Part shown: positions 1 through 64,000 of the stretch, piece by piece | How the letters are laid out: each line of letters begins with the position of its first letter | Position numbering within the stretch: position 1 is the first letter of the stretch | Assembly (NCBI GenBank): GCA_965285935.1 | Contig: CBDIWN010000008.1 | Location: forward strand, 310,001 to 374,000 | DNA length: 64,000 nucleotides | Direction of reading: 5' to 3' | Source of the DNA: Ophelia neglecta | Taxonomy: Eukaryota | Program-made: the position numbers and the translations under genes | The notes under the pieces: model-generated | The model's input: only the letters and a program-made list of their open reading frames with translations | What the model was told of the DNA's origin: nothing | Databases searched by the model: none

Positions 1-232
1 GTGGAAATGAAAAGTTGACACCACGTCCACGACTGATTTTAAAAGCATTCGTGATCAAAAAAGTCATAAGTGTGCTTCAGATGTTTTCTGACTCTATTTT
101 CATAATAATCACTGTTTAACTTTACGGGTTAACAATAAGTAAAAACAACTATGAATACTTAATACTGCCGCGGCCAACAACCCGGCGATCGAGTCATACT
201 AATAAGTTCATATAAAGAATATATCTACTAAC

Positions 233-305
233 CTGTCTGAGCGGTAACTCTTGTAAGAAAAACACTTGAACTGACCAGCAAACAAATGTAAATGGTAGAA
301 GACAT
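233..305 (-). CDS. First coding exon (signal peptide) of a probable further array paralog (gene Z) whose body would lie left of the window
   Basis: 73-nt exon from ATG to ACAG|gttagt encoding [24 protein letters not shown](G), with a hydrophobic core and a phase-1 donor. Same length and near-identical to exon 1 of genes A and B. Flanking 1-232 matches the intron 1 sequence of A and B. Confidence 0.8.
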
Positions 306-950
306 TATCTAATTGCACGTTCACACACCTCCGTAAGTGTGTTTATTGTGAACACTATACTGGGCAGAAGTGAGGTTCAGGTATGCCTACATTCAATACT
401 GACAATTATAAAGATATTTACTTCCTGGTGTCCGAGCGGTCGCCTGAAAGTAAATACACCAGTCCACATCCCGTTGAACAAACATAAAGAACACGAAGAA
501 AGCGTGTTTGCAGTCATGTTAAATATTTTTAGAAGTTCAAGTTCTGCTGAATAATTCTTCGTCAATTGGTACTAAGCGCCCTAGAACATGAATTTGCAAG
601 TAACGCTTTACATATATTGCGTCTAATAGATAATGTTGTATAGTTGTAAAAATATAATATATTGAAGTGGAAATCCCGTGGGTTGAATTTCGATATACAC
701 TGGGATATGAATTGGGTTATAACTTCTTACCCAGTGAGGGACGGGGTTATAACGATGATTAAGTCTACAGACATATATGAAACAATGAACCGCCGGAGCA
801 GGGACACACACTGCTCGGCGAAGTAAATACACAGACAAACAAATAAAGCTACCCTAGTGTGTGTCTGGATAAATTATAGCATAAATGTAAATTATAACAT
901 GAATGAAGATAGGATGGTGGTCGATAAAGTCTATAGGTGGTCTGTACATA

Positions 951-1126
951 CGGTGGCGGATCCAGGAGTTCAGGAAGGGGTGGGGGGGGGGGGAATTTTT
1001 CCAAGGCTGACAAGACAAATGTCTGGATTGTCCCTGTTACCAACCTCAAGTGGGTCCAGAAATAGGCCCTAGTCCGGGCCCACTTTTCGTAAAATGGGGG
1101 GGGGGGGGGGAGGCGGGCCCCCTGCC
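951..1126. mobile_element. MITE-like insert (GTGGCGGATCCAGG...poly-G) upstream of gene Z exon 1
   Basis: Homologous to 13330-13514 and 16578-16762 (shared gctgacaag.caaatgtctggattgtccc.gttaccaacc). A similar terminus cagtggcggatttag occurs at ~2790. Right end uncertain. Confidence 0.4.
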
Positions 1127-3926
1127 GAGAGGAGAAATCTTCGATGTACTTTCCACCCAGTTCTGCCCATGCGCAGACTCAGTTTTGTCAAGCGTCCCCC
1201 GAAACCGCATGCCTGGGCTTTGACTCCGCGCTAAGCTGGCGTTTGACAGTAGCTCCCTTGACTTAATATTCCCATTAGATTGAGAAACATCACTACTAAC
1301 AGTGTTAATTATTTCACATTCCTTTCGCCAGCTGGCGCTGCATGTTGCATATCGCGCTTAGCATTTATGGCTTCTGTGAACAAATATATTCCCGTGGGCC
1401 GAATTGCCTGCTGGTCCGGCTTCACAAGCGTGTTTTTCCTTCAGTCCAATTTTAATTTTTAGAACGACTTAATCGGATCAATGGCCGTGAAGTTTCTAAA
1501 TCCCTATTCTATATTAAAGGGCTATTTTTCATCAACTATTGATGAATGCGTAAGACATAGCCAAATGAGGCAATGATTGTAAATACTTAAATTAATATCT
1601 TCTCTGTTATATGAATAAACGGCCAGGAGAAGTATTGGCACAATTGGGGATCCCCTAGCTTCCCCTCTTGCATCGATAAATTATGAGATTGATGGTAATA
1701 GCCATTTTTAATTGAGATTTTCTTGCATCTCGAACAATTTAACATCGTAGTTCGGCCTTCAATTAAATCTTTTAAATTATATTTATATATATCCAGGGTG
1801 GAACCATGTTTATTTATCTGGATTGAATCATATTAATTTATTTAGGATAACCTTAATGTACATGTAGCCGGTATTAAGGACCAGGCCAGGCCGGCGGTGT
1901 TTTGGCTATATAAGGGAGTGGCACTATGTGGTAATACATTGTTTAAGCAAAGTACATTAGGTATTTGCCTCATGAGACATAGACATCACATGGGTAGAAT
2001 CATCCAACTGTTTTCACACCAGAGAACACTGCTCTCTTTACAGACTAAACTTCAACCAAGCACCAGGTGAATGATCCTTAGCCCACCACCATCTCCGCCT
2101 CCTTCCTTATTTAAGGGAATCTAGGTACCTGGCTCACCACTTAATTAATGCTTATCTGTACCATGCCTACATGTATAATGAGAAATGGTTAACTAACTAT
2201 CTAATTGTTGGGTTGATATTTTATACCTGTTGTTATTGTACTATTATCTGTATCTGCATCGGAAATATGCTGGGTGCGCTACAGCCCCGCATCTTGGTGA
2301 ATTATTAAGCTGTATGATACATCTGAGATAACCTTTATCCTTCACATAACCATTATTAGTGTTGTTATTCATTATTCACAAATATAACTGCGTCTTTTGC
2401 TGACACATAATAATAGAAACAAGCATAATTATGAAAAGCGGTACTCGAGATATCTGGACAGTGACCACTGAAAAACCACAATACAATGCATTGGTATTTA
2501 GGTCTAGCTGCTCCCATTAGAAATGTCCATCTGATTTACCGATGTGTTGTACTATTTAATTCAGGTGATTATGTTTAAGTTAGACAAAGATTTGGTTTTA
2601 AAGCCAATTTGGTGTATAATATATTGTAACAGAATAAAGGCATTGAGTCAGTACATCGTTGGCATGCTTCCAATACAAGCTATGATCATTTGCGGCTATG
2701 TAGAGATTCCTAACGGTATTTTCAGACGCAATGTATACATACAATAAATGTGAATTATTCAAGCAATCATGGACGCATTCGGCCGAATCCAGTGGCGGAT
2801 TTAGAAGTTGTGGGGGTCCCTTCTATACTAGTACATGGTATTAAATATCGTCAATCACTTTTCTGGTTGAGGTCCCCCAACGTTCCCTAAGGCTTTTTCC
2901 TTTTTCCGCACAAACATTTCGAGCTCTCTCCGGCCCTTAGCAGTTTTCTAGCAGTTGTAGCTATGGGCCCGAGATACCACCGAGTTTCCTAACGTATATA
3001 AGTTCAGCTGTGTTTTCAAGTTTAATGGTTGTCTTTAGACTGTACTTGTGGTGAACACTCGCAGAGGTAATGCAGTCTGTGGCTAAGGATTAAACCCGGA
3101 TAATTGTGAAGGGCAAGCAACGTTTTAAGGCATGCTGGAGTCAATTGTATTATCTAAGATTAGTTTCACGATTTTGGTTAATCTTTCAAGTTACAGCTCT
3201 GACACGACCGCCGATTTCTGGTACCAATTTGGGAGCATGCAATACAAACAATTCAACCTGCTCCTTAAATATTGTAGGACTCTATTCAGGTTATTTATTA
3301 CCGTTTCAGCCGCTTGGAACTAAATAATTTCGTCTGTATTCTGCTATAGAATTACTCATTACCTGCGATGTAATACCATATGCATACTCAAGAACATATT
3401 AATGAACATTTATCTAAAGCTTTTTGGTACATTTATTGAATGGAGCTCTATATACATGTTATATATAAAATATATCCAATAACACATTTGCATAATTATA
3501 GTATAAAAGATTATATGCCGATTTTCACGTCCAAGGTTAACTCAGTTAACTTTATAAATGTCCTATTTAGAATGCACATGTGGTATCCAACGAAAAAAGT
3601 GATTAATGAAATAATTATTTCCCACAATTATGTAAGCCCAAACCCCAATACAACATATATGGAAAGTACATTCAGCCTGGAATATGAAACTTGCACTCTG
3701 GATGGAGTTTATATCATTGTATTGAACTAATAGGTATATGATTACATGAGATATACTGTTATGCTAGTTCTGTTAGTTCAAGCACACAACTTGTACATAA
3801 TACTATTAATGGTAGCATAAATAATCAGCAGTACATATTGGTAAGGGTGGAATTGACTGCTCAAACTTAGATGACATTATCGGGTTACAATCAAAATAAT
3901 ATCACATGTGTAAGCGGAGTCGTTGT

Positions 3927-4949
3927 TTACCTCTTGGCGCTCTCTTGCCGGTCTATATTCTCATAATCATCGTTTGTATTTAGTTGTTCGTACATTGGAT
4001 TTCCCTCCTCAGTCAGATTAGCTGTAAAACATAATAAAACATTCCTAAATCCACACTTCATACTTTCATAAACAAAGACAGTTACAGGAAACACATTTTC
4101 AACTGAATATCTAATAATAACGCCCATATTGCAATATTAAGAACCGCCAAGGATATTTATACTTTAGGGAGAACTAAGACACACGTTTAGCCCATATTTC
4201 AAATCACCTATAAGACTATACGAAAGCGTTGTTTAATGTGATAACAGGACATTTGTCGTACACATGTAATTCACAGGTTGTCAACACAATTATATTATGG
4301 TATAAGGGTATTAACTAAGTCTTGTATTTCCTCAATATGTCACATGATAAGAACATGATGTGTGTTAAATATGTGCTTATTTTGTTTAACAACGATTAAC
4401 AGTAGATCGAAGAAGCAGAAAAACCAGATTATTATACCAAAGCTAATATGTGTTTTTAGCTCTCACCATAGCCGGCATGTTCCGAGGACGGTTTCTCATA
4501 CACGTTGCAGTCAGACAATTCAACTTCCTGTGTGGAAGGAACCTGGTTTGCATTTTGGTGCGATAATTCGTTCGTTAAACGTACCCTGTATATAAGAAAA
4601 CACATGACCTGAGAATGCATAAGGAGTATTAGAGCAAATATTTGCACCCAACACTACAGTCAGTCACTACATAGCTATCTATCATATCTAATATATCTAC
4701 TACACTGGACGTAGAGACATTTGGACTAATGTACACAAAAGTTTCGAATATTGTTTTAAATACAAAAGAATTTGCCAAATTGCTTTAAGGAAAATAACAA
4801 GAAAACTTTCATTTTGGACGTCACTTACTTGATTATAAAACAACCAATGACGGTGGCAACAGTGGCAATTATTGCAACAATTGCTATGACGATTCCTGCC
4901 AATGCGCCCGGTGAGAGAGACGTATTTTGCCTTGGTTTATGGAGAGTAG
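3927..4949 (-). CDS. Gene A TM exon and two cytoplasmic exons carrying VYEKP, NPMYEQL and YENI motifs
   Basis: Exons 4949-4829 (phase 1-2), 4585-4467 (phase 2-1) and 4021-3927 have canonical splice sites and join in frame. They overlap ORF-track entries 4456..4647 and 3927..4127. Confidence 0.75.
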
Positions 4950-6851
4950 CTACATTTGAAATTATATCACGTCATATAATGATCCGGTAACATTGCTTCA
5001 AATCTCCCCGGACATGTAGTTGACACATATGTCCCTGTTTTATAATGTAATCTTCCTATTGACCAAATACTTGCATACTGTATACATACTAGCGGCAAAT
5101 GTGAATGCCCTTAATATATCTATTGGTAAGCTGATATAAAATACAAGCGCCGGGCTATCTGCTATAATATACCCTACATGGTACTCTACAAAGGGATTTT
5201 TACATCATTAAAGATATTCTACTGTAGGCCCATTATTGTCCGATTACATATTTTCAAAGCATTGATTGAACTATATTCAAGATCAAAAGAAATAATATCA
5301 TTATCTAAAGACAATGTAACGTATAGTCTACATTGGCAATAAGGGTATTACTGACGTTTCGTCGACATTGCCAGCAAAGATAATAGTTTAACAATGCAAT
5401 TAAATTCAATAACCTTGATTTTGTGCAGCCAAAGTAGTAGCGAAGATAGTCGTGTTTTTGAGACAGTCTTCTTTTATTCCATTCAATTGCCGATAAATCT
5501 TTAAGATGATCCGGTATGTAGAATTGACCGCCAGATTTGTCAATGTTTTGTTATACTTCATAGCAATATTATCTTTTCTGATTTCTATTGTAATCGATTC
5601 AATGTCTGCCCCATTTGCCTCTGAAACGGTGATTTTGTAGCCAAATACAGCGGATGTATTTAATGGAATAGATTTAACGTGTGTCCATTCAATGGTTGAT
5701 CTGTCAGTTTGAACATCGGTAATGCTGACTTTGTTTATGTCCGGATACTCGATGTACGCTGTTTAAATATAAAAACAATAAGATAATTTTTTTTATAATT
5801 ATATAAACATTATTGTGATTACTTTATTCGTCATGAAATATTAATCCTAATAATGTCCCACTACACTAAAACTGATTTTACTTACCTATAGATTGGTTAC
5901 ACAGATCTCCAGCATACCATGTATCGTACGGTGGTAGCTGACAACCGTTACTACATGCGCCACTGTACTGATGACAAGTCATTATGTTATCTACAGCCGC
6001 ACAGTAACTACTACATGGCTGATGTACAGCCCGAGCTGCACACTTTTTCACAAAATGCTCCCAACCTGGTCCCCAGACAGCCCTTAGAGCATGTTCCGTT
6101 GTTCCTCGCACAAACCGATGTCCCATTAACACCATTACAGTGTGTACTGCAGGTTTTGTCACATGTCTTTGAGTAGTAACCGTTTCGATAACCTATAGTA
6201 CAATCTCCTGTTTCTCTGTGACAAACGTTGGGCCCAGTGACTACTTTACAACCATTACTACATTTGTTCTGACACTGGTCTCCAAAGTAAGGGTCCTGAC
6301 AGCCACTCGTGCAACGCCCATCAGTGACGGAACATGACCGAGCATTAGGCTCCTGATCAGTAAGGCAATTCGCACTACATTGCTTGTTACAGTTGATGCC
6401 GAAATGGTCCATATCACATTCTGTAACGTAGATTAAAGTCAATAAGTGAAGGTTTGTTACGGCTTACCTTGAAACTGGATATAACTACTCAGACATTGTG
6501 TATTATATAATCTCCAGTGAAGAGTAACCCGATTTGTTTAGTCTTAGACAGTAATTGGCCTACCTTGGCACTCTGGGTACTTAGGGTAGTTCTTGGGGCA
6601 TTTATTGCAGCCAATAACGGGATCGCAAGACTGACATCGGGTTGTATCACACACTAGAATAACATGTGAATAGTTAACAATAAGAGTGTTGTATTGGGGA
6701 TTATCTTTGTAAACAACTTTTATAAATGGTTCAGATGAGAGTTTGCCTTTGTTTAATATAATCTATTATCTGACTATTGTTATAATAAGTCACGGCATTT
6801 CATTCTGGAACATACATTCAAGGATGACAATGAGTGCGGGTTTTAACATAC

Positions 6852-8144
6852 CAATAGGTCTGTATCCGTGAACTATCACCTCACACAGGGCAAGGTACTG
6901 GACTTGATACCCGCCTGCATTTCTGATAATGGTGACGTATCTGCCGCTTAGAGGCGAGTCACAATATATTGTGTCGCTTGCGTTTCCGGGTACGATTCCT
7001 GTATAATTCTTACAGAGACTTGTTGAATCATAGTATGCTTCGGAACCAACACCAAGGCGAAAATTACCGGTACGCCCTGTGAAAAGATATTCCTGGATAC
7101 AAATACATTGTCGCCAATGACACAATGTCCTCAGAGCGACTCTTACAGTAACCTTGATTCATGCAATGTACAGACGAATATAGAGGTGACAAATAAGTAA
7201 TTTAGTAATCAAAATATGGGTTTTTCATGAGGCCAAAGTTTCCATTATCACAAGTATGTGTAGACATATTTGTAAATAGCTCATCATTGAATATTACGCT
7301 GGTATTTCGTACAACCAATTAGAACTTTCGATCGAACAATTTTCTTAGCGATGTTTACACGAGTGGGTGACTTTTTATGTCATTTCTAAATAGAATCAAT
7401 TCAAATTAATTAATTGAAAATTTAATAACATAAATGCTGTTATTCCGGTTTATTAATAGGAAATACCTCTTTAGCTTTCCACCACATATTCACATCGTGC
7501 GTTAAGTGCGCTTTATAAGAACCGTAGCCAACAATTTAAAATCAAAAGAATCGGCCTCGCTATGGTTTCCCGCAACTGTTTTTGTATTTAATGTGTATCC
7601 CGTACGACTATTCATATGACTAGTTTGCATTTGCTTTCGATCTGTTTATTAGATGAGAACTCGAACCCAAATGACGTCTATTGTGTTTTAATCCTAAAAT
7701 ATATTAGATATTTAAGTAGCACTACTAGCACTGGTAGTCTATTGGTCAACAGTATACACATGAAATACAATTTGGAGTTTAATTTTTTCCCCATGTGAGC
7801 AGCGTGAGAGAGCAGAAAACAATCGCGTATCAGTACTGACGTGATTAATGCTACCATTATGCGTAGATGTTCCAGGTAGAGGTTTAACATTTGTGTCTAG
7901 ATCATCCAGTCGTTTTTTATTTACTTACGGTAAGATGGAGAATGCTCTCTGTTTAAGATGGTGACACTAACAACTGTGTAGATACCCTCTAGATCGACGA
8001 ACCACCAGGCTCTGAGCCCAGATCCAGCATCAGGAACTGCACAATAAATTGACCATGTAGATATTTTACCATCGACGGCCAGATCAGCGGCTGAATTACC
8101 ATATTGCCCACTTTGAAATGCCGGTCTTCCCTTCGCTATATTAC
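6852..8144 (-). CDS. Gene A F-type lectin (fucolectin/F5-8 type C-like) domain, two exons
   Basis: [11 protein letters not shown]...AADLAVDG...CAVP...AWWFVDL...VTILNR...GRYVTI...[10 protein letters not shown] matches the F-type lectin pattern N-x-A-x-G-K/R...Q-S...A-V-D-G...W-W-x-V-D-L...N-R...G-R-Y-V...L-C-E-V. Confidence 0.85.
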
Positions 8145-10039
8145 CTGTTTATACAAAATACTGATAAAACAGACTGTTCATGAATCCTTTTCTATAACGC
8201 TGTCATGAATCACAATATTACATATGTAGTATAAACTTTATCTTTACTCTAGCACACTCATGATAATAGTAACCCTTTTATGTCTTAATGCATCATATTA
8301 AGGTAATGGTAAAAACTTGTATGTATTATTGTGGCTATTGATTAGTCGCGGTAGGGCTATACTTAGAGGCAATGCGGAGGCCTAGACCTTGGGTATTTCT
8401 GAGTGACATAAACCAGAAAATAATCGGCAAGGCAAGGGTTATATCTGAGGGTAAATTTTACGGTTAGGGAAAAGGTTAGAGACAGGCTTAATAGGTCAAG
8501 CGCCCTGTTTTAATCTGGGAATTTACCTCCGCAAGGCTCCGCGCCTCCGCTTTTAATCAAAAGCCATTATTGTTTCATATAAAGTCTGCAACAGTTCATT
8601 ACATGAATGAGAGGACAAATGCATCACTTGAATTAAGAACAACAAAAGCAAAGGAAGTAACTTGACGGCTGAGACAAACAATAACTAAGGATGTTTTACA
8701 AGTACATATTTCTTAGATGTCATTCTTATGGTCATTCCGCCATTATTACACGAAGGACCTCAGAAGAACTTGCAACCGCTAAAATTCTTGGACCTCTGAT
8801 TCAAACAGACATATTTGAGAATGAGCGAATAGGACAAATAGGAGTATAGTTTAGTATATAAAACTTTACATTAAACCCGATAAAAACGATCATCATAATT
8901 ATTTTTGAAACAAAACAAGGCCTTAAAAAGCATCATATTGAACTCGATGCCTATTATAAAAACTTTTCTATTGTAGGGCATAAGTATGTATTCGCATTGC
9001 AGGCCAGTGTGACCGGGGAGGTGGAGGCATTATTTGATAGGCTAGGATTAAGAAAAAGTGCAGGGTGCATAAAAACATTGTTTGGGGCATGTAAATCCTA
9101 CATAAATAAAATCCTGAGCCTTAGCTAGACACAGCGATAGTGTGCTTCTGGAGTCTGCTTCTTCAACAAATGTTGTGCAAAATGACGTAATGGTTACATA
9201 AATATTCTTTAGTACTCAGTATAAATTTTTTTTTAAATACTCTATGCTGACAGTTTTAAATGCTTCCAAATGAATTTTAACAGAAAGTTTTACCAAGGTT
9301 ACACCCAGGCCCTTCTCTCCGTATGATGGCAGGATCATCCCATTCACATTCGCCTCCATCGATACAATCTCCTGTCATCTGATCACAACCCTTGGTACAG
9401 TGACAGGGAAATACACAGTCAGCAGTATTCCCAAACCTACACAGACCTGAGGGGAAAAATCAAGTGGAACATTTATTTGTTGGAATGTTAGACGAAACCA
9501 TGGAACTAACTGGTATTCCCGAACATGCTTGTTCAGGCAGCTCGATTTCTCTTATCGGCAATAGTTCGATCGCAAATGTCCGGAAAAAGAGCAGTACTAA
9601 TTTACAACGAGGATAGTGCTACGCCAAACCCTTCAAGCGTTATCTGCAAATCATAAACATTTTGTCTAGAAGTATACATCAACGAGTAAATCAAATTCAC
9701 ATCAGTGATATATTTTGACACGACAGTGTTATAGCGTTTCCAATGCCATATGGGTGGAACGAGAGTCCCTTTGTTCGCTGAAAGTAACCGAAAGCACCAT
9801 CTTCTTGCAATTCCGTGTAAAGTCGGGTATTCTATTTTTATTAACACCTTTACACTGTTAGTTATTAGTGTAGCTATTCTACCAAGGGGCCTAAAATTTC
9901 ATGAATCTTTTCAAATAAGCCACTTAAAATCATATAAAAAAACTATGATGCAATCGGTACAATTAATTCCACAACCTTGCGCTATTTCCCGGCCTCAGAT
10001 ATATTCTTCTTGTCGGTCTTACCTACCTTCCTCCGTCTG

Positions 10040-10790
10040 ACCGAAGACTAATATTATCCTCCGCAGCGGGATTTCATTCCATTTTCTGATAACTTTGACC
10101 ATAGCGTTTGATCCGTACGAAGTATTCTTTTCTCTCATTCCATTTCCATGCGTCAAATGCACTATACCGGCTTTAGCCAAAGCTATCTAAGCAAAATCCT
10201 CAAACGTGGCCGGCAATAGGCAGCTAATTAATCGGCCCCTTGACCAACACGCTCCTCTGTATTCACTAACCGTTTCTGTAGGCCCTCTGCAACTTTGGAA
10301 TATTGAAGACCTTACTTACACCATATTAAGCTTTAAAAGCGCAGACTTCACAGCAAACTGTCCAACACTTGCCTTGCTAAGGAAAACACAAACAGACGTA
10401 AGCCATGGGCAAGACCAAAATGAACAATTTAACCACGAAGAGCCTTAATATATATGCCGATTACACTCAGATTTATCCGTCTTTACAACTCGTGTCTCCA
10501 AATCTATCGTGCATGGTATCTCAACCATTGAACGTTGTTGGGCTGCTGCCCAGCAATTTCTGACCCAAAACTTTCTAACTAACTCTGAAAAAAAACCGAT
10601 ATATGTCAACTGGACAAATGCCTTGCACACTCCATAAACTGCCTAAAACAATTGACCTACACCGGGAGACACGACAGACCTTGGCTAAACAAGCCAGTAT
10701 AGTACATATATGGGAGTTATGTTTGACAACTCTGTCACCATGGACGCCCAGGGGCCAAGTGCGGTTGATTCTGCCACATAAGTATGACAC
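10040..10790 (+). mobile_element. Decayed L2/CR1-type non-LTR retrotransposon RT fragment in intron 1 of gene A
   Basis: Broken frames read ..TIAFDP.., ..IERCWAAAQQFLTQNFL..SEK.. and ..[13 protein letters not shown].., resembling L2/CR1 RT motifs (AFD; WM..NFLKLN.EKTE; NLGVIFD..L.M). Multiple frameshifts. Confidence 0.6.
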
Positions 10791-11654
10791 TTAACCTATC
10801 CCATGCCTGTGAGTCCCACAATCTTGAAACCCAAGAAATTTACATCCAGAGTTCTAGAAATTCTAGTATGTTTGGAATCCGGTCCTGGTTTACTACGCCC
10901 GGTGTCTTATTACCATAGGCTTTTGAGTCCGGGGACTTAACAGTCTCCTGGATATAAATCCCTAGGGTATTAAACGTGAATTATTAAATACGCTACTATC
11001 TTGCCATTCTGAGTATGCATGCATAAAAACAGACACATATCACTGCCTCTCTGATATGTGCACGCCACGACCACATGCAAAACAGCCACCTCACCTTCGC
11101 TTCTTATGTGTGAAGGCTGTTAAAGCCTTCATCATTACTAATAAATTAGTTTATTTAGTTATTACATTTTGTAAGCACAACTATAAAGTATGCGTTTTAG
11201 ATATGAAATAATTTGTATTTCTCCGCATTGGTCAAAACATAATTCTATTTGGAATTATCAGGCGTCATATCTCTTTATACGCTTAAATCTCCTTGTTCAT
11301 GGAAGTTTGTTTGCAAACACATATTATTCTGGAGATATAACCATATATCGGCTTTTACTATCAACAATTCTGTTTCAAAATCGCTACATCATATTATATT
11401 TTAAAGGAGATAAAAGTTCCTTTCTATGTGCCATTTCATGCGCCATATAATAGAATTTTCTGAGCTGAAAGGTTCTACCGGCAAGTCCTTTGCCTACTTC
11501 AAATACAAAGCGAGGTTCCCTTAATCATGCAGTACAAACATATCATGAGATTTATACCAGGTGTATTCAGGCGCTAGGTGTGTATAGCCTACAGTCATGT
11601 AAATAAACAGATACGAATTGATGGTCTGAAGGGCGCGCTTGGTTAATAGTCTAG

Positions 11655-11870
11655 TGGGGGATCTAGAGATTACCAGGGGTCTCTGGCGGGTCTAGATGCA
11701 GGCAGAGCCCGAGAGGTTTTCAGAGCCCCTTTGGAGGATCTAGAGGTAGTAGGTGCCATCTGGCGGATTGATAGGTCATTAGAGTTCCCTGACGGATCTA
11801 GAGGTTATCAGAGTCCCTGGCGGCAGCCTAGATCTTCCGAAACCCCTTGCGGAGTCATAGGGAGCCACAA
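11655..11870. repeat. Degenerate ~30-bp tandem repeat (ccctggcggatctagaggtt core) in intron 1; copies at 46270-46490 and 48525-48745
   Basis: Recurring gatctagag and ctggcgg motifs. The block is present in each intron-1 copy that spans this position. Confidence 0.55.
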
Positions 11871-13329
11871 CTTCACATTTTGCACCAAAATGGTCATTCA
11901 TGATGATGAATATCCTAAATTTCTGACGGAGACATTTCATAGATCCCGACAGCGTTATTGGATTTTAAAAAATACAAACGTTTCTTTTTTGGACGTGACA
12001 CTAATACAATCCTTTCCTGAATTCTCCCCCCCCCCACTGTCACCCCTAACCCTCGCGCCGTTTTCAATTAGTGGGAAGCATCCGCTCCTAGTTACGAATC
12101 AGATCCACAACACACTGGTTAACATACGACATTAATATTAATGTACGACTTTAAATTCCAAGAGTGGTGATAGGAAAATTTAATGTCTTATTCATTGGAA
12201 CGGACACCTCCATTTTCAATATGTTGTCTATATAGTGTCACGATTTCCGTTGTGACCTGTGAACATGTATATTGACACCAAGTCCACAACTAATTGTAAA
12301 AGCATTCGTGACCCAAAAAATATTTCCATAATAATCACTGCTTAACTTTACGGGTTAACAATAAGGTAAAACAACTACGAATACTTAATAATACCACTGC
12401 CAACAACCCGGCGATCGAGAAATACCAATAAGTTCAAAACAAGAACATATCTACTAACCTGTCTGAGCGGTAACTCTTGTAAGAAAAACAGTGAAACTGA
12501 CCAGCAAACAAATGTAAATGATAGGAGACATTATCGAATTGCACGTTCACACACCTGCGTGAGTGTGTTTATTGTGAACACTATGACAGATAGAAGTGAC
12601 TTACAGGTATGCCTACATTAAATACGAATATTAATAATGATATTTACTTCCTGGTTTCCGAGGGGTCGCCTGAAAGTAAATACACCAGCCCACATCCCGT
12701 TAAACAAACATACTTTATGGCTGAAGAATTACATGTTTACAGTCATGCTATGTATTTTCAATACATAATAAATAATGTTGCATGCTCCTAAAATTGTAGT
12801 ACAATATATATTGAAGTGGAAGTCCCGAGGGTTGTATTTCGAACGCTTTATTACAATATTAAATCAATCGGATATTATTTACTGATGACAGTGACGATTC
12901 CATATTCATTAGTTGAATATAAGGAGATAATCTGTAAGCAATGAAAATAAACATCATGTAAAATACAAATAAGGGGACTAAAAAAAAGATATACACTGGG
13001 GCATGAACTGGATTATAGCTTCTTACCCAATGAAGGACGGGATTATAACGATGATTAAGTCTACAGACATATATGAAACAATGAACCTCCGGAGCAGGGA
13101 CACACACTGCTAGGCGAAGTAAGCACCATTGCCACATGTTTTATAAGTACTGGTATTTTAATATGGCCGTTACCTACATTTATATCGACTATAAATACAC
13201 AGACAAAAAAATAAAGCTAGTATGTTTGTCGATAAATTATTACTTAAATGCAAATTATAATATGAATGGAGATATGATTACGGTCGATAAAGTCTATAGG
13301 CACATAGAGTCATAGGCGGTCTATACATA

Positions 13330-13514
13330 CAGTGGCGATTCCAGGATTTCAGGAGGGGGGGGGGGGTGCTGACAAGGCAAATGTCTGGATTGTCCCCGTT
13401 ACCAACCCTCCGAAAGCACCTTGCTTGGGTCCAGAAATAAGCCCTGGTAAAAGCCCACTTTTGGGCCCCTTGGTTGGGCCCCCTGCCCCCCCCCCCCCCC
13501 CTTAATCCGCGACT
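13330..13514. mobile_element. MITE-like element with poly-G/poly-C arms; duplicate at 16578-16762
   Basis: Starts cagtggcgattccagg plus a G-run and ends with a C-run plus ttaatccgcgact (imperfect terminal inverted repeat). Non-coding, ~185 bp. Confidence 0.45.
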
Positions 13515-13569
13515 TTTGCTACTGTGCAAGAATGTATTCCCGGGGCAAACGCAGTGTAAACGCAGCTAG

Positions 13570-15677
13570 AATTGGATGGGGGATGGGGCCTTATCCTAAT
13601 TGGACGGGGGTGGGGCCTTATTCTAATTGGATAGCGGGTGGGGCCTTATCCTAATTGGATGTGGGGTTGGGCCTTATCCTAATTAGATGGGAGATGGGGC
13701 CTTATCCTAATTTGATGGGGGGTGGGTCCTTATCCTAATTGGATGGGGGATGGGGCCTTATCCTAATTGGATGTGGGTTTGGGCCTTATCCTAATTGGAT
13801 GGGGGATGGGTCCTTATCCTAATTGGATGGGGGTGGGGCCTTATTCTTATTGGATAGGGGGTGGGGCCTTATTCTAATTGGATGTGGGGTTGGGCCTTAT
13901 CCTTATTGGATGTGGGGTTGGGCCTTATCCTAATTAGATGGGGGATGGGGCCTTATCCTAATTGGATGAGGGATTGGTCCTTATCCTAATTGGATGGGGG
14001 ATGGGGCCTTAGCCTAATTGGATGGGGGATGGGGCCTTATCTTTATTGGATAGGGATGGGGGATGGGTCCTTATCCTAATTGGATGGGGCTTGGGTCCTT
14101 ATCCTAATTGGATGTGGGGTGGACCCTTATCCTAATTGGATGTGGGTGGGGCCTTATCCTAATTGGATGGGGGTGGGGCCTTATCCTAATTGGATGGGGG
14201 TGGGGTGGGGGGGGGGGGCTTATACTAATTGGATGGGGATGGATCCTTATCCTAATTGGATGGGGGATGGGGCCTTATTCTAATTGGATGGGGTTTGGGG
14301 CCTTATCCCAATTGGATAGGGATGGGGCCTTATCCTAATTGGATGGAGATGGGGCCTTATCCTAATTAGATGTGGGGTTGGGCCTTATCCTAATTGGATG
14401 GGGGATGGGGCCTTATCCTTATTGGATCGGGGATGGGGCCTTGTCCTCATTGGATGGGGATGGGTCCTTATTCTCATTTGATGGGGATGGTGCCTTATCC
14501 TAATTAGATGTGGGGTTGGGCCTTATCCTAATTGGATGGGGGATGGGGCCTTATCCTAATTGGATGGGGATGGGGCCTTATCCTAATTGGATGGGGGATG
14601 GGGCCTTATCCTAATTGGATGGGGGGTGGGTCCTTATCCTAATTGGATGTGGGGTGGACCCTTATCCTAATTGGATGGGGGTGGGGCCTTATCCTAATTG
14701 GATGGGGGTGGGGTGGGGGGGGGCTTATACTAATTGGATGGGGATGGATCCTTATCCTAATTGGATGGGGGATGGGGCCTTATTCTAATTGGATGGGGTT
14801 TGGGGCCTTATCCCAATTGGATAGGGATGGGGCCTTATCCTAATTGGATGGAGATGGGGCCTTATCCTAATTAGATGTGGGGTTGGGCCTTATCCTAATT
14901 GGATGGGGGATGGGGCCTTATCCTTATTGGATGGGGGATGGGGCCTTGTCCTCATTGGATGGGGATGGGTCCTTATTCTCATTTGATGGGGATGGTGCCT
15001 TATCCTAATTAGATGTGGGGTTGGGCCTTATCCTAATTGGATGGGGGATGGGGCCTTATCCTAATTGGATGGGGATGGGGCCTTATCCTAATTGGATGGG
15101 GGATGGGGCCTTATCCTAATTGGATGAGGGGTTTGGCCTTATCCTAATTGGATGGGGGATGGGTCCTTATCCTAATTGGATGGGGGGTGGGTCCTTATCC
15201 TAATAAGATGGGGGATGGGTCCTTATCCTAATTGGATGTGGGGTTGGGCCTTATCCTAATTGGATGGGGGATGGGTCCTTATCCTAATTGGATGGGGGGT
15301 GGGTCCTTATCCTAATAAGATGGGGGATGGGTCCTTATCCTAATTGGATGTGGGGTTGGGCCTTATCCTAATTGGATGGGGATGGGGCCTTATCCTAACT
15401 GGATGGGGATGGGGCCTTATCCTAATTTGAAGGGGGATGGGGCCTTATCCTAATTGGATGAGGGGTTTGGCCTTATCCTAATTGGATGGGGGATGGGTCC
15501 TTATCCTAATTGGATGGGGGGTGGGTCCTTATCCTAATAAGATGGGGGATGGGTCCTTATCCTAATTGGATGTGGGGTTGGGCCTTATCCTAATTGGATG
15601 GGGATGGGGCCTTATCCTAACTGGATGGGGATGGGGCCTTATCCTAATTTGAAGGGGGATGGGGCCTTATCCTAATT
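13570..15677 (+). repeat. G-rich 27-28-bp satellite/minisatellite array 1 (~75 units; consensus CCTTATCCTAATTGGATGGGGGATGGGG)
   Basis: Directly visible tandem units with diagnostic variants. Confidence 0.98.
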
Positions 15678-16817
15678 ACGTATCGACATTCCGAAGCTCT
15701 ACGCCAATATATTAGTGACTCAAAATGAACCGAACATTTCCTAAATACTAAATAGGGTGCTGTTATTACATGCGGGGCGGTTTAGTTTTACTCCAAACCC
15801 CTGGAACCGGCCTTTTTTTATCGACCGTGTGTTGTCCTGTTTAAAGTCAGTTTGCCTGTTCAACTGTTTAATAAGATTTTATTAATTGGCATAGGTATTA
15901 TATCTGCAGGTGACCATAATTGCACAGACCCATCCAGGGCATCGTTTACATTGTGCAGATTTGCCAAGCAAAGACTATTGCAACTTTATAATGCGAGAAA
16001 CAGAAGAAAAGAAATATCATAAAACTATTCAAACCTTATAGTTTTATTGCATTCCATTGGCAGGTTCATAATATAAACGTATGTGGATTGGTCAGCCATT
16101 TTTATGATGAAAATATATAATTTTTGCACCCAACCATTTTGCCACCCAACCAGTTGTGACCCAACGAATTTGGCGAAGATATTATATCTACAGGTGACCA
16201 CTATGGAACAGATCTATTCAAGGCATCATTTTTCAGACTTGTCAGCCAGCAGACCATTGCTGGTGACATTTTATAATGGTTGGAACAGATGTACAAGATT
16301 AAGTTTATTTCATATACATGTATAGTAGACTAAATTGGGACCAAACCATTTTGGCACTGTATATTATGTATATAAGTGACCATTTGGACATGCCCATTCA
16401 TAGCCTTTATATACAAATTTTGTAAACATCACAGGCAGCCGGGCATTGGACGTTTTAAGTTTAACTAGGTGAAACAGAGAAAAATTATTACTTAAATGCA
16501 AATTATAATATGAATGGAGATATGATTGCGGTCGATAAAGTCTATAGGCACATAGAGTCATAGGCGGTCTATACATACAGTGGCGATTCCAGGATTTCAG
16601 GAGGGGGGGGGGGGGGTGCTGACAAGGCAAATGTCTGGATTGTCCCCGTTACCAACCCTCCGAAAGCACCTTGCTTGGGTCCAGAAATAAGCCCTGGTAA
16701 AAGCCCACTTTTGGGCCCCTTGGTTGGGCCCCCTGCCCCACCCCCCCCCTTAATCCGCGACTTTTGCTACTGTGCAAGAATGTATTCCCGGGGCAAACGC
16801 AGTGTAAACGCAGCTAG

Positions 16818-18999
16818 AATTGGATGGGGGATGGGGCCTTATCCTAATTGGACGGGGCTGGGGCCTTATTCTAATTGGATAGCGGGTGGGGCCTTATCCT
16901 AATTGGATGTGGGGTTGGGCCTTATCCTAATTAGATGGGAGATGGGGCCTTATCCTAATTTGATGGGGGGTGGGTCCTTATCCTAATTGGATGGGGGATG
17001 GGGCCTTATCCTAATTGGATGTGGGTTTGGGCCTTATCCTAATTGGATGGGGGATGGGTCCTTATCCTAATTGGATGGGGGTGGGGCCTTATTCTTATTG
17101 GATAGGGGGTGGGGCCTTATTCTAATTGGATGTGGGGTTGGGCCTTATCCTAATTGGATGTGGGGTTGGGCCTTATCCTAATTAGATGGGGGATGGGGCC
17201 TTATCCTAATTGGATGAGGGATGGGTCCTTATCCTAATTGGATGGGGGATTGGGCCTTAGCCTAATTGGATGGGGGATGGGGCCTTATCTTTATTGGATA
17301 GGGATGGGGCCTTATTCTAATTGGATGTGGGATGGAGCCTTATCCTAATTGGATGGGGATGGGGCCTTATCCTAATTGGATGGGGGATGGGTCCTTATCC
17401 TAATTGGATGGGGCTTGGGTCCTTATCCTAATTGGATGTGGGGTGGACCCTTATCCTAATTGGATGTGGGTGGGGCCTTATCCTAATTGGATGGGGGTGG
17501 GGCCTTATCCTAATTGGATGGGGGTGGGGTGGGGGGGGGGGCTTATACTAATTGGATGGGGATGGATCCTTATCCTAATTGGATGGGGGATGGGGCCTTA
17601 TTCTAATTGGATGGGGTTTGGGGCCTTATCCCAATTGGATAGGGATGGGGCCTTATCCTAATTGGATGGAGATGGGGCCTTATCCTAATTAGATGTGGGG
17701 TTGGGCCTTATCCTAATTGGATGGGGGATGGGGCCTTATCCTTATTGGATCGGGGATGGGGCCTTGTCCTCATTGGATGGGGATGGGTCCTTATTCTCAT
17801 TTGATGGGGATGGTGCCTTATCCTAATTAGATGTGGGGTTGGGCCTTATCCTAATTGGATGGGGGATGGGGCCTTATCCTAATTGGATGGGGATGGGGCC
17901 TTATCCTAATTGGATGGGGGATGGGGCCTTATCCTAATTGGATGTGGGGTTGGGCCTTATCCTAATTGGATGTGGGGTGGACCCTTATCCTAATTGGATG
18001 GGGGATGGGGCCTTATTCTAATTGGATGGGGTTTGGGGCCTTATCCCAATTGGATAGGGATGGGGCCTTATCCTAATTGGATGGAGATGGGGCCTTATCC
18101 TAATTGGATGGGGGATGGGGCCTTATCCTAATTGGATGGGGATGGGGCCTTATCCTAATTGGATGGGGGATGGGGCCTTATCCTAATTGGATGGGGATGG
18201 GGCCTTATCCTAATTGGATGGGGGTTGGGCTTTATCCTAATTGGATGGGGGGTGGGTCCTTATCCTAATTGGATGTGGGGTGGACCCTTATCCTAATTGG
18301 ATGTGGGTGGGGCCTTATCCTAATTGGATGGGGGTGGGGCCTTATCCTAATTGGATGGGGGTGGGGTGGGGGGGGGGGCTTATACTAATTGGATGGGGAT
18401 GGATCCTTATCCTAATTGGATGGGGGATGGGGCCTTATTCTAATTGGATGGGGTTTGGGGCCTTATCCCAATTGGATAGGGATGGGGCCTTATCCTAATT
18501 GGATGGAGATGGGGCCTTATCCTAATTAGATGTGGGGTTGGGCCTTATCCTAATTGGATTGGGGATGGGGCCTTATCCTTATTGGATGGGGGATGGGGCC
18601 TTGTCCTCATTGGATGGGGATGGGTCCTTATTCTCATTTGATGGGGATGGTGCCTTATCCTAATTAGATGTGGGGTTGGGCCTTATCCTAATTGGATGGG
18701 GGATGGGGCCTTATCCTAATTGGATGGGGATGGGGCCTTATCCTAATTGGATGGGGGATGGGGCCTTATCCTAATTGGATGAGGGGTTTGGCCTTATCCT
18801 ATTTGGATGGGGGATGGGTCCTTATCCTAATTGGATGGGGGGTGGGTCCTTATCCTAATAAGATGGGGGATGGGTCCTTATCCTAATTGGATGTGGGGTT
18901 GGGCCTTATCCTAATTGGATGGGGATGGGGCCTTATCCTAACTGGATGGGGGATGGGGCCTTATCCTAATTTGAAGGGGGATGGGGCCTTATCCTAATT
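16818..18999 (+). repeat. G-rich 27-28-bp satellite array 2 (~78 units)
   Basis: Same consensus and same terminal variants as array 1; internal unit order differs. Confidence 0.98.
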
Positions 19000-20682
19000 A
19001 CGTATCGACATTCCGAAGCTCTACGCCAATATATTAGTGACTCAAAATGAACCGAACATTTCCTAAATACTAAATAGGGTGCTGTTATTACATGCGGGGC
19101 GGTTTAGTTTTACTCCAAACCCCTGGAACCGGCCTTTTTTTATCGACCGTGTGTTGTCCTGTTTAAAGTCAGTTTGCCTGTTCAACTGTTTAATAAGATT
19201 TTATTAATTGGCATAGGTATTATATCTGCAGGTGACCATAATTGCACAGACCCATCCAGGGCATCGTTTACATTGTGCAGATTTGCCAAGCAAAGACTAT
19301 TGCAACTTTATAATGCGAGAAACAGAAGAAAAGAAATATCATAAAATTATTCAAACCTTATAGTTTTATTGCATTCCATTGGCAGGTTCATAATATAAAC
19401 GTATGTGGATTGGTCAGCCATTTTTATGATGAAAATATATAATTTTTGCACCCAACCATTTTGCCACCCAACCAGTTGTGACCCAACGAATTTGGCGAAG
19501 ATATTATATCTACAGGTGACCACTATGGAACAGATCTATTCAAGGCATCATTTTTCAGACTTGTCAGCCAGCAGACCATTGCTGGTGACATCTTATAATG
19601 GTTGGAACAGATGTACAAGATTAAGTTTATTTCATATACATGTATAGTAGACTAAATTGGGACCAAACCATTTTGGCACTGTATATTATGTATATAAGTG
19701 ACCATTTGGACATGCCCATTCATAGCCTTTATATACAAATTTTGTAAACATCACAGGCAGCCGGGCATTGGACGTTTTAAGTTTAACTAGGTGAAACAGA
19801 TGTACGACAAGAAGAATTAATAGACATTGAACTCATCCCAACCAAATAGGCACCATCGTGTTGTTTTGCATTAGCTAAAATATCAATTACAATGGTTGTA
19901 GTATTGTAAATCTTATAGTTTTCTGCATGGAAGATATACATTATGCGAGCAAGGCATCACATAAGTGCCACTCAGGGATTTTCCATTACAAATCTGGGGT
20001 AGAGCGTGGTATGGAAATATTCAGAATTCAGGGATAGGGGGATTAACATTTTACATTGGTATTATTGGTATAATCAACCTCTTATTGTAAATTACATGTA
20101 GAGACTATTCTCCATGTTGTTCTACTCTGCCTTATTTCCTGCTTCTTTGTGATGGCACTTCTATGTATAATCGTACTGACAGTGATGCTCTAAATGATCT
20201 TTTACAGTGACAGTGAAAAAAGGACCCTTTGGTAGGGAAACTGATTAAATTAGAGCAACATGAGGAATACTAAACTACAGAAATCATTTATTCTGGCATA
20301 GACTATAGAATTCACCGGGGTGATGTTTGATAACAAATCTATTATTAATTTGGAGAAGCACAAAAATTAATATAAAAAAAATTATTTGGGAGAAATTTTC
20401 CAAAATAACTAGACCTTGGTGATTTTCAAGCTAACTTAGGAGTAGGAAATTAGAATATCTTATGTACAGTTGCGTTCTGACGGTTCGCCCTGGCTCTTTA
20501 AACAATTGGGTAAATACTTGGTGGTTTGGCCAGTTATTTACCCGAAACCCACAATTTGACTGGTAACGTGATGTCTCATCCTATAAATATGAGATTGAAT
20601 TTTTTTACTACGATTTGGTTTGAAGGTCGGCTTCTATGGCCGATTTGTTTCATAACCTCTTTTTATAGCGTAATACTATTCG

Positions 20683-21260
20683 ATTTCACACAACCAAGTT
20701 GGTTTTATACAAGGTTGATATTCCAGTGAGATTATAAAGGCATTGGATGATAACTTAGAATACTTGAACGACAACCAATTACTCGGCTTCCTAGCCATTG
20801 ATTAGAAAAAAACCTTTGACAGTATCTGTCGAAAATTCATGGTTAAGTGTCTCGAACTTTCCAAATATGGTCCCATATTTATAACATGAGTTAAGACCGT
20901 CCTTAGTGGTTATAACGTCACAATTACTAATAATGGGTATATGACAAAACGCTTAATTTAGAAAGAGACATTAGACAAGGGTACCCCTTTTTACCCCTTT
21001 TATGTGCACTCGCTCTTGGCATATTCTCCTTGAAAATTAAGCAAACCCCTGGTATTCACGGAATTGAATTGACATATATTGGCCAAATGGTGGAAATCAA
21101 AATATTACAATATACTGATGACGGCGGCTGGATGATCTCGGGTGAAGAAGCCTTATGGCGCTTCCTAAGATTGATTAGTTTATTTGAAGTAATATCTGGG
21201 CCAAAACCGGAGCAATGAGGCTCTATGACGCTGGAAATACAGACGCAAAAAGATATGTAA
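20683..21260 (+). mobile_element. Decayed L1/Tx1-like non-LTR retrotransposon reverse transcriptase fragment
   Basis: Pieces read NQVGFIQG*, LAID*KKTFDSI..KFMVKCLE..KYGPIFIT*VK, TNNGY....LERDIRQGYP, GIHGI...KILQYTDD and ISGPKP. These match the L1/Tx1 RT motifs Q.GF..GR, IDFEKAFD, RG.RQG.PLSP, QYADD and SGLKIN, with stops and frameshifts. Confidence 0.8.
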
Positions 21261-22574
21261 TTGAAATGGAAACTGTATCCGTCTAATTATGTACTGATTC
21301 TGGGTATTCTGACCAAATATTAGGAAAAACCAGGAGAATTAGGAGCACATTGTGCATATACTCCAACTGCTATAATTCATCGACTTGCGTCACGGATAAT
21401 AGCAGTTGGAATATACACCCTAGGCATTCATAATTCCCGCTGTTTCCCTCAGTAAAGGACTCACTTCAATTCCTTTTAGCAATGTACAATATACTATATG
21501 GTCTGACATAAACACCACATAAAACCCAATTTAGTGGCGTGATTCACGCTCGACTTGGATTTCCTTAAAATATTTCTCATGTACTGCATACAGGCATCAA
21601 GATACCTATCCCATTGGAAGCCATTTTGACCGCTAAACGAGTCGTGGGATTTTCAGTGTATTCTATTAAATATCCAAGGTAGGTAATTGTACCAATTTGT
21701 TCTGTTGATGAACTATCTTACATAGTTCGCGGTTTACCAACGTGCGTAGGCTACAATGTTCATTAATTTTATATGCGTTTGGAAACTTGGAGACACCCTA
21801 TATATACCAGACGGGTATAACACAGCCACTGCAATATCATCGGCTGGCGACTGGGGGGAGTAGACATAGGACCGGAGCTTTCTGATTGTTGCTGGGGTGT
21901 GATGTGATGCTTTTTCATCGACGCGTATAGTACTTTTACCTCCAGGTCAAATGATGATTCTATAGAAATTCTTTTTTTAAACTCCTAATATACGCCCGCG
22001 GATAGTGACGGACAACGCCAAACAAAACGAGACATGAACATGCCTCCTTCTTAACACGATATATTAATCAACACTTTTTCCCGCTATAGCTTTGGTAGGA
22101 AGTTTACATGGGATATGGACACCTATTACTATTCTATTCTTCTTTCAGAGAAAATCCCGAGGCCGTCGGGAGGTTGACCTCTCAGTATAATTGGGCTCCC
22201 CCCCCCCCCCAGCAACATCCATATTTTCTAGAAGGGATACTTATTCCACAATCATCACATTTTTCCGACCCAGCACACGTTCGAAAACCCCAATTCTCTC
22301 AGTAAATGTTTGCTTGTATGACTTACTGGATTGTAAACTGTTCCCTGGAGCCGAGCTTTGGGAAAGACCTGTGTGATCCTTCAATCATTTACCAAAAGCC
22401 GAAGTTTTGTTCTCAGTACGGGCCTGATATTTTATTGGGCAATGCGATTTAAATCTGGGCTCATATACAGTGTATACCCGGACTCTGGTATACTTATATT
22501 TAAAATTTTGGCTATAGTTTTAATATAAATTTTGCAGTTCGTTATTCAGGTTTTGTCCTGACATACCAGCAGCG

Positions 22575-23565
22575 CGATGTCTTCTAAACGTTGGGACACT
22601 GGGACTGCTGGGAATACTGGGACTGCTGGTATAATTGACAGAAATTCGCGTTTCCTTATTTTACACCAATTTATATAATATTAATAGTGATTGTTTAATC
22701 TTTACCGATATAGACTGTTATCAACCCAATTAAATTACTACAAAATATCCCAAACAAAAGGCTATAACCTCCCCTTAACCCCCCTCCCCAACCCAACCCA
22801 TGCCACAGGCTATGATAGTATACAATAGAACCTGTGGCAATGCTCCCCTCTAATGCAATAGTGCAAACTATTCCAAAAAATCTTCTATTCAATACAAACA
22901 GCTATAACCATGCCTATCCCCCCCCCCAAACCCCATCCATAACACAGGCTGTGATGGTCTCTGACAAAACTTTAGATTCGGCTTCGTCAAAATACAAGTG
23001 CATATTATTCCAAAAAATCCAATTATACATAATATCTATAACCCAAATATAATAGCGGCGACGGCGACGGTGCCACTGATTCCATAATATCTGCAGTTCG
23101 CGGATATAATTACAATCATGTCATCGTATAGGCCTATATACAGATATAGTATAAGTATGAGTAGGCTAATCCACATTCCATTGAAAAATTGATGATTCCG
23201 CGCCACTAAAATATAGTTTCAGTAAAATATATGATTTTCTGTCATTTCTGCATAGAACTGAAGGTCAATAATTGATATTAATTTGAACTGCATTAAATTT
23301 ACACACTATAAACTCGAGAAGTTTCCTCATCCCGCCTCCAAAGCGCACGTGACGGTCGAACTGCTCACCAAATAGATCAAACAGATGCCGACTTCAACTG
23401 GCCTGGTGACGTCTGCCGGTGACGTTACAAGCCGGCCGGGACTCGTAATGGTTGCCATGCCAGTGTGTGCAAGAAGTTGTATAATGTACGATAGCGTGTT
23501 GGGTGGCTAGTTCTTTTTTTCAGTAGTCCCAGCAGTCCCAGTGTCCCAGCGTTTAGAAGACATCG
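22575..23565. mobile_element. Non-autonomous TIR DNA transposon, Mutator-like (991 bp, 9-bp TSD)
   Basis: Left end cgatgtcttctaaacgttgggacactgggactgctggga is the reverse complement of right end tcccagcagtcccagtgtcccagcgtttagaagacatcg (1 mismatch). Flanked by the perfect direct repeat CCAGCAGCG at 22566-22574 and 23566-23574. No transposase ORF. Confidence 0.85.
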
Positions 23566-24765
23566 CCAGCAGCGAATTGTTCTCCTGGATCCCTATAGCT
23601 TTGCAACTACACAAAAAGTAAAGATTTACGACAACCAGCAGGTAATAACTCCTTTCTGTGAATAAGTTCATGCTCCACCGATATTGCATTGAGGGTTTCT
23701 TAAGTATGTCAGTGTATACAGGTACATATGCACACCTGTCAAGACGGCAGCCATATAAACAGCAACGCGCACTTGGCAAATTTTCCGAATCTCGTATTGC
23801 ATATAGAAGGCAAGTAAATATAACTTAATTTACAATACAATTGCATAAGCATGTTAATCTTCATAAAAATCTGAAGGTTGCAAACTAAACATATACGCAC
23901 GAGGTAAGACACAGCCCCCGCCCTAATTATAAAATGGCACTTTGTTATTTTTTAATCCATACCAATGACGTGACAAATGCTATATAAACAAGTTTATTGG
24001 GGGCATTCCAATATTATTTGGTTACAAAAACAATAGGAACTAATATCGAACATGCTACTTACGTATTTTGATTAGGAAAATAAGAAGGCAGTGATGTGCA
24101 GTAGACATAAAATTATCTATTCTAAAAGTTGATGTTTAACACTGCTTTCAATTTGGCATACATTTGCAAGGTCGATTCAATATAATTCATTTGACATTAT
24201 TTCAACAGCATTAAGAGCTATAAAAGATATTTCTTAAATATGAGTTATTAATAAATGTTCATACGAATCACATTATGACATCGAATTTGACCATGACCAA
24301 CCATTTTAAGGTCTATCACAAAAGTGGACAATTCTGAATAGATTTGTAAGCATTGGTCAGCATACAAGTATTTAGACTTGTATTCTGATAGAAAACAATA
24401 AGTTGACCATATGTACATCTTCATTGCATCGTGACTTTATATGACAAAATCACACAGGAGATGCTTGTTTCATGCTTAAGGTGGGTGATAAAGGAAGTAG
24501 TCGAATCATAAGGCGTCTCTTGGAATGTTCCCAATTTATTTGTGACATAAAGTACAAGGTCATCATCGTGTTTAAACTAAGACTGTTATTGCTTGGCAAC
24601 TAAATTCGAGGTTTTTGACAATTCAAAGCTCACCATTCTAATCACCGTTTAACTTTACTGGTTAACAATAAGTTAAAACAACTATGAATACTCAATACTG
24701 CCGCGGCCAACAACCCGGCGATCGAGTAATACCAATAAGTTCATAAAAAGAACATATCTACTAAC

Positions 24766-24838
24766 CTGTCTGAGAAGTAACTCTTGTAAGAAAAACACTT
24801 GAACTGACCAGCAAACAAATGTAAATGTTAGGAGACAT
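24766..24838 (-). other. Orphan signal-peptide exon with its upstream region (alternative first exon for gene A, or relic of a deleted paralog)
   Basis: Intact 73-nt exon [24 protein letters not shown](G)|gttagt. Intron homology stops at ~24640 and I found no exon-2 homolog between 12531 and 24640. Confidence 0.8.
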
Positions 24839-25984
24839 TATCAAAGTGCACGTACACACACCTCCGTAAGTGTGTTTATTGTGAACACTATGCCAGATTG
24901 AAGTGACTTACAGGTATGCGTACATTAAATATGAATATTAATAATGATATTACCTTCCTGCTTTCCGAGCGATCGCCTGAAAGTAAATACACCAGTCTAC
25001 ACCACGTTAAACAAACATACTTAATGGCCGAAGGATTACGTGTTTTTAATACATAATAGATAATGTTGTATGATTGTAAAAATATAATATATGGAAGTGG
25101 AAGTCCCATGGGTTGTATTTCGAACGCTTTATAACAATATCCATGCAATCGGATAGTATTTACCAATGGCAGTGACGATACTCATATTCATTAGATGAAT
25201 ATAATGAGATAATTTGTAAGCAATAAAATAAACATCATGTAAAATACAAATAAGGGGACTCAAACTCGTTCTCCATGGGGCGAACTTTAAGCAAATGAAA
25301 TCAAAGATATCCGCTGGGACAAGAATTGGATCATAGCTTTTTACCCAATGAAGGACGGGATTATAACGATGATTAAGTCTACACACATATATGAAACAAT
25401 GAAGCCCCGGAGCAGGGACACACACTGCTAGGCGAAGTTAGCAATATTCACCACATGGTTTATAATACTGGTATTTTAATACGGCCGTTACCTACATTTA
25501 TATCGACTATAAATACACAGACACACAAATAAAGCTACACTTGTGTGTGTGTTTATATCATAAATGCAAATTATAACATGAATGGAGGTATGATGGCGGT
25601 CGATAAAGTCTATAGGCCAATAGAGTCATAGGCGGTCTATACAAACTTGTTTTGGGCGTTTTCTCTTTGTAACCCGTCAAATTACGGTGACAACTGGGAC
25701 ACTGGAGAACGGCACAGATACAATTGTCAAATAGCGCCTCTACCAACAAGTGCAAGCCTGTGTATACAGAGCGAAGCGACGCTCAGTATACGTACGCGTA
25801 CATGATGTATGTGGCATTCGACACTTGTACCTGGGGTACCATAAGTCTAGGAGACAAGGACACCGGGGAATGTGAGTTTCCTTAACTCTGGGGCGGGCTG
25901 GGGCATTGTGGAGTGTGGGTTTAACTAAACCTATCTTGTCATAGAAACCGTTCTTTATAAGTTGCGCCCATGTCCGCTTGACTA

Positions 25985-26610
25985 TGGTGCCACGCAGTAC
26001 TTTTGTTACAGGTCGCAATTTTCGATGTAGCCCCTTTAGATTTGCAAATTCGTGCATGGCTCCAACCCTAAGATTGAAGTTGAATATGGCGGTTGCCTGC
26101 ACCGAAAACGTCGTTTTCGGGTAAACGCTCCTAATTCTTTGGGGAAGCAGGTATCGACTTCCGGTTGACGGTAAAATCATTTTCAGACCCCGGCCTCTCG
26201 GTTTGTCAGCAAGCGGCACACTCTCATTCTCGCCGATTGTCCGCTAGAAATTCCGAAAGTTCTGAAAATTAGCCACAGGAACTAGAATTCTGTAATTTTG
26301 CACACGACTTCCCTCGGGTTGAAAAAGGTGCCAAGCCAAATTTCAGAATTTTGTTGTACGGGCGCCGGCTACAGAGCCTACGAAAAAAGCACCTAAAGTT
26401 CCATCATCCGCCATATCTTGATGGGGCGTCGCACAAGAAATTTTCCGGAGCCAATAAATCTAGCTCAAAAAGTTTGGATAATCCCATACTGCCATGTGAA
26501 ATTTCGTTCGTTTGGCCCCCCGAGGCTTAGTTTTATGAGTTAAGACCAAAATTTTGTTCCAAATCTTATGGCTTTTATCGCTGGGAACTAGAAGTCACAG
26601 TGGCATCAAT
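25985..26610. mobile_element. Putative non-autonomous DNA transposon remnant; homolog at ~50357-50950
   Basis: GC-richer block starting ggtgccacgcagtacttttgttacag and ending gctgggaactagaagtcacagtggcatc (weak inverted similarity). Present in both duplication units. No credible protein. Confidence 0.35.
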
Positions 26611-29600
26611 TTTTTTGAATTGTGTACATTTAAGAACTTTGAACTTATGAAGTTCGCATACGGTCATATGCGGCAGCCCATAGCATGATATGAACCTACC
26701 TACATAAAGACTGCTATGTACTTGGAGTTAATACTTAGCAGCCATTTTGTTATGTATCTCCCAAATATAAACATATGCTGCCATAACTTCCTTTTTAAGC
26801 ATTGGTCATGGATGTTTGTCATTAACACATGTAGCAGTCAGTATAGTTGGTGTCTAAGTGAACGGGTGTATCTGCACCGAATACAATAAACATTTGATCT
26901 GCTTAAATTACATATTCTACAAATCAACATTAAGGGGACTTTGTATATACGTCACTGCCTATATGCTACCAACATTAAGGGGGGCCACGACCTAAAACCA
27001 TATCTGGGCATTTGGATTTCTGTGTGCACATATGTGCATCTAGTGGTTAAAATTGTTTATGTCAAATAATTGTATTTTGCGTTTATTTAGTTTTATACTA
27101 GCAGCTACATTATATTGTTGATATCATTTTTAATTCTATTCTTGTTTCAACCTGATGTTATTTATAATTATGGAATTACGAATTTATATACATGAGCCTG
27201 CAGCTGACGGCTCCTAATGAACTCTGACCTTTTAATGGATGTTTGCTGTTTCCTGTTTTAAAATTGTCTGTTTGTCATCTTTCTCACTGCATCATCGTCT
27301 TTCATTCTCTATCCACGGGAACTATGAAATTTCTTTCTTTCATCAGACTCATCCAGGCTTGACAGGGCAGACATTAAACGGAAATGACGCGCTCGTCTGC
27401 AGCGCTCATTCAAAACTGAAACTCGTACACTACGATGATTTGTATGATGAGATGATCCGTTCAAATCATAGTCATAGCTGAGTATTTTGTCTTAAACTCT
27501 GATGTAGGTCACAGATAAAAAGGTTCCCAATCGTTAATTCATCACTACAAAGCTTTGATTTACATGGTCCGCTTCATCATACCGGAAATTAAATATGCGG
27601 GAAAAGGATATGTTGGTCACATTTAAAGATTACTTGATAAACTATTTCCAGAAAATCAAACATTTATTTTTAAGTAAAGCAATGAAAAATTGAATGTATA
27701 TTTATACCTCTTGCCCCAAGGAGTCCGACGGTTAGTATTTAATAAATAGCAGTTATAAATCGAAATTGTTGAACATAATTATATTGTATCGGCAGATATG
27801 CTGTACTTGGTATTTTTCTTATTTCTACACCTGTCTTTCCATTTTCCTTTTTTTACTTCAGTTTACTAGCTATAAGGGTTACTTTCTATTTGTTTTTACT
27901 TTGGACATGATTATGCGATTTATGGAAACATATGTACACATTTAAAACTATAACTATAAGAGGAGCAATACACAGAATGGTGTCCTTGCTCTTTGCAATG
28001 AGCTTACCATGGTTGTCATCTATAGACATTAACAGCCGAAAACAAAATTGGCCATGACAACACCAAATACTACAAAAGCAATGTTTGATCGAAATGTGTC
28101 GTAAAAATTCTGAAAGAACTTAGAATGTATGATTACCGACAGTCGCAAGACAAAGCCCACATGACCGCGTGAGGGGAGTGGAGACGAAATCTTAATGACT
28201 TCAGAGTTTGACCACGACTTAATATAATGAAAATAAAATATCGTCCTCCCCATGTTATGATTCAATAGTGCCACACGTTTTATGATAATATATGCCAATT
28301 AACCAAATCATATTCAACCAATTTTTTGAAATCAAATATTACCACCACCCCCAACCCTTTCCTTCTTTCGTTGAAGTTTATATAATACACAGATTTTCAA
28401 TGGTAAGCATTGTCTCAGAGCTCTTTCAGCTGAAGAGTAATGTCTACACGATGAAAATATGTTAATGGTGGTATGGTGTTGTAAGTTGAATCTGTGCGAC
28501 CAGTACCTTACATCTATTGTCTGACTTTGCGCAATACATTTCAAGATCAATTTAATCTTCTAGTGATTTATAAAGTTTTTGTCATGCCCACTGTAAGGCT
28601 CTAATTTAAGATTATATGTTATATAAATATTAACAATGTAACAATTAACCTTCTAAGAGCAGGAATACTGAATATGGCGCAACATGAAGTTCAATGAATA
28701 ATCATTGATATTATTAAATATAAGGCTTGGTTTTGAGAACCACTGATGCATAGTTTCCGCTGGGCGAATTTTTCAAATATTGGCAGGCCTTGCCGGAATG
28801 CATTTCAATGTTATATACTGACATTGAAGTTTGTCTACTGGTGCATAAATATGATGGCTTGTTTAGTTTCAAAGTTTATTTTTGTTTAAACACGAATTGT
28901 TTTATATAATTATTCAAAAATGCGAAATATTCTACCATCAGATGAGGAAGGAGGACATTTTATTAATATCGCATGGATGAAATAACTCTACAAGTATTTA
29001 TAGCATTTCTTATATATATTTTACACAGTGCATGAGGCATCACGTAAGACATGTATTTGTTCACAGCCGTCAATTTCTTTTAAATATGTTTGTACCCAAA
29101 TCGGATGGTTTATAGTAATCTTGTAAATTATTTGGAATGATTAACACGCTATCCGTCGGTATACTCTTTTATGCTATCCACTCGGCACAGACAACACAAA
29201 CTTTAATTGAATATATATGTTTTCTTAACAGCCTACCTAAGAGAGGTTTTTAGAATTTGCTAATGCGCCCCTCGTATAACTGGGCACCCAGCCAAGGTGG
29301 CGATAAAGGCTGAATAAAGTCATCCTTGTGACTGAATGTGTCAATCGAAGTCGTTATATATGGTTCACAGATGGGTGGGATTTCTGAATCACCAAGTATC
29401 ATACTACCGTAGTACATATATGTACGGCGACCTTGAAGGAAGGATGTAATAAAAACATCAGACACATTCAAATATGGTACATTGGTTAAGAACAAAGTGA
29501 CATCACACTAGTTATTTCATATTATTCATTGGTTCATCAATACATCAATAATATTTTTGTATCTTCTGCGTCTACATACAATCTTTCGTTACACGGTAAG

Positions 29601-31412
29601 GTTCATTACAAAATATATATGCAAATTTCTAATCATTAACGATATTACAAATTTATTGTTTAATCGAACTAGAATTCCCCATAAAAAGCCTCATAAATTT
29701 GTCATACATTTGAAGTCGTAAATGGTGTCTCACCAATAAATCTAAAATCGCTATATTTCATTCAGCTTTGGCCATGACACTTGTTTACGAAAAACGTGTT
29801 TACAGAGGGCGCTACATACAAGGTAAATAGTTCAAACTGACAAATGGACTTTTGCTACTACGTCCAACCACATTACTGCATTTCCAGGTACAATAAATTA
29901 GTATGAGCCGCTAAAGTAGGCATTTGAGTAAATATATTTAGTGTCTTGAAATGATATGTAGTTGTTTAGAATTTTCTTGAAAATATAGTTGCCTTCATTG
30001 CCAGAAGCATAAGACATATACTGAGTCAAATACTTTTTGATATAGCGTTTATTTCTACTAAAACTTCTGTACATGGTCAAAAAATGTGTTTGTAACTGTT
30101 CAATGGCATATTAAAAACACAGGACCCAAAAAGGTAATTGATTTGCGAATTTACCGTCGAATATATTCTCTTTTAAGAAGCTGATCCAATAGGTTTTCAT
30201 CTCTGCTATGGAGATGGACGAATACACTAGATATAATAAACTGCCCAGCAAACTTAGTTAAAGAAATCTTATAACAAACTGAGGGAAACAATAACAGTAA
30301 TCCTGGAACGCTGGCGTTTGTCTCTTAACTGAAAATAACGCCGAAGCGAAGATAAGAACATTTGGAAAAACGATTAATTTTTTCCAATTCTTGCCGTTGC
30401 CAAAACTGGGTATACGATTATATAACTACTTATATCTATCAAATTTAAAGCATTTACATATTATTATTATTGTTATCATTAATATTAAGCAATGTATTAA
30501 TTTTCATATAAAATCCCTTTCTAGCGAGAAAATACATCGATCAGCTTGTTTCCTTGAAGAGAAGCAAACACATTTGAGGCTAAATACTACGATTGTAACA
30601 AATACGGACCGTAACATACACAAATATTGTAGAACATATATTATTGAGAACCCAGTAAACAGTAAATATTAGATTCCAATGATCATCGATGTATTAGGCA
30701 TAGGGTTTGAACAATAAACCAGAGAACATAAGCGTGATAATAAATATACAAGCTTCCAAAGCCTCCCATCCCTCTTAAATTGTTTATTATATTAATAAAT
30801 CTCAATTTCTCAAATGATTAATAAGTGATTAATTTGTATTTTTTTGCAATTTTGCTTCCATTGCCTCTGATCCTTCTCCATTTCTTTATTATAGTGCTTC
30901 CAAAACAATAAGTATTGGCCTTTCAAAATGTATTTGGAAGAATGGGCTTGTTGGAAACCCACTCAATCACAAACATGAGGAGACAAACTGTTATATTTTC
31001 CTGACATTATATACATACATGTGTTCAAAAAGGTCCTGATTTCGGTCTTTCTAAGGGCAAAATGTCACCGAGTACAACTGTTTATATAAAATATTTGCGT
31101 GATATTTAGAAGCAATAAACCATGTACTAATATAAGCATGTATATACTTTTTTGACCGAAATAAACCAATCGCTTTGCACACAGTATTATATGTAGTACG
31201 GTATAAAATGGTTATTTTAGAGCCTTCATGACATTGGCAAAAGATTCATATTTATCATTAAATTATATCAATGCATATTTATAGGAAATAAAATATCTAA
31301 TCAAATCATCCAGGTTAAAAGTAAAAGCAAGGTAGAAAGCTATATTACAATCCATGACCGAAAGCAGGGTCTTCATGATTATAATCTCAAAGGAATGTAG
31401 TACGGCAGGTAA

Positions 31413-33548
31413 CTACTTAAAGTTTCCATACTGCTCGTTCCTTGTAATATACTCCATTGCAATACAATGTAAGAAACGATATTGATCCTGTTAAGAAATG
31501 GATACATTCACTTTAACTGTAACTTTATCTTTGAATACATGCATAAGATAACTGATTAATAAATAGCCCACTATCTTTGCACATTAACATTGATGAAAAT
31601 AGCCCGACATTTTGAAATTTTAGATTAGTTTGTCAATTGCAGAAAAGCATTGTTTGTCACAATTCCGAAAACTCTTAACGTCAATGCACATATTAGTTAT
31701 AGTACTTACCAAATTGTTGACAAATTGTTGTCTGTGGAGGGAAACAACTCTGACAGCAAGAAAGACGTCGACCTCGCGGTCTTCTTTCATCTTCTCTAGC
31801 ATATAATGTGCTGCGCATATCATTCCACTGTGGCTGGCACCGTCTCTGTAATATCCGAGTAAGTAATGGCATGTTGATTAAGCACGCGAGATGCTTTAAG
31901 GAGATCAATACTTACCTCAATCTCCTTAAGCCATATGGAAAAACAAGGCGATGGCAGGTGAGATGAAAGTTTAGAGGGACATATGAAAGCGCTATCAGCT
32001 GATTAATTAAATAGCCCCCCCCCCCACCAGCAACCCCTAATTAAGCGTCAGTGTCTCACTAATAACGAACAAGCATAGTGGTATATATGCTAAAAAGTGT
32101 GGATCATCCTTCAATAATTCATATTTTGTATGACACTTAGATTTTACAAATTACAGCTGCCTATTTATAAATGGGTGTTTGGCAACAAACCCCTCATTGG
32201 CGCTTTTTTTTAATCCTAAAGAGAAACACTTGTCTAGAGACTATCATAAGGATGATCCTAGTTTATTCATGTATTATTTGTGTTGTTCTGTGTTTATACG
32301 AAAACAGTTGACGTGTTTATAACTTACTTGCATTGGATAACAATTTTTCCAGCTTCAGATTGTCGTTGCCACTTCTGAAGGCGTTCTAACAGATTTAAAG
32401 TGTCATCCATGTTTGGCAGATTCTGTTTATCTGGCCGTTGCTTGAACAAAATATGGCGGACGCTCAATGCCTTGTTCTGGAATTAAGAATTTAACCAATA
32501 GTATTAAGATATCGTTGTTGTATTTGAGAATATGCTTTTCTATACTTCTAATAGTTGCCATATCAACATAAATTAAATAAAATCCACTAACACTTGAGGA
32601 AAAAGACACGGTGAACTTTCTTTCTTCTATGGCATCTTTCTCGTCTTCGTCTTTTGAATCGATGCGCACTTCAAGATCACCAAACTTCCTAACGTCACCT
32701 TGTTGAAAATCCCAGTAATTGGGACAATCCTGATGATAGAAATTGATGATAAAACAAGTTTGTATATTTTGACGGATTTAAATGTGATTACCTAACTTCT
32801 GGCATTTCGTATTGCACTGTTTGTTTTATTGGAGCACGGCCGCCTACCTCGGAGTTAGGGGACGTGGTGTCCACAGTTATCACAGTGTGGCAGTTTTGTT
32901 CATACACCAAACGCCAGAGGTCAACAACAGTATCAGGGAGTGGCAGCTGTGTTGCAATGAATGTCTTCTCCGCAAGAAAACTCTAATAAATCGTGGAGTA
33001 AACGAAATGCATTCCATCAGTATGTGGCTTTAAGTTCAAGAAAATTCGAAAAATACAAAAGAAAGAAAAAAATGTTATCAATTGAGCATCATCCAATAAA
33101 TCACTATTAAAAGAACATGATTAACGGAAAATATGTCTAGAAATATACCATGCGTTAATAATCATTCAGCAAAGTATAAGGGAGATTGATGATATGGTGA
33201 AAAAGCTGAATGTAAGTTGTATTCATTTAAACCAATACACACGTTGACCACAACGGCATTGATATAGTCATTGGTCCCCGGACATCTTGTAGATAGATAC
33301 AACCTGTGTTTATTGTCTATTGAAGAAAACAAAAGAAAACAGTTGTTTGAGTTAACCAATCTGATTGTGCATTGGTTCCATATACAGACATATAAGATTA
33401 GTTATATTATCATAACCCATGCAGTGTCTATTATCTTAAACTATGTACCTGGCACTATATCAGCATCTCGATTCTTCCGCCTGTTTTCCTTACTCAGAGC
33501 ACTAAGTTTGTCATCTGACTCCTTGTGTTGTTTCATTTTGGAAAGAAT
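31413..33548 (-). CDS. Gene B PTP D2 domain (predicted catalytically impaired) and C-terminal YGNFK
   Basis: P-loop QCKDGASHSG lacks the CX5R arginine. The WPD loop is RPD and KNRY is KNRD. Confidence 0.85.
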
Positions 33549-36500
33549 CTGAAATGTAAGTCATGCCATAATTATCATCGCCTCACAGTGATACAAAAGG
33601 GCTACTTTTCAGATAGGCGGAGTATATGGAAGCAAAAACCAAACAAACTGTTCACAGTGATCGAAAATGGCTAATGCCAAACTGACTTCATTATCGATTC
33701 CCTCTGTTAGCAAGGTAACGTAAATGGTGAGCATGCCGTTTGTTGCTGTCATCATAGAAAGTGCCATATTGTTATAATTATAGTGTTTGCCATCCATTAT
33801 AAACCACATGCGATTTTAACACTTTTGTTTAACATATCACACATTATCATATTGGTTAATGAGTGTTTACATGAAAAAGATGCATGTCTTTATATAATTA
33901 ATACAAGATTACATCATTGGAATACATAGTTTTTCACAACAAATATTAATAAACTAAAATAGTATCTATAAATTATTAATTGCTGAAATGGTGCAACAAA
34001 ACCACTATGTATAAAATGCTTACTTTGAATTGTTCTTCGATGGGTATTTCGTTGGAATATTCGTTTCCGCCGACCAGTTGCGTGAACCTCTCAGGATACA
34101 CGATACATGGAATGGCCGTCTGTCCTTGCTGGTATGCATCTAACAGTGCCTCGTAGATAAATATATATTGTGGCTGAAAGCAGAAGAAATATAACTTAAT
34201 ATATCTATTGTGTAGGAGTCAGTAATAATTAGATATGTAGACCAAATTGATAATTATGAAAATTGAGTATCCTAATACAAGAGCCATCGTATGGAGATTT
34301 AAAATATTACTATTTGCCTTTCCTCCTAAATATATATCAAAAGTAATGTTGAAATGTCACGAATGCACATAATTAAGTAGGCGTTTAGGATAAGGCGTTG
34401 ATAATCAAAGTTTAGTCGGCATATGGGTTTACAAACTCCACATCGATTTTCTATAATCTTTGACCTTAGCTGAACAAGATAATCTTTTTGGTAAAAACAG
34501 TGTTCATGTAAAAGCTTAATATAGCCTTAATGGAGTATTATCTCAGGAAAAATTCTTACCAATGTCTGAACCATTTCCATACGTTCATTTCTGAGCTGAG
34601 TTACCAGTTTGAAGACATCTACTTTTCCTTCTCTTTTCATTTGGTCCAGGAGATAGTCCAGCGCAATCAATGTCCCTGTGCGGCCTATTCCAGCACTGGG
34701 AGGGATAAAGGAAATATGCTCATTGTGACATTATTGTGCCTTGATAAATAAACTAGCCTAAGAACATTGTAAGCTTCAAATATGTTATTTTACCTGCAAT
34801 GCACAATAATTGGCCCTGTTCCCTCTCCGTCAAATGATCTCAGCTTTCGTCTGAATTGCAAAAGAGGGAATGCATGTTCTGGGGCCTCCTTGTCTGGCCA
34901 GGAGAGGAACTGCAGGTGCTTTACTGTCCTCTGTTCATTCTACAATATGCAAAAATGGGGTTTTCTTACTTTAAAGTCTAATTGTGTTGATCGTCCTCAA
35001 ACGCTGACATGCTCTCGTTAAGTGGCGCCGCAAAACGAAAGCTTTAAGGAATCGGAACATTTTAAGTTTTTGTTTTGAATTTTTCCATCCAAGAAAAAAT
35101 AATTGCACCATATCTGATTTTGCATTACTTTATTACATAACTTGGCATAGACCAGGTTATATCAAGTAATTGATGTTATAACAATTAAAAATCTGTGATC
35201 ATGTTCTATAAATACAGAATTCGACCAGTATTTAGTGTGTTTATTGTCTCTCAACTGTCGGTCAGCTATGAATTATATTTTACATGCCAGTTACCAGATT
35301 ACATGTGTTGCACAACCAGAAAGCAGTTATTCTCAGTACAGGCATTTTGTTTCCAGATATTTAACACAGTAAATCGAAAACAGCTCCTCCCGCAAGAGTT
35401 GAATAGTACGTCAAATGTGTAACAAATATTCTGCGTGTCGATGAAGTATTTGTGACACAAGCCTGCCCTAGTTATCAGGTATATTTAGGAAATAAATATC
35501 GATTTGCTATACACTATGTTGATGAAATTTTAGATGAAGAATTTGACAGTTGCTTGACGTTGCGAAAGCTGTCATAACCAAGTGACTTTAATGTGCTGGC
35601 AACCTGCTAGAATAGGCAGTTAAACAACAACAACAAATCACATCGTTATGGTATGAACTATGTGACATGTGGTAATCTAGATGTATAAAAGTAGAAACGA
35701 AAATAAGAAAAATGCGAGTGGAAAGCCGGCAGACAAAGCCAAGTCACTAGTCGAGAACAGTCCATTAAATCGTTCCGAAGTCATCAGGAACCAGTAGCCA
35801 AGGCGAGGCAGCAACAATTAAAACTAAGAAACGCACAAACACACCTCCGGACATATATAATAAGCAAAATATGCTTTAAACGACCTTCACTCATTTCTGT
35901 CTGATACTGGTTAAAAGTATTATATGTACCAACATGCAGTTCACAATATGATATAACTAAGAGGAAATGTTGTTCACGTGTTTCTTAACGTGTTTCGTTA
36001 CCTTCTGCGATTTCTCGTAGTTATTAATCTTCTAAGCAATACGGGCCATTCCACAATGTATAGAAGAATGAATAATTTCCTTTCACTTAGGGCCAAATTA
36101 ATCATATGAAATTTAAAATAACTGTAAAGAAAATCATACCCCTTTTTGTATGGTGATGAGTGTCAGAGTGTAGTCGGCATATGAATCACAGGCCGTGGTA
36201 GTCACTGTTATATCATCATAGGTTACGACCTCACCGACTGCCTCGGGCCAATACTGGGCACACTTTGTCTGTTTTAAATAAAACGAATGCCAATTGCAAA
36301 TGCTTAAATAGACACGCTCTAATGCCATTTAATACGTCACAAAAAAAAAAACAAAAAAACAATACAATTCAACAATACATTTTATTTTGTTCACACTGAC
36401 AAACCTTGGTGAGTTCTTTAATTCGTGTTGCCATAACAATACGATTTGACTCTAACTGCCAGACCATCGACCACAACGCGTACACTGTGTGCGGCTTCGG

Positions 36501-39500
36501 TCCTGAAAAGAAACATTTAGAAAAAGTTAATAATCGTTTGCTAGATGATAGATTTCTTTCTCTTAACCTTACTTAGTTGCTGTTTAGATTTTTTAAAGAC
36601 ATCATCATTATAAGTACCTATAGTATTGTTTCTGTTTCAATATTCGAATAATTTCTGATTTAATTTTAAGCCGACCTATAACTTCGTGAAACCGTAATCG
36701 TTTTTGTGACATATAATCTATGTCCGAATACCTATATGCGTTTGTGCGAGTTTTGATCACTCACCTTGTGTGGCCACGTAATGGTTTTTCTTATTAGGAT
36801 AACCCTAAAAAAAGATACGTCACTTCGACTGTGCTTTAGATTATAAATGACTTTACGGTTTGAGATATATCAAAAACCGGTAACATGTGGGTATATATAC
36901 CGATCTTCAGTAAAACCATTTCAATATAGTAATCACATTTACCGTTATGAAGCTGGCATTGATGTAGTCAGAGTTATCAATAGTAGTTTCCAGAACCACT
37001 CGAGAAAAGTCGTCTATAAAAATGTAACTCATCATGTAACATATGAATAAAATACTGTAAATTAATATCTTTTAGCAAACTGGAAACTTTCGCAAATTTA
37101 TATATAATCGCGGAAATATCAACTAGCAAAAATTTCCTGTGTGCTATTCCCTTACGCAACCCTTCTTTTAAGCAGTAATCAGGCTCTATCGTCGCTCAGC
37201 CAGGTCGGTAATGCAGGGTGAAATATGACTCGGGGAATTTTCTGGTTCCCTTAGACACCTTGTTTCTCAGTATACTTTGGCTGTCATTGAGTACATTTTA
37301 CCATTTTACGTTCTCAGACGTGTGTTTTTAAATATGAAGGTTATAATCAAAGAAAACATACAGGCTCTGATATTCTTAAATCGATCCCTAGCTATGTTTT
37401 GTGTCTGCTTGGCCACGTCACATGGGCTCAGTTCTCCGTAAGGGACGTCCTTCAACAACAGATAAAGTAATTAATGGAAAAAGCGTGAAAAGAAAAATTA
37501 AAACAGGACAAACAACTGGGACGAGTCTGTAAAATAAATGAGAGAACACAAATCATATATCAAAGCTTCGGTGCAAAATTAGGTAGCTGGAAAGAACCAA
37601 TGTGTTTTTAATTCAGACCATCCAACTTTAAGATATCACAATCGGCGATCGTCTTAAAATGAAGGGAAGGAATATTGGTACATTATTTTATTTTAGTTTC
37701 AAATACGGCGCAGTAATTAATAAAGATCTATTTTCGTGGCTAATCTTGTTTTCTTTACAGCCCCCAACATATAAAGCATAAATGACCATTTATTGAAACC
37801 CGCAGTGTATATACAATGAACGTTTTCGGTATACCGTGTATGCATGAACCATTTTTACTTCATTACGCATGTGTGACCCAATTAGTCAATGCCACAACAG
37901 TGGTAGGTCTAAAAATTGCAGCGGGATAAGACACCAAGGTTGCTTACACGGTGGATCAACCGATGTCATGAACTGTTTGAAGTTTAATTACAACATAAAG
38001 AAAGTAATAGATACATAAATTCCAAAGGATAAACATAAAGGACGCCTACTTTACTCAATGTCTTAATTGGAATTAAAGGAAGCATTACTCGTAACTTATT
38101 GTACCATCATGATCAATGCGACCGGCTTTATTATAGATATTTAATGTAGTTGTTATAGAGTTTTGAAATTACGAAAATGTGAACTAATGTAGATAGCTTT
38201 GTCAGTTAACTCATTTTATTAGAAAATCTTCATAAAACACAACTTAAATCGGCATGCATGACATAACCAAAATGACAAATATGACATTTTAAGTCGACCT
38301 ACGTAAGAGCCAGATTTAGGGTGACGTGCTAGGCGGGCACAATTTAACTTGAAAATGTTCTTTTGTAACGCGGTTATAAAATATCAGGTTGGCGATACGA
38401 ATGTTTGACACTTCCCGGGTTTATGCACGCATGCCCTCACAAAGTACCCCAGCATGCAGCGCTGTCTTCCGCTTTACGCCAGATGCCACAAATATCTATT
38501 ATCGCTCGAGCATACGCGATAGTGGTAATCATGGACATTTTGGAGAATGTTATATATCTAATCTAAGGAACTAGTCCAGAAGGCTTTATTCAATACCACA
38601 CACTTTACTTAACAGTGTCATCAAATTAGTTGTGCTGCCAAAGGCCTTTTTGTATTCTAGAAATGCAGATACCTTCAATTCAAAAAAAGAAGAAAAAACT
38701 TTTCACTGGCTGGTTACTCACTTCAAATTCCTTTTTCAGACCATCCTTAGTGTATTTCCGTGCCCCAATATATACTTCAAGATCATCTTCTTTGACGCAA
38801 GTTCCTTCGTCAAGACGTTTTTTAGCCGGGAAGTCATAGTATATCGTATTAGGGTTCTCATCTACGTTACCTCCAAAGCATGGATTGTCTACTTCCTTCA
38901 CAACTTGCGTTTCAGCCAGGTCTGTAACAGGTCCTTTGGAATGGTAAAAAATAGACTGATTGTATATTGTCCATAGTAACTGACATGCTTTCTCAAAATG
39001 ACACTATACAGCGAAGCGAATATTTAAATAGGTTTGATTACATGTGAAAAACGGGAGTAGGTACCCGGCACACAAAACAATATCATTTATCAAGAAAAGT
39101 CCATCAATTTGGTCCGGTACAATCAGGAATCGAAAGACATAGGCCTGGAATTACTTACCGGAAGGCCTTCTAAATGACGAATAGCTTCTTCCATGTGGAG
39201 GTATTTCCTCCATTTTAGCATTAGCATCATCTTTCGCTTTCGTGCGTCGTTTCCTATTATGAATTTTCAAACACACCGCTCGTAAGGATTTTTATAACTC
39301 ATTAATAATAACGAAGCACTCTCAATGCTGATGCTTACTAAAAGCATAATGGGATATAATTCCTCTGAGAAACAACGTACGGGTTGATAATTTCTTAATT
39401 CACCAACCTGAGAAAAACGACAAGAATTACCACCAGGATGGCTATAGTCAGGAACGCTGCCACTGATCCGGTAACAGGACCGATCAGGCCTAACGAGGCA

Positions 39501-42500
39501 GGGGGTCCGACGCTAGGCTCTGGAAGATTGTACAATTGAAATGGACATTGGTTAAGCAGCTGCAATGATGTTGTTTGCGTCTGAAGCACAATAAATAGAT
39601 AGTATAGAGCATCGGCATATAAAGGCTATGTCAACTTTTTTTTTTACGGCCCACGAATTCACCGGCTACAAGTTAAAAAAAAGTTGCTGTAGTAAATACT
39701 ACTTGTGACCATAAGAAATATGAAATTATATGTGACAAGGCAATATTATCGACATTGTTGGTAAGGGTATTGTCGACATTTTTTCGATATTGGCAACAAT
39801 ATACTTTGATACTGAATTTAAATTCAAAACCTTGTTCCTGTGTGGCTAAAGTAGTAGCGAAGACAGTCATGTTTTTGAGACAGTCTTCTTTTATTCCAGT
39901 CAATTGCCGATAAATCTTTAATATGATTCGGTATGTAGAATTGACCGCCAGATTTGTCAATGTTTTGTCATATTTCATAGCAATATTATCTTCTTTGATT
40001 TCTATTGTGAGCGATTCAATGTCTGCCCCATTTGCCTCTGAAACGGTGATTTTGTAGCCAAATACGGCCGATGTATTTAATGGAATAGCTTTCACGTGTG
40101 TCCATTCAATGGTTACTCTGTCACTTTGAACATCGGTGATGCTGATTTTGTTCGCATCAGGATACTCAACATAGGCTGTTCATATAAAAAAAAGCAATAA
40201 GATCATTAATTTTTCATTGATACATAAACATAATTGTGATTACTTTCATAAGAGAAAAATTTATCAAAATTATGTCTCAGTGCAATAAAACTGATTTTAC
40301 TAACCTATAGATTGGTTACAATGATCTCCAGCATACCATGTATTGTACGGTTCAAGCTGACAACCGTAACTACATGCTCCACTGTACCGATGACAAGTCG
40401 TTGTGTCATCTACAGCCTCACAGTAAATACTACATGGTTTATCACATGTTATGCCATAATAACCACTCTGACAAACGCACGCCCCGCTATACCTGTCACA
40501 TCCGGGGTAACTATGCTCACCAAGACACTGATTATTACAGGTTTTATTGCAGTATTCTCCATAAGAACCGTCGTTACACCCATGATTACAAATCCCACTC
40601 CACTTGTTGCAAGAGACCAATTGGTTGAGTGGCGTACAGCCCGAGCTGCACCTTGTTTCACAAAATGCTCCCCACCTGGCCCCCAGACAACCCTTAGAGC
40701 ATGTTCCGTTGTTCCTCGCACAAACAGAGGTCCCATTAACACCTTGACAGTATTCACTGCAGGTTTCGTTACATGTGTTTAAGTAGTATCCATTTCGACA
40801 GCCATTATTACAATCTCCTGTTTCTCTGTGACAAACGTTAGAAGCAGAGACTACATAACAACCATTGCTACAATTGTACTGACACTGGTCTCCAAAGTAA
40901 GGGTCCTGACAGCCACTCGTGCAACGTCCATCAGTGACAGAACAAGACCGAGCATTAGACTTCTGATCAGTAAGGCAGTTCGCACTACATTGCTCGTTAC
41001 AATTGATGCCGAAATGGTCTATATCACATTCTGTAACGTAGATTAAAGTTAATAAGTGAAGGTTTGTTACGGCTCACCTTAAAACTGGATGTTACTGCTA
41101 GGGCATTGTGTAATATGTTACAGTGAATAGTGACACGATTCGTTAAATCTTAGACAGTTATGAGCCTACCTTGGCAGTCCGGGTACTTTGGGTAGTTCTC
41201 GGGGCATTTACTGCAGCCAATAGCGGGATCGCACGACTGACATCGGGTTGTATCACACACTAGAATGGATAGTTAGCAAAAATAAAATAGTGCTGTATTG
41301 GGCCTTATCCTTTAACACAACTTTCATAAATCCCAATTAATCGCTTTGACTCATAATTGTCTTCCTGTGCAAGCCTAAGATCGAAGTGATTACAGTGGAT
41401 TGGCGTCAAGTTCAGGAGTGAGTTTGCATTTGTTGAGCACCATCTATTATCTGATTATTGAAATTAGTCACGGCATTAGTTTCAACGGTGTCAAATGCGA
41501 GTGGGTCCATTTGAAAATGTTTAGCTTATGCAGCCACTATCTATTCCTAATAACCACTATCTCATTCCGGAACACACATTCAAAGATGAAAATAAGTGCC
41601 GGTTTTCACATACCAATAGGTTTGTATCCGTGAACTATCACCTCACACAGGCCAAGGTAATGCACTTCATCCCAGCCTGCATTTCTAATAATGGTAACGT
41701 ATCTGCCGCTGAGGGGTGAGTCACAATATATTGTGTCGTTTCCTGCTTTGGGAACGACTCCTGTATAATTCTTACAGAGACTTGTTAAATCACCGTCTGT
41801 CTTGGAACCAACTCCAAGGCGAAAATTACCGGTACGCTCTGTGAAAAGGTATACCTGGTTACAAATACATTATCTCCAATGACAAAATGTCATCAGAGCG
41901 ACACTTACAGTAACCTTGAATCGTGTATTGTACAGACGAATATGGGGGTGACTAATAACTAATTTAGAAATCAACAAATGGTGTTTTGCTTAAGGCCTAT
42001 GTGTACATTATCTAAACTTTGTGTTAACATGTTTTTAAGTAGCTCATCATGGAATATATCGCTGGTATTTTGTAAAACTAAATAGAGATTTCTATCCAGA
42101 CTATTTTGTTAGCGAGGTTTACACGAGTGGATAACGTATTTATAAAATACCTAAAAGAATCAATTCTAATAAAATAGTTGAAGATTTAATAACATAAATA
42201 GTGTGTTGCAGGAAATACCTCTTTACTTTTTCACCACGGATTCACCTTGTATGTTAAGTGTGCTTTACCAGTACCGTAGCTAACAATCAAGGAAACAAAA
42301 TATTCTGTTATGCGATGGTTGCCTCGCAACAGATTTTGTTTCAAATTTGTATCCTGTTCTCAAGGGAAATATTCACAGCCCTAGTTTGCATTTGCCTTCG
42401 ACACCTGTATTAAATGGGAACTCCAGCCCATTTGACATCAATTTCTTTTTATGCTAAAATATATCAGATTTGTAGGTAGCAATACTAATACTGGTGGTCT

Positions 42501-45500
42501 ATCAAAAGCATACACATGAAGTACAATTTGGAATTTATATTTTGCCCATGAGAAGATAATGGGAGGGACGAAAACAATTATTAGTAATGATGCGGTTAAT
42601 GCTACAATCAGGCGTGGATGTTTCAGTTAAATGTTTTACATTTGTCTCTACCAGTCGTTTTTGATTTTCTTACTGTAAGATGGAGAATGCCTTCTGTTTA
42701 AGATGGTGACACTGACAACTGTGTAGATATCCTCTAGATCGACGTACCACCAGGATATGTTCCCAGATCCAGCATCAGGATGTGCACAATTATCTATCAA
42801 TGTAGAGATTTTACCATCGACGGCCAGATCAGCGGCAGAGTTATAAAATTGTCCACTTTGATATGCTGGCCTTCCTTTCGCTATATTACCTGTTTATACA
42901 AAATACTGATAAAATGTCTGGTTTATTATGCTGTATTTAATCATAGAATAACCTATTTAGTAAACCACAAGGGCGAACAGAACATTTACGGGTATATGAA
43001 AATGCTCTTTACCAGCAAATGAATAAAACGTTCCTCATAATCATAAGATAATGCAAAACAAGAAATTTAAAAGCATCATATTGGATGCGATGCATATTAT
43101 ACAAGCATTTCTCTGGTAGGGCATAAATATCTATTTGCATTTCAATCCGGGTCTGACACTTATAGAGAAGGGAAGAGGTTGAGGCATTATTGGTTCGGTT
43201 AGAGATCGGAAAAAGAGCAGGATGCATGCAAACATTGTTTGACAGGTGTAGACCCGTCCTCTTCCTGCACTATAGGTTTTTACAGTTCTATATACTATAT
43301 TATAGTAATATCACAGTCCTATTCATTGCCATAACAAACATATTTCCTACTTATACAGAGCAAATAGAACACATGCTATCAATATGCTTACTCGAGGGCC
43401 ATATTCTTTCAAAAATAGCCCCCATGTTACTTGCTGAACTACACAAAATTACTTCAATTTTCTCCAATGGCAATGGCATCATGATCACTATACCGGAATA
43501 TTTTGGCCGTATGGGCAAAAATTCTGATTTCGAAACGTGAGATTTTAGGAAGTTTGTAGCCATCCATTCCCTCTCATCTTGGTTACATAATTCTACGAAT
43601 AAGTAGTCATCATTCGTCCGTGTAATTATTAGGTCTAATATATGACCTTTATCATGTTTTGGACTCGTAACGGGTCGTTAACGGTCAAATGTTTTGATCA
43701 AATGCGAGAACCTTGTAACATTACTATTATCTAACCTATTAAGGTGAATATTAAAAGCTCCTAATGAGTATTTGATTTCCCAAGGACGAAGATATCTATA
43801 AATGTTTCAAATGATTGATGTAAAATGAGTGGAAATCTGGACAAAGTCATCATTCGTCCTTGATAGTATAAGGTCTCATATGTGACCTTTATCATGTTTT
43901 GGACTCGTAACGTTTTCTTAACGGTCAAATGTTTTGAGCAAATGCTAGAACCTTGTAACATCACTATTATCTAAACTATTAAGATGAATATTAAAAGCTT
44001 CCAATGAGTATTTGATTTCTCTAGGACCAAGATATCTATAAATGTTTCAAATGTTTGGTGTAAAACAAGTGGAAATCTTGATACATTCTTTATTGATGGA
44101 GGTGGTCTATAGACTATAATGATGCTAATCCTATATGAAATGGGCTTTATACTTAAATAAAGACATTCAAATCACATAAATTTATGCTCCAACTGCTGAA
44201 TAACGTGAAAAAAAATAATTTAAGGCGATAAACTTTTAAGCAATCAAAAAACTGTAAACAGTTCAAATATAACAGTTCAACATAGATATAACATAAAAAA
44301 GGGAAATGTGACAAATTAAGGTATAAAAATTTGCCAGGCTTAGATTCAATAATCAAATTAATTGTATTTGATCGTTAACAGTTCTCATACTGAAGGAAAC
44401 AATCGGAGACATGACCACCGAGGACTACCGGCGATCATTCTAAATTATTCGGAAAATGGTTCCATACTTTGTATAGTTGAATGATAGGGGACAGTTCTCA
44501 TAGATTACTCCCAAATTAATTTTTGTTTTAGGATTGGGGCTCTCTTAGGTTTTGATTGAATAAATAGGTGCCGTAAGTGCATTAAAAAATTCACATGTCC
44601 CCATGGCAATATTATTTATTCTTTTCAACATTGTCAAGGGCGTTCTGATATTTCATATTATACTAATTATATATTGCATAAAAAAATTGATTATGATTTG
44701 ACTTTTCATGAATACTGTACGTCATAGTATTAAAATGAGAATTATGGAGTGTTAATACCTACACAAATAAGAACCTGAAGGTTAGCCAGTCACAGCGATA
44801 CTGTGCCTCAGGTGTCTGCTTATTTTCAAAAAGTTGCGGGATATGACGTAATGGTTAAATTAAAATTGATAAGTATACAGTATAACATTTTTAATATCTC
44901 TATTTTGACAGTCTTAAAAGTATTAGAATAAATATAAGGGGAAAGTTTTACCGAGTTTACACCCAGGCCCTTCTCTCCGTATGATAGCAGGGTCATCCCA
45001 TTCACATTCACCTGAATTGATACAATCTCCTGTCGTCTGATCACAACCATTGGTACAGTAACAGGGAAATACACAGCCAGCAGTATTCCCAAACCTACAC
45101 AGACCTGAGGGAAAAATTTCAAGGGGAACATTTAAATGGTAGGACTTGGTGTTAAACAAAACATGAAACAAATTGGTATTCCTGAACATTTTATTTGGGC
45201 AACACGGCTTTCTCTGACCAGCAAAAGTTTGCTCCCAAAAGTCGGGCCGAAAAAGCAAAACGTACATAAAACCAGGAGTGTGGGGGACCAAACACATTGA
45301 ACGTAATCTTCGAAACATAAACCTTCTTGTGTAGAAGAATACATCTAAGATTTATAAACATTCATATCAGTAATATATTTTGACGCGACAGCTAACGTTA
45401 TGTGCGTTTGACGAGCGTCCTTTTGTTAGCTGAAATATCCGAGAGCACCAACTTTCTTGTTATTCCGTGGAAAGTCAGTATTTCAATTTTTATCAAATAT

Positions 45501-48500
45501 CTTTACCCTGAAACACGCTGTCAGCGAGATTTTCTTCCAAGGGTAAGGGGCATTTAAGCTATTTCCCCGCCCCAGGAATATTCTCCTTCCTCCGTCCTCC
45601 AAACCTCATATAGGTGAATTTGATAATAGCGTTTAATCAGTATAAACTATTTATCTTTTCTTATTTCATTTTCAAGCGTCAAAAGCACCATACTAGCTTT
45701 AGTACTTGTAACAGTACTTGTATTTTTATCACTTTTGTGCCTCGGTCAATGCGGCGAACGCTATTATTTTGCGGCCAAAGCAATGTCAGTGATGCATTTG
45801 GTACTATGGTGTGTCGAACTCGCAGCATAAAAATACCAAATGAAGCATTGACAAACCATCATACAATCCACTGGTTTTTTTGCTATCTACAGACATTAGA
45901 TATTATACACGTTTACCTTTTCCTTATTAACTGGTATGTTACAATATTATATCAAAGTAATTATTGTTCAAGCTAGACAGCCAAAATATAATAATTCATT
46001 GGTGTGCTACAAAATGAAATATGAATTCTGAAGTTTTTCAAACACGGTGTTAAACCCACAGTAGGGTACAAAACGGGATCCGCAATATAATAGAATCCTC
46101 TAGCCTAAAAGTTTCTTATAGCAGTAAGTTTTTTCTCTCTTCAAATACAAGCATAGTTCTTTAGGGATTTATACCAGGTGTATTCAGGCCCTATGTGTGT
46201 ATAGCCTACAGTCATGCAAACAATCTGAGACGAATTAATGCACTGAGGGGCACACTCTGTTAAAAGTCGAGTGGGGATATGTAGAGCTCTCCAGAGGTCT
46301 CTGGCGGGTCTAGATGCAGTCAGACCCCATATGGTTTTCAGAGCTCCCTGGCGGATCTAGAGCTAGTAGGTGCCATCAGGCGGATCGCTAGGTCATAAGA
46401 GTTCCCTGACGGATCTAGAGGTTGTTAAGAGTCCCTGGCGGGAGCCTAGGTCTTCAGACACCCCTTTGGATCTAGAGGTTATAAGAGCCACCACGTCACA
46501 TTTTGCACCATTTCAAGATGATGATTATCCTAATTTGTTGACGGAGACATTTCATATATCCCGATAGCCTTATTAGCTTAAAAAAAACGCTTCTTATTGG
46601 GACGGAACACTAATACAAGCCTTTTCTGAATTCTGCCCCCACAACCACCCTACCCCTCGCGCCGTTTTCAATTAGTGGGAAGCATCCGCCCTTGGTTACG
46701 AATCAGTTCTACAACACACTGGTTTACATACGATATTAATATTAATGTATGACTTTATGTTCCATGTGTGGTGATAGGAACATTTAATGTGTAATTCATT
46801 GTAACGGACACCTCCGTTTTCTATATATGTTATTAATGGCATTGGCCGTGTGGCGAAAGATTAATGCCCAGATACTAATGATTGGCAAGCAATGTATCAA
46901 GGTTTGTAGATCTTTTCCGACGTGAACAGGTCGTCTTTGGCTAGTGTCACGATTTTAGTTGTAACCTGTGAACATGCATAGTTGACACCACGACGGCAAC
47001 TGATTATATTAGCATTCGTGGCCAAAAACATCATAAGCGTGCTTCAGATGTTTTCTGACTCTATTTCCATAATAATCATTCAATACTGACATTTATAATG
47101 AAATTTACTTCCTGGTTTCCGAGCGGTCGCCTGAAAGTAAATACACCAGTCCACATCCCGTTAAACAAACAAAAAGAACACGAAGTAAACGTGTTTGCAG
47201 TCATGTCATATATTTTTAAAAGTTCAACTTCTGTTGAATAATTCTTCGTCAATTAATACTATGCGCCTTAGAATATGAATTTGCAAATAACGCTATATAT
47301 ATATTACGTCTAATAGATAATGTTTATGATTGTAAAAATATAATATATTGAAGTGGAAGCCCCGTGGGTTGTATTTTGAACGCTTTATTACAATATTAAT
47401 TCAATCGGATGGTATTTACCGATGGCAGTGACGATACTCATATTCATTAGATGAATATAATGAGATAATTTGTAAGCAATGAAAATAAACATCATGTACA
47501 ATACAAATAAGGGGACTGAAAGACGTTCTCCATGCGGTTAACTTAAGGAAAATCAAATAAAAGATATACACTGGACATGAACTGGATTATAGCTTCTTAC
47601 CCTATGAGGGACGGGGTTATAACGATGATTAAGTCTACAGACATATATAAAACCATGAACCGCCGGAGCAGGGACACGCACTGCTAGGGAAGTAAATACA
47701 CAAACAAACAAATAAAGCTACTCTAGTGTGTGTGTGTGGATAAATTATAACATAAAGGCAAAAAACCGATATATATCAACTGGACAAATGCCTTGCACAC
47801 TCCTTAAACTGCCTAAAACAATTGACCTACACCGGGAGACACGACAGCCCTTGGCTAAACAAGCCAGTATAGTACATAATCTGGGAGTTATGTTTGACAA
47901 CTCTGTCACCATGGACGCCCAGGGGCCAAGTGCTGTTGATACTGCCACATTCCACTTTCGCACTATCTCGAGTATCCGGTAATAATTAAACACCGATATA
48001 AACGTTATTTGAGTACCCTGAGTGGAAGGTCCGCTTGGCATACATTTACTTAACCTATCCCAAATCTTTGAGTCCCACAATCTTGAAACACAAGTATTTT
48101 AAGTCCGGCGTTCTAGAAATTGACAAAGCACAATACAATCCACTGGTTTTCTTACTACACATACTGGGAATATTCACGTTGTCTATTCACTGATGTGTTA
48201 CAATATTATATCCAAATGATTATTTTTCAAACTAGACAGACAAAAACAATAATGCATCGGTATGCTATAAAATGAAAAACACGCTGTTGAACCCATAGGA
48301 TGGTACAAAACGGAAGCCGCAATATAATAGAGTCCTCAGAGCTAAAAGGTGCTTATAGCAGTGATTCTTTTGCCTACTTCTAGTACACAGGAATGTTCCT
48401 TAACCATGCAGTACAAACATATAAAGGGATTTATACCAGGTGTATTCAGGCCCCATGTGTGTATAGCCTACAGTTATGCAAACAATCTGAGGCCTAATGC

Positions 48501-49509
48501 ACTGAGGGGCGCACTCTGTTAAAAGTACAGTGGGGGATCTAGAGATTGCCAGGGGTCTCTGGCGGGTCTAGATGCAGTCAGACCCCATGACGTTTTCAAA
48601 GCCCCGTGGCAGATAGAGGGAGTAGGTGCCAACTGGCGGGTTGATGGGTTATTAGAGTTCCCTGGCGGATTTAGAGGTTGTGCGAACCCCTGTCGAGAGC
48701 GTAGGTGTTCCGACACCCCTTGTGGATCTAGAGGTTGTCAGAGCCACCATGTCACCTTTTGCACCAAAGTGGTCATACACCATGATGAATATCCTAAATT
48801 TCTGACGAAGACAATTCATAGATCCCGATAGCGTTATTAGCTTTAAAAAATATAAACCCTTCTTTTTAGGACGTGACACTAATGCAAGCCTTTCCTGAGT
48901 TCTAACCCAACCACCACCACCACCCCAAACCCTGGCGCCGTTTTCAGCATCCGCCCCTGGTTACGAATCAAATCTACAACACTCTGGTTTACATACGATA
49001 TTAATATTAATGTATGACTTTTGATTCCAAGGGTGGTGATAGGAAAAGTTAATGTGTAATTCATTGGAACGGACAGCTCAATATGTTATTAGTGGCACTG
49101 CCCGTGTTGCTAATTAATTAATGCCCTGTTAATAATGTTTGGCAAGCAGTGTGCCGACGTGTACAGGTCGTCTTTGTCTTGTGTTACGATTTTGGTGGTA
49201 ACTTGTGGACATATTTAGTTGACACCACGTCCACAACTGATTTTTAAAGCATTCGTGACCAAAAAAGTCACAAGTGTGCTTCAGATGTTTTCTGACTCTA
49301 TTTCCATAATAATCACCGTTTAACTTTACGGGTTAACAATAAGTTAAAACAACTATGAATACTTAATAATACCACTGCCAACAACCCGGCGATCGAGTAA
49401 TACCAATAAGTTCATAAAAAGAACATATCTACTAACCTGTCTGAGCAGTAACTCTTGTAAGAAAAACACTGGAACTGACCAGCAAACAAATGTAAATGGT
49501 AGGAGACAT
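31413..49509 (-). CDS. Gene B: receptor-type tyrosine-protein phosphatase with F-type lectin, multiple EGF-like and FN3 ectodomain, TM, and tandem PTP D1/D2 (25 coding exons, 1303 aa)
   Basis: Exons: 49509-49437, 45104-44952, 42889-42674, 41838-41614, 41259-41170, 41030-40305, 40175-39831, 39519-39408 (TM), 39253-39159, 38933-38722, 37449-37362, 37013-36943, 36804-36765, 36502-36405, 36268-36140, 34939-34794, 34695-34560, 34173-34024, 33548-33449, 33316-33243, 32982-32848, 32729-32592, 32476-32328, 31845-31710, 31487-31413. All GT-AG with consistent phases; total 3912 nt. D1 motifs: [41 protein letters not shown]2 motifs: KNRD, DYINA, IQCKDGASHSG. C-terminus YGNFK*. Confidence 0.93.
34024..37449 (-). 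CDS. Gene B PTP D1 domain (predicted active)
   Basis: [10 protein letters not shown] is split across exons 34939-34794 and 34695-34560. WPD and the Q-loop are intact. Confidence 0.9.
40305..41030 (-). CDS. Gene B exon 6: ~5-6 MEGF/laminin-type EGF-like repeats
   Basis: 726-nt open exon with repeats of C..G.(Y/F/W)G..C...CS..C......C....G.C..GC. Confidence 0.9.
41614..42889 (-). CDS. Gene B F-type lectin domain, two exons
   Basis: [11 protein letters not shown]...LAVDG...CAHP...SWWYVDL...[12 protein letters not shown]...GRYVTI...[10 protein letters not shown]. Confidence 0.88.
43260..43600 (-). mobile_element. L2/CR1-type RT C-terminal fragment in intron 2 of gene B
   Basis: [18 protein letters not shown]...[11 protein letters not shown]....SKHIDSMC resembles WM..NFLKLN.SKTEFL...SARNLGVIFD....HI...C. 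Not seen in the matching intron of gene A. Confidence 0.65.
43604..44083. repeat. ~240-bp direct tandem duplication in gene B intron 2
   Basis: agtcatcattcgtcc...gacctttatcatgttttggactcgtaacg...gtggaaatct occurs at ~43604 and again at ~43845. Confidence 0.9.
45860..47755. repeat. Internal duplicate of the intron-1/promoter module inside gene B intron 1, with the signal exon deleted
   Basis: Parallels ~48130-50290 and 1-900. The junction ccataataatcatt|caatactgac at ~47080 removes ~280 bp that includes the 73-nt exon. Confidence 0.8.
47760..48010 (+). mobile_element. L2/CR1-type RT fragment (homologous to 10590-10790)
   Basis: [18 protein letters not shown]....[14 protein letters not shown] matches VRNLGVIFD..L.M..QV......FHLR.I..IR. 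Confidence 0.65.
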
Positions 49510-49619
49510 TATCGATTTGCACGTACAAACACCTCTGTAAGTGTGTTTATTGTGAACTCTATGCCAGATAGAAGTGACTTACAGGTATGCCTACATTAAA
49601 TACGAATATTAATAATGAT

Positions 49620-49806
49620 ATTTACTTCCTGGTTTCCGAGGGGTCGCCTGAAAGTAAATACACCAGCCCACATCCCGTTGAACAAACAAACTTTATGGCT
49701 GAAGAATTACATGTTTACAGTCATGCTATGTATTTTCAATACATAATAAATAATGTTGCATGCTCCTAAAATTGTATTACAATGTATATTGAAGTGGAAG
49801 TCCCGA
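49620..49806 (-). promoter_or_regulatory. Candidate promoter motifs upstream of gene B exon 1: ETS core (CAGGAAGT) and Rel/NF-kB-like site
   Basis: acttcctgg lies ~115 bp upstream of the ATG and ggaagtcccg (rc CGGGACTTCC) at ~49796-49805. Similar motifs occur in the other module copies (CGGGATTTCC at 669-678). Motif match only. Confidence 0.3.
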
Positions 49807-52800
49807 GGGTTGTATTTCGAACGCTTTATTACAATATTAAATCAATCGGATAGTATTTACTGACTACAGTGACGATACTAATATTCATTAGTATTCATTA
49901 GATGACTATAATGAGATAATCTGTTAGCAATGAAAATAAACATCATGTAAAATACAAATAAGGGGACTCAAACTCGTTCTCCATGGGGCGAACTTTAAGC
50001 AAATGAAATCAAAGATATACAGTTGGACAAGAATTGGATCACAGCTTTTTACCCAATGAAGGACGGGATTATAACGATGATTAAATCTACACACATATAT
50101 GAAACAATGAAGCCCCGGAGCAGGGACACACACTGCTAGGCGAAGTTAGCAATATTTACCTCATGGTTTATAATACTGGTATTTTAATACGGCCGTTACC
50201 TACATTTATATCGACCATTAATACACAGACACACAAATAAAGCTACTCTAGTGTGTGTGTTTATATCATAAATGCAAATTATAACATGAATGGAGCTATG
50301 ATGGCGGTCGATAAAGTCTATAGGCCAATAGAGTCATAGGCGGTATATACAAACTTGGTGCCACGCAGTACTTTTGTTACAGGTCGCAATTTTCGACGTA
50401 GCTCCTTTAGATTTTCAAACGTCGTGTATAACTCCATTCCTAAGATCAAGTTTGAAGATGGCGGTTATCGGCACCAAAAACGTCGTTTTCGGCTGAACGC
50501 TCCCCGGGAACGCTCCCAAATCTTGGGGGAGCAGGTATCGACTGCCGGTTGACACTAAAATCATTTTCAGACCACGGCCTATCTCTTTGTCAGCAAGCGG
50601 CACACTCTCATTCTCGTCGATCGTCCTCTAGAAATTCCGCTACAAGAATTCTGTTATTTAGCACACGACTTCCCTGGCGTTGAACAAGGTGCCAAGCCAA
50701 ATTTCAGAATTGTTGGTGTGCAGGCGCCGGCTACAGAGCGTAAGAAAAAAACCTCAAACTCACCAGCGACAGTTCCATCAACCGCCATATCTTGATGATC
50801 CGGCGCCAATAGGTCTAGCTCAAAAAGTTTGGATAATCCCAAATTTCGTTCGTTGGGCCCTCCGAGGCTTAGTTTTATGAGTTATGTCCAAATTTTGGTT
50901 CCAAATCTTGTGGCTTTTATCGCTGGGAACTAGACGTCACAGTTGCATCTGATTTCAATTTTAGAAATTCCTTGGTCTCTGCTTCATTTTTTTAATTGTG
51001 TAAATTTATACCAGCCACATTAAATCTGGAGACTTTCAGAAAAAAAGGTTTAAAACGTACGATGCTAGAAAACAGTGTGCACAACCTATTGCTGACGCAC
51101 ATCAAGCTGATGTGATGCGTTTTTTATATATTAGACATACTCTAGTTGGAAAAAGCATATTCTCAGCAAACAACACAAGTACTTTGACTTACTTTAGTTT
51201 GGTGAACAATATAAACACTAACGTTACTAAGCTTTAACCGCGATTAACTAACGATTTGATCTGCTTAAATGTCATATTCTTTAAATCAACATTAAGGGGA
51301 CTTTGTATATACGTCGCTGCATATATGCTACAAACATTAAGGGGGGCCGTTACCTAAAGCCAAATCTGGGCATTTGTATTTCTGTGTGCATATATTCTGT
51401 GCACCTAGTGGTTAAAATTGGTTATGTCAAATAATTGTATTTTGCTTATATTCAATTTTGTACATGTAAAGTCACAAAATTAAAGATCACATGGTGTCCT
51501 TGGTAACAAGAGCAGGGGTAATGGCTACCCTGCAGACGAGCGCGTTTATTTCCGTTTAATTTCAGCCCTGTCAAACCTGGATGAGTTTTATGTAAGAAAG
51601 AATTATCATAGTTCCCTCGGATAGAGAATGAAAGACAATAATGCAGTGAGCAATAACCTATTAGAAAGCCCCCTGCCTTCTGATCATGTCTAAGGAGGTA
51701 CCTAGTCATGAGACATTGACCTACAGCGCGTCTAAGTAGAGGCGGAGCGCACAACCCAGAGACAGACTACAGTAGGGGGACATTGTATAGTAAAAGTATG
51801 GCCAGGCAATCCCTCCGCCCGCTGAGATAGAGATGGCATATGTGGGTGACACTGCCCTTCCGCCATTACTTGATAGACTAACATGCGTAGAACAATATTA
51901 TTCTCGTCGAAAATAGCTATATCAAGCATACTTTACTAAGGGTACAGGCTTAAACTTTCATTGGGAACATATGGAAAGGCTTACACTACTGACACCTCAT
52001 TTGCCAATTATCGTATACAGATATATGTTGAAAATAAAGTCATTGGCTTAATAGTTTCATTAAATGTATCTCCGACCACGACGATCTATTGTGTGATGAT
52101 TTGATCCGTTCAAATCATAATCATAGCTGAGTATTTTGGCTTAAACTCTGATGTAGATCACAGGTAAAAGGTCCCCAATCGTAAATTTATCACCTCAAAA
52201 GCTTGATTTACCTGGCCCGTTTCATCATACCGGAAATAAAATATGCGGATAAGTTTATGTTGGTCACATTTAAAGATTACTTGATAAACTATTATGGTAC
52301 ATTGACTAAAACACAAATAAATGCAAACTCGTTTACAGAACTGCCGAAATGAAAAACTTCTTTTCTTCTATGCAATGAGCTAACTATGCTTGTCATATGT
52401 AAACATAAAAAGCCGAAAACAGAATTGTCTTGATGACACAAAATACCAACTATCGGTCAATCCCAAGAGAACTATTTAAACCAACACCAAATACTACAAA
52501 AAGAATGTTTTGCTGAAAGAACATAAAATGTATGAATATTGGCAGTCGCAAGACAAAACCCACATGACCGTGTGAGGGAAATGGAGACAAAAACTTAATG
52601 GCTTCAGAGTATTACCACGATTTAATATAATGAAAATAAAATATCGTCCTCCCCATGTAACGATTAAATAGTGCCACACATTTTATGATAATATATGCCA
52701 ATTAACTAAGTCATCTTCAACCAATTTTTTGAAATCAAATAATACCACCACCCCCAACCCTTTCCTTCTTTCCTTGAAGCTTATATAATACACAGATTTT

Positions 52801-55800
52801 CAATGGTAAGCGTTGTCTCAGAGCTCTTTCAGCTGAAGAGTAATGTCTACACTATGAAAATATGTTAATGGTGGTATGTTGTTGTGGTTAGAATCTGTGC
52901 GACCAGTACCTTACATCTATTATCTGACTTTGCGCAATACATTTTAAGATCAATTGTATCTTCTTGCGATTAATAAAGCTTTTGTCATGCCCATTGTTAG
53001 CCTCTTATTTATGAATATATGTTCTATAAATATCAACAATGTAGGTTCTTAGCAGATGTTTTAACTATATGTAAAGCTTCATAGAGCAGGATTACTGAAT
53101 ATGGCGCAAAATGAAGTTCAATAAATAATTATTGATATTATTAAAGATAAGGCTTGGCTTCGAGAACCACTGATGCATAAAGTTTCCGCTGGGCGAATTT
53201 TCCAGATATCGGCTGGCATTGCCGGAATGCACTTCATAATTATATACTCACAGTGAAGTTTGTCTACTGGTGCATAGATATGATGGTTTATTGGTTTCAA
53301 AGTTTATTTTTGTTGAATTATATAATTATTCAAAAAAGCGAAAAATTCTGCCATCAGATGAGGAAGGCAGACATTGTATTAATATCGCATGGATTGAACA
53401 ACTCTACAAATATATATAGCATGCCTTGTATATATATACACAGTGCATGAGGCATCACGTAAGACATGTATTTGTTCACAGCCGTCAATTTCTTTTAAAT
53501 ATGTTTGTACCCAAATCGGATGATTTATAGTAATCTTGTAAATTATTTGTCATGATTCGCACGCTATCCGTCGGTATACTCTATTATGTTATCCACTCGG
53601 CACAGGCAACACAAACTTTAATGGAATATTTATGTTTTATTATCAGCCTACCTAAGAGAGGCTTTTATAATTTGCTAATGCGCCCCTCGTATAACTGGGC
53701 ACCCAGCCAAGGTGGCGATACTGGGATTTAAAGTCATCCTTGAGACTGTATGTGTCAATCGAAGTCGTTATATATGGTTCACAGATGGGTGTGAATTCTG
53801 AGTCACCAAATATCATGCTACCATAGTATGTACGGCGACCTTGATGGCAGGATGTACTAAAACCATCAGACACATTCAAATATGGTACATTGGTTAAGAA
53901 CAAAGAGAAACCACACTAGTTACTTCACGTTATTCGTTGGTTCATTAATACATCAATAATCTCTTTGTATCTTCTGCGTCAACATACAATATTTCGTTAC
54001 ACGGTAAGGTTCACGACAAAAAATATATGCAAATTTCTAAACATTAACGATAATACAAACTTATTGTTTAATCGAACTAGAATTCCCCATATAAAGCCTC
54101 ACAAATTTGACATACATTTGAAGTAATAAATCTAAAATCGCTATATTTCATGCAGCTTCGGCCATGACACTTGTTTACGATAAACGTGTTTACAGAGGGC
54201 GCTACATACAAGGTAAATAGTTCAAACTGACAAATGGACTTTTGCTACTACGTCCAACAACATTACTGCTTTTCCAGGTACAATAAGTCAGTATGAGCCG
54301 CTAAAGTAGGCATTTGAGTAAATATATATAGTGTCTTGAAATAATATGTAGTTGGTTTAGAATTGTCTTGAAAATATTGTTGCCTTCATAGCCAGAAGCA
54401 TAAGACATATACTGAGTCAAATACTTTTTGATATAGCGTTTATTTCTACTAAAACTACTGTACATGGTCAAAAAATGTGATTGTAACAGTTCACTGACAT
54501 ATTAAAAACACAGGACCCAAAAAGTTAATTGATTTGCGAATTTACTGTCGAATATATTCTCTTTTAAGAAGCTGATCCAATACGTTTCATCTCTACTATG
54601 GAGATGGACGAATACACTAGATATAATAAACTGCCCAGCACACTTAGTTAAAGAAATCTTATAATCAACTGAGGGAAACAATAACATTAATCCTGGAACG
54701 CTGGCGTTTGTCTCTTAACTGAAAATAACGACGGAGCGAAGATAACAACATTTGGAAAAACGATTTATTTTTACAATTCTTGCCCTTACCAAAACTGGGT
54801 ATACGATTATATAACTACTTATATCTATCAAATTTAAAGCATTTACATATTATTATTATTGTTATTATAAATTTAGCAATGTATTTATTTTCATATAAAA
54901 TCCCTTTCTAGCGAGAAGATACATCGATCAGCTTGTATGCGTGGAGAGAAGCAAACACATTTGAGGCTAAATACTATGATTGTAACAAATACGGACCGTA
55001 ACATACACAAATATTGTGGAACATATATTATTGAGAAACCAGTAAAAAGTAAATATTAGATTACAATGATCATCGATGGATTAGGCATAGGGTTTTAACA
55101 ATAAACCAGAGAACACAAGCGTGATAATAAATATACAAGCTTCCAAAGCCTCCCATCCCTCTTAAATTGTTTATTATATTAATAAATCTCAATTTCTCAA
55201 ATAATCGGTATGCAATATGTCTTGCCTCAAGATAATTTTTCAGAAATAAACACATCAAAATAAGTGATTATTTCGCATTTATTTGCAAGTTTGCTTCCAT
55301 TGCCTCCCATCCCTCGCCAATCCTCTATTATAGTGCTTCCAAAAAATTACTTTTGGATTTTGAAAGTGTATTTGGAAGAATGGGCTTGTTGGAAACCCAC
55401 TCAATCACAAACATAAGGAGACAAACTGTTATATTTTCCTGACAATATATACATACATGTGTTCAAAAAGTACCTGAGTTCGGTCTTTCTAAGGCCAAAA
55501 TGTCACCGGGTACTACTGTTTATATAAAATATTTGCCTGAAATTTAGAAACACTAAACCATGTACAAATATAAGCATGAATATACTTTTTGACCGAAATA
55601 AACCAATCGCTTTGCACACAGTATTATATGTAGTACGGTATAAAATGGTTATTTTAGAGCCTTCATGACATTGGCCAATCATTCACATTAACTATCAAAT
55701 AATATCAATGCATATTTATAGGAATAAAGATATCTAATCAAATCAGCCAGGTTACAAGTAAAAGCAAGATATAGTGCTATATTACAGTTTATGTCTGAAC

Positions 55801-55849
55801 GCAAGGGCTTCATGGTTATAATCGCAAAGGAAGTTAGTACGGCAGGTAA

Positions 55850-58800
55850 CTACTTAAAGTTTCCATACTGCTCGTTCCTTGTAATATACTCCATTGCAAT
55901 ACAATGTAAGAAACGATATTGATCCTGTTAAGAAATGAAAACATTCACTTTGACTTTAACTTTATCTTTGAATACGTGCATAAGATAACTGATTAATAAA
56001 TAGCCCACCTTCTTTGTACATTTACATTGATGAAAATAAACCGACATTTTAATATTGTAGATTAGTGTACTAATGATACAAAAGAAATGTCCGTCACATT
56101 TACGAAAACTCTTACCGTCAATGCACATATTAGTAATAGTACTTACCAAAGTGTTGACAAATTGTTGTCTGTGGAGGGAAACAACTCTGACAGCAAGAAA
56201 GACGTCCACCTCGCGGTCTTCTTTCATCTTCTCTAGCATATAATGTGCTGCGCATATCATTCCACTGTGGCTGGCACCGTCTCTGTAATATACAAGTAAG
56301 TAGTGGCATGTTAATTAAGCCCGCGAGGTGCTTTAAGGTGATCAATACTTACCTCTATCGATGAGAGGTGAGATGAAAGTTTAGAGGGACATATGAAAGC
56401 GCTAACAGCTGATCAATTAAACAGCCTCCCCCCCCCCCATCACCATCACCACCAACCCCTAATTAAGCGTCAGTGTCTCACTAATAACGAACAAGCATAG
56501 TGGTATATATGCTAAAAAGTGTGGAGCATCCTTCAATAATTCATATTTTGTATGTCACTTAGATTTTACAAATTACAGCTGCCTATTTATAAATGGGTGT
56601 TTGGCAACAAACCCCTCATTGGCGCTTTATTTCAATCCTAAAGAGAAACACTTGTCTTAAGAATAACATAAAGATGATCCTAGTTTATTCATTTGTTATT
56701 TGTCTTTTCCCGTTTTATTTTTACGAAAACAGTTGACGTGTTTATAACTTACTTGCATTGGATAACAATTTTTCCAGCTTCAGATTGTCGTTGCCACTTC
56801 TGAAGGCGTTCTAACAGATTTAAAGTGTCATCCATGTCTGGCAAATTCGGGTTATCTGGCCGCTGCTTGAACAAAATATGGCGGACGCTCACTGCCTTGT
56901 TCTGGAACTAAGAATTTAACCAATAGTATTAAAATATCGTTGTTGTATTTGAGAATATACTTTCCTATACATCTATAAGTTGACATATCAACATAAATAT
57001 AATAAAATCCAGAGACTAACACTTGATGAAAAAGACACTGTGAACTTTCTCTCTTCTATGGCATCTTTCTCGTCTTCGTCTTTTGAATCGATGCACACCT
57101 CAAGATCACCAAACTTCTTAACGTCACCTTGTTGAAATTCCCAGTAATTGGGACAATCCTGATGATAGAAATTGATTATCGAAACAAGTTTGCGTATTTT
57201 GACGGACTTAAATTTGATTACCTAATTTCTGGCATTTCGTATTGCACTATTTGTTTTATTTGAACACGGCCGCCTACCTCGGAGTTAGGGGACGTTGTGT
57301 CCACAGTTATCACAGTGTGGCAGTTTTGTTCATACACCAAACGCCAGAAGTCAACAACAGTAGCAGGGAGTGGCAGCTGTGTTGCAATGAATGTCTTCTC
57401 CGCAAGAAAACTCTAATAAATGGAGTAAACGAAATGCATTCCACCAATATGTGGCTTTTAGTTCAGGAAAATACGAGAAATACAAAAGAAAGAAAAAAAT
57501 GTTATCAATTGAGCATTATCCAATAAATCACTATTAAAAGAACATGATTAATGGAAAATACGACTAGAAATATACCATGCGTTAATAATCATTCAGCAAT
57601 GTAAAAAGAAGATTAATGGTATGGGGAAAAATTTTAATGTAGGTTGTATTCATTTAAACCAATACATACGTTGACCACAACGGCATTGATATAGTCATTG
57701 GTCCCCGGACATCTTGTAGATAGATACAACCTGTGTTTATTATCTATCGAAGAAAACAAAAGAAAACAGCCGTTGAATTAATAAATCTGATTGTGCATTG
57801 GTTCCATATACAAATATCTAAGATTAGTTATATTATCATAACCCATGCAGTATCTATTATCTGAAACTATGTACCTGGCACTATATCAGCATCTCGATTC
57901 TTCCGCCTGTTTTCCTTACTCAGAGCACTAAGTTTGTCGTCTGACACCTTATGTTGTTTCATTTTGGAAAGAATCTGAAATATAAGTAAGTCATGCCATT
58001 ATTATTATCGACTCATAATGCTACAAAAGAGGAACTTATCAGATAGGCGGAATATATGGAAGCATAAACCAAACAAACTGTTCACAGTGATTCAAAATGG
58101 CTAATGCTACACTGACTTCATAATCGATACCCTCTGTTAGCAAGGTAACATAAATTGTGAGCATGCCGTTCGTTACTGTCATCATATAAGTGTCATATTG
58201 TTATAAATATAGTGTTTCTTATCGTTTCTATAAACCACATGCGATTTGAACACTTTTGTTTAGTATATGTGTGTGCATTAAAAGAAGCATGTGTTAATAT
58301 AATTGATACAAAATTACATCATTGGAATAAATTGTTTTACACAACAAATATTAATAAACTGAAATAGTTCCCATAAATTATTAATTGCTGAAATTGTGCA
58401 GCAAAACCACTATGTATAAAATGCTAACTTTAAATTGTTCTTCGATGGGTATTTCGTTGGAATATTCGTTTCCGCCGACCAGTTGTGTGTACCTCTCAGG
58501 ATACACGTTACATGGAATGGCCGTCTGTCCTTGCTGGTATGCATCTAGCAGTGCCTCGTAGATAAATATATATTGTGGCTAAAAGCAGAAGAAATATAAC
58601 TTAATATATCTATTGTGTAGGAGTCAGTGATAATAAGATAGGTAGACCAAATTGATAATGAATTATGAAATTGAATATCCTAATAAAAGAGTCCTCGCAT
58701 GGGGATTTATAATATTACTATTTTGCTTTCCTCCTAAATATATGTCAAAAGTAATGTTGAAATGTCACGAATGCACATAATTAATCAGGCGTTTAGGATA

Positions 58801-61800
58801 AGGCATGGCTAATCAACGTTTACTCGGCATATGGGTTTACAAACTCCACATCCGACTTTCCATAATCATTTGACTTTAGCTGAACACGATAATCTTTCTG
58901 GTAACAACAGTGTTCCTTTAAAAGCTTGCCATATCCTCAAAGTAGTATTATCTCAGCAGGAAGTCTTACCAATGTTTGAACCATGTCCATACGTTCATTT
59001 CTGAGCTGAGTTACCAGTTTAAAGACATCTACTTTTCCTTCTCTTTTCATTTGGTCCAGGAGATAGTCCAGCGCAATCAATGTCCCTGTACGGCCTATTC
59101 CAGCACTGGGAGGGATAAAGGAAGTATGCTCATGGTGACATTATTGTGCCTTGATAAATAAACTCGCAAAATAATGCCTTAGAACATTGTAAGCTTCAAA
59201 CATTTTATCTTACCTGCAGTGGACTATAATTGGCCCTGTTCCTTCTCCGTCAAATGATCTCAGTTTTCGCCTGAGTGCCAAAAGAGGAAATGCGTGGTCT
59301 GGGGCCTGCTTGTCTGGCCAGGAAAGGAACTGCAAGTGCTTTACTGTCCTTTGTTCATTCTACAATATGCAAAAAATAGGGTTTTCTTACTTTAAATTCT
59401 AATTGTGTTGATCAACCTCAAACGGTGACATGCTCTCGTTAAGTGGCGCTAAAAAACGAAAGCTTTCAGAAATCGGAACATATTAAGTTTTTGTTCTGAA
59501 TTTTTCCATCCAAGAAAAATTCAAGCAAAAATAATTGCAAGAGATCTGATTTTGCAATACTATATTACATAATTTAGCATAGACCAGGCTATGATAACGT
59601 GCATTCGATATAAATTCTGTCAAATGAACATCCACATAGTAATCATTTTACAAATGGAAGAAACCGCAGCTTGTTTCAACACTACCGACTGTGTCCGACT
59701 CTGACATAATACTCTCCACAACATTTTAAATATATGTATCAAAATAATGGCATAACAAATACTAATCTCTTCCGTCTTTGTCAGCGGTAACCGTTTGCAT
59801 CAAACCGTACAGGGTTATCAATATAGTGTCACTATTTTTGTTCTCGCGTGACAGAGCAATTCGTTTCCGTCACCATTAAAAAAAGTGTAATTCCGCTCGT
59901 ATCAGGATATAAAAAATCACATGCACACGATTTCCATCTCTTGCCTCATACTGGCATTTGACTGTTTGAGGGTCAAAAATACTGCAAGATTCACGCAGAA
60001 TAAATTTGTGCAAATCTTTGTCCAGTAATTGAAGTTTTTACAATTGGCAATCTGTGATCATGTTCTATAAATACAGAATTCGACCAGAAAAAAAACAGGT
60101 CATGATTTATCGACCACATTGGGTAATATAACATGATAAGATGTGTTGCACAAGCAGAAAGCAGTTATTCTCAGTACAGGCATTTCGTTTCCAGATATTT
60201 AACACAGTAAATCAAAAACGCAAACAGCATCTACCACAAGAGTAGAATGGTAGGTCATATGTGTAACAAAGAATCTGCGTGTCGATGACACAAGTCACCA
60301 AAGCCTGCCTAAGTTATCAGGTATATTTAGGAGATAAATATCGATTTGTTATACACTATAGTGATGAAGGTTTAGATGAAGAATTTGACAGTTGCTTTAC
60401 GTTGCGAAAGCTGTCATAACCAAGTGACTTTAATGTGCTGCCAACGTGCTAGAATAGGCGGTTCAACAACAAAATGCCTAGTATTGTTGTGAACTATGTG
60501 ACATGTGGTACTTTAGATGTATACAATTAGAAACGGAAATATGATAAATGCGAGTGGATATCCGGCAGGCAATGCCAAGTCCCTAGCCGAGAACAGTCCA
60601 TTAAATCGTTACGAAATCATCAGGAGCCAGTAGCCGACGTGAGGCAGCAACAATTTAAACTAAGTGACGAAGAATATTACTTCCGGACATATATAATAAG
60701 CAAAATATGCTTTACAAGACCTTCACTCATTTCTGTCTGATGTTGTTTAATAGTATAACGTGTACCAACATGCGGGTTCACAATATGGTATAACTAATAG
60801 GAAATGTTGGTCACGTGTATCTTAACTGTCGTTAAATTCTGCGATTTCTCGCAGTTATTTTTCTTCTAAGCAATACGGGCCATTCCACAATGCATAGAAG
60901 AATGAATATTTTCCTTTCACTTAGGGCCAAGTTAATCATATGAAATTTAAGATAACTGTAAAGAAAATCATACCCCTTTCTTTATGGTGATGAGTGTCAG
61001 AGTGTAGTCGGCATATGAATCACAGGCCGTGGTAGTCACTGTAATATCATCATAGGTTACGACCTCTCCAACTGCCTCGGGCCAATACTGGGCACACTTT
61101 GTCTGTTTTGAATAAAACTAATGTCAGTTGCCAATGCTTAAGTAAACACGGTCTAATGATATTAAATACGTCACAAAAATACAAAACAAAAATACAATTC
61201 AACAATACATTTTATTTTGTTCACACTGACAAACCTTGGTGAGCTCTTTAATTCGTGTTGCCATAACAATACGATTTGACTTTAACTGCCAGACCATCGA
61301 CCACAATGCGTTCACTGTGTGCGGCTTGGGTCCTGAAATAAAAAGAAAAGAATAATCTAACTTAGTTGCTATTTGGAATTTGAACGATATTATTATTAGT
61401 ACTAGTGGTATATTTTGATGAGTTTTTAGCTTTTAGAAAATGTTTCAAAGTAATAATAATTTCTAATTATAAACACACCTATATTTTCGTGAAATTGCAA
61501 TCGTGTTATGTGACATATATATGTCCGAATACTTATATGAGTTTGTTCGAGATTTGTTCACTCACCTTGTGTGGCCACGTAATGGTTTTTCTTATTAGGA
61601 TAACCCTAAAAAAGATACGTACCTTCGACTGTGCTTTAGTTTATAAATGACTTTACAGTTTGAGATATATACCAAACTTCAGTAAAACTGTTTCAATATA
61701 GTAATCGTGTTTACCGTTATGAAGCTGGCGTTGATGTAGTCAGAGTTATCAATAGTAGTTTCCAGAGCCACTCGAGAATAGTCGTCTATAAAAATGTAAC

Positions 61801-63745
61801 TCATCGTGTAATATATGAATAAAATACTTTAAATCATTAAGTTTTAGCAAGCTAGAGACTTTCGCAAACTTGCATGTTATCGCAAAAATATCAACTAGCA
61901 AAAATTTCCTGTTGGTGATTCCGTCACGCAACCCTTCTTTTAAGCAGTAATCAGGCTCTATCGTCATCGTCGCTCAGCCAGGTGGACAATGCAGGGTGAA
62001 ATATGACTGTGGAAATTTTCTGGTTCCCTAAGATACCTTGTTCCTCAGTATACTTTGACTGTCATTGAGTACATTTTACCATTTTTCGTTGTCAAACTTT
62101 GAAATATGAAGGTTATCAAAGAAAACATACAGGCCCTGATATTCTTAAAGCGATCCCTAGCTATGTTTTGTTTCTGCTTGGCCACGTCACATGAACTCAG
62201 TTCTCCATTAGGCACGTCCTAAAACAGCAGATTAAGTAATTAATGGAAAAAAGCATGAAAAGAAAGATGAAAACAGAAGGACAAACATCCGTATGATAAA
62301 TGAGAGAACACAAATCATATATCATAGCATCGATGCAAAATTAGGTAGCTGGAAAGAACCAATATGTTTTTTAATTCAGACCATCCAACTTTAAGATATC
62401 ACACTCGCTGAATGTCTTAAAATGAAGGTTAAGAATATTGGAACATTATTTTATTTTAGTTTCAAATATTGCCCAGTAATTAATAAAGATCTATTTTCGT
62501 GGCTAAGCTTGGTTTCTTTTCTGCCGCTAACATATATATAACAAATGACCAGTTATTGAAACCCGCAGTGTATATACAATGAATGTTTTGGGTAATAGTG
62601 CGTATGCATGAAACATTTGTCCTTCATTACGCATGTGTGACCCAATGAGTCAATGCCACAACAGTGGTAGTCTAAAAACTGCAGTGGGATAAGACACCAA
62701 GATATGAAAGCTTACATGGTGGATCAACCGATGTCATGAACTGTTTGAAGTTTAATTACCAGATAAAAACATTAATAGATACATCAATACCAAACGATAC
62801 ACGTAAAGGACGCATAATTTACTCAATGTTTTAATTGGAAACTAAAAGGAGCATAACTCCTGGCCGTTGACAATGGTTGCCTAGATTGAGGGCGCGGTTT
62901 TCATTTTCAAAATGCTACTTACTTCAAATTCCTTTTTCAAACCATCCTTAGTGTATTTCCGTGCCCCAATATATACTTCTAGATCATCTTCTTTGACGCA
63001 AGTTCCTTCTTCAAGACGTTTTGTAGCCGGGAAGTCATAGTATATCGTATTAGGGTTCTCATCTACGTTACCTCCAAAGCATGGATTGTCTACTTCCTCC
63101 ACAACTTTCGTTTCGGCGAGTTCATTATCAGGTCCTTTGGAATGGTAAAAAAGAACATTAGTCGCATACTGTCCATAGCACCTGACATGCTTTCTAAAAA
63201 TGACACTATACAGCGAAGCGAGTGTTAACATAAATTGATTTCATATGAAAAAACGAGAGTAGGTACCCGGCACACAAACAATATCATTTATCAAGAAAAG
63301 TCAATTAATTTGGCCCGATACAATCAGGAACCGAAAGCCATAGGCCTGGAATTACTTACCGGAAGGCCTTCTAAATGACGAATAGCTTCTTCCCTTTGGA
63401 GGTATCTCCTCCATTTTAGCATTAGCATTATCTTTCGCTTTCGTGCGTCGTTTCCTATTATGAATTTTCAAACACACCGTTTTGATTGGGTAATGTAAAT
63501 AGCGCTCGTAAGGGTTTTTATTACTCATTAGTGATTACGAAGCACTCTCAGTGTCGATGCTTTCTAACATCATTATGGGATATAATGCGTCTGAGAAACA
63601 ACGTACGGGGTGATAATTTCTTAATTCACCAACCTGAGAAAAACGACAAGAATTACCACCAGGATGGCTATAGTCAGGAACGCTGCTATTGATCCGGTAA
63701 TAGGTCCGACCAGGCTTAACGAAGCTGGGGGATCGACACTAGGTT
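55850..63745 (-). CDS. Gene C (5'-partial): paralogous receptor-type tyrosine-protein phosphatase, TM through D2
   Basis: Exons 63745-63634 (TM), 63454-63360, 63134-62923, 62218-62131, 61785-61715, 61605-61566, 61332-61235, 61102-60974, 59359-59214, 59105-58970, 58578-58429, 57974-57875, 57743-57670, 57412-57278, 57158-57021, 56901-56753, 56282-56147, 55924-55850. Every exon length equals gene B's. [13 protein letters not shown] and YGNFK* are retained. Not every codon was checked. The ectodomain lies beyond the window. Confidence 0.92.
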
Positions 63746-64000
63746 CTGAAGGATTGCACAATTACGTGAAATGGTGATTGGTTAAGCAGCTGTAATCATG
63801 TTGTTTGCATCTGAAGCACAATGCATAGGTAGTATAAACATCGGCATATAAAGGCAATGTCAACTGCTTTGCGGCACACGAATTCAACGGTTACAAGTTA
63901 ATAAAAACTTCAGTTGTTGTAGTAAATATTATTTGTGACGACAACAAATATGAAATTACATGTGAAAAGGCAATATTATCGACATTTTTTTTATATTGAC

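Follow-up and report, generated by a model that had tools for sequence, protein, structure and literature searches.

The question raised by this locus is whether a receptor gene (gene A) with the tail tyrosine motifs of the engulfment receptors CED-1, Draper and MEGF10 belongs with those receptors, to whose motif set the original prediction had likened its tail, or is a different kind of receptor. The window, that is, the whole 64,000-nt stretch of Ophelia neglecta DNA that was analysed, is intron-rich, has a GC content of 32-49%, and gives its best named protein matches to molluscan sequences. It houses three tandem minus-strand paralogs, namely gene C, of which the 3' part only is present, gene B and gene A (Table 1).

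Table 1. Coordinates of the predicted features of genes A, B and C, with the evidence for each
Feature	Position	Strand	Evidence and remarks
Gene A last coding exon (T2)	3927..4021	-	AG acceptor, in-frame translation; completes YANL; holds NPMY/YEQL, YENI and the stop codon
Gene A tail exon (T1)	4467..4585	-	AG/GT sites, in frame with TM exon and T2; YEKP and Tyr40 of the ITAM
Gene A transmembrane (TM) exon	4829..4949	-	21-residue mean hydropathy 3.02; unrelated to gene B TM exon
Gene A FN3 exon	5414..5758	-	Pfam fn3 E=3.7e-5, narrowly missing the curated cut-off; atlas fn3 look-alikes 0.95; self-blastn
Gene A large EGF-repeat exon, 535 nt	5886..6420	-	One Cys-to-Tyr change; 191-nt deletion near 6019 relative to gene B, followed by TAG at 6013 and 6010
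Gene A small Cys-rich (EGF-like) exon	6564..6653	-	Open, phase 1-1, dN/dS 0.30 against gene B
Gene A F-type-lectin-like domain, second exon	6852..7076	-	Open, in frame; no Pfam match when taken alone
Gene A F-type-lectin-like domain, first exon	7929..8144	-	Pfam F5_F8_type_C E=4.7e-5, below cut-off
Gene A first identified coding exon (Cys-rich)	9294..9446	-	Open
Gene B ectodomain exons	39831..45104	-	Open; exon-by-exon homology to gene A
Gene B TM and juxtamembrane segments with the two PTP domains	31620..39625 (approximate)	-	Pfam Y_phosphatase E=2.2e-14; tblastn; ORF list
Gene C, 3' part of second phosphatase paralog	55928..64000 (approximate)	-	84-89% identical to gene B

Judging from its sequence, the ectodomain of gene A is a recent duplicate of that of the neighbouring two-domain receptor phosphatase, gene B, fitted with an unrelated transmembrane segment and tail. 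The two ectodomains share 80-86% nucleotide identity (76% in the region of the first exon) with introns included, as measured by self-blastn, and this homology stops near position 5310, about 100 nt past the FN3 exon and within an intron. Past its own FN3 exon, gene B goes on to a TM exon unlike that of gene A, and then to two PTP domains. As the homology stops after FN3, and as the TM and tail of gene A are without a match elsewhere in the window in blastn and tblastn searches, gene A is a phosphatase-receptor ectodomain with another cytoplasmic end. Near-identical ectodomains thus carry opposite cytoplasmic modules, a tyrosine-bearing tail in one gene and tyrosine phosphatase domains in the other. 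In gene B the first PTP domain (D1) contains a WPD loop as well as [10 protein letters not shown], the latter split by an intron, the visible part of gene C likewise includes two PTP domains, and D1 of both genes looks catalytic. With regard to the EGF repeats, the exon of gene B that is homologous to the large EGF exon of gene A matches mollusc proteins named MEGF6/11, and falls with EGF_laminin/PEAR1L clusters at 0.90-0.92, at low recognition; Pfam returned no match for the EGF exon. A signal-peptide exon was sought upstream of gene A (9446) and of gene B (45104), and the candidates were repeat-derived or unconvincing; since gene B, which is otherwise open, shares this absence, it is not specific to gene A.

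The array as a whole bears the marks of duplication. Genes B and C lie in tandem duplicates (24633-39759 and 49304-63989) whose unit measures about 24.5 kb and whose long blocks are 84-89% identical, and the B-A and C-B spacers are homologous to each other. The intergenic spacers also contain five copies of a repeat of about 1.1 kb, all in the same orientation (1-937, 12235-13330, 24633-25646, 46968-47762 and 49181-50354); this repeat may promote unequal crossing-over within the array. Between genes A and B, the segment from about 13300 to 19600 is G-skewed (GC skew up to 0.37) and internally repeated, as in a satellite or a duplicated insertion. An intron of gene A contains a very high-copy short element (8491-8707), over which contig depths add up to more than 40,000 and many loose ends occur, and an intron of gene B contains an ORF on the minus strand (43351-43677) in a segment that is absent from gene A. 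This ORF appears to resemble a LINE endonuclease fragment.

The copy of gene A in the window is, as assembled, damaged. Its large EGF exon measures 535 nt vs 726 nt in gene B, a difference that corresponds to a single 191-nt deletion near 6019. As 191 is not a multiple of three, the frame is shifted, and it runs into stops at 6013 and 6010 before the exons for FN3, TM and tail are reached; the full gene A transcript is not open from ectodomain to tail, and the tail lies out of frame in it. Collapse of a repeat by the assembler is an unlikely cause, as the two breakpoint regions in gene B agree at no more than 15 of 60 nt. Outside the broken exon, the ectodomain of gene A has five exons, all open and with a dN/dS of 0.46 against gene B, which suggests that selection was at work for most of the time since the two genes diverged and that the break is recent; the intron mismatch between the two genes (0.15-0.20) is close to dS. 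This copy is likely to be non-functional at full length, and it is probably a recent pseudogene or a null allele.

The best-surviving alternative, though an unlikely one, is that gene A is functional after all as a shorter lectin-EGF-FN3-ITAM receptor, either because splicing omits the large EGF exon or uses cryptic sites in it, or because the deletion is an assembly error or represents one null allele. In the gene as assembled, the frame could be restored in no other way than by leaving that exon out or through weak cryptic splicing. The exon (6420-5886) is of phase 1-1, its omission opens the frame through to the natural stop, and the remaining exons and splice sites are intact. Moreover, weak in-frame cryptic donors exist (the best scoring 5.9 at 6192), along with one 103-nt internal intron candidate, and the broken exon has lost a Cys, while its 3' remnant has a dN/dS of 1.14, though on small counts (2.5 synonymous and 11.5 non-synonymous changes), as if that exon alone had been released from selection. 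Against this, the dN/dS of the whole broken exon is 0.54 (0.44 in its 5' part), near the value elsewhere, the breakpoints are without homology, and the broken exon keeps strong splice sites, with a donor score of 11.2, the highest of all sites scored, and an acceptor score of 8.3, on a matrix that was trained on these same sites. Inclusion of the exon would therefore be expected, and a transcript with such a premature stop would be expected to undergo nonsense-mediated decay.

Notwithstanding this recent break, the tail exons themselves are very probably real and selected. The predicted in-frame join of the TM exon with T1 and T2 gives a 71-residue tail with four tyrosines. The first belongs to YEKP (Y30, 4500-4498), and the second to YANL (Y40, 4470-4468), where the tyrosine ends T1 and the rest of the motif is supplied by T2 across the predicted splice junction. 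The third (Y51, 3992-3990) is common to NPMY and YEQL, such that the one residue closes an NPxY motif and opens a YxxL motif, and the fourth (Y60, 3965-3963) begins YENI. The shared tyrosine, the placing of YENI five residues past YEQL and that of YEKP upstream are thus as the original prediction had it. The prediction had also described an ITAM-like arrangement with a spacer one residue short of the canonical length; the five-residue spacer between YEQL and YENI is there, but a canonical ITAM that is only created across the junction had been missed. The ITAM consensus has been given as Yxx[I/L]x6-9Yxx[L/I] (bioRxiv 10.1101/2022.03.04.482883), and YANL-x7-YEQL in the predicted spliced tail fits it, so that the tail has canonical ITAM spacing.

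The likelihood of such motifs arising by chance was gauged with 200,000 shuffles of the 71-residue tail. NPxY occurred at a frequency of 0.022, NPxY overlapping YxxL/I at 0.002, a canonical ITAM at 0.0028, at least three YxxL/I motifs at 0.0011, and the motif set of the original prediction at 0.0004. These values are flattering, as the motifs were picked after inspection of the sequence, but the margin is wide nonetheless. The same motif combination was found in 1 of 1409 stop-free 31-mers from a six-frame translation of the window, and that one is presumably the tail itself. No ITIM or ITSM pattern was found in the tail. Taken at the level of sequence, it has the appearance of a tail under selection for phosphotyrosine signalling, and an ITAM is better supported than had been stated.

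A comparison with a second sample bears on the conservation of the tail. Three DNA runs, which come from a single sample of a single study and depart from the window at numerous sites, supplied contigs that were aligned over positions 3900-4620 (721 nt); the runs yielded 110, 105 and 78 contigs, with a third to a half of them below 90% identity (36 of 110 in run X1), and several tail copies therefore exist in that sample. Among the 40 of 164 tail differences listed, 13 are exonic, with five synonymous and eight non-synonymous, a synonymous share that compares with 20% expected. None of the 13 falls on Y30, Y40, L43, N48, P49, Y51, L54, Y60 or I63, an outcome that is not significant (chance p=0.26). 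With regard to indels, the 12 of 23 listed in the tail region include a single exonic one, of 12 nt and in frame, and the 12 of 45 listed across the whole of gene A are all intronic. The junction of the 191-nt deletion is not among the entries listed for this sample. Over 60-73% of contig depth, D stands in place of N62, giving YED for YEN in many copies, so that a YxN reading at Y60 is lost in those copies. The proposal that YEN serves as a Grb2 YxN motif also draws little from the shuffles, where two YxN motifs appeared at a non-significant frequency (p=0.074, 200,000 shuffles), and it is not upheld. Peaks of contig depth over the motif segments were set aside, since depth is not copy number and is inflated by overlapping contigs.

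More distant tail paralogs in the second sample are marked by contig loose ends at 3984, 4028, 4456, 4534 and 4579. Some contigs share T2 and then diverge in the intron, one class agrees with the window as far as NPMYEQ and departs from it thereafter, the next residue being Phe when read by hand, and one distant paralog has an in-frame insertion of four codons near the start of T1.

A further alternative is that the tail acts chiefly as an endocytic sorting signal, in which NPxY and YxxL/I motifs would engage clathrin adaptors in a scavenger-type receptor, with neither a kinase cascade nor a pairing with phosphatases. NPxY and three YxxL/I motifs are indeed present, the relatives of this receptor in Biomphalaria have been classed as scavenger class F-like (PMC13712769), and CED-6 binds NPXY with no need for phosphorylation (PMC9388098). 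This alternative is nevertheless improbable, given the canonical ITAM spacing (p=0.003) and the fact that the closest paralog is a phosphatase. The tail tyrosines have acidic residues beside them, which fits kinase substrates, and the NPxY lacks the upstream aromatic residue that characterizes LDL-receptor-type signals.

It is very improbable that the TM and tail exons are not spliced to the FN3 exon of gene A at all, because they belong to another gene or were mis-joined, or that the motifs are incidental. The homology between A and B does end in the intron before the TM exon, and the TM acceptor is modest (5.9, among the weaker in a range of 4.8-14.3 on the matrix trained on these same sites), but the phases match (1-1) across a 464-nt intron, the frame runs open through three exons, the interval holds no other ectodomain, the motifs exceed chance, and the related tail copies keep the frame.

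This leaves the question of membership with which we began. CED-1, Draper and MEGF10 resemble gene A in having an ectodomain of EGF repeats and a tail with NPxY plus an ITAM or YxxL, and NPxY with an ITAM is the combination described for Draper and MEGF10 (PMC8092387, PMC9388098). They differ in carrying an EMI domain, and in CED-1 the NPXY (962-965) and YXXL (1019-1022) are separate motifs, 54 residues apart (PMC8092387, PMC9388098). Gene A, by comparison, has a lectin domain and FN3, overlapping motifs in a tail of only 71 residues, multi-copy tandem paralogs, and phosphatase siblings. No match to the EMI domain was found in the identified exons of gene A, or in 87 upstream minus-strand ORFs of at least 42 aa in two intervals (9450-13600 and 19600-31600). 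Three weak Pfam matches among these 87 ORFs were all below cut-off and were treated as chance. As EMI was not found, the domain set differs, and the motifs of CED-1 are separate, gene A is placed outside this group. That it is a family engulfment receptor of the CED-1 type, as its EGF repeats (with their resemblance to MEGF/PEAR1-like clusters) and its NPxY and ITAM might invite one to think, is highly improbable for a frameshifted recent multi-copy duplicate of a receptor phosphatase with lectin and FN3 domains and overlapping motifs. The likeness of tail motifs noted in the original prediction stands, and it extends to the EGF repeats but no further; gene A duplicates a receptor tyrosine phosphatase, with a short tail instead, and is not a member of the CED-1/Draper/MEGF10 group. 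By analogy, receptors of the gene A type could still work like Draper or MEGF10.

The original prediction had suggested that such a receptor may be triggered by a glycan. The first lectin exon of gene A is similar to the F-type lectin FBP32 in the PDB (E=1.4e-6) and to chain 1k12 (E=4.2e-5), and gene A carries the h2DGx cation motif as AVDGK. F-type lectins, among them the eel agglutinin AAA and FBP32 (PDB 1k12 and 3cqo), are thus like gene A in sequence (E of 1e-6 to 4e-5), and they bind fucose through the motif HX24RXDX4(R/K) (PMC5712786), of which gene A is without the His and the Asp and gene B without the Asp only. In gene A the loop has no His and the stretch where Asp is expected reads R-E-H, the terminal Arg being kept; gene B keeps His, Arg and Lys. 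A glycan trigger is therefore possible in general terms, but fucose binding by the lectin of gene A is, on its sequence, doubtful. Between the lectin domains of A (7929-8144 and 6852-7076) and B (42674-42889 and 41614-41838) there are 31 differences in 146 residues, most of them grouped in short runs, and the dN/dS of these domains is 0.60-0.73 vs 0.29 in FN3.

The nearest parallel to this arrangement is found in snails. The LG5R 1B and 1C receptors of Biomphalaria are described as clustered single-pass receptors with fucolectin/galactose-binding and EGF domains, in which short-tail 1B receptors share a cluster with 1C receptors that have two PTP domains (PMC13712769). In architecture alone, gene A fits 1B and gene B fits 1C, with lectin, EGF and a single TM in both, and a short tail vs two PTP domains. 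The 1B tails are termed ‘without identifiable domain signatures’, and the main text of that paper has no occurrence of ITAM or NPxY (PMC13712769). Its section 20, where 1B and 1C are described, mentions no FN3, whereas genes A and B have FN3 (PMC13712769). No description of ITAM or NPxY tails in this lectin-EGF receptor family was found in the open-licence literature.

Homologs with such a tail were likewise not recovered from other species in three word-based protein searches and one full HMMER scan. A word-based search with the FN3 exon matched none of 196 candidates, and the full HMMER scan gave seven matches, the sole one with E<1e-10 being P0005, an unnamed 203-aa fragment that ends just past the TM. 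The lectin exon profile matched 2 of 171 candidates, both distant, and the gene B EGF exon 4 of 168. Two short-tailed mollusc EGF homologs were retrieved, and neither has NPxY or an ITAM.

Tails with ITAMs have been described in receptors of other architectures. The oyster CgIgR (PMC6994640) and Hydractinia Alr (bioRxiv 10.1101/2022.03.04.482883) receptors have ITAM tails, some of them with overlapping motifs, and the Alr genes, a family arranged in tandem, include numerous frameshifted pseudogenes and have activating as well as inhibitory members (bioRxiv 10.1101/2022.03.04.482883). CgIgR and Alr differ in being Ig-domain receptors whose inhibition proceeds through ITIMs that recruit SHP (PMC6994640; bioRxiv 10.1101/2022.03.04.482883). 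Unlike in those systems, the presumed inhibitory twin here, gene B and its kind, has phosphatase domains of its own. Near-identical ectodomains with opposite signalling ends are also described for paired receptors of vertebrates, Siglec-11/16 and PILR among them, which have no homology to A or B. In the vertebrate pairs the inhibitory member uses ITIMs and not a built-in PTP.

The reading that we prefer, at about an even chance, is that intact copies of the gene A type form the activating half of a paired ITAM/phosphatase family of lectin receptors, of which the copy in the window was recently broken. A ligand would cluster intact A-type receptors through the lectin/EGF ectodomain, whereupon a Src-family kinase would phosphorylate Y40 and Y51 (and Y60), and a tandem-SH2 kinase of the Syk/Shark type would dock on Y40/Y51, or possibly on Y51/Y60. 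A PTB adaptor would compete for Y51 in its unphosphorylated state; since Y51 belongs to both NPxY and ITAM, readers of the PTB and SH2 kinds would be in competition for it. Sibling phosphatase receptors of the gene B type, with their near-identical ectodomain, would join the same clusters and remove the signal. That ITAM-Syk signalling is opposed by sibling phosphatases in this manner is, in our estimation, evenly balanced, and that the outcome is engulfment specifically is a tentative and less probable suggestion. In the oyster, ITAM-Syk signalling has been linked to haemocyte phagocytosis (PMC6994640, PMC13344425).

A broader, and rather doubtful, proposal is that the lectin-EGF-FN3 arrays of lophotrochozoans constitute a paired-receptor immune system, in which one ectodomain would be swapped between an ITAM/NPxY tail and a built-in phosphatase, dispensing with an ITIM/SHP relay. 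In such a system the lectin loops would diversify, activating copies would be born and die rapidly, with gene A as a fresh casualty, and Y51 would toggle between Syk signalling and PTB-dependent uptake.

This returns us to what the locus may contribute. Being frameshifted, gene A is a poor experimental subject, and neither invertebrate ITAM receptors nor the 1B/1C architecture is new to the literature. What the window adds is a modest gain, namely a canonical ITAM made at a splice junction, the breakpoint of a tail swap, and evidence of turnover. Clusters of this architecture are located beneath a schistosome-resistance peak in snails (PMC13712769), and if such tails carry ITAMs that are opposed by phosphatase twins, this would give the clusters a model of signalling that can be put to the test.

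What the first reader, a model, noticed from the sequence alone, without database searches (positions are those of the whole stretch)
3927..63745. Candidate paired-receptor locus: one lectin-EGF-FN3 ectodomain wired either to tandem phosphatase domains or to a short Tyr-motif tail
Seen in sequence: genes A and B share exons 1-7 and much intron sequence. After the FN3 exon, A uses different TM and tail exons ending NPMYEQL-NTNDD-YENI, while B and C continue into D1/D2 PTP domains. Established: vertebrate paired receptors (KIR, LILR, SIRP, Siglec) pair near-identical ectodomains with activating or phosphatase-recruiting tails in tandem clusters. Inference: this could be an invertebrate analog in which the inhibitory arm carries its own phosphatase. 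At least three genes, and probably a fourth, are arrayed head-to-tail.
Basis: partly seen in the sequence, partly recalled or inferred. Interest (0 to 1): 0.9.

Follow-up and report, generated by a model that had tools for sequence, protein, structure and literature searches.

The report
Lectin receptors with swappable signalling tails
This stretch of a probably molluscan genome holds four neighbouring members of a large family of sugar-binding surface receptors whose outer part is joined either to a built-in tyrosine phosphatase or to a short tyrosine-motif tail, which recalls vertebrate paired immune receptors; the short-tail copy in this window is broken, but intact ones lie nearby.

Summary
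All genes are on the minus strand. B (31413-49509) is an intact 25-exon, 1303-aa receptor phosphatase: signal peptide, F-type lectin, EGF, FN3, TM, then D1 and D2. C (exons 8-25 in the window) is intact too. A (3927-12531) shares exons 1-7 with B, then uses three other exons for a TM and a 70-aa tail. That tail holds an ITAM (YANL-x7-YEQL) overlapping an NPxY, plus two more tyrosines.

The fourth gene, Z, is a pseudogene.

The pattern is family-wide. At least 42 genes lie on two contigs: 19 short-tail, 21 phosphatase-tail and 2 hybrids. Eight short-tail genes are open from exon 2 to the stop. All four tail tyrosines are kept in 15-16 of 16 copies.

Tail type is scrambled on the EGF-exon tree. 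Three separate recombination joints link ectodomain and tail modules. So the architecture is real, maintained and modular.

Opposing signalling, expression and ligand remain untested, because no RNA data could be reached. Earlier reports of this scan describe the same family on other windows of this genome.

The parts
55850..63745 (-). Gene C, exons 8-25: TM, juxtamembrane region, PTP D1 and D2, stop codon. Its ectodomain exons lie beyond the window end.
   Evidence: B's exons projected onto C give 18 exons, all AG/GT, 694 aa with no internal stop, 94% aa identity to [12 protein letters not shown] and WPD are present.
31413..49509 (-). Gene B, a complete receptor tyrosine phosphatase of 25 exons and 1303 aa. 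Exons: e1 49437-49509 (signal peptide), e2 44952-45104 (Cys-rich), e3 42674-42889 and e4 41614-41838 (F-type lectin), e5 41170-41259, e6 40305-41030 (EGF repeats), e7 39831-40175 (FN3), TM exon 39408-39519.
   Evidence: Spliced model with canonical sites and no internal stop. Pfam hits to F5/8C, fn3 and Y_phosphatase. F-type lectin structures FBP32 and eel agglutinin matched by e3 and e4.
34024..37449 (-). B phosphatase domain D1 (exons 11-18). It carries KCAQYWP, WPD and the signature [11 protein letters not shown], which is split across exons 16 and 17.
   Evidence: The nearest solved chains are RPTP epsilon and alpha D1.
31413..33548 (-). B phosphatase-like domain D2 (exons 19-25). The signature reads VIQCKDGASHSG, with His in place of the catalytic Arg, so it is probably inactive.
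3927..12531 (-). Gene A, the short-tail member. Exons: e1 12459-12531, e2 9294-9446, e3 7929-8144, e4 6852-7076, e5 6564-6653, e6 5886-6420 (broken), e7 5414-5758, t1 4829-4949 (TM), t2 4467-4585, t3 3927-4021.
   Evidence: All exons have AG/GT sites and the phases are consistent.
5886..6420 (-). A's EGF exon: 535 nt against 726 nt in B, a 191-bp deletion that shifts the frame. The first stop is TAG at 6011-6013 (codon 389). A conserved Cys is also replaced by Tyr.
   Evidence: Alignment (columns 481-671). Skipping this exon would keep the frame and give 478 aa; this is inferred, not observed.
5430..5442 (-). Old recombination joint inside A's FN3 exon. Upstream of it A and seven sister short-tail genes carry phosphatase-type bases; from it onward they carry short-tail-type bases.
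   Evidence: 18 diagnostic sites switch between nt 317 and 329 of the exon in 7 of the 8 genes and one site earlier (nt 311-317) in the eighth.
3927..4585 (-). Cytoplasmic tail exons t2 and t3 of A. Motifs: NVYEKP, then YANL-x7-YEQL (ITAM consensus, with NPMY overlapping its second half), then x5-YENI.
   Evidence: The four Tyr are kept in 16, 16, 15 and 16 of 16 open paralog tails.
24766..24838 (-). Orphan copy of exon 1 (signal peptide) with its ATG and GT donor, inside a copy of the promoter region. No gene body follows it before the satellite.
233..305 (-). Exon 1 of gene Z, the next short-tail gene. The rest of Z lies upstream of the window at C16:302010-308704. It is a pseudogene.
   Evidence: There are frameshifts in e3, e6 and t1.
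13570..18999 (.). 28-bp satellite of about 192 copies, lying between the orphan exon 1 and gene A's promoter.

Best explanation
SHOWN. The window is a slice of a large tandem family of type I receptors. The ectodomain is a signal peptide, a Cys-rich module, an F-type lectin domain, a Cys knot, EGF repeats and FN3. Every ectodomain exon is phase 1-1. After the FN3 exon comes one of two cytoplasmic cassettes:
- (P) a TM followed by a tandem tyrosine phosphatase. D1 has all its catalytic motifs. D2 lacks the catalytic Arg.
- (S) a different TM followed by a 70-aa tail with four conserved tyrosines. These include an ITAM (YxxL-x7-YxxL) whose second half doubles as NPxY.

Both cassettes are under purifying selection. 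Cassettes and ectodomain exons have been recombined repeatedly. There is a common joint in intron 7, a second joint inside the FN3 exon that founded A's clade of eight genes, and a third joint in hybrid genes. In the window, B and C are intact P genes. A is an S gene disabled by a frameshifting deletion. Z is a dead S gene.

INFERRED. On binding a fucosylated or related glycan ligand, S receptors are phosphorylated by a Src-family kinase. They then recruit a Syk/Shark-type kinase through the ITAM and a PTB adaptor of the GULP/Ced-6 type through NPxY. This would drive phagocytosis or activation. P receptors carry the same kind of ectodomain, so they would be drawn into the same contacts rather than excluded from them. 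There they would dephosphorylate the S tails or their kinases and set the threshold. In effect this is a paired system whose inhibitory arm carries its own phosphatase.
For: Architecture and intactness.

Family size and interleaving of S and P genes.

Eight S genes are open from e2 to the stop, and five of them also have exon 1.

Selection:
- Tail exons are 89.2% identical against 83.0% for tail introns; exons exceed introns in 110 of 120 pairs.
- Tail dN/dS is about 0.5, and the four Tyr are kept in 15-16 of 16 tails.
- B versus C cytoplasmic dN/dS is 0.22.
- The N-terminal half of the lectin domain (e3) has the highest dN/dS, 0.85-0.92.

Module exchange:
- On the EGF-exon tree, tail type needs 8 changes against 9.5 for shuffled labels. 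There are starred S-P sister pairs, including the neighbours C16:257472 and C16:274441.
- A single S clade is rejected (delta lnL 160, p-AU 0.0001).
- There is a sharp P-to-S switch at nt 317-329 of the FN3 exon in A's clade.
- The hybrid joint is, and the common intron-7 joint.

Mechanistic plausibility:
- The ITAM consensus Yxx[I/L]x(6-9)Yxx[L/I] is taken from PMC9546547.
- An ITAM-Syk pathway has been shown in an oyster (PMC6994640).
- Draper is ITAM-phosphorylated, recruits Shark, and is triggered when a transmembrane phosphatase is excluded from the contact (PMC6219719).
Against: About 8 of 34 close family members carry disabling lesions in the exons examined, so part of the cluster is decaying.

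A receptor phosphatase need not be inhibitory. CD45 activates Src kinases (own knowledge).

Ectodomains of S and P neighbours are 72-94% identical per exon in amino acids, not near-identical, so a shared ligand is not assured.

The fucose-binding triad is only partly kept in B and A.

Co-expression of S and P genes in one cell is unknown.
Confidence: 0.55

Rival explanations
1. Both gene types are real and functional but not functionally paired. P genes would be ordinary adhesion or guidance-type receptor phosphatases. S genes would be Draper/MEGF10-like engulfment or adhesion receptors. The shared ectodomain would then reflect only common descent and gene conversion inside a tandem array, with no opposing signalling on a common ligand.
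For: Gene conversion or unequal crossing-over alone can scramble ectodomain exons in a tandem array. Ectodomain identity between neighbours is moderate. The FN3 exon next to the tail still tracks tail type, and a single S clade is not rejected there (p-AU 0.18). No expression data are available.
Against: Both tail types persist side by side in two subfamilies about 25% apart in DNA. New S/P chimeras have been fixed and then duplicated: A's clade has 8 genes. This is easier to explain if having both tails on a given ectodomain is useful.
Confidence: 0.3
2. The locus is a decaying birth-and-death cluster of receptor phosphatase genes. Short-tail copies such as A would be truncated duplicates that landed in front of unrelated exons and are not made as proteins.
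For: A has a 191-bp frameshifting deletion and a lost Cys. Z has three frameshifts. Further nonsense or frameshift copies exist. An orphan exon 1 and a 5.4-kb satellite sit in the array.
Against: Eight S genes have uninterrupted reading frames with canonical splice sites in all nine exons examined. Tail exons are better conserved than tail introns. The four Tyr are kept in 15-16 of 16 tails. The splice phases of FN3, t1, t2 and t3 fit in every copy.
Confidence: 0.1
3. One gene makes both tails by alternative 3' exon choice, as Draper isoforms do.
For: The idea is suggested by Draper-I and Draper-II (own knowledge) and by the fact that every ectodomain exon ends in phase 1.
Against: No t1-t3 exons occur within or downstream of B or C. 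Each S gene has its own promoter region and exon 1. S and P genes are 10-25 kb apart.
Confidence: 0.03

Closest known systems
Vertebrate paired receptors (KIR, LILR, SIRP, Siglec, Ly49)
   Same: Tandem clusters of genes with similar ectodomains and two kinds of cytoplasmic part of opposite signalling sign. Evolution by duplication, gene conversion, tail swapping and frequent pseudogenes.
   Different: The ectodomain here is F-type lectin, EGF and FN3, not Ig or C-type lectin. The ITAM sits in the receptor's own tail, with no charged TM residue and no adaptor. The other arm carries a tandem phosphatase in cis instead of an ITIM that recruits SHP-1 or SHP-2. Per-exon ectodomain identity is 72-94% aa.
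CED-1 / Draper / MEGF10 / Jedi-1 engulfment receptors
   Same: EGF-rich ectodomain, single TM, and a tail combining NPxY with an ITAM or YxxL. Draper recruits Shark after Src42a phosphorylation and is triggered when a transmembrane phosphatase is excluded (PMC6219719). Jedi-1 uses GULP (PMC4055271).
   Different: No EMI domain was found at the N-terminus (Pfam). A lectin head and an FN3 domain are present. The family is a lineage-specific tandem expansion. Draper's inhibitory form is a splice isoform (own knowledge), whereas here it is a separate gene with a built-in phosphatase.
Receptor tyrosine phosphatases with tandem D1-D2 (RPTP alpha/epsilon, CD45, LAR)
   Same: TM followed by an active-looking D1 ([14 protein letters not shown]) and a degenerate D2. 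The best solved matches for the signature exon are RPTP epsilon and alpha.
   Different: The ectodomain architecture, the large tandem expansion, and the existence of sister genes in which the whole phosphatase part is replaced by an ITAM tail.
Hydractinia Alr family (PMC9546547)
   Same: An invertebrate gene cluster of surface receptors and pseudogenes in which some tails carry ITAMs and others ITIMs, discussed as an NK-like balance.
   Different: Alr has Ig-like ectodomains and very diverse tails, with no phosphatase domain in cis.
Oyster CgIgR-Syk pathway (PMC6994640)
   Same: A molluscan surface receptor with its own cytoplasmic ITAM that recruits Syk and promotes phagocytosis.
   Different: CgIgR has an Ig ectodomain, is a single gene, and has no phosphatase-tailed twin described.
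F-type lectins (striped bass FBP32, eel agglutinin; PDB 3CQO, 1K12)
   Same: Both halves of the lectin domain match these chains (E 1.5e-7 and 2.7e-6). The CxH, WWxVDL, NR and LCEVxVxG landmarks align.
   Different: Here the domain is one module of a membrane receptor. The position after the NR motif varies between paralogs, and the Asp of the binding triad is present in some and replaced in B and A.

Membership tests
Classical receptor-type protein tyrosine phosphatase (tandem D1-D2) | Single TM followed by two PTP domains | tested here: met
   Pfam PF00102 hits on exons of both domains. Full spliced models of B and of C exons 8-25.
Classical receptor-type protein tyrosine phosphatase (tandem D1-D2) | D1 with the HC(X5)R signature, the WPD loop and the Q loop | tested here: met
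   [14 protein letters not shown] and QTL-PQY are present in B and C. The KNRY loop reads RDRF, a Tyr-to-Phe change.
Classical receptor-type protein tyrosine phosphatase (tandem D1-D2) | Phosphatase activity | not testable with these tools
   Needs an enzyme assay of D1.
F-type lectin domain | Sequence similarity to solved F-type lectin domains over both halves of the fold | tested here: met
   e3 matches 3CQO, 1K12, 3LE0 and 2J1R. e4 matches 3CQO. Pfam gives only sub-threshold F5/8C-type hits.
F-type lectin domain | His / Arg-x-Asp / Arg-or-Lys fucose-binding motif (motif recalled from the literature) | tested here: inconclusive
   The His and the first Arg are conserved in all copies. The Asp position is D in some paralogs (NREDSP, NRDDSP) but H or E in B, A and others.
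ITAM-bearing receptor | Yxx[I/L]-x(6-9)-Yxx[L/I] in the cytoplasmic tail (consensus as given in PMC9546547) | tested here: met
   YANL-x7-YEQL in A and in 15 of 16 open paralog tails. One paralog has Ile in place of the second Tyr.
ITAM-bearing receptor | Tyr phosphorylation and binding of a tandem-SH2 kinase (Syk/Shark) | not testable with these tools
   Needs biochemistry. The presence of Syk in this genome was not tested.
CED-1/Draper/MEGF10 family | N-terminal EMI domain followed by MEGF-type EGF repeats | tested here: not met
   No EMI or other Pfam hit on the N-terminal exon. A lectin domain stands there instead. The EGF exon resembles EGF_laminin / EGF_PEAR1L clusters only in the feature search.
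CED-1/Draper/MEGF10 family | Tail with NPxY plus YxxL or ITAM | tested here: met
   NPMYEQL and the motifs around it.
Vertebrate-type paired receptors | Clustered genes with similar ectodomains but alternative cytoplasmic parts | tested here: met
   Interleaved S and P genes on C16 and C7. Tail type is scrambled on the EGF-exon tree.
Vertebrate-type paired receptors | The activating member has a short tail, a charged TM residue and an ITAM adaptor | tested here: not met
   The S tail carries its own ITAM, and there is no charged residue in the TM span.
Vertebrate-type paired receptors | The inhibitory member carries an ITIM that recruits an SH2 phosphatase | tested here: not met
   P genes carry tandem PTP domains in cis.
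Vertebrate-type paired receptors | Opposite signalling outcomes on the same or related ligand | not testable with these tools
   Needs ligand identification and cell assays.

The most novel reading that the evidence does not exclude
An invertebrate paired-receptor system built from different parts than the vertebrate ones. ITAM/NPxY-tailed lectin receptors and receptor phosphatases share, and keep exchanging, one glycan-binding ectodomain. Ligand contact would therefore bring the phosphatase into the signalling cluster, where the CD45 or Ptp69D type is excluded. This would give a tunable, ligand-matched brake on phagocytic or immune activation.
Probability: 0.35. Interest if true: 0.85.

Novelty: new variant of a known kind. 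Interest (0 to 1): 0.7.

Why it matters
Paired activating and inhibitory receptors are treated as a hallmark of vertebrate innate immunity. They are built on Ig or C-type lectin ectodomains, with ITIMs that recruit phosphatases.

A large, evolving invertebrate family that reaches the same logic by fusing the phosphatase directly to a shared lectin ectodomain would be an independent origin of that logic. It would offer a natural test of kinetic-segregation ideas, because here the phosphatase is co-ligated instead of excluded. It would also give candidate recognition receptors, for pathogen, self or non-self, or gamete recognition, in a phylum without antibodies.

The three mapped recombination joints also show concretely how phase 1-1 exons let signalling tails be swapped.

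Tried and rejected

As a result the rest of C16 and C7, the ectodomains upstream of most P genes, and the distant tail-like exons on C2 could not be read.

Relatives elsewhere. The FN3 exon searched against 1.84 billion protein representatives found only one real relative. It is a 203-aa fragment at 39% identity from a Logan run, on a 1.3-kb contig. The species' own proteins are therefore not in that library, and I did not use the search for homologous proteins.

Domain searches. Pfam found nothing at E <= 0.1 on the EGF exon, the Cys-rich exon or the second lectin exon. The PDB sequence search and the Atlas feature search were used instead. Rfam found nothing in the window.

Literature. Five paper searches found no description of this architecture.

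Alternative splicing of one gene was considered and rejected; see the rival explanations.

Spliced models. Exons were searched one by one by reference. Joined models were only translated inside local scripts to check frames. For the same reason the lectin domain, which spans two exons, could not be folded.

The organism was not identified.
Full report
**What is in the window**

The window is G000:C16:310001-374000, part of a 962,826-bp contig, and contains no N. A self-comparison shows two long minus-strand similarities:
- 5340-12983 with 39762-49972, at 77-94% identity.
- 24633-39756 with 49304-63986, at 85-92% identity.

It also shows a satellite at 13570-18999. That satellite has a 28-bp unit in about 192 copies.

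All genes run on the minus strand in the order C, B, A, Z.

**Gene B**

I mapped exons by reading open frames and splice sites. B has 25 exons, all AG/GT, a 3912-nt coding sequence and 1303 aa with no internal stop. The order of parts is:
- a signal peptide (exon 1, 49437-49509);
- a Cys-rich exon;
- two exons forming a lectin domain;
- a small Cys-knot exon;
- one 726-nt EGF exon;
- one FN3 exon (39831-40175);
- a TM exon and two juxtamembrane exons;
- phosphatase domains D1 and D2.

Exons 2-7 are all multiples of three and all phase 1-1.

Pfam supports fn3, F5/8C-type and Y_phosphatase on single exons. The two lectin exons match solved F-type lectins: FBP32 and eel agglutinin, plus two bacterial fucolectin-related chains (Sm-hPAF, 2J1R) for e3 (E 1.5e-7 and 2.7e-6). 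The EGF exon resembles molluscan EGF_laminin / PEAR1-like clusters in the Atlas feature search.

D1 has KCAQYWP, WPD and [12 protein letters not shown]2 reads VIQCKDGASHSG, with His where the catalytic Arg should be. The nearest solved chains for the signature exon are RPTP epsilon and alpha.

**Gene C**

Exons 8-25 lie at 55850-63745. There are 18 exons and 694 aa, with no stop and 94% identity to B. B versus C gives dN/dS 0.22 over this part. C's ectodomain exons start just past the window end.

**Gene A**

Exons 1-7 correspond one to one with B's, and the introns are similar too. After the FN3 exon (ending at 5414) come three exons unrelated to B:
- t1, 4829-4949, encoding a stalk and the TM;
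- t2, 4467-4585;
- t3, 3927-4021.

The phases fit: 1 into t1, 2 into t2, 1 into t3. All sites are AG/GT.

The 70-aa cytoplasmic part has four tyrosines: NVYEKP, YANL, NPMYEQL and DYENI. YANL-x7-YEQL fits the ITAM consensus Yxx[I/L]x(6-9)Yxx[L/I] quoted in PMC9546547. Its second half is also an NPxY. The spacing to YENI is only five residues. The TM span has no charged residue.

This is a 191-bp deletion (columns 481-671) that shifts the frame and gives TAG at 6011-6013, codon 389. A conserved Cys is also lost. Because all neighbouring exons are phase 1-1, skipping this exon would leave an in-frame 478-aa product. That is a possibility, not an observation. I rate A as about 75% likely to be a pseudogene in this assembly.

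**The fourth gene and the gap between B and A**

Z has exon 1 at window 233-305. Its body lies at C16:302010-308704, with frameshifts in the first lectin exon, the EGF exon and the TM exon.

A further intact-looking copy of the promoter region and exon 1 stands alone at 24766-24838. It lies between B's 3' end and the satellite.

**The family**

Own-genome searches with the tail module, the EGF+FN3 module, a D1 piece and B's TM region show interleaved copies along C16 and on C7:90.45-91.08 Mb. On the DNA I could read, 42 genes have the FN3 exon:

| Type | Description | Genes |
|---|---|---|
| S | short tail | 19 |
| P | phosphatase tail | 13 |
| Q | a more divergent phosphatase-tail subfamily | 8 |
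| H | hybrid | 2 |

By coordinates alone, the divergent subfamily also has short-tail members.

Eight S genes are uninterrupted from exon 2 to the stop, giving 619-728 aa once the 24-aa signal-peptide exon is counted (seen for five; assumed for the other three). Five of them have exon 1, with its ATG and donor, within the DNA held.

About 8 of the 34 closer genes carry a nonsense or frameshift lesion in the exons examined.

**Constraint**

- The four tail tyrosines are kept in 16, 16, 15 and 16 of 16 open tails.
- Tail exons are 89.2% identical against 83.0% for the tail introns. Exons exceed introns in 110 of 120 pairs.
- Tail dN/dS is about 0.5.
- Ectodomain exons give 0.33-0.62, except the first lectin exon at 0.85-0.92. 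That exon carries the loops aligned with the sugar-binding His and Arg of F-type lectins. The residue at the motif's Asp position differs between paralogs.

**Exchange of modules**

On the FN3-exon tree, rooted on Q, three basal clades are all S. Eight S genes, including A, nest inside the P clade with 99/99 support. A single S clade is not rejected there (p-AU 0.18).

On the EGF-exon tree the tail label is essentially random: 8 changes against 9.5 for shuffled labels. There are strongly supported S-P sister pairs, one of them the neighbours C16:257472 (P) and C16:274441 (S), which share the same in-frame EGF deletion. A single S clade is rejected (delta lnL 160, p-AU 0.0001).

Three distinct joints explain this:
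1. S and P consensus sequences stay alike for about 50 nt, patchily to about 100 nt, into intron 7 and then part. This is the common, old joint.
2. In A's clade, 18 diagnostic sites switch cleanly from P-type to S-type between nt 317 and 329 of the FN3 exon (window 5430-5442 in A) in seven of the eight genes and one site earlier in the eighth. This was one recombination that put an S tail behind a P ectodomain and was then duplicated.
3. In two hybrid genes, the P-type TM exon and the first 80 nt or so of the next exon are fused 22-23 nt before t2.

**What it most likely does**

The architecture, its maintenance and its modular evolution are shown. The function is inferred.

The S tail combines the two motifs of the CED-1/Draper/MEGF10/Jedi class. 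Draper's ITAM is phosphorylated by Src42a and binds Shark, and signalling starts when a transmembrane phosphatase is excluded from the contact (PMC6219719). Jedi-1 uses GULP (PMC4055271). ITAM-to-Syk signalling operates in an oyster receptor (PMC6994640).

A receptor phosphatase with the same kind of lectin ectodomain would be pulled into ligand contacts instead of being excluded from them. There it could reset S tails or their kinases.

It has real uncertainty for three reasons. Nothing shows co-expression or a shared ligand. Ectodomains of neighbours are 72-94% identical per exon, not near-identical. And receptor phosphatases can also activate Src kinases (own knowledge).

**Comparison with known systems**

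It works like vertebrate paired receptors but fails their defining features: there is no charged TM residue or adaptor, no ITIM, and no Ig or C-type lectin ectodomain. It shares the tail logic of Draper/MEGF10 but lacks the EMI domain and has a lectin head and FN3.

Its P members are bona fide tandem-domain receptor phosphatases, and its lectin domain is an F-type lectin domain by sequence. The nearest invertebrate parallel in the literature I could reach is the Hydractinia Alr cluster, with ITAM or ITIM tails (PMC9546547). I found no paper describing an F-type-lectin receptor phosphatase family with ITAM-tailed twins.

**Relation to earlier scan notes**

One search shows that this scan has already described the same family on other windows of this genome (s1-736068, s1-739833, s1-733624, s1-730838, s1-734093). 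My results agree with them.

For this window I add the full exon models, A's lesion, the trees with the clade test, the three mapped joints and the selection figures.

**Limits**

There are no RNA data. Only part of the arrays could be read. For P genes other than B, only exons 5-10 were available. Pairwise dN/dS values come from related copies and are not independent. C16 and C7 may be paralogous segments or very divergent haplotypes.

Joined models were only translated in local scripts.

Noticed in passing
window 13570-18999: G-rich 28-bp satellite of about 192 copies (5.4 kb), interrupted by a 1.1-kb spacer at 15678-16817. It causes the strong GC skew seen at 14-20 kb.
   Followed up: partly
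window 24766-24838 (within 24633-25649): Orphan copy of the family's promoter region and signal-peptide exon, with its ATG and GT donor intact but no gene body before the satellite. It could be an alternative first exon for A or a relic of a lost gene.
   Followed up: partly
L036 (C16:233329-236873) and L035 (C7:90656006-90659593): Hybrid genes in which the phosphatase-type TM exon and a truncated next exon are fused 22-23 nt upstream of short-tail exon t2. Splicing from the TM exon straight to t2 would stay in frame. The C16 copy has nonsense mutations; the C7 copy is open in the exons seen.
   Followed up: partly
C16:155487-163499 versus C16:180008-187999, and C16:205634 versus C16:220550: Near-identical, very recent segmental duplicates of whole genes. 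In the first pair one copy differs by a 1-nt deletion in the EGF exon.
   Followed up: partly
C2:112430498-112441118; C16:614160-614640 and 630932-632059; C7:91069189-91069973: Exon-sized matches (72-82%) to the TM and tail exons with no family ectodomain hit nearby in the capped searches. The tyrosine tail cassette may be used by other receptor families.
   Followed up: no
EGF exon across paralogs (e.g. L014, L024, L023, L033): The EGF exon varies in length by whole-repeat, in-frame deletions: 732, 726, 504, 501 and 411 nt. The stalk length of the receptor therefore differs between copies. A's 535-nt version is the out-of-frame case.
   Followed up: partly
L049 (Logan run ERR14113986, 1340-bp contig): The only outside relative found: an FN3 plus TM fragment 39% identical to B's FN3 exon, apparently genomic DNA of another, unidentified species.
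   Followed up: no

Follow-up and report, generated by a model that had tools for sequence, protein, structure and literature searches.

The described receptors closest to the locus reported here are the MEGF/galactose-binding (fucolectin) receptors of Biomphalaria, namely, the SudRes1 RPTPs (PMC12297450) and subgroups 1B and 1C of LG5R (PMC13712769). The main texts of both papers describe genes that duplicated recently, diversity in the extracellular part, and some copies that have lost EGF. Within F-type lectins, loop diversification is already known from eel isoforms and oyster bindin. For the latter, the text of PMC5712786 reports positive selection at eight pocket sites of the lectin domains, as well as an isoform with Val, Gln, and Lys instead of the His-Arg-Arg triad. 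An ITAM-Syk route has also been reported in oyster. Among vertebrates, paired receptors such as KIR, Ly49, and Siglec-5/14 are encoded by linked genes and combine similar, variable ectodomains with different signaling tails.

The window, the whole stretch of 64,000 nucleotides analyzed here, holds a tandem array of lophotrochozoan, most likely molluscan, single-pass receptors comprising genes A, B, and C, all on the minus strand (Table 1). The predicted receptor runs from a signal peptide through an EGF-like domain, F-type lectin, EGF repeats, FN3, and a transmembrane helix to a signaling part, which would consist of tandem phosphatases in B and C and of a short tail with tyrosine motifs in A. 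Spliced in silico, gene B yields an intact frame of 1303 residues with AG/GT at every internal junction. Pfam Y_phosphatase was recovered on all three gene B exons tested, WPD and [10 protein letters not shown] are present in phosphatase domain D1, and the phosphatase exons of B and C show a dN/dS of 0.19. The ectodomain of gene C lies outside the window. Across the ectodomain, A and B are identical at 423 of 515 aligned residues (82%), with a split of about 0.18 changes per silent site, and the homology stops 140 to 170 bases past the FN3 exon. Judged from these alignments, A is a mosaic of a B-like ectodomain, an unrelated transmembrane exon, and a short tail. Overall, we regard it as probable that these are loop-diversified lectin receptors with two tail types and with selection acting on a minority of loop sites.

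Table 1. Positions of the features of genes A, B, and C within the window.
Feature	Position	Strand	Remarks
Gene A signal-peptide exon	12459..12531	-	translation, phase-1 GT donor; given to A by position
Gene A first EGF-like exon	9294..9446	-	frame open
Gene A lectin exon 1	7929..8144	-	clusters 8103-8098, 8055-8035 (including Val replacing His), 8016-8008
Gene A lectin exon 2	6852..7076	-	clusters 7041-7024, 6987-6976, 6912-6898
Gene A short Cys-rich exon	6564..6653	-	
Gene A long EGF exon	5886..6420	-	535 nt; 191-nt frameshifting deletion near 6024
Gene A FN3 exon	5414..5758	-	
Gene A transmembrane exon	4829..4949	-	DNA not alignable to transmembrane exon of B or C
Gene A tail exon 1	4467..4585	-	YEKP; first Tyr of ITAM-like motif
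Gene A tail exon 2	3927..4021	-	completes YANL-x7-YEQL; NPMY; YENI; stop
Gene B signal-peptide exon	49437..49509	-	given to B by position
Gene B first EGF-like exon	44952..45104	-	
Gene B lectin exon 1	42674..42889	-	clusters 42848-42843, 42800-42780 (His kept), 42761-42753
Gene B lectin exon 2	41614..41838	-	clusters 41803-41786, 41749-41738, 41674-41660
Gene B Cys-rich exon	41259-41170 (within 40305..41259)	-	
Gene B long EGF exon	41030-40305	-	726 nt, intact
Gene B FN3 exon	39831..40175	-	
Gene B transmembrane exon	39519-39408 (within 38722..39519)	-	
Gene B two juxtamembrane exons	39253-39159, 38933-38722	-	
Gene B phosphatase part	31413..37449	-	15 exons, tandem protein tyrosine phosphatase domains
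Gene C	55850..63745	-	transmembrane and tandem phosphatase exons, frames open, B paralog

The F-type lectin identity given in a preliminary description of this DNA holds: lectin exon 1 of B matches 3cqo (1.5e-7) and 1k12 (8.9e-6), that is, striped bass FBP32 and eel agglutinin AAA, to which the domain is homologous in sequence and fold. In both genes the domain is interrupted by one intron. The best full-domain match of the spliced lectin domain is P0025 (45% identity), and a structure model, which is of P0025 and not of A or B, has the same two top matches. Protein searches with B lectin exon 2 and with the FN3 alignment returned no close paralogs, both being weak negatives. A profile search with lectin exon 1 found distant lectins only, and a metagenome scan yielded a single match, L001, at 36%. 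No snail (Biomphalaria) sequences were among the matches of the protein searches with lectin, EGF, or FN3 queries.

Like AAA and FBP32, A and B possess the DG cation motif (hhDG, here AVDG) and both structural cysteine pairs, with Cys at 34, 93, 110, and 136 preserving, by alignment, the AAA disulfides 50-146 and 108-124. The fucose motif His...Arg-x-Asp-x4-(Arg/Lys) is absent from A and B. Equivalents of AAA His52, Arg79, and Arg86 are present in B (His36, Arg65, and Arg73), but His occupies the Asp position after the first Arg and the loop is longer by one residue; A shows the same departures and, in addition, Val for the core His. Compared to AAA, both domains also lack the Cys82-Cys83 pair and have a shorter CDR1, and whereas AAA and FBP32 are secreted lectins, A and B are receptors. 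Given this variant His/Arg/Asp site, we describe A and B as F-type-fold domains with a variant site rather than as canonical fucolectins. With His-Arg-Arg kept, B may have a sugar ligand of the fucose or galactose type, while A, having Val for His, would bind something else, or nothing, at the pocket.

In the two lectin sequences that form the basis of the comparison, 31 of 146 residues differ, the same number as counted by hand earlier, and FN3 has 15 differences in 114 positions (given before as about 15 of 115). All six motif pairs quoted in the preliminary description are present in A and B, and its account of the pattern was borne out. The lectin differences are clustered, with 14 adjacent differing pairs versus 6.4 expected (p = 0.0006, 20000 shuffles; FN3, 1 versus 1.8 expected). 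They are also radical, BLOSUM62 being below 0 in 16 of 31, whereas FN3 changes are mostly conservative (only 3 of 15 below 0). The framework is largely identical, with differences at 8 of 78 framework and 23 of 68 loop residues (p = 0.001), in a domain picked as it looked variable and with loop limits set after the differences were seen. Lectin loops also exceed the non-strand residues of FN3 in variability (23/68 versus 8/63, p = 0.007), the FN3 strands being placed roughly from a low-confidence model (pLDDT 45). At the level of whole domains, neither the contrast between lectin and FN3 (Fisher p = 0.10) nor that between lectin and the remaining 369 ectodomain codons (61 differences, p = 0.25) is significant. 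Differences are also clustered in the 5' part of the long EGF exon (9 versus 4.2 expected, p = 0.008).

The proposed mapping of variable sites to the binding face stands for four clusters and two single changes, which fall in loops aligned to AAA CDR1-5. It does not extend to one of the six clusters, EAYYDS/KTDGDL, which aligns to AAA 96-105 and, by topology, probably lies opposite the pocket, in a loop where 5 of 9 residues differ. Non-CDR loops are as variable as CDR loops (9/24 versus 14/44, p = 0.79), and one A/B change is the loss of the core His, not a peripheral-loop adjustment. All 6 lectin positions that fall among the 40 listed of 923 rows of the contig comparison carry B's letter, so the changes may be private to the A lineage rather than family-wide diversity.

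Whole-domain dN/dS of the lectin is 0.75, with values of 0.29 for the framework, 1.27 for CDR loops, and 1.62 for other loops, next to 0.52 for EGF and 0.40 for FN3. The CDR value (1.05 with double-base changes) is indistinguishable from 1, against the earlier expectation of an excess; merged loops give 1.17 to 1.39, and no fixed partition of the lectin is significantly above 1 (p = 0.17 to 0.88). A site mixture, tested pairwise against a null without silent-rate variation or gene conversion, assigns about 30% of lectin sites to a class with dN/dS near 3.6 (LRT 10.9, p = 0.004; 7.4 with double-base changes allowed, reached by 2 of 111 bootstrap null simulations). The same mixture yields an LRT of at most 2.5 and no high-dN/dS class for EGF and FN3. 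Diversifying selection, as suggested earlier, is favored by the lectin-only mixture class and not by the fixed CDR partition. The lectin barrel is conserved, while its exposed loops have evolved no slower than neutrally, and multi-hit codons are in excess; the evidence speaks for selection on these loops but does not prove it. Some loop sites, a minority, would be under diversifying selection for altered ligand recognition, the likeliest ligands being parasite or microbial glycans, and the remaining loop changes would reflect low constraint. By analogy, the receptors may have an immune or allorecognition role.

Low constraint alone, in which the surface loops of the barrel are neutral and the framework is conserved without any adaptive change, strikes us as a rather unlikely account. 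It agrees with CDR and merged-loop ratios that do not significantly exceed 1, with the equal variability of the opposite-face loop, and with a base mismatch in lectin loops (43/204, 21%) that equals that of introns (239/1271, 19%; p = 0.44); in the introns, adjacent mismatches are not in excess (39 versus 45). However, the loops of FN3 in the same two genes vary far less, and a mixture of neutral and conserved sites alone is rejected for the lectin and not for EGF or FN3. Still less probable are short gene-conversion tracts, by which distant paralogs donated loop-sized older patches to A or B, patches that selection could have kept. The family is large (760 to 847 contigs per run aligned on 3.6 kb), A is itself a mosaic in which homology to B ends shortly past the FN3 exon, and loops have double the frequency of silent changes, a difference short of significance (9/45 versus 7/70, p = 0.17). 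Yet nearly all altered codons in the six clusters change the amino acid, and tracts of 6 to 20 bases matching the loops would still require selection.

The long EGF exon of A, if spliced in, leads to a stop at codon 389. A single-base assembly error behind this frameshift is ruled out, since 191 bases are absent and loose contig ends at 6023/6025 continue into the missing segment; no contigs bridging the deleted junction were found among those listed. The exon is flanked by phase-1 introns on both sides, and skipping it in silico gives a frame of 478 residues, so that the present A copy would be a recent frameshift null unless this broken symmetric exon is skipped. The deletion looks recent, and the other exons, splice sites, and tail of A are all open. 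That A has long been a pseudogene whose decay made the differences is highly improbable, even with the deletion, the loss of one EGF cysteine and the lectin His, and the absence or rarity of A's letters among the contigs listed. Random decay would neither cluster nor spare the framework, and 1 of 28 cysteines was lost in the broken exon versus 5.9 expected for a wholly neutral A branch (p = 0.011). On these framework and cysteine counts we reject long-standing pseudogene decay, and relaxed selection on a pseudogenic A, the caveat raised earlier, fails as a cause.

The receptors with diversified loops also differ in their signaling halves, a feature absent from the preliminary description. The tail of A contains an ITAM-like YANL-x7-YEQL, which fits the consensus Yxx[I/L]x6-9Yxx[L/I]; such a motif arises in 0.35% of A-tail shuffles and here spans an inferred splice junction. 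Gene B lacks an ITAM and carries phosphatase domains. Read from these motifs, A would signal via tyrosines that, once phosphorylated, recruit SH2 proteins such as Syk, and B by dephosphorylation, in a presumably inhibitory role. As in paired receptors, the genes are linked and their ectodomains highly similar, but one member, the present A copy, is frameshifted. Possibly, A and B form an activating/inhibitory glycan receptor set. Only tentatively do we extend this to molluscs, as paired glycan receptors that swap a single lectin ectodomain lineage between an ITAM tail and a tandem-phosphatase tail. The phosphatase arm would respond to self glycans and damp signaling; the loops of the ITAM arm would diversify, to the point of giving up the His, against mimicking or exploiting parasites. 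If true, the short-tailed and phosphatase fucolectin receptors at snail schistosome-resistance loci would be reinterpreted as such pairs. In the literature searched, which comprised few subscription papers and no supplements (snail gene tables may hold tail motifs), we found no account of these lectin receptors that mentions ITAM tails or a paired-receptor logic. In two snail species, receptors built in this way are located under schistosome-resistance peaks, and the short-tailed A has an ITAM-like motif although its ectodomain is 82% identical to that of B, which bears phosphatases. The locus points to residues likely setting specificity and offers a direct test case for activating/inhibitory balance in mollusc glycan recognition.

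Like A and B, the Biomphalaria receptors are clustered and single-pass, with a signal peptide, EGF repeats, and a galactose-binding/fucolectin domain. By domain layout, gene B has the SudRes1/LG5R 1C architecture (signal peptide, EGF, lectin, one transmembrane segment, tandem PTP), and the tandem phosphatases of LG5R 1C and small cytosolic tail of 1B compare with B and A, respectively. FN3 precedes the membrane in A and B and is not listed in the main texts for the SudRes1/LG5R genes. The A tail is ITAM-like, whereas Biomphalaria tails are described there as without signatures, with 0 occurrences of "ITAM" in the main texts of PMC12297450 and PMC13712769. Mizuhopecten yessoensis P0151, the named protein that the EGF exon resembles most (35%, E = 2e-34), combines EGF repeats with tandem phosphatases and, unlike B, has no F5/8 (lectin) or FN3 match in Pfam. 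Pacific oyster bindin, as far as its published text describes it, shares pocket-clustered selection, loss of the basic triad in isoforms, and a mid-lectin intron with A and B; it is, however, a sperm acrosomal protein with 1 to 5 lectin repeats, whereas A and B, type I receptors, each have a single lectin domain and a signaling tail. Invertebrate ITAM/ITIM families (Hydractinia Alr, Botryllus FcoR, and oyster CgIgR) resemble A and B in their linked genes, similar variable ectodomains, and differing tails. The ectodomains of these families and of the vertebrate paired receptors are Ig-type or C-type lectin, in contrast to the F-type lectin seen here, and their inhibition runs through an ITIM, to which a phosphatase is recruited, whereas B carries its own phosphatase domains.

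Within the minus-strand tandem array of the window, we observe that the receptor genes A and B are identical at 423/515 ectodomain residues. The F-type lectin domain, split by a single intron in both genes, differs at 31/146 residues, the number first reported, compared with 15/114 in FN3 (reported as about 15/115) and 61/369 codons in the entire non-lectin ectodomain. At whole-domain level these contrasts are not significant (lectin versus FN3, p 0.10; versus all other ectodomain, p 0.25). The clustered and radical nature of the lectin differences asserted in the preliminary description is real, with 14 adjacent differing pairs versus 6.4 expected (p 0.0006) and 16/31 changes radical versus 3/15 in FN3. 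Part of the long EGF exon also shows clustered differences (p 0.008).

Lectin exon 1 matches striped bass FBP32 and eel agglutinin (AAA). The fold was taken from P0025, the best full-domain relative (45% identical to the spliced lectin; mean pLDDT, 68.5), whose model has 3cqo and 1k12 as top matches and from which strands and AAA numbering were transferred. In AAA, the sugar-pocket loops CDR1, CDR2, and CDR4 carry Glu26/His27, Phe45/Tyr46, and Arg79/Asp81, respectively (PMC5712786); the limits of CDR3 and CDR5, and the top or bottom placement of the remaining loops, were inferred from strand order. The strand-like framework is largely identical, as had been stated (loops versus framework, p 0.001, with loop limits drawn after the differences were known). 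Placement of the variable sites on the sugar-pocket loops holds in part: CDR1 to CDR5 all vary, but the other loops are equally variable (p 0.79). Equivalents of His52, Arg79, and Arg86 are kept in B, the His is replaced by Val in A, and both genes lack the canonical-site Asp and the Cys-Cys pair. Loop changes also shift N-glycosylation sequons (lectin residues 43, 95, and 105 in B; 95 and 103 in A), and the predicted sequon at residue 43 of B, on a pocket-side loop, could mask or self-occupy the sugar site.

Features of the lectin domain and of the gene array, with differences between A and B
Feature	Location	Observation
CDR1		2/9 differ
CDR2		4/9 differ
CDR3		2/7 differ
CDR4		2/10 differ
CDR5		4/9 differ
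Loop, inferred opposite face	residues 83-91	5/9 differ
Other loop	residues 100-104	3/5 differ
Two short turns		1/10 differ
Framework		8/78 differ
Sequon-bearing sites	B 42761-42753, B 41740-41732, A 6984-6976
EGF-exon clustering	A 6420-6026 vs B 41030-40636	amino-acid level; no positive-selection class
Duplicated block	A 5310-9857 vs B 39734-45510	72-86% identity (self-comparison of window)
Second duplicated block	B 27990-39759 vs C 52367-63989	84-89% identity (self-comparison)
A tail	4949-3927 (-)	four tyrosine motifs, including ITAM-like pair and NPxY, in place of phosphatase domains
B second phosphatase domain	31845-31710	QCKDGASHSG where active-site motif expected
Further signal-peptide exon with upstream flank	24838-24766 (-)	next signal exon reached without any receptor exon downstream; orphan or alternative first exon of A
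Further signal-peptide exon with upstream flank	305-233 (-)	start of next gene, off-window
Tandem duplication directly upstream of A signal exon	13231-16478 and 16479-19800	3.3-kb units, 93.5% identical, each with 75-78 copies of a 28-bp satellite
240-bp tandem repeat	43605-44078	two copies in B intron preceding lectin exon; absent from A
Frame	43351-43677	by eye like retrotransposon endonuclease fragment; no match in Pfam search
Fragment	20934-21218 (+)	frame, by eye like a LINE reverse transcriptase fragment; no Pfam match at E 0.01

Whole-lectin dN/dS is 0.75, with dS (0.18) equal to that of the rest of the ectodomain and near that of introns (0.17 to 0.24). In a fixed-partition codon model, values for framework (0.29), EGF (0.52), and FN3 (0.40) all lie significantly under 1, and neither CDR loops (1.27) nor other loops (1.62) are significantly above it; allowing double-base changes gives 1.05 and 1.41, respectively. 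A site-mixture test, which uses no loop limits and whose null includes neither conversion nor silent-rate variation, places approximately 30% of lectin sites at dN/dS 3.6 to 3.7 (LRT 10.9, p 0.004). With double-base changes allowed the LRT is 7.4, reached by 2 of 111 simulated null data sets, and no high-dN/dS class is seen in EGF or FN3. Lectin loops (23/68) exceed FN3 non-strand positions (8/63, p 0.007) and, marginally, non-cysteine EGF positions (45/213, p 0.05); their base mismatch (21%) is not above that of introns (19%). The diversifying selection originally proposed is thus favored by the mixture test and the contrast with FN3, but not by any fixed partition or the whole-domain value, and the tests rest on two sequences of a domain picked because it looked variable. 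That part of the lectin loops is under diversifying selection appears likely, if unproven.

Relaxed selection on a pseudogenic A was a competing explanation. The long EGF exon of A is missing 191 bases and has a stop at codon 389; since all ectodomain exons are phase 1-1, skipping it gives a predicted 478-residue receptor. Cysteine loss in this broken exon is 1/28 versus 5.9 expected, assuming neutrality on the whole A branch (p 0.011, rough). Because cysteines and lectin framework are conserved, the deletion looks recent and cannot explain the clustering, for which long-standing decay of A is a very unlikely source. About 0.4 of A words are present in three contig sets from one sample, where 760 to 847 contigs per set match 4700-8300 at 80%, introns covered; these numbers fit many related copies and are not a copy number. 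Among the 40 of 923 difference rows listed, 14 fall in ectodomain exons and 12 of these show the B letter (lectin, 6/6), while 447/458, 662/662, and 250/250 depth units read His at the His codon. Among these rows, this prevalence makes Val36, Leu43, Tyr87, and Ala104 look private to the A lineage; introns also have fixed differences from the sample, which may therefore simply lack the A allele. Contig loose ends at 6023 and 6025 continue into the segment missing from A. Coverage of the A transmembrane exon (3 to 12 contigs per site nearby, depth 1.6 to 2.9x flanking) hints that short-tailed genes may form a subfamily.

B is a 1303-residue open frame of 25 exons, with AG/GT at all internal junctions, encoding in order a signal peptide, an EGF-like domain, the lectin, EGF repeats, FN3, a transmembrane helix, and a pair of phosphatase domains (3/3 exons tested match Pfam Y_phosphatase). 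In the first phosphatase domain, WPD occurs together with [10 protein letters not shown]; the motif replacement in the second presumably reflects an inactive D2 domain. C has transmembrane and phosphatase exons in common with B (26 differences in 549 residues; dN/dS 0.19). Homology between A and B stops 140 to 170 bases beyond the FN3 exon, past which A continues with a distinct transmembrane exon followed by two short exons; neither blastn nor tblastx matches them to any other part of the window. Spliced at the sole frame-keeping AG/GT sites, the predicted A tail comprises 71 residues and contains YENI and an NPxY in addition to YANL-x7-YEQL. When the tail is shuffled 100000 times, 0.35% of the shuffles produce the ITAM pattern, whose consensus comes from a Hydractinia preprint. 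All four relatives of the EGF exon that carry names are proteins of bivalves, and its three top Atlas clusters are chiefly molluscan, which makes a molluscan source likely.

The barrel is conserved, the loops are fast, and two unrelated signalling halves sit on one ectodomain lineage. Loops would change to follow varying glycan ligands; B would turn binding into dephosphorylation, and A-type genes would respond to it by phosphorylating tyrosines and recruiting SH2 proteins. Since the tails long predate the 18% ectodomain divergence, the two tail classes have presumably exchanged or homogenised their ectodomains. Comparable exchange between classes occurs in vertebrate paired receptors. An ITAM-Syk route is described in oyster haemocytes (PMC6994640), ITAM/ITIM families in Hydractinia and Botryllus, and positive selection at the pocket, with the basic triad lost, in oyster bindin (PMC5712786). 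Biomphalaria SudRes1 comprises a cluster of EGF/galactose-binding receptor phosphatases that are diverse in their extracellular parts and show loss of EGF (PMC12297450), and LG5R comprises fucolectin receptors in which a small tail (1B) occurs beside phosphatase-bearing forms (1C) (PMC13712769). The main texts of these last two papers do not mention ITAMs, and their supplementary gene tables may bear on the tails. F-type lectin loop diversification and the EGF/fucolectin receptor class are already known. Here the tail of A is ITAM-like and B and C carry phosphatases; the new element is the pairing of an ITAM-like tail with a built-in phosphatase, both attached to a common lectin ectodomain that is diversifying.
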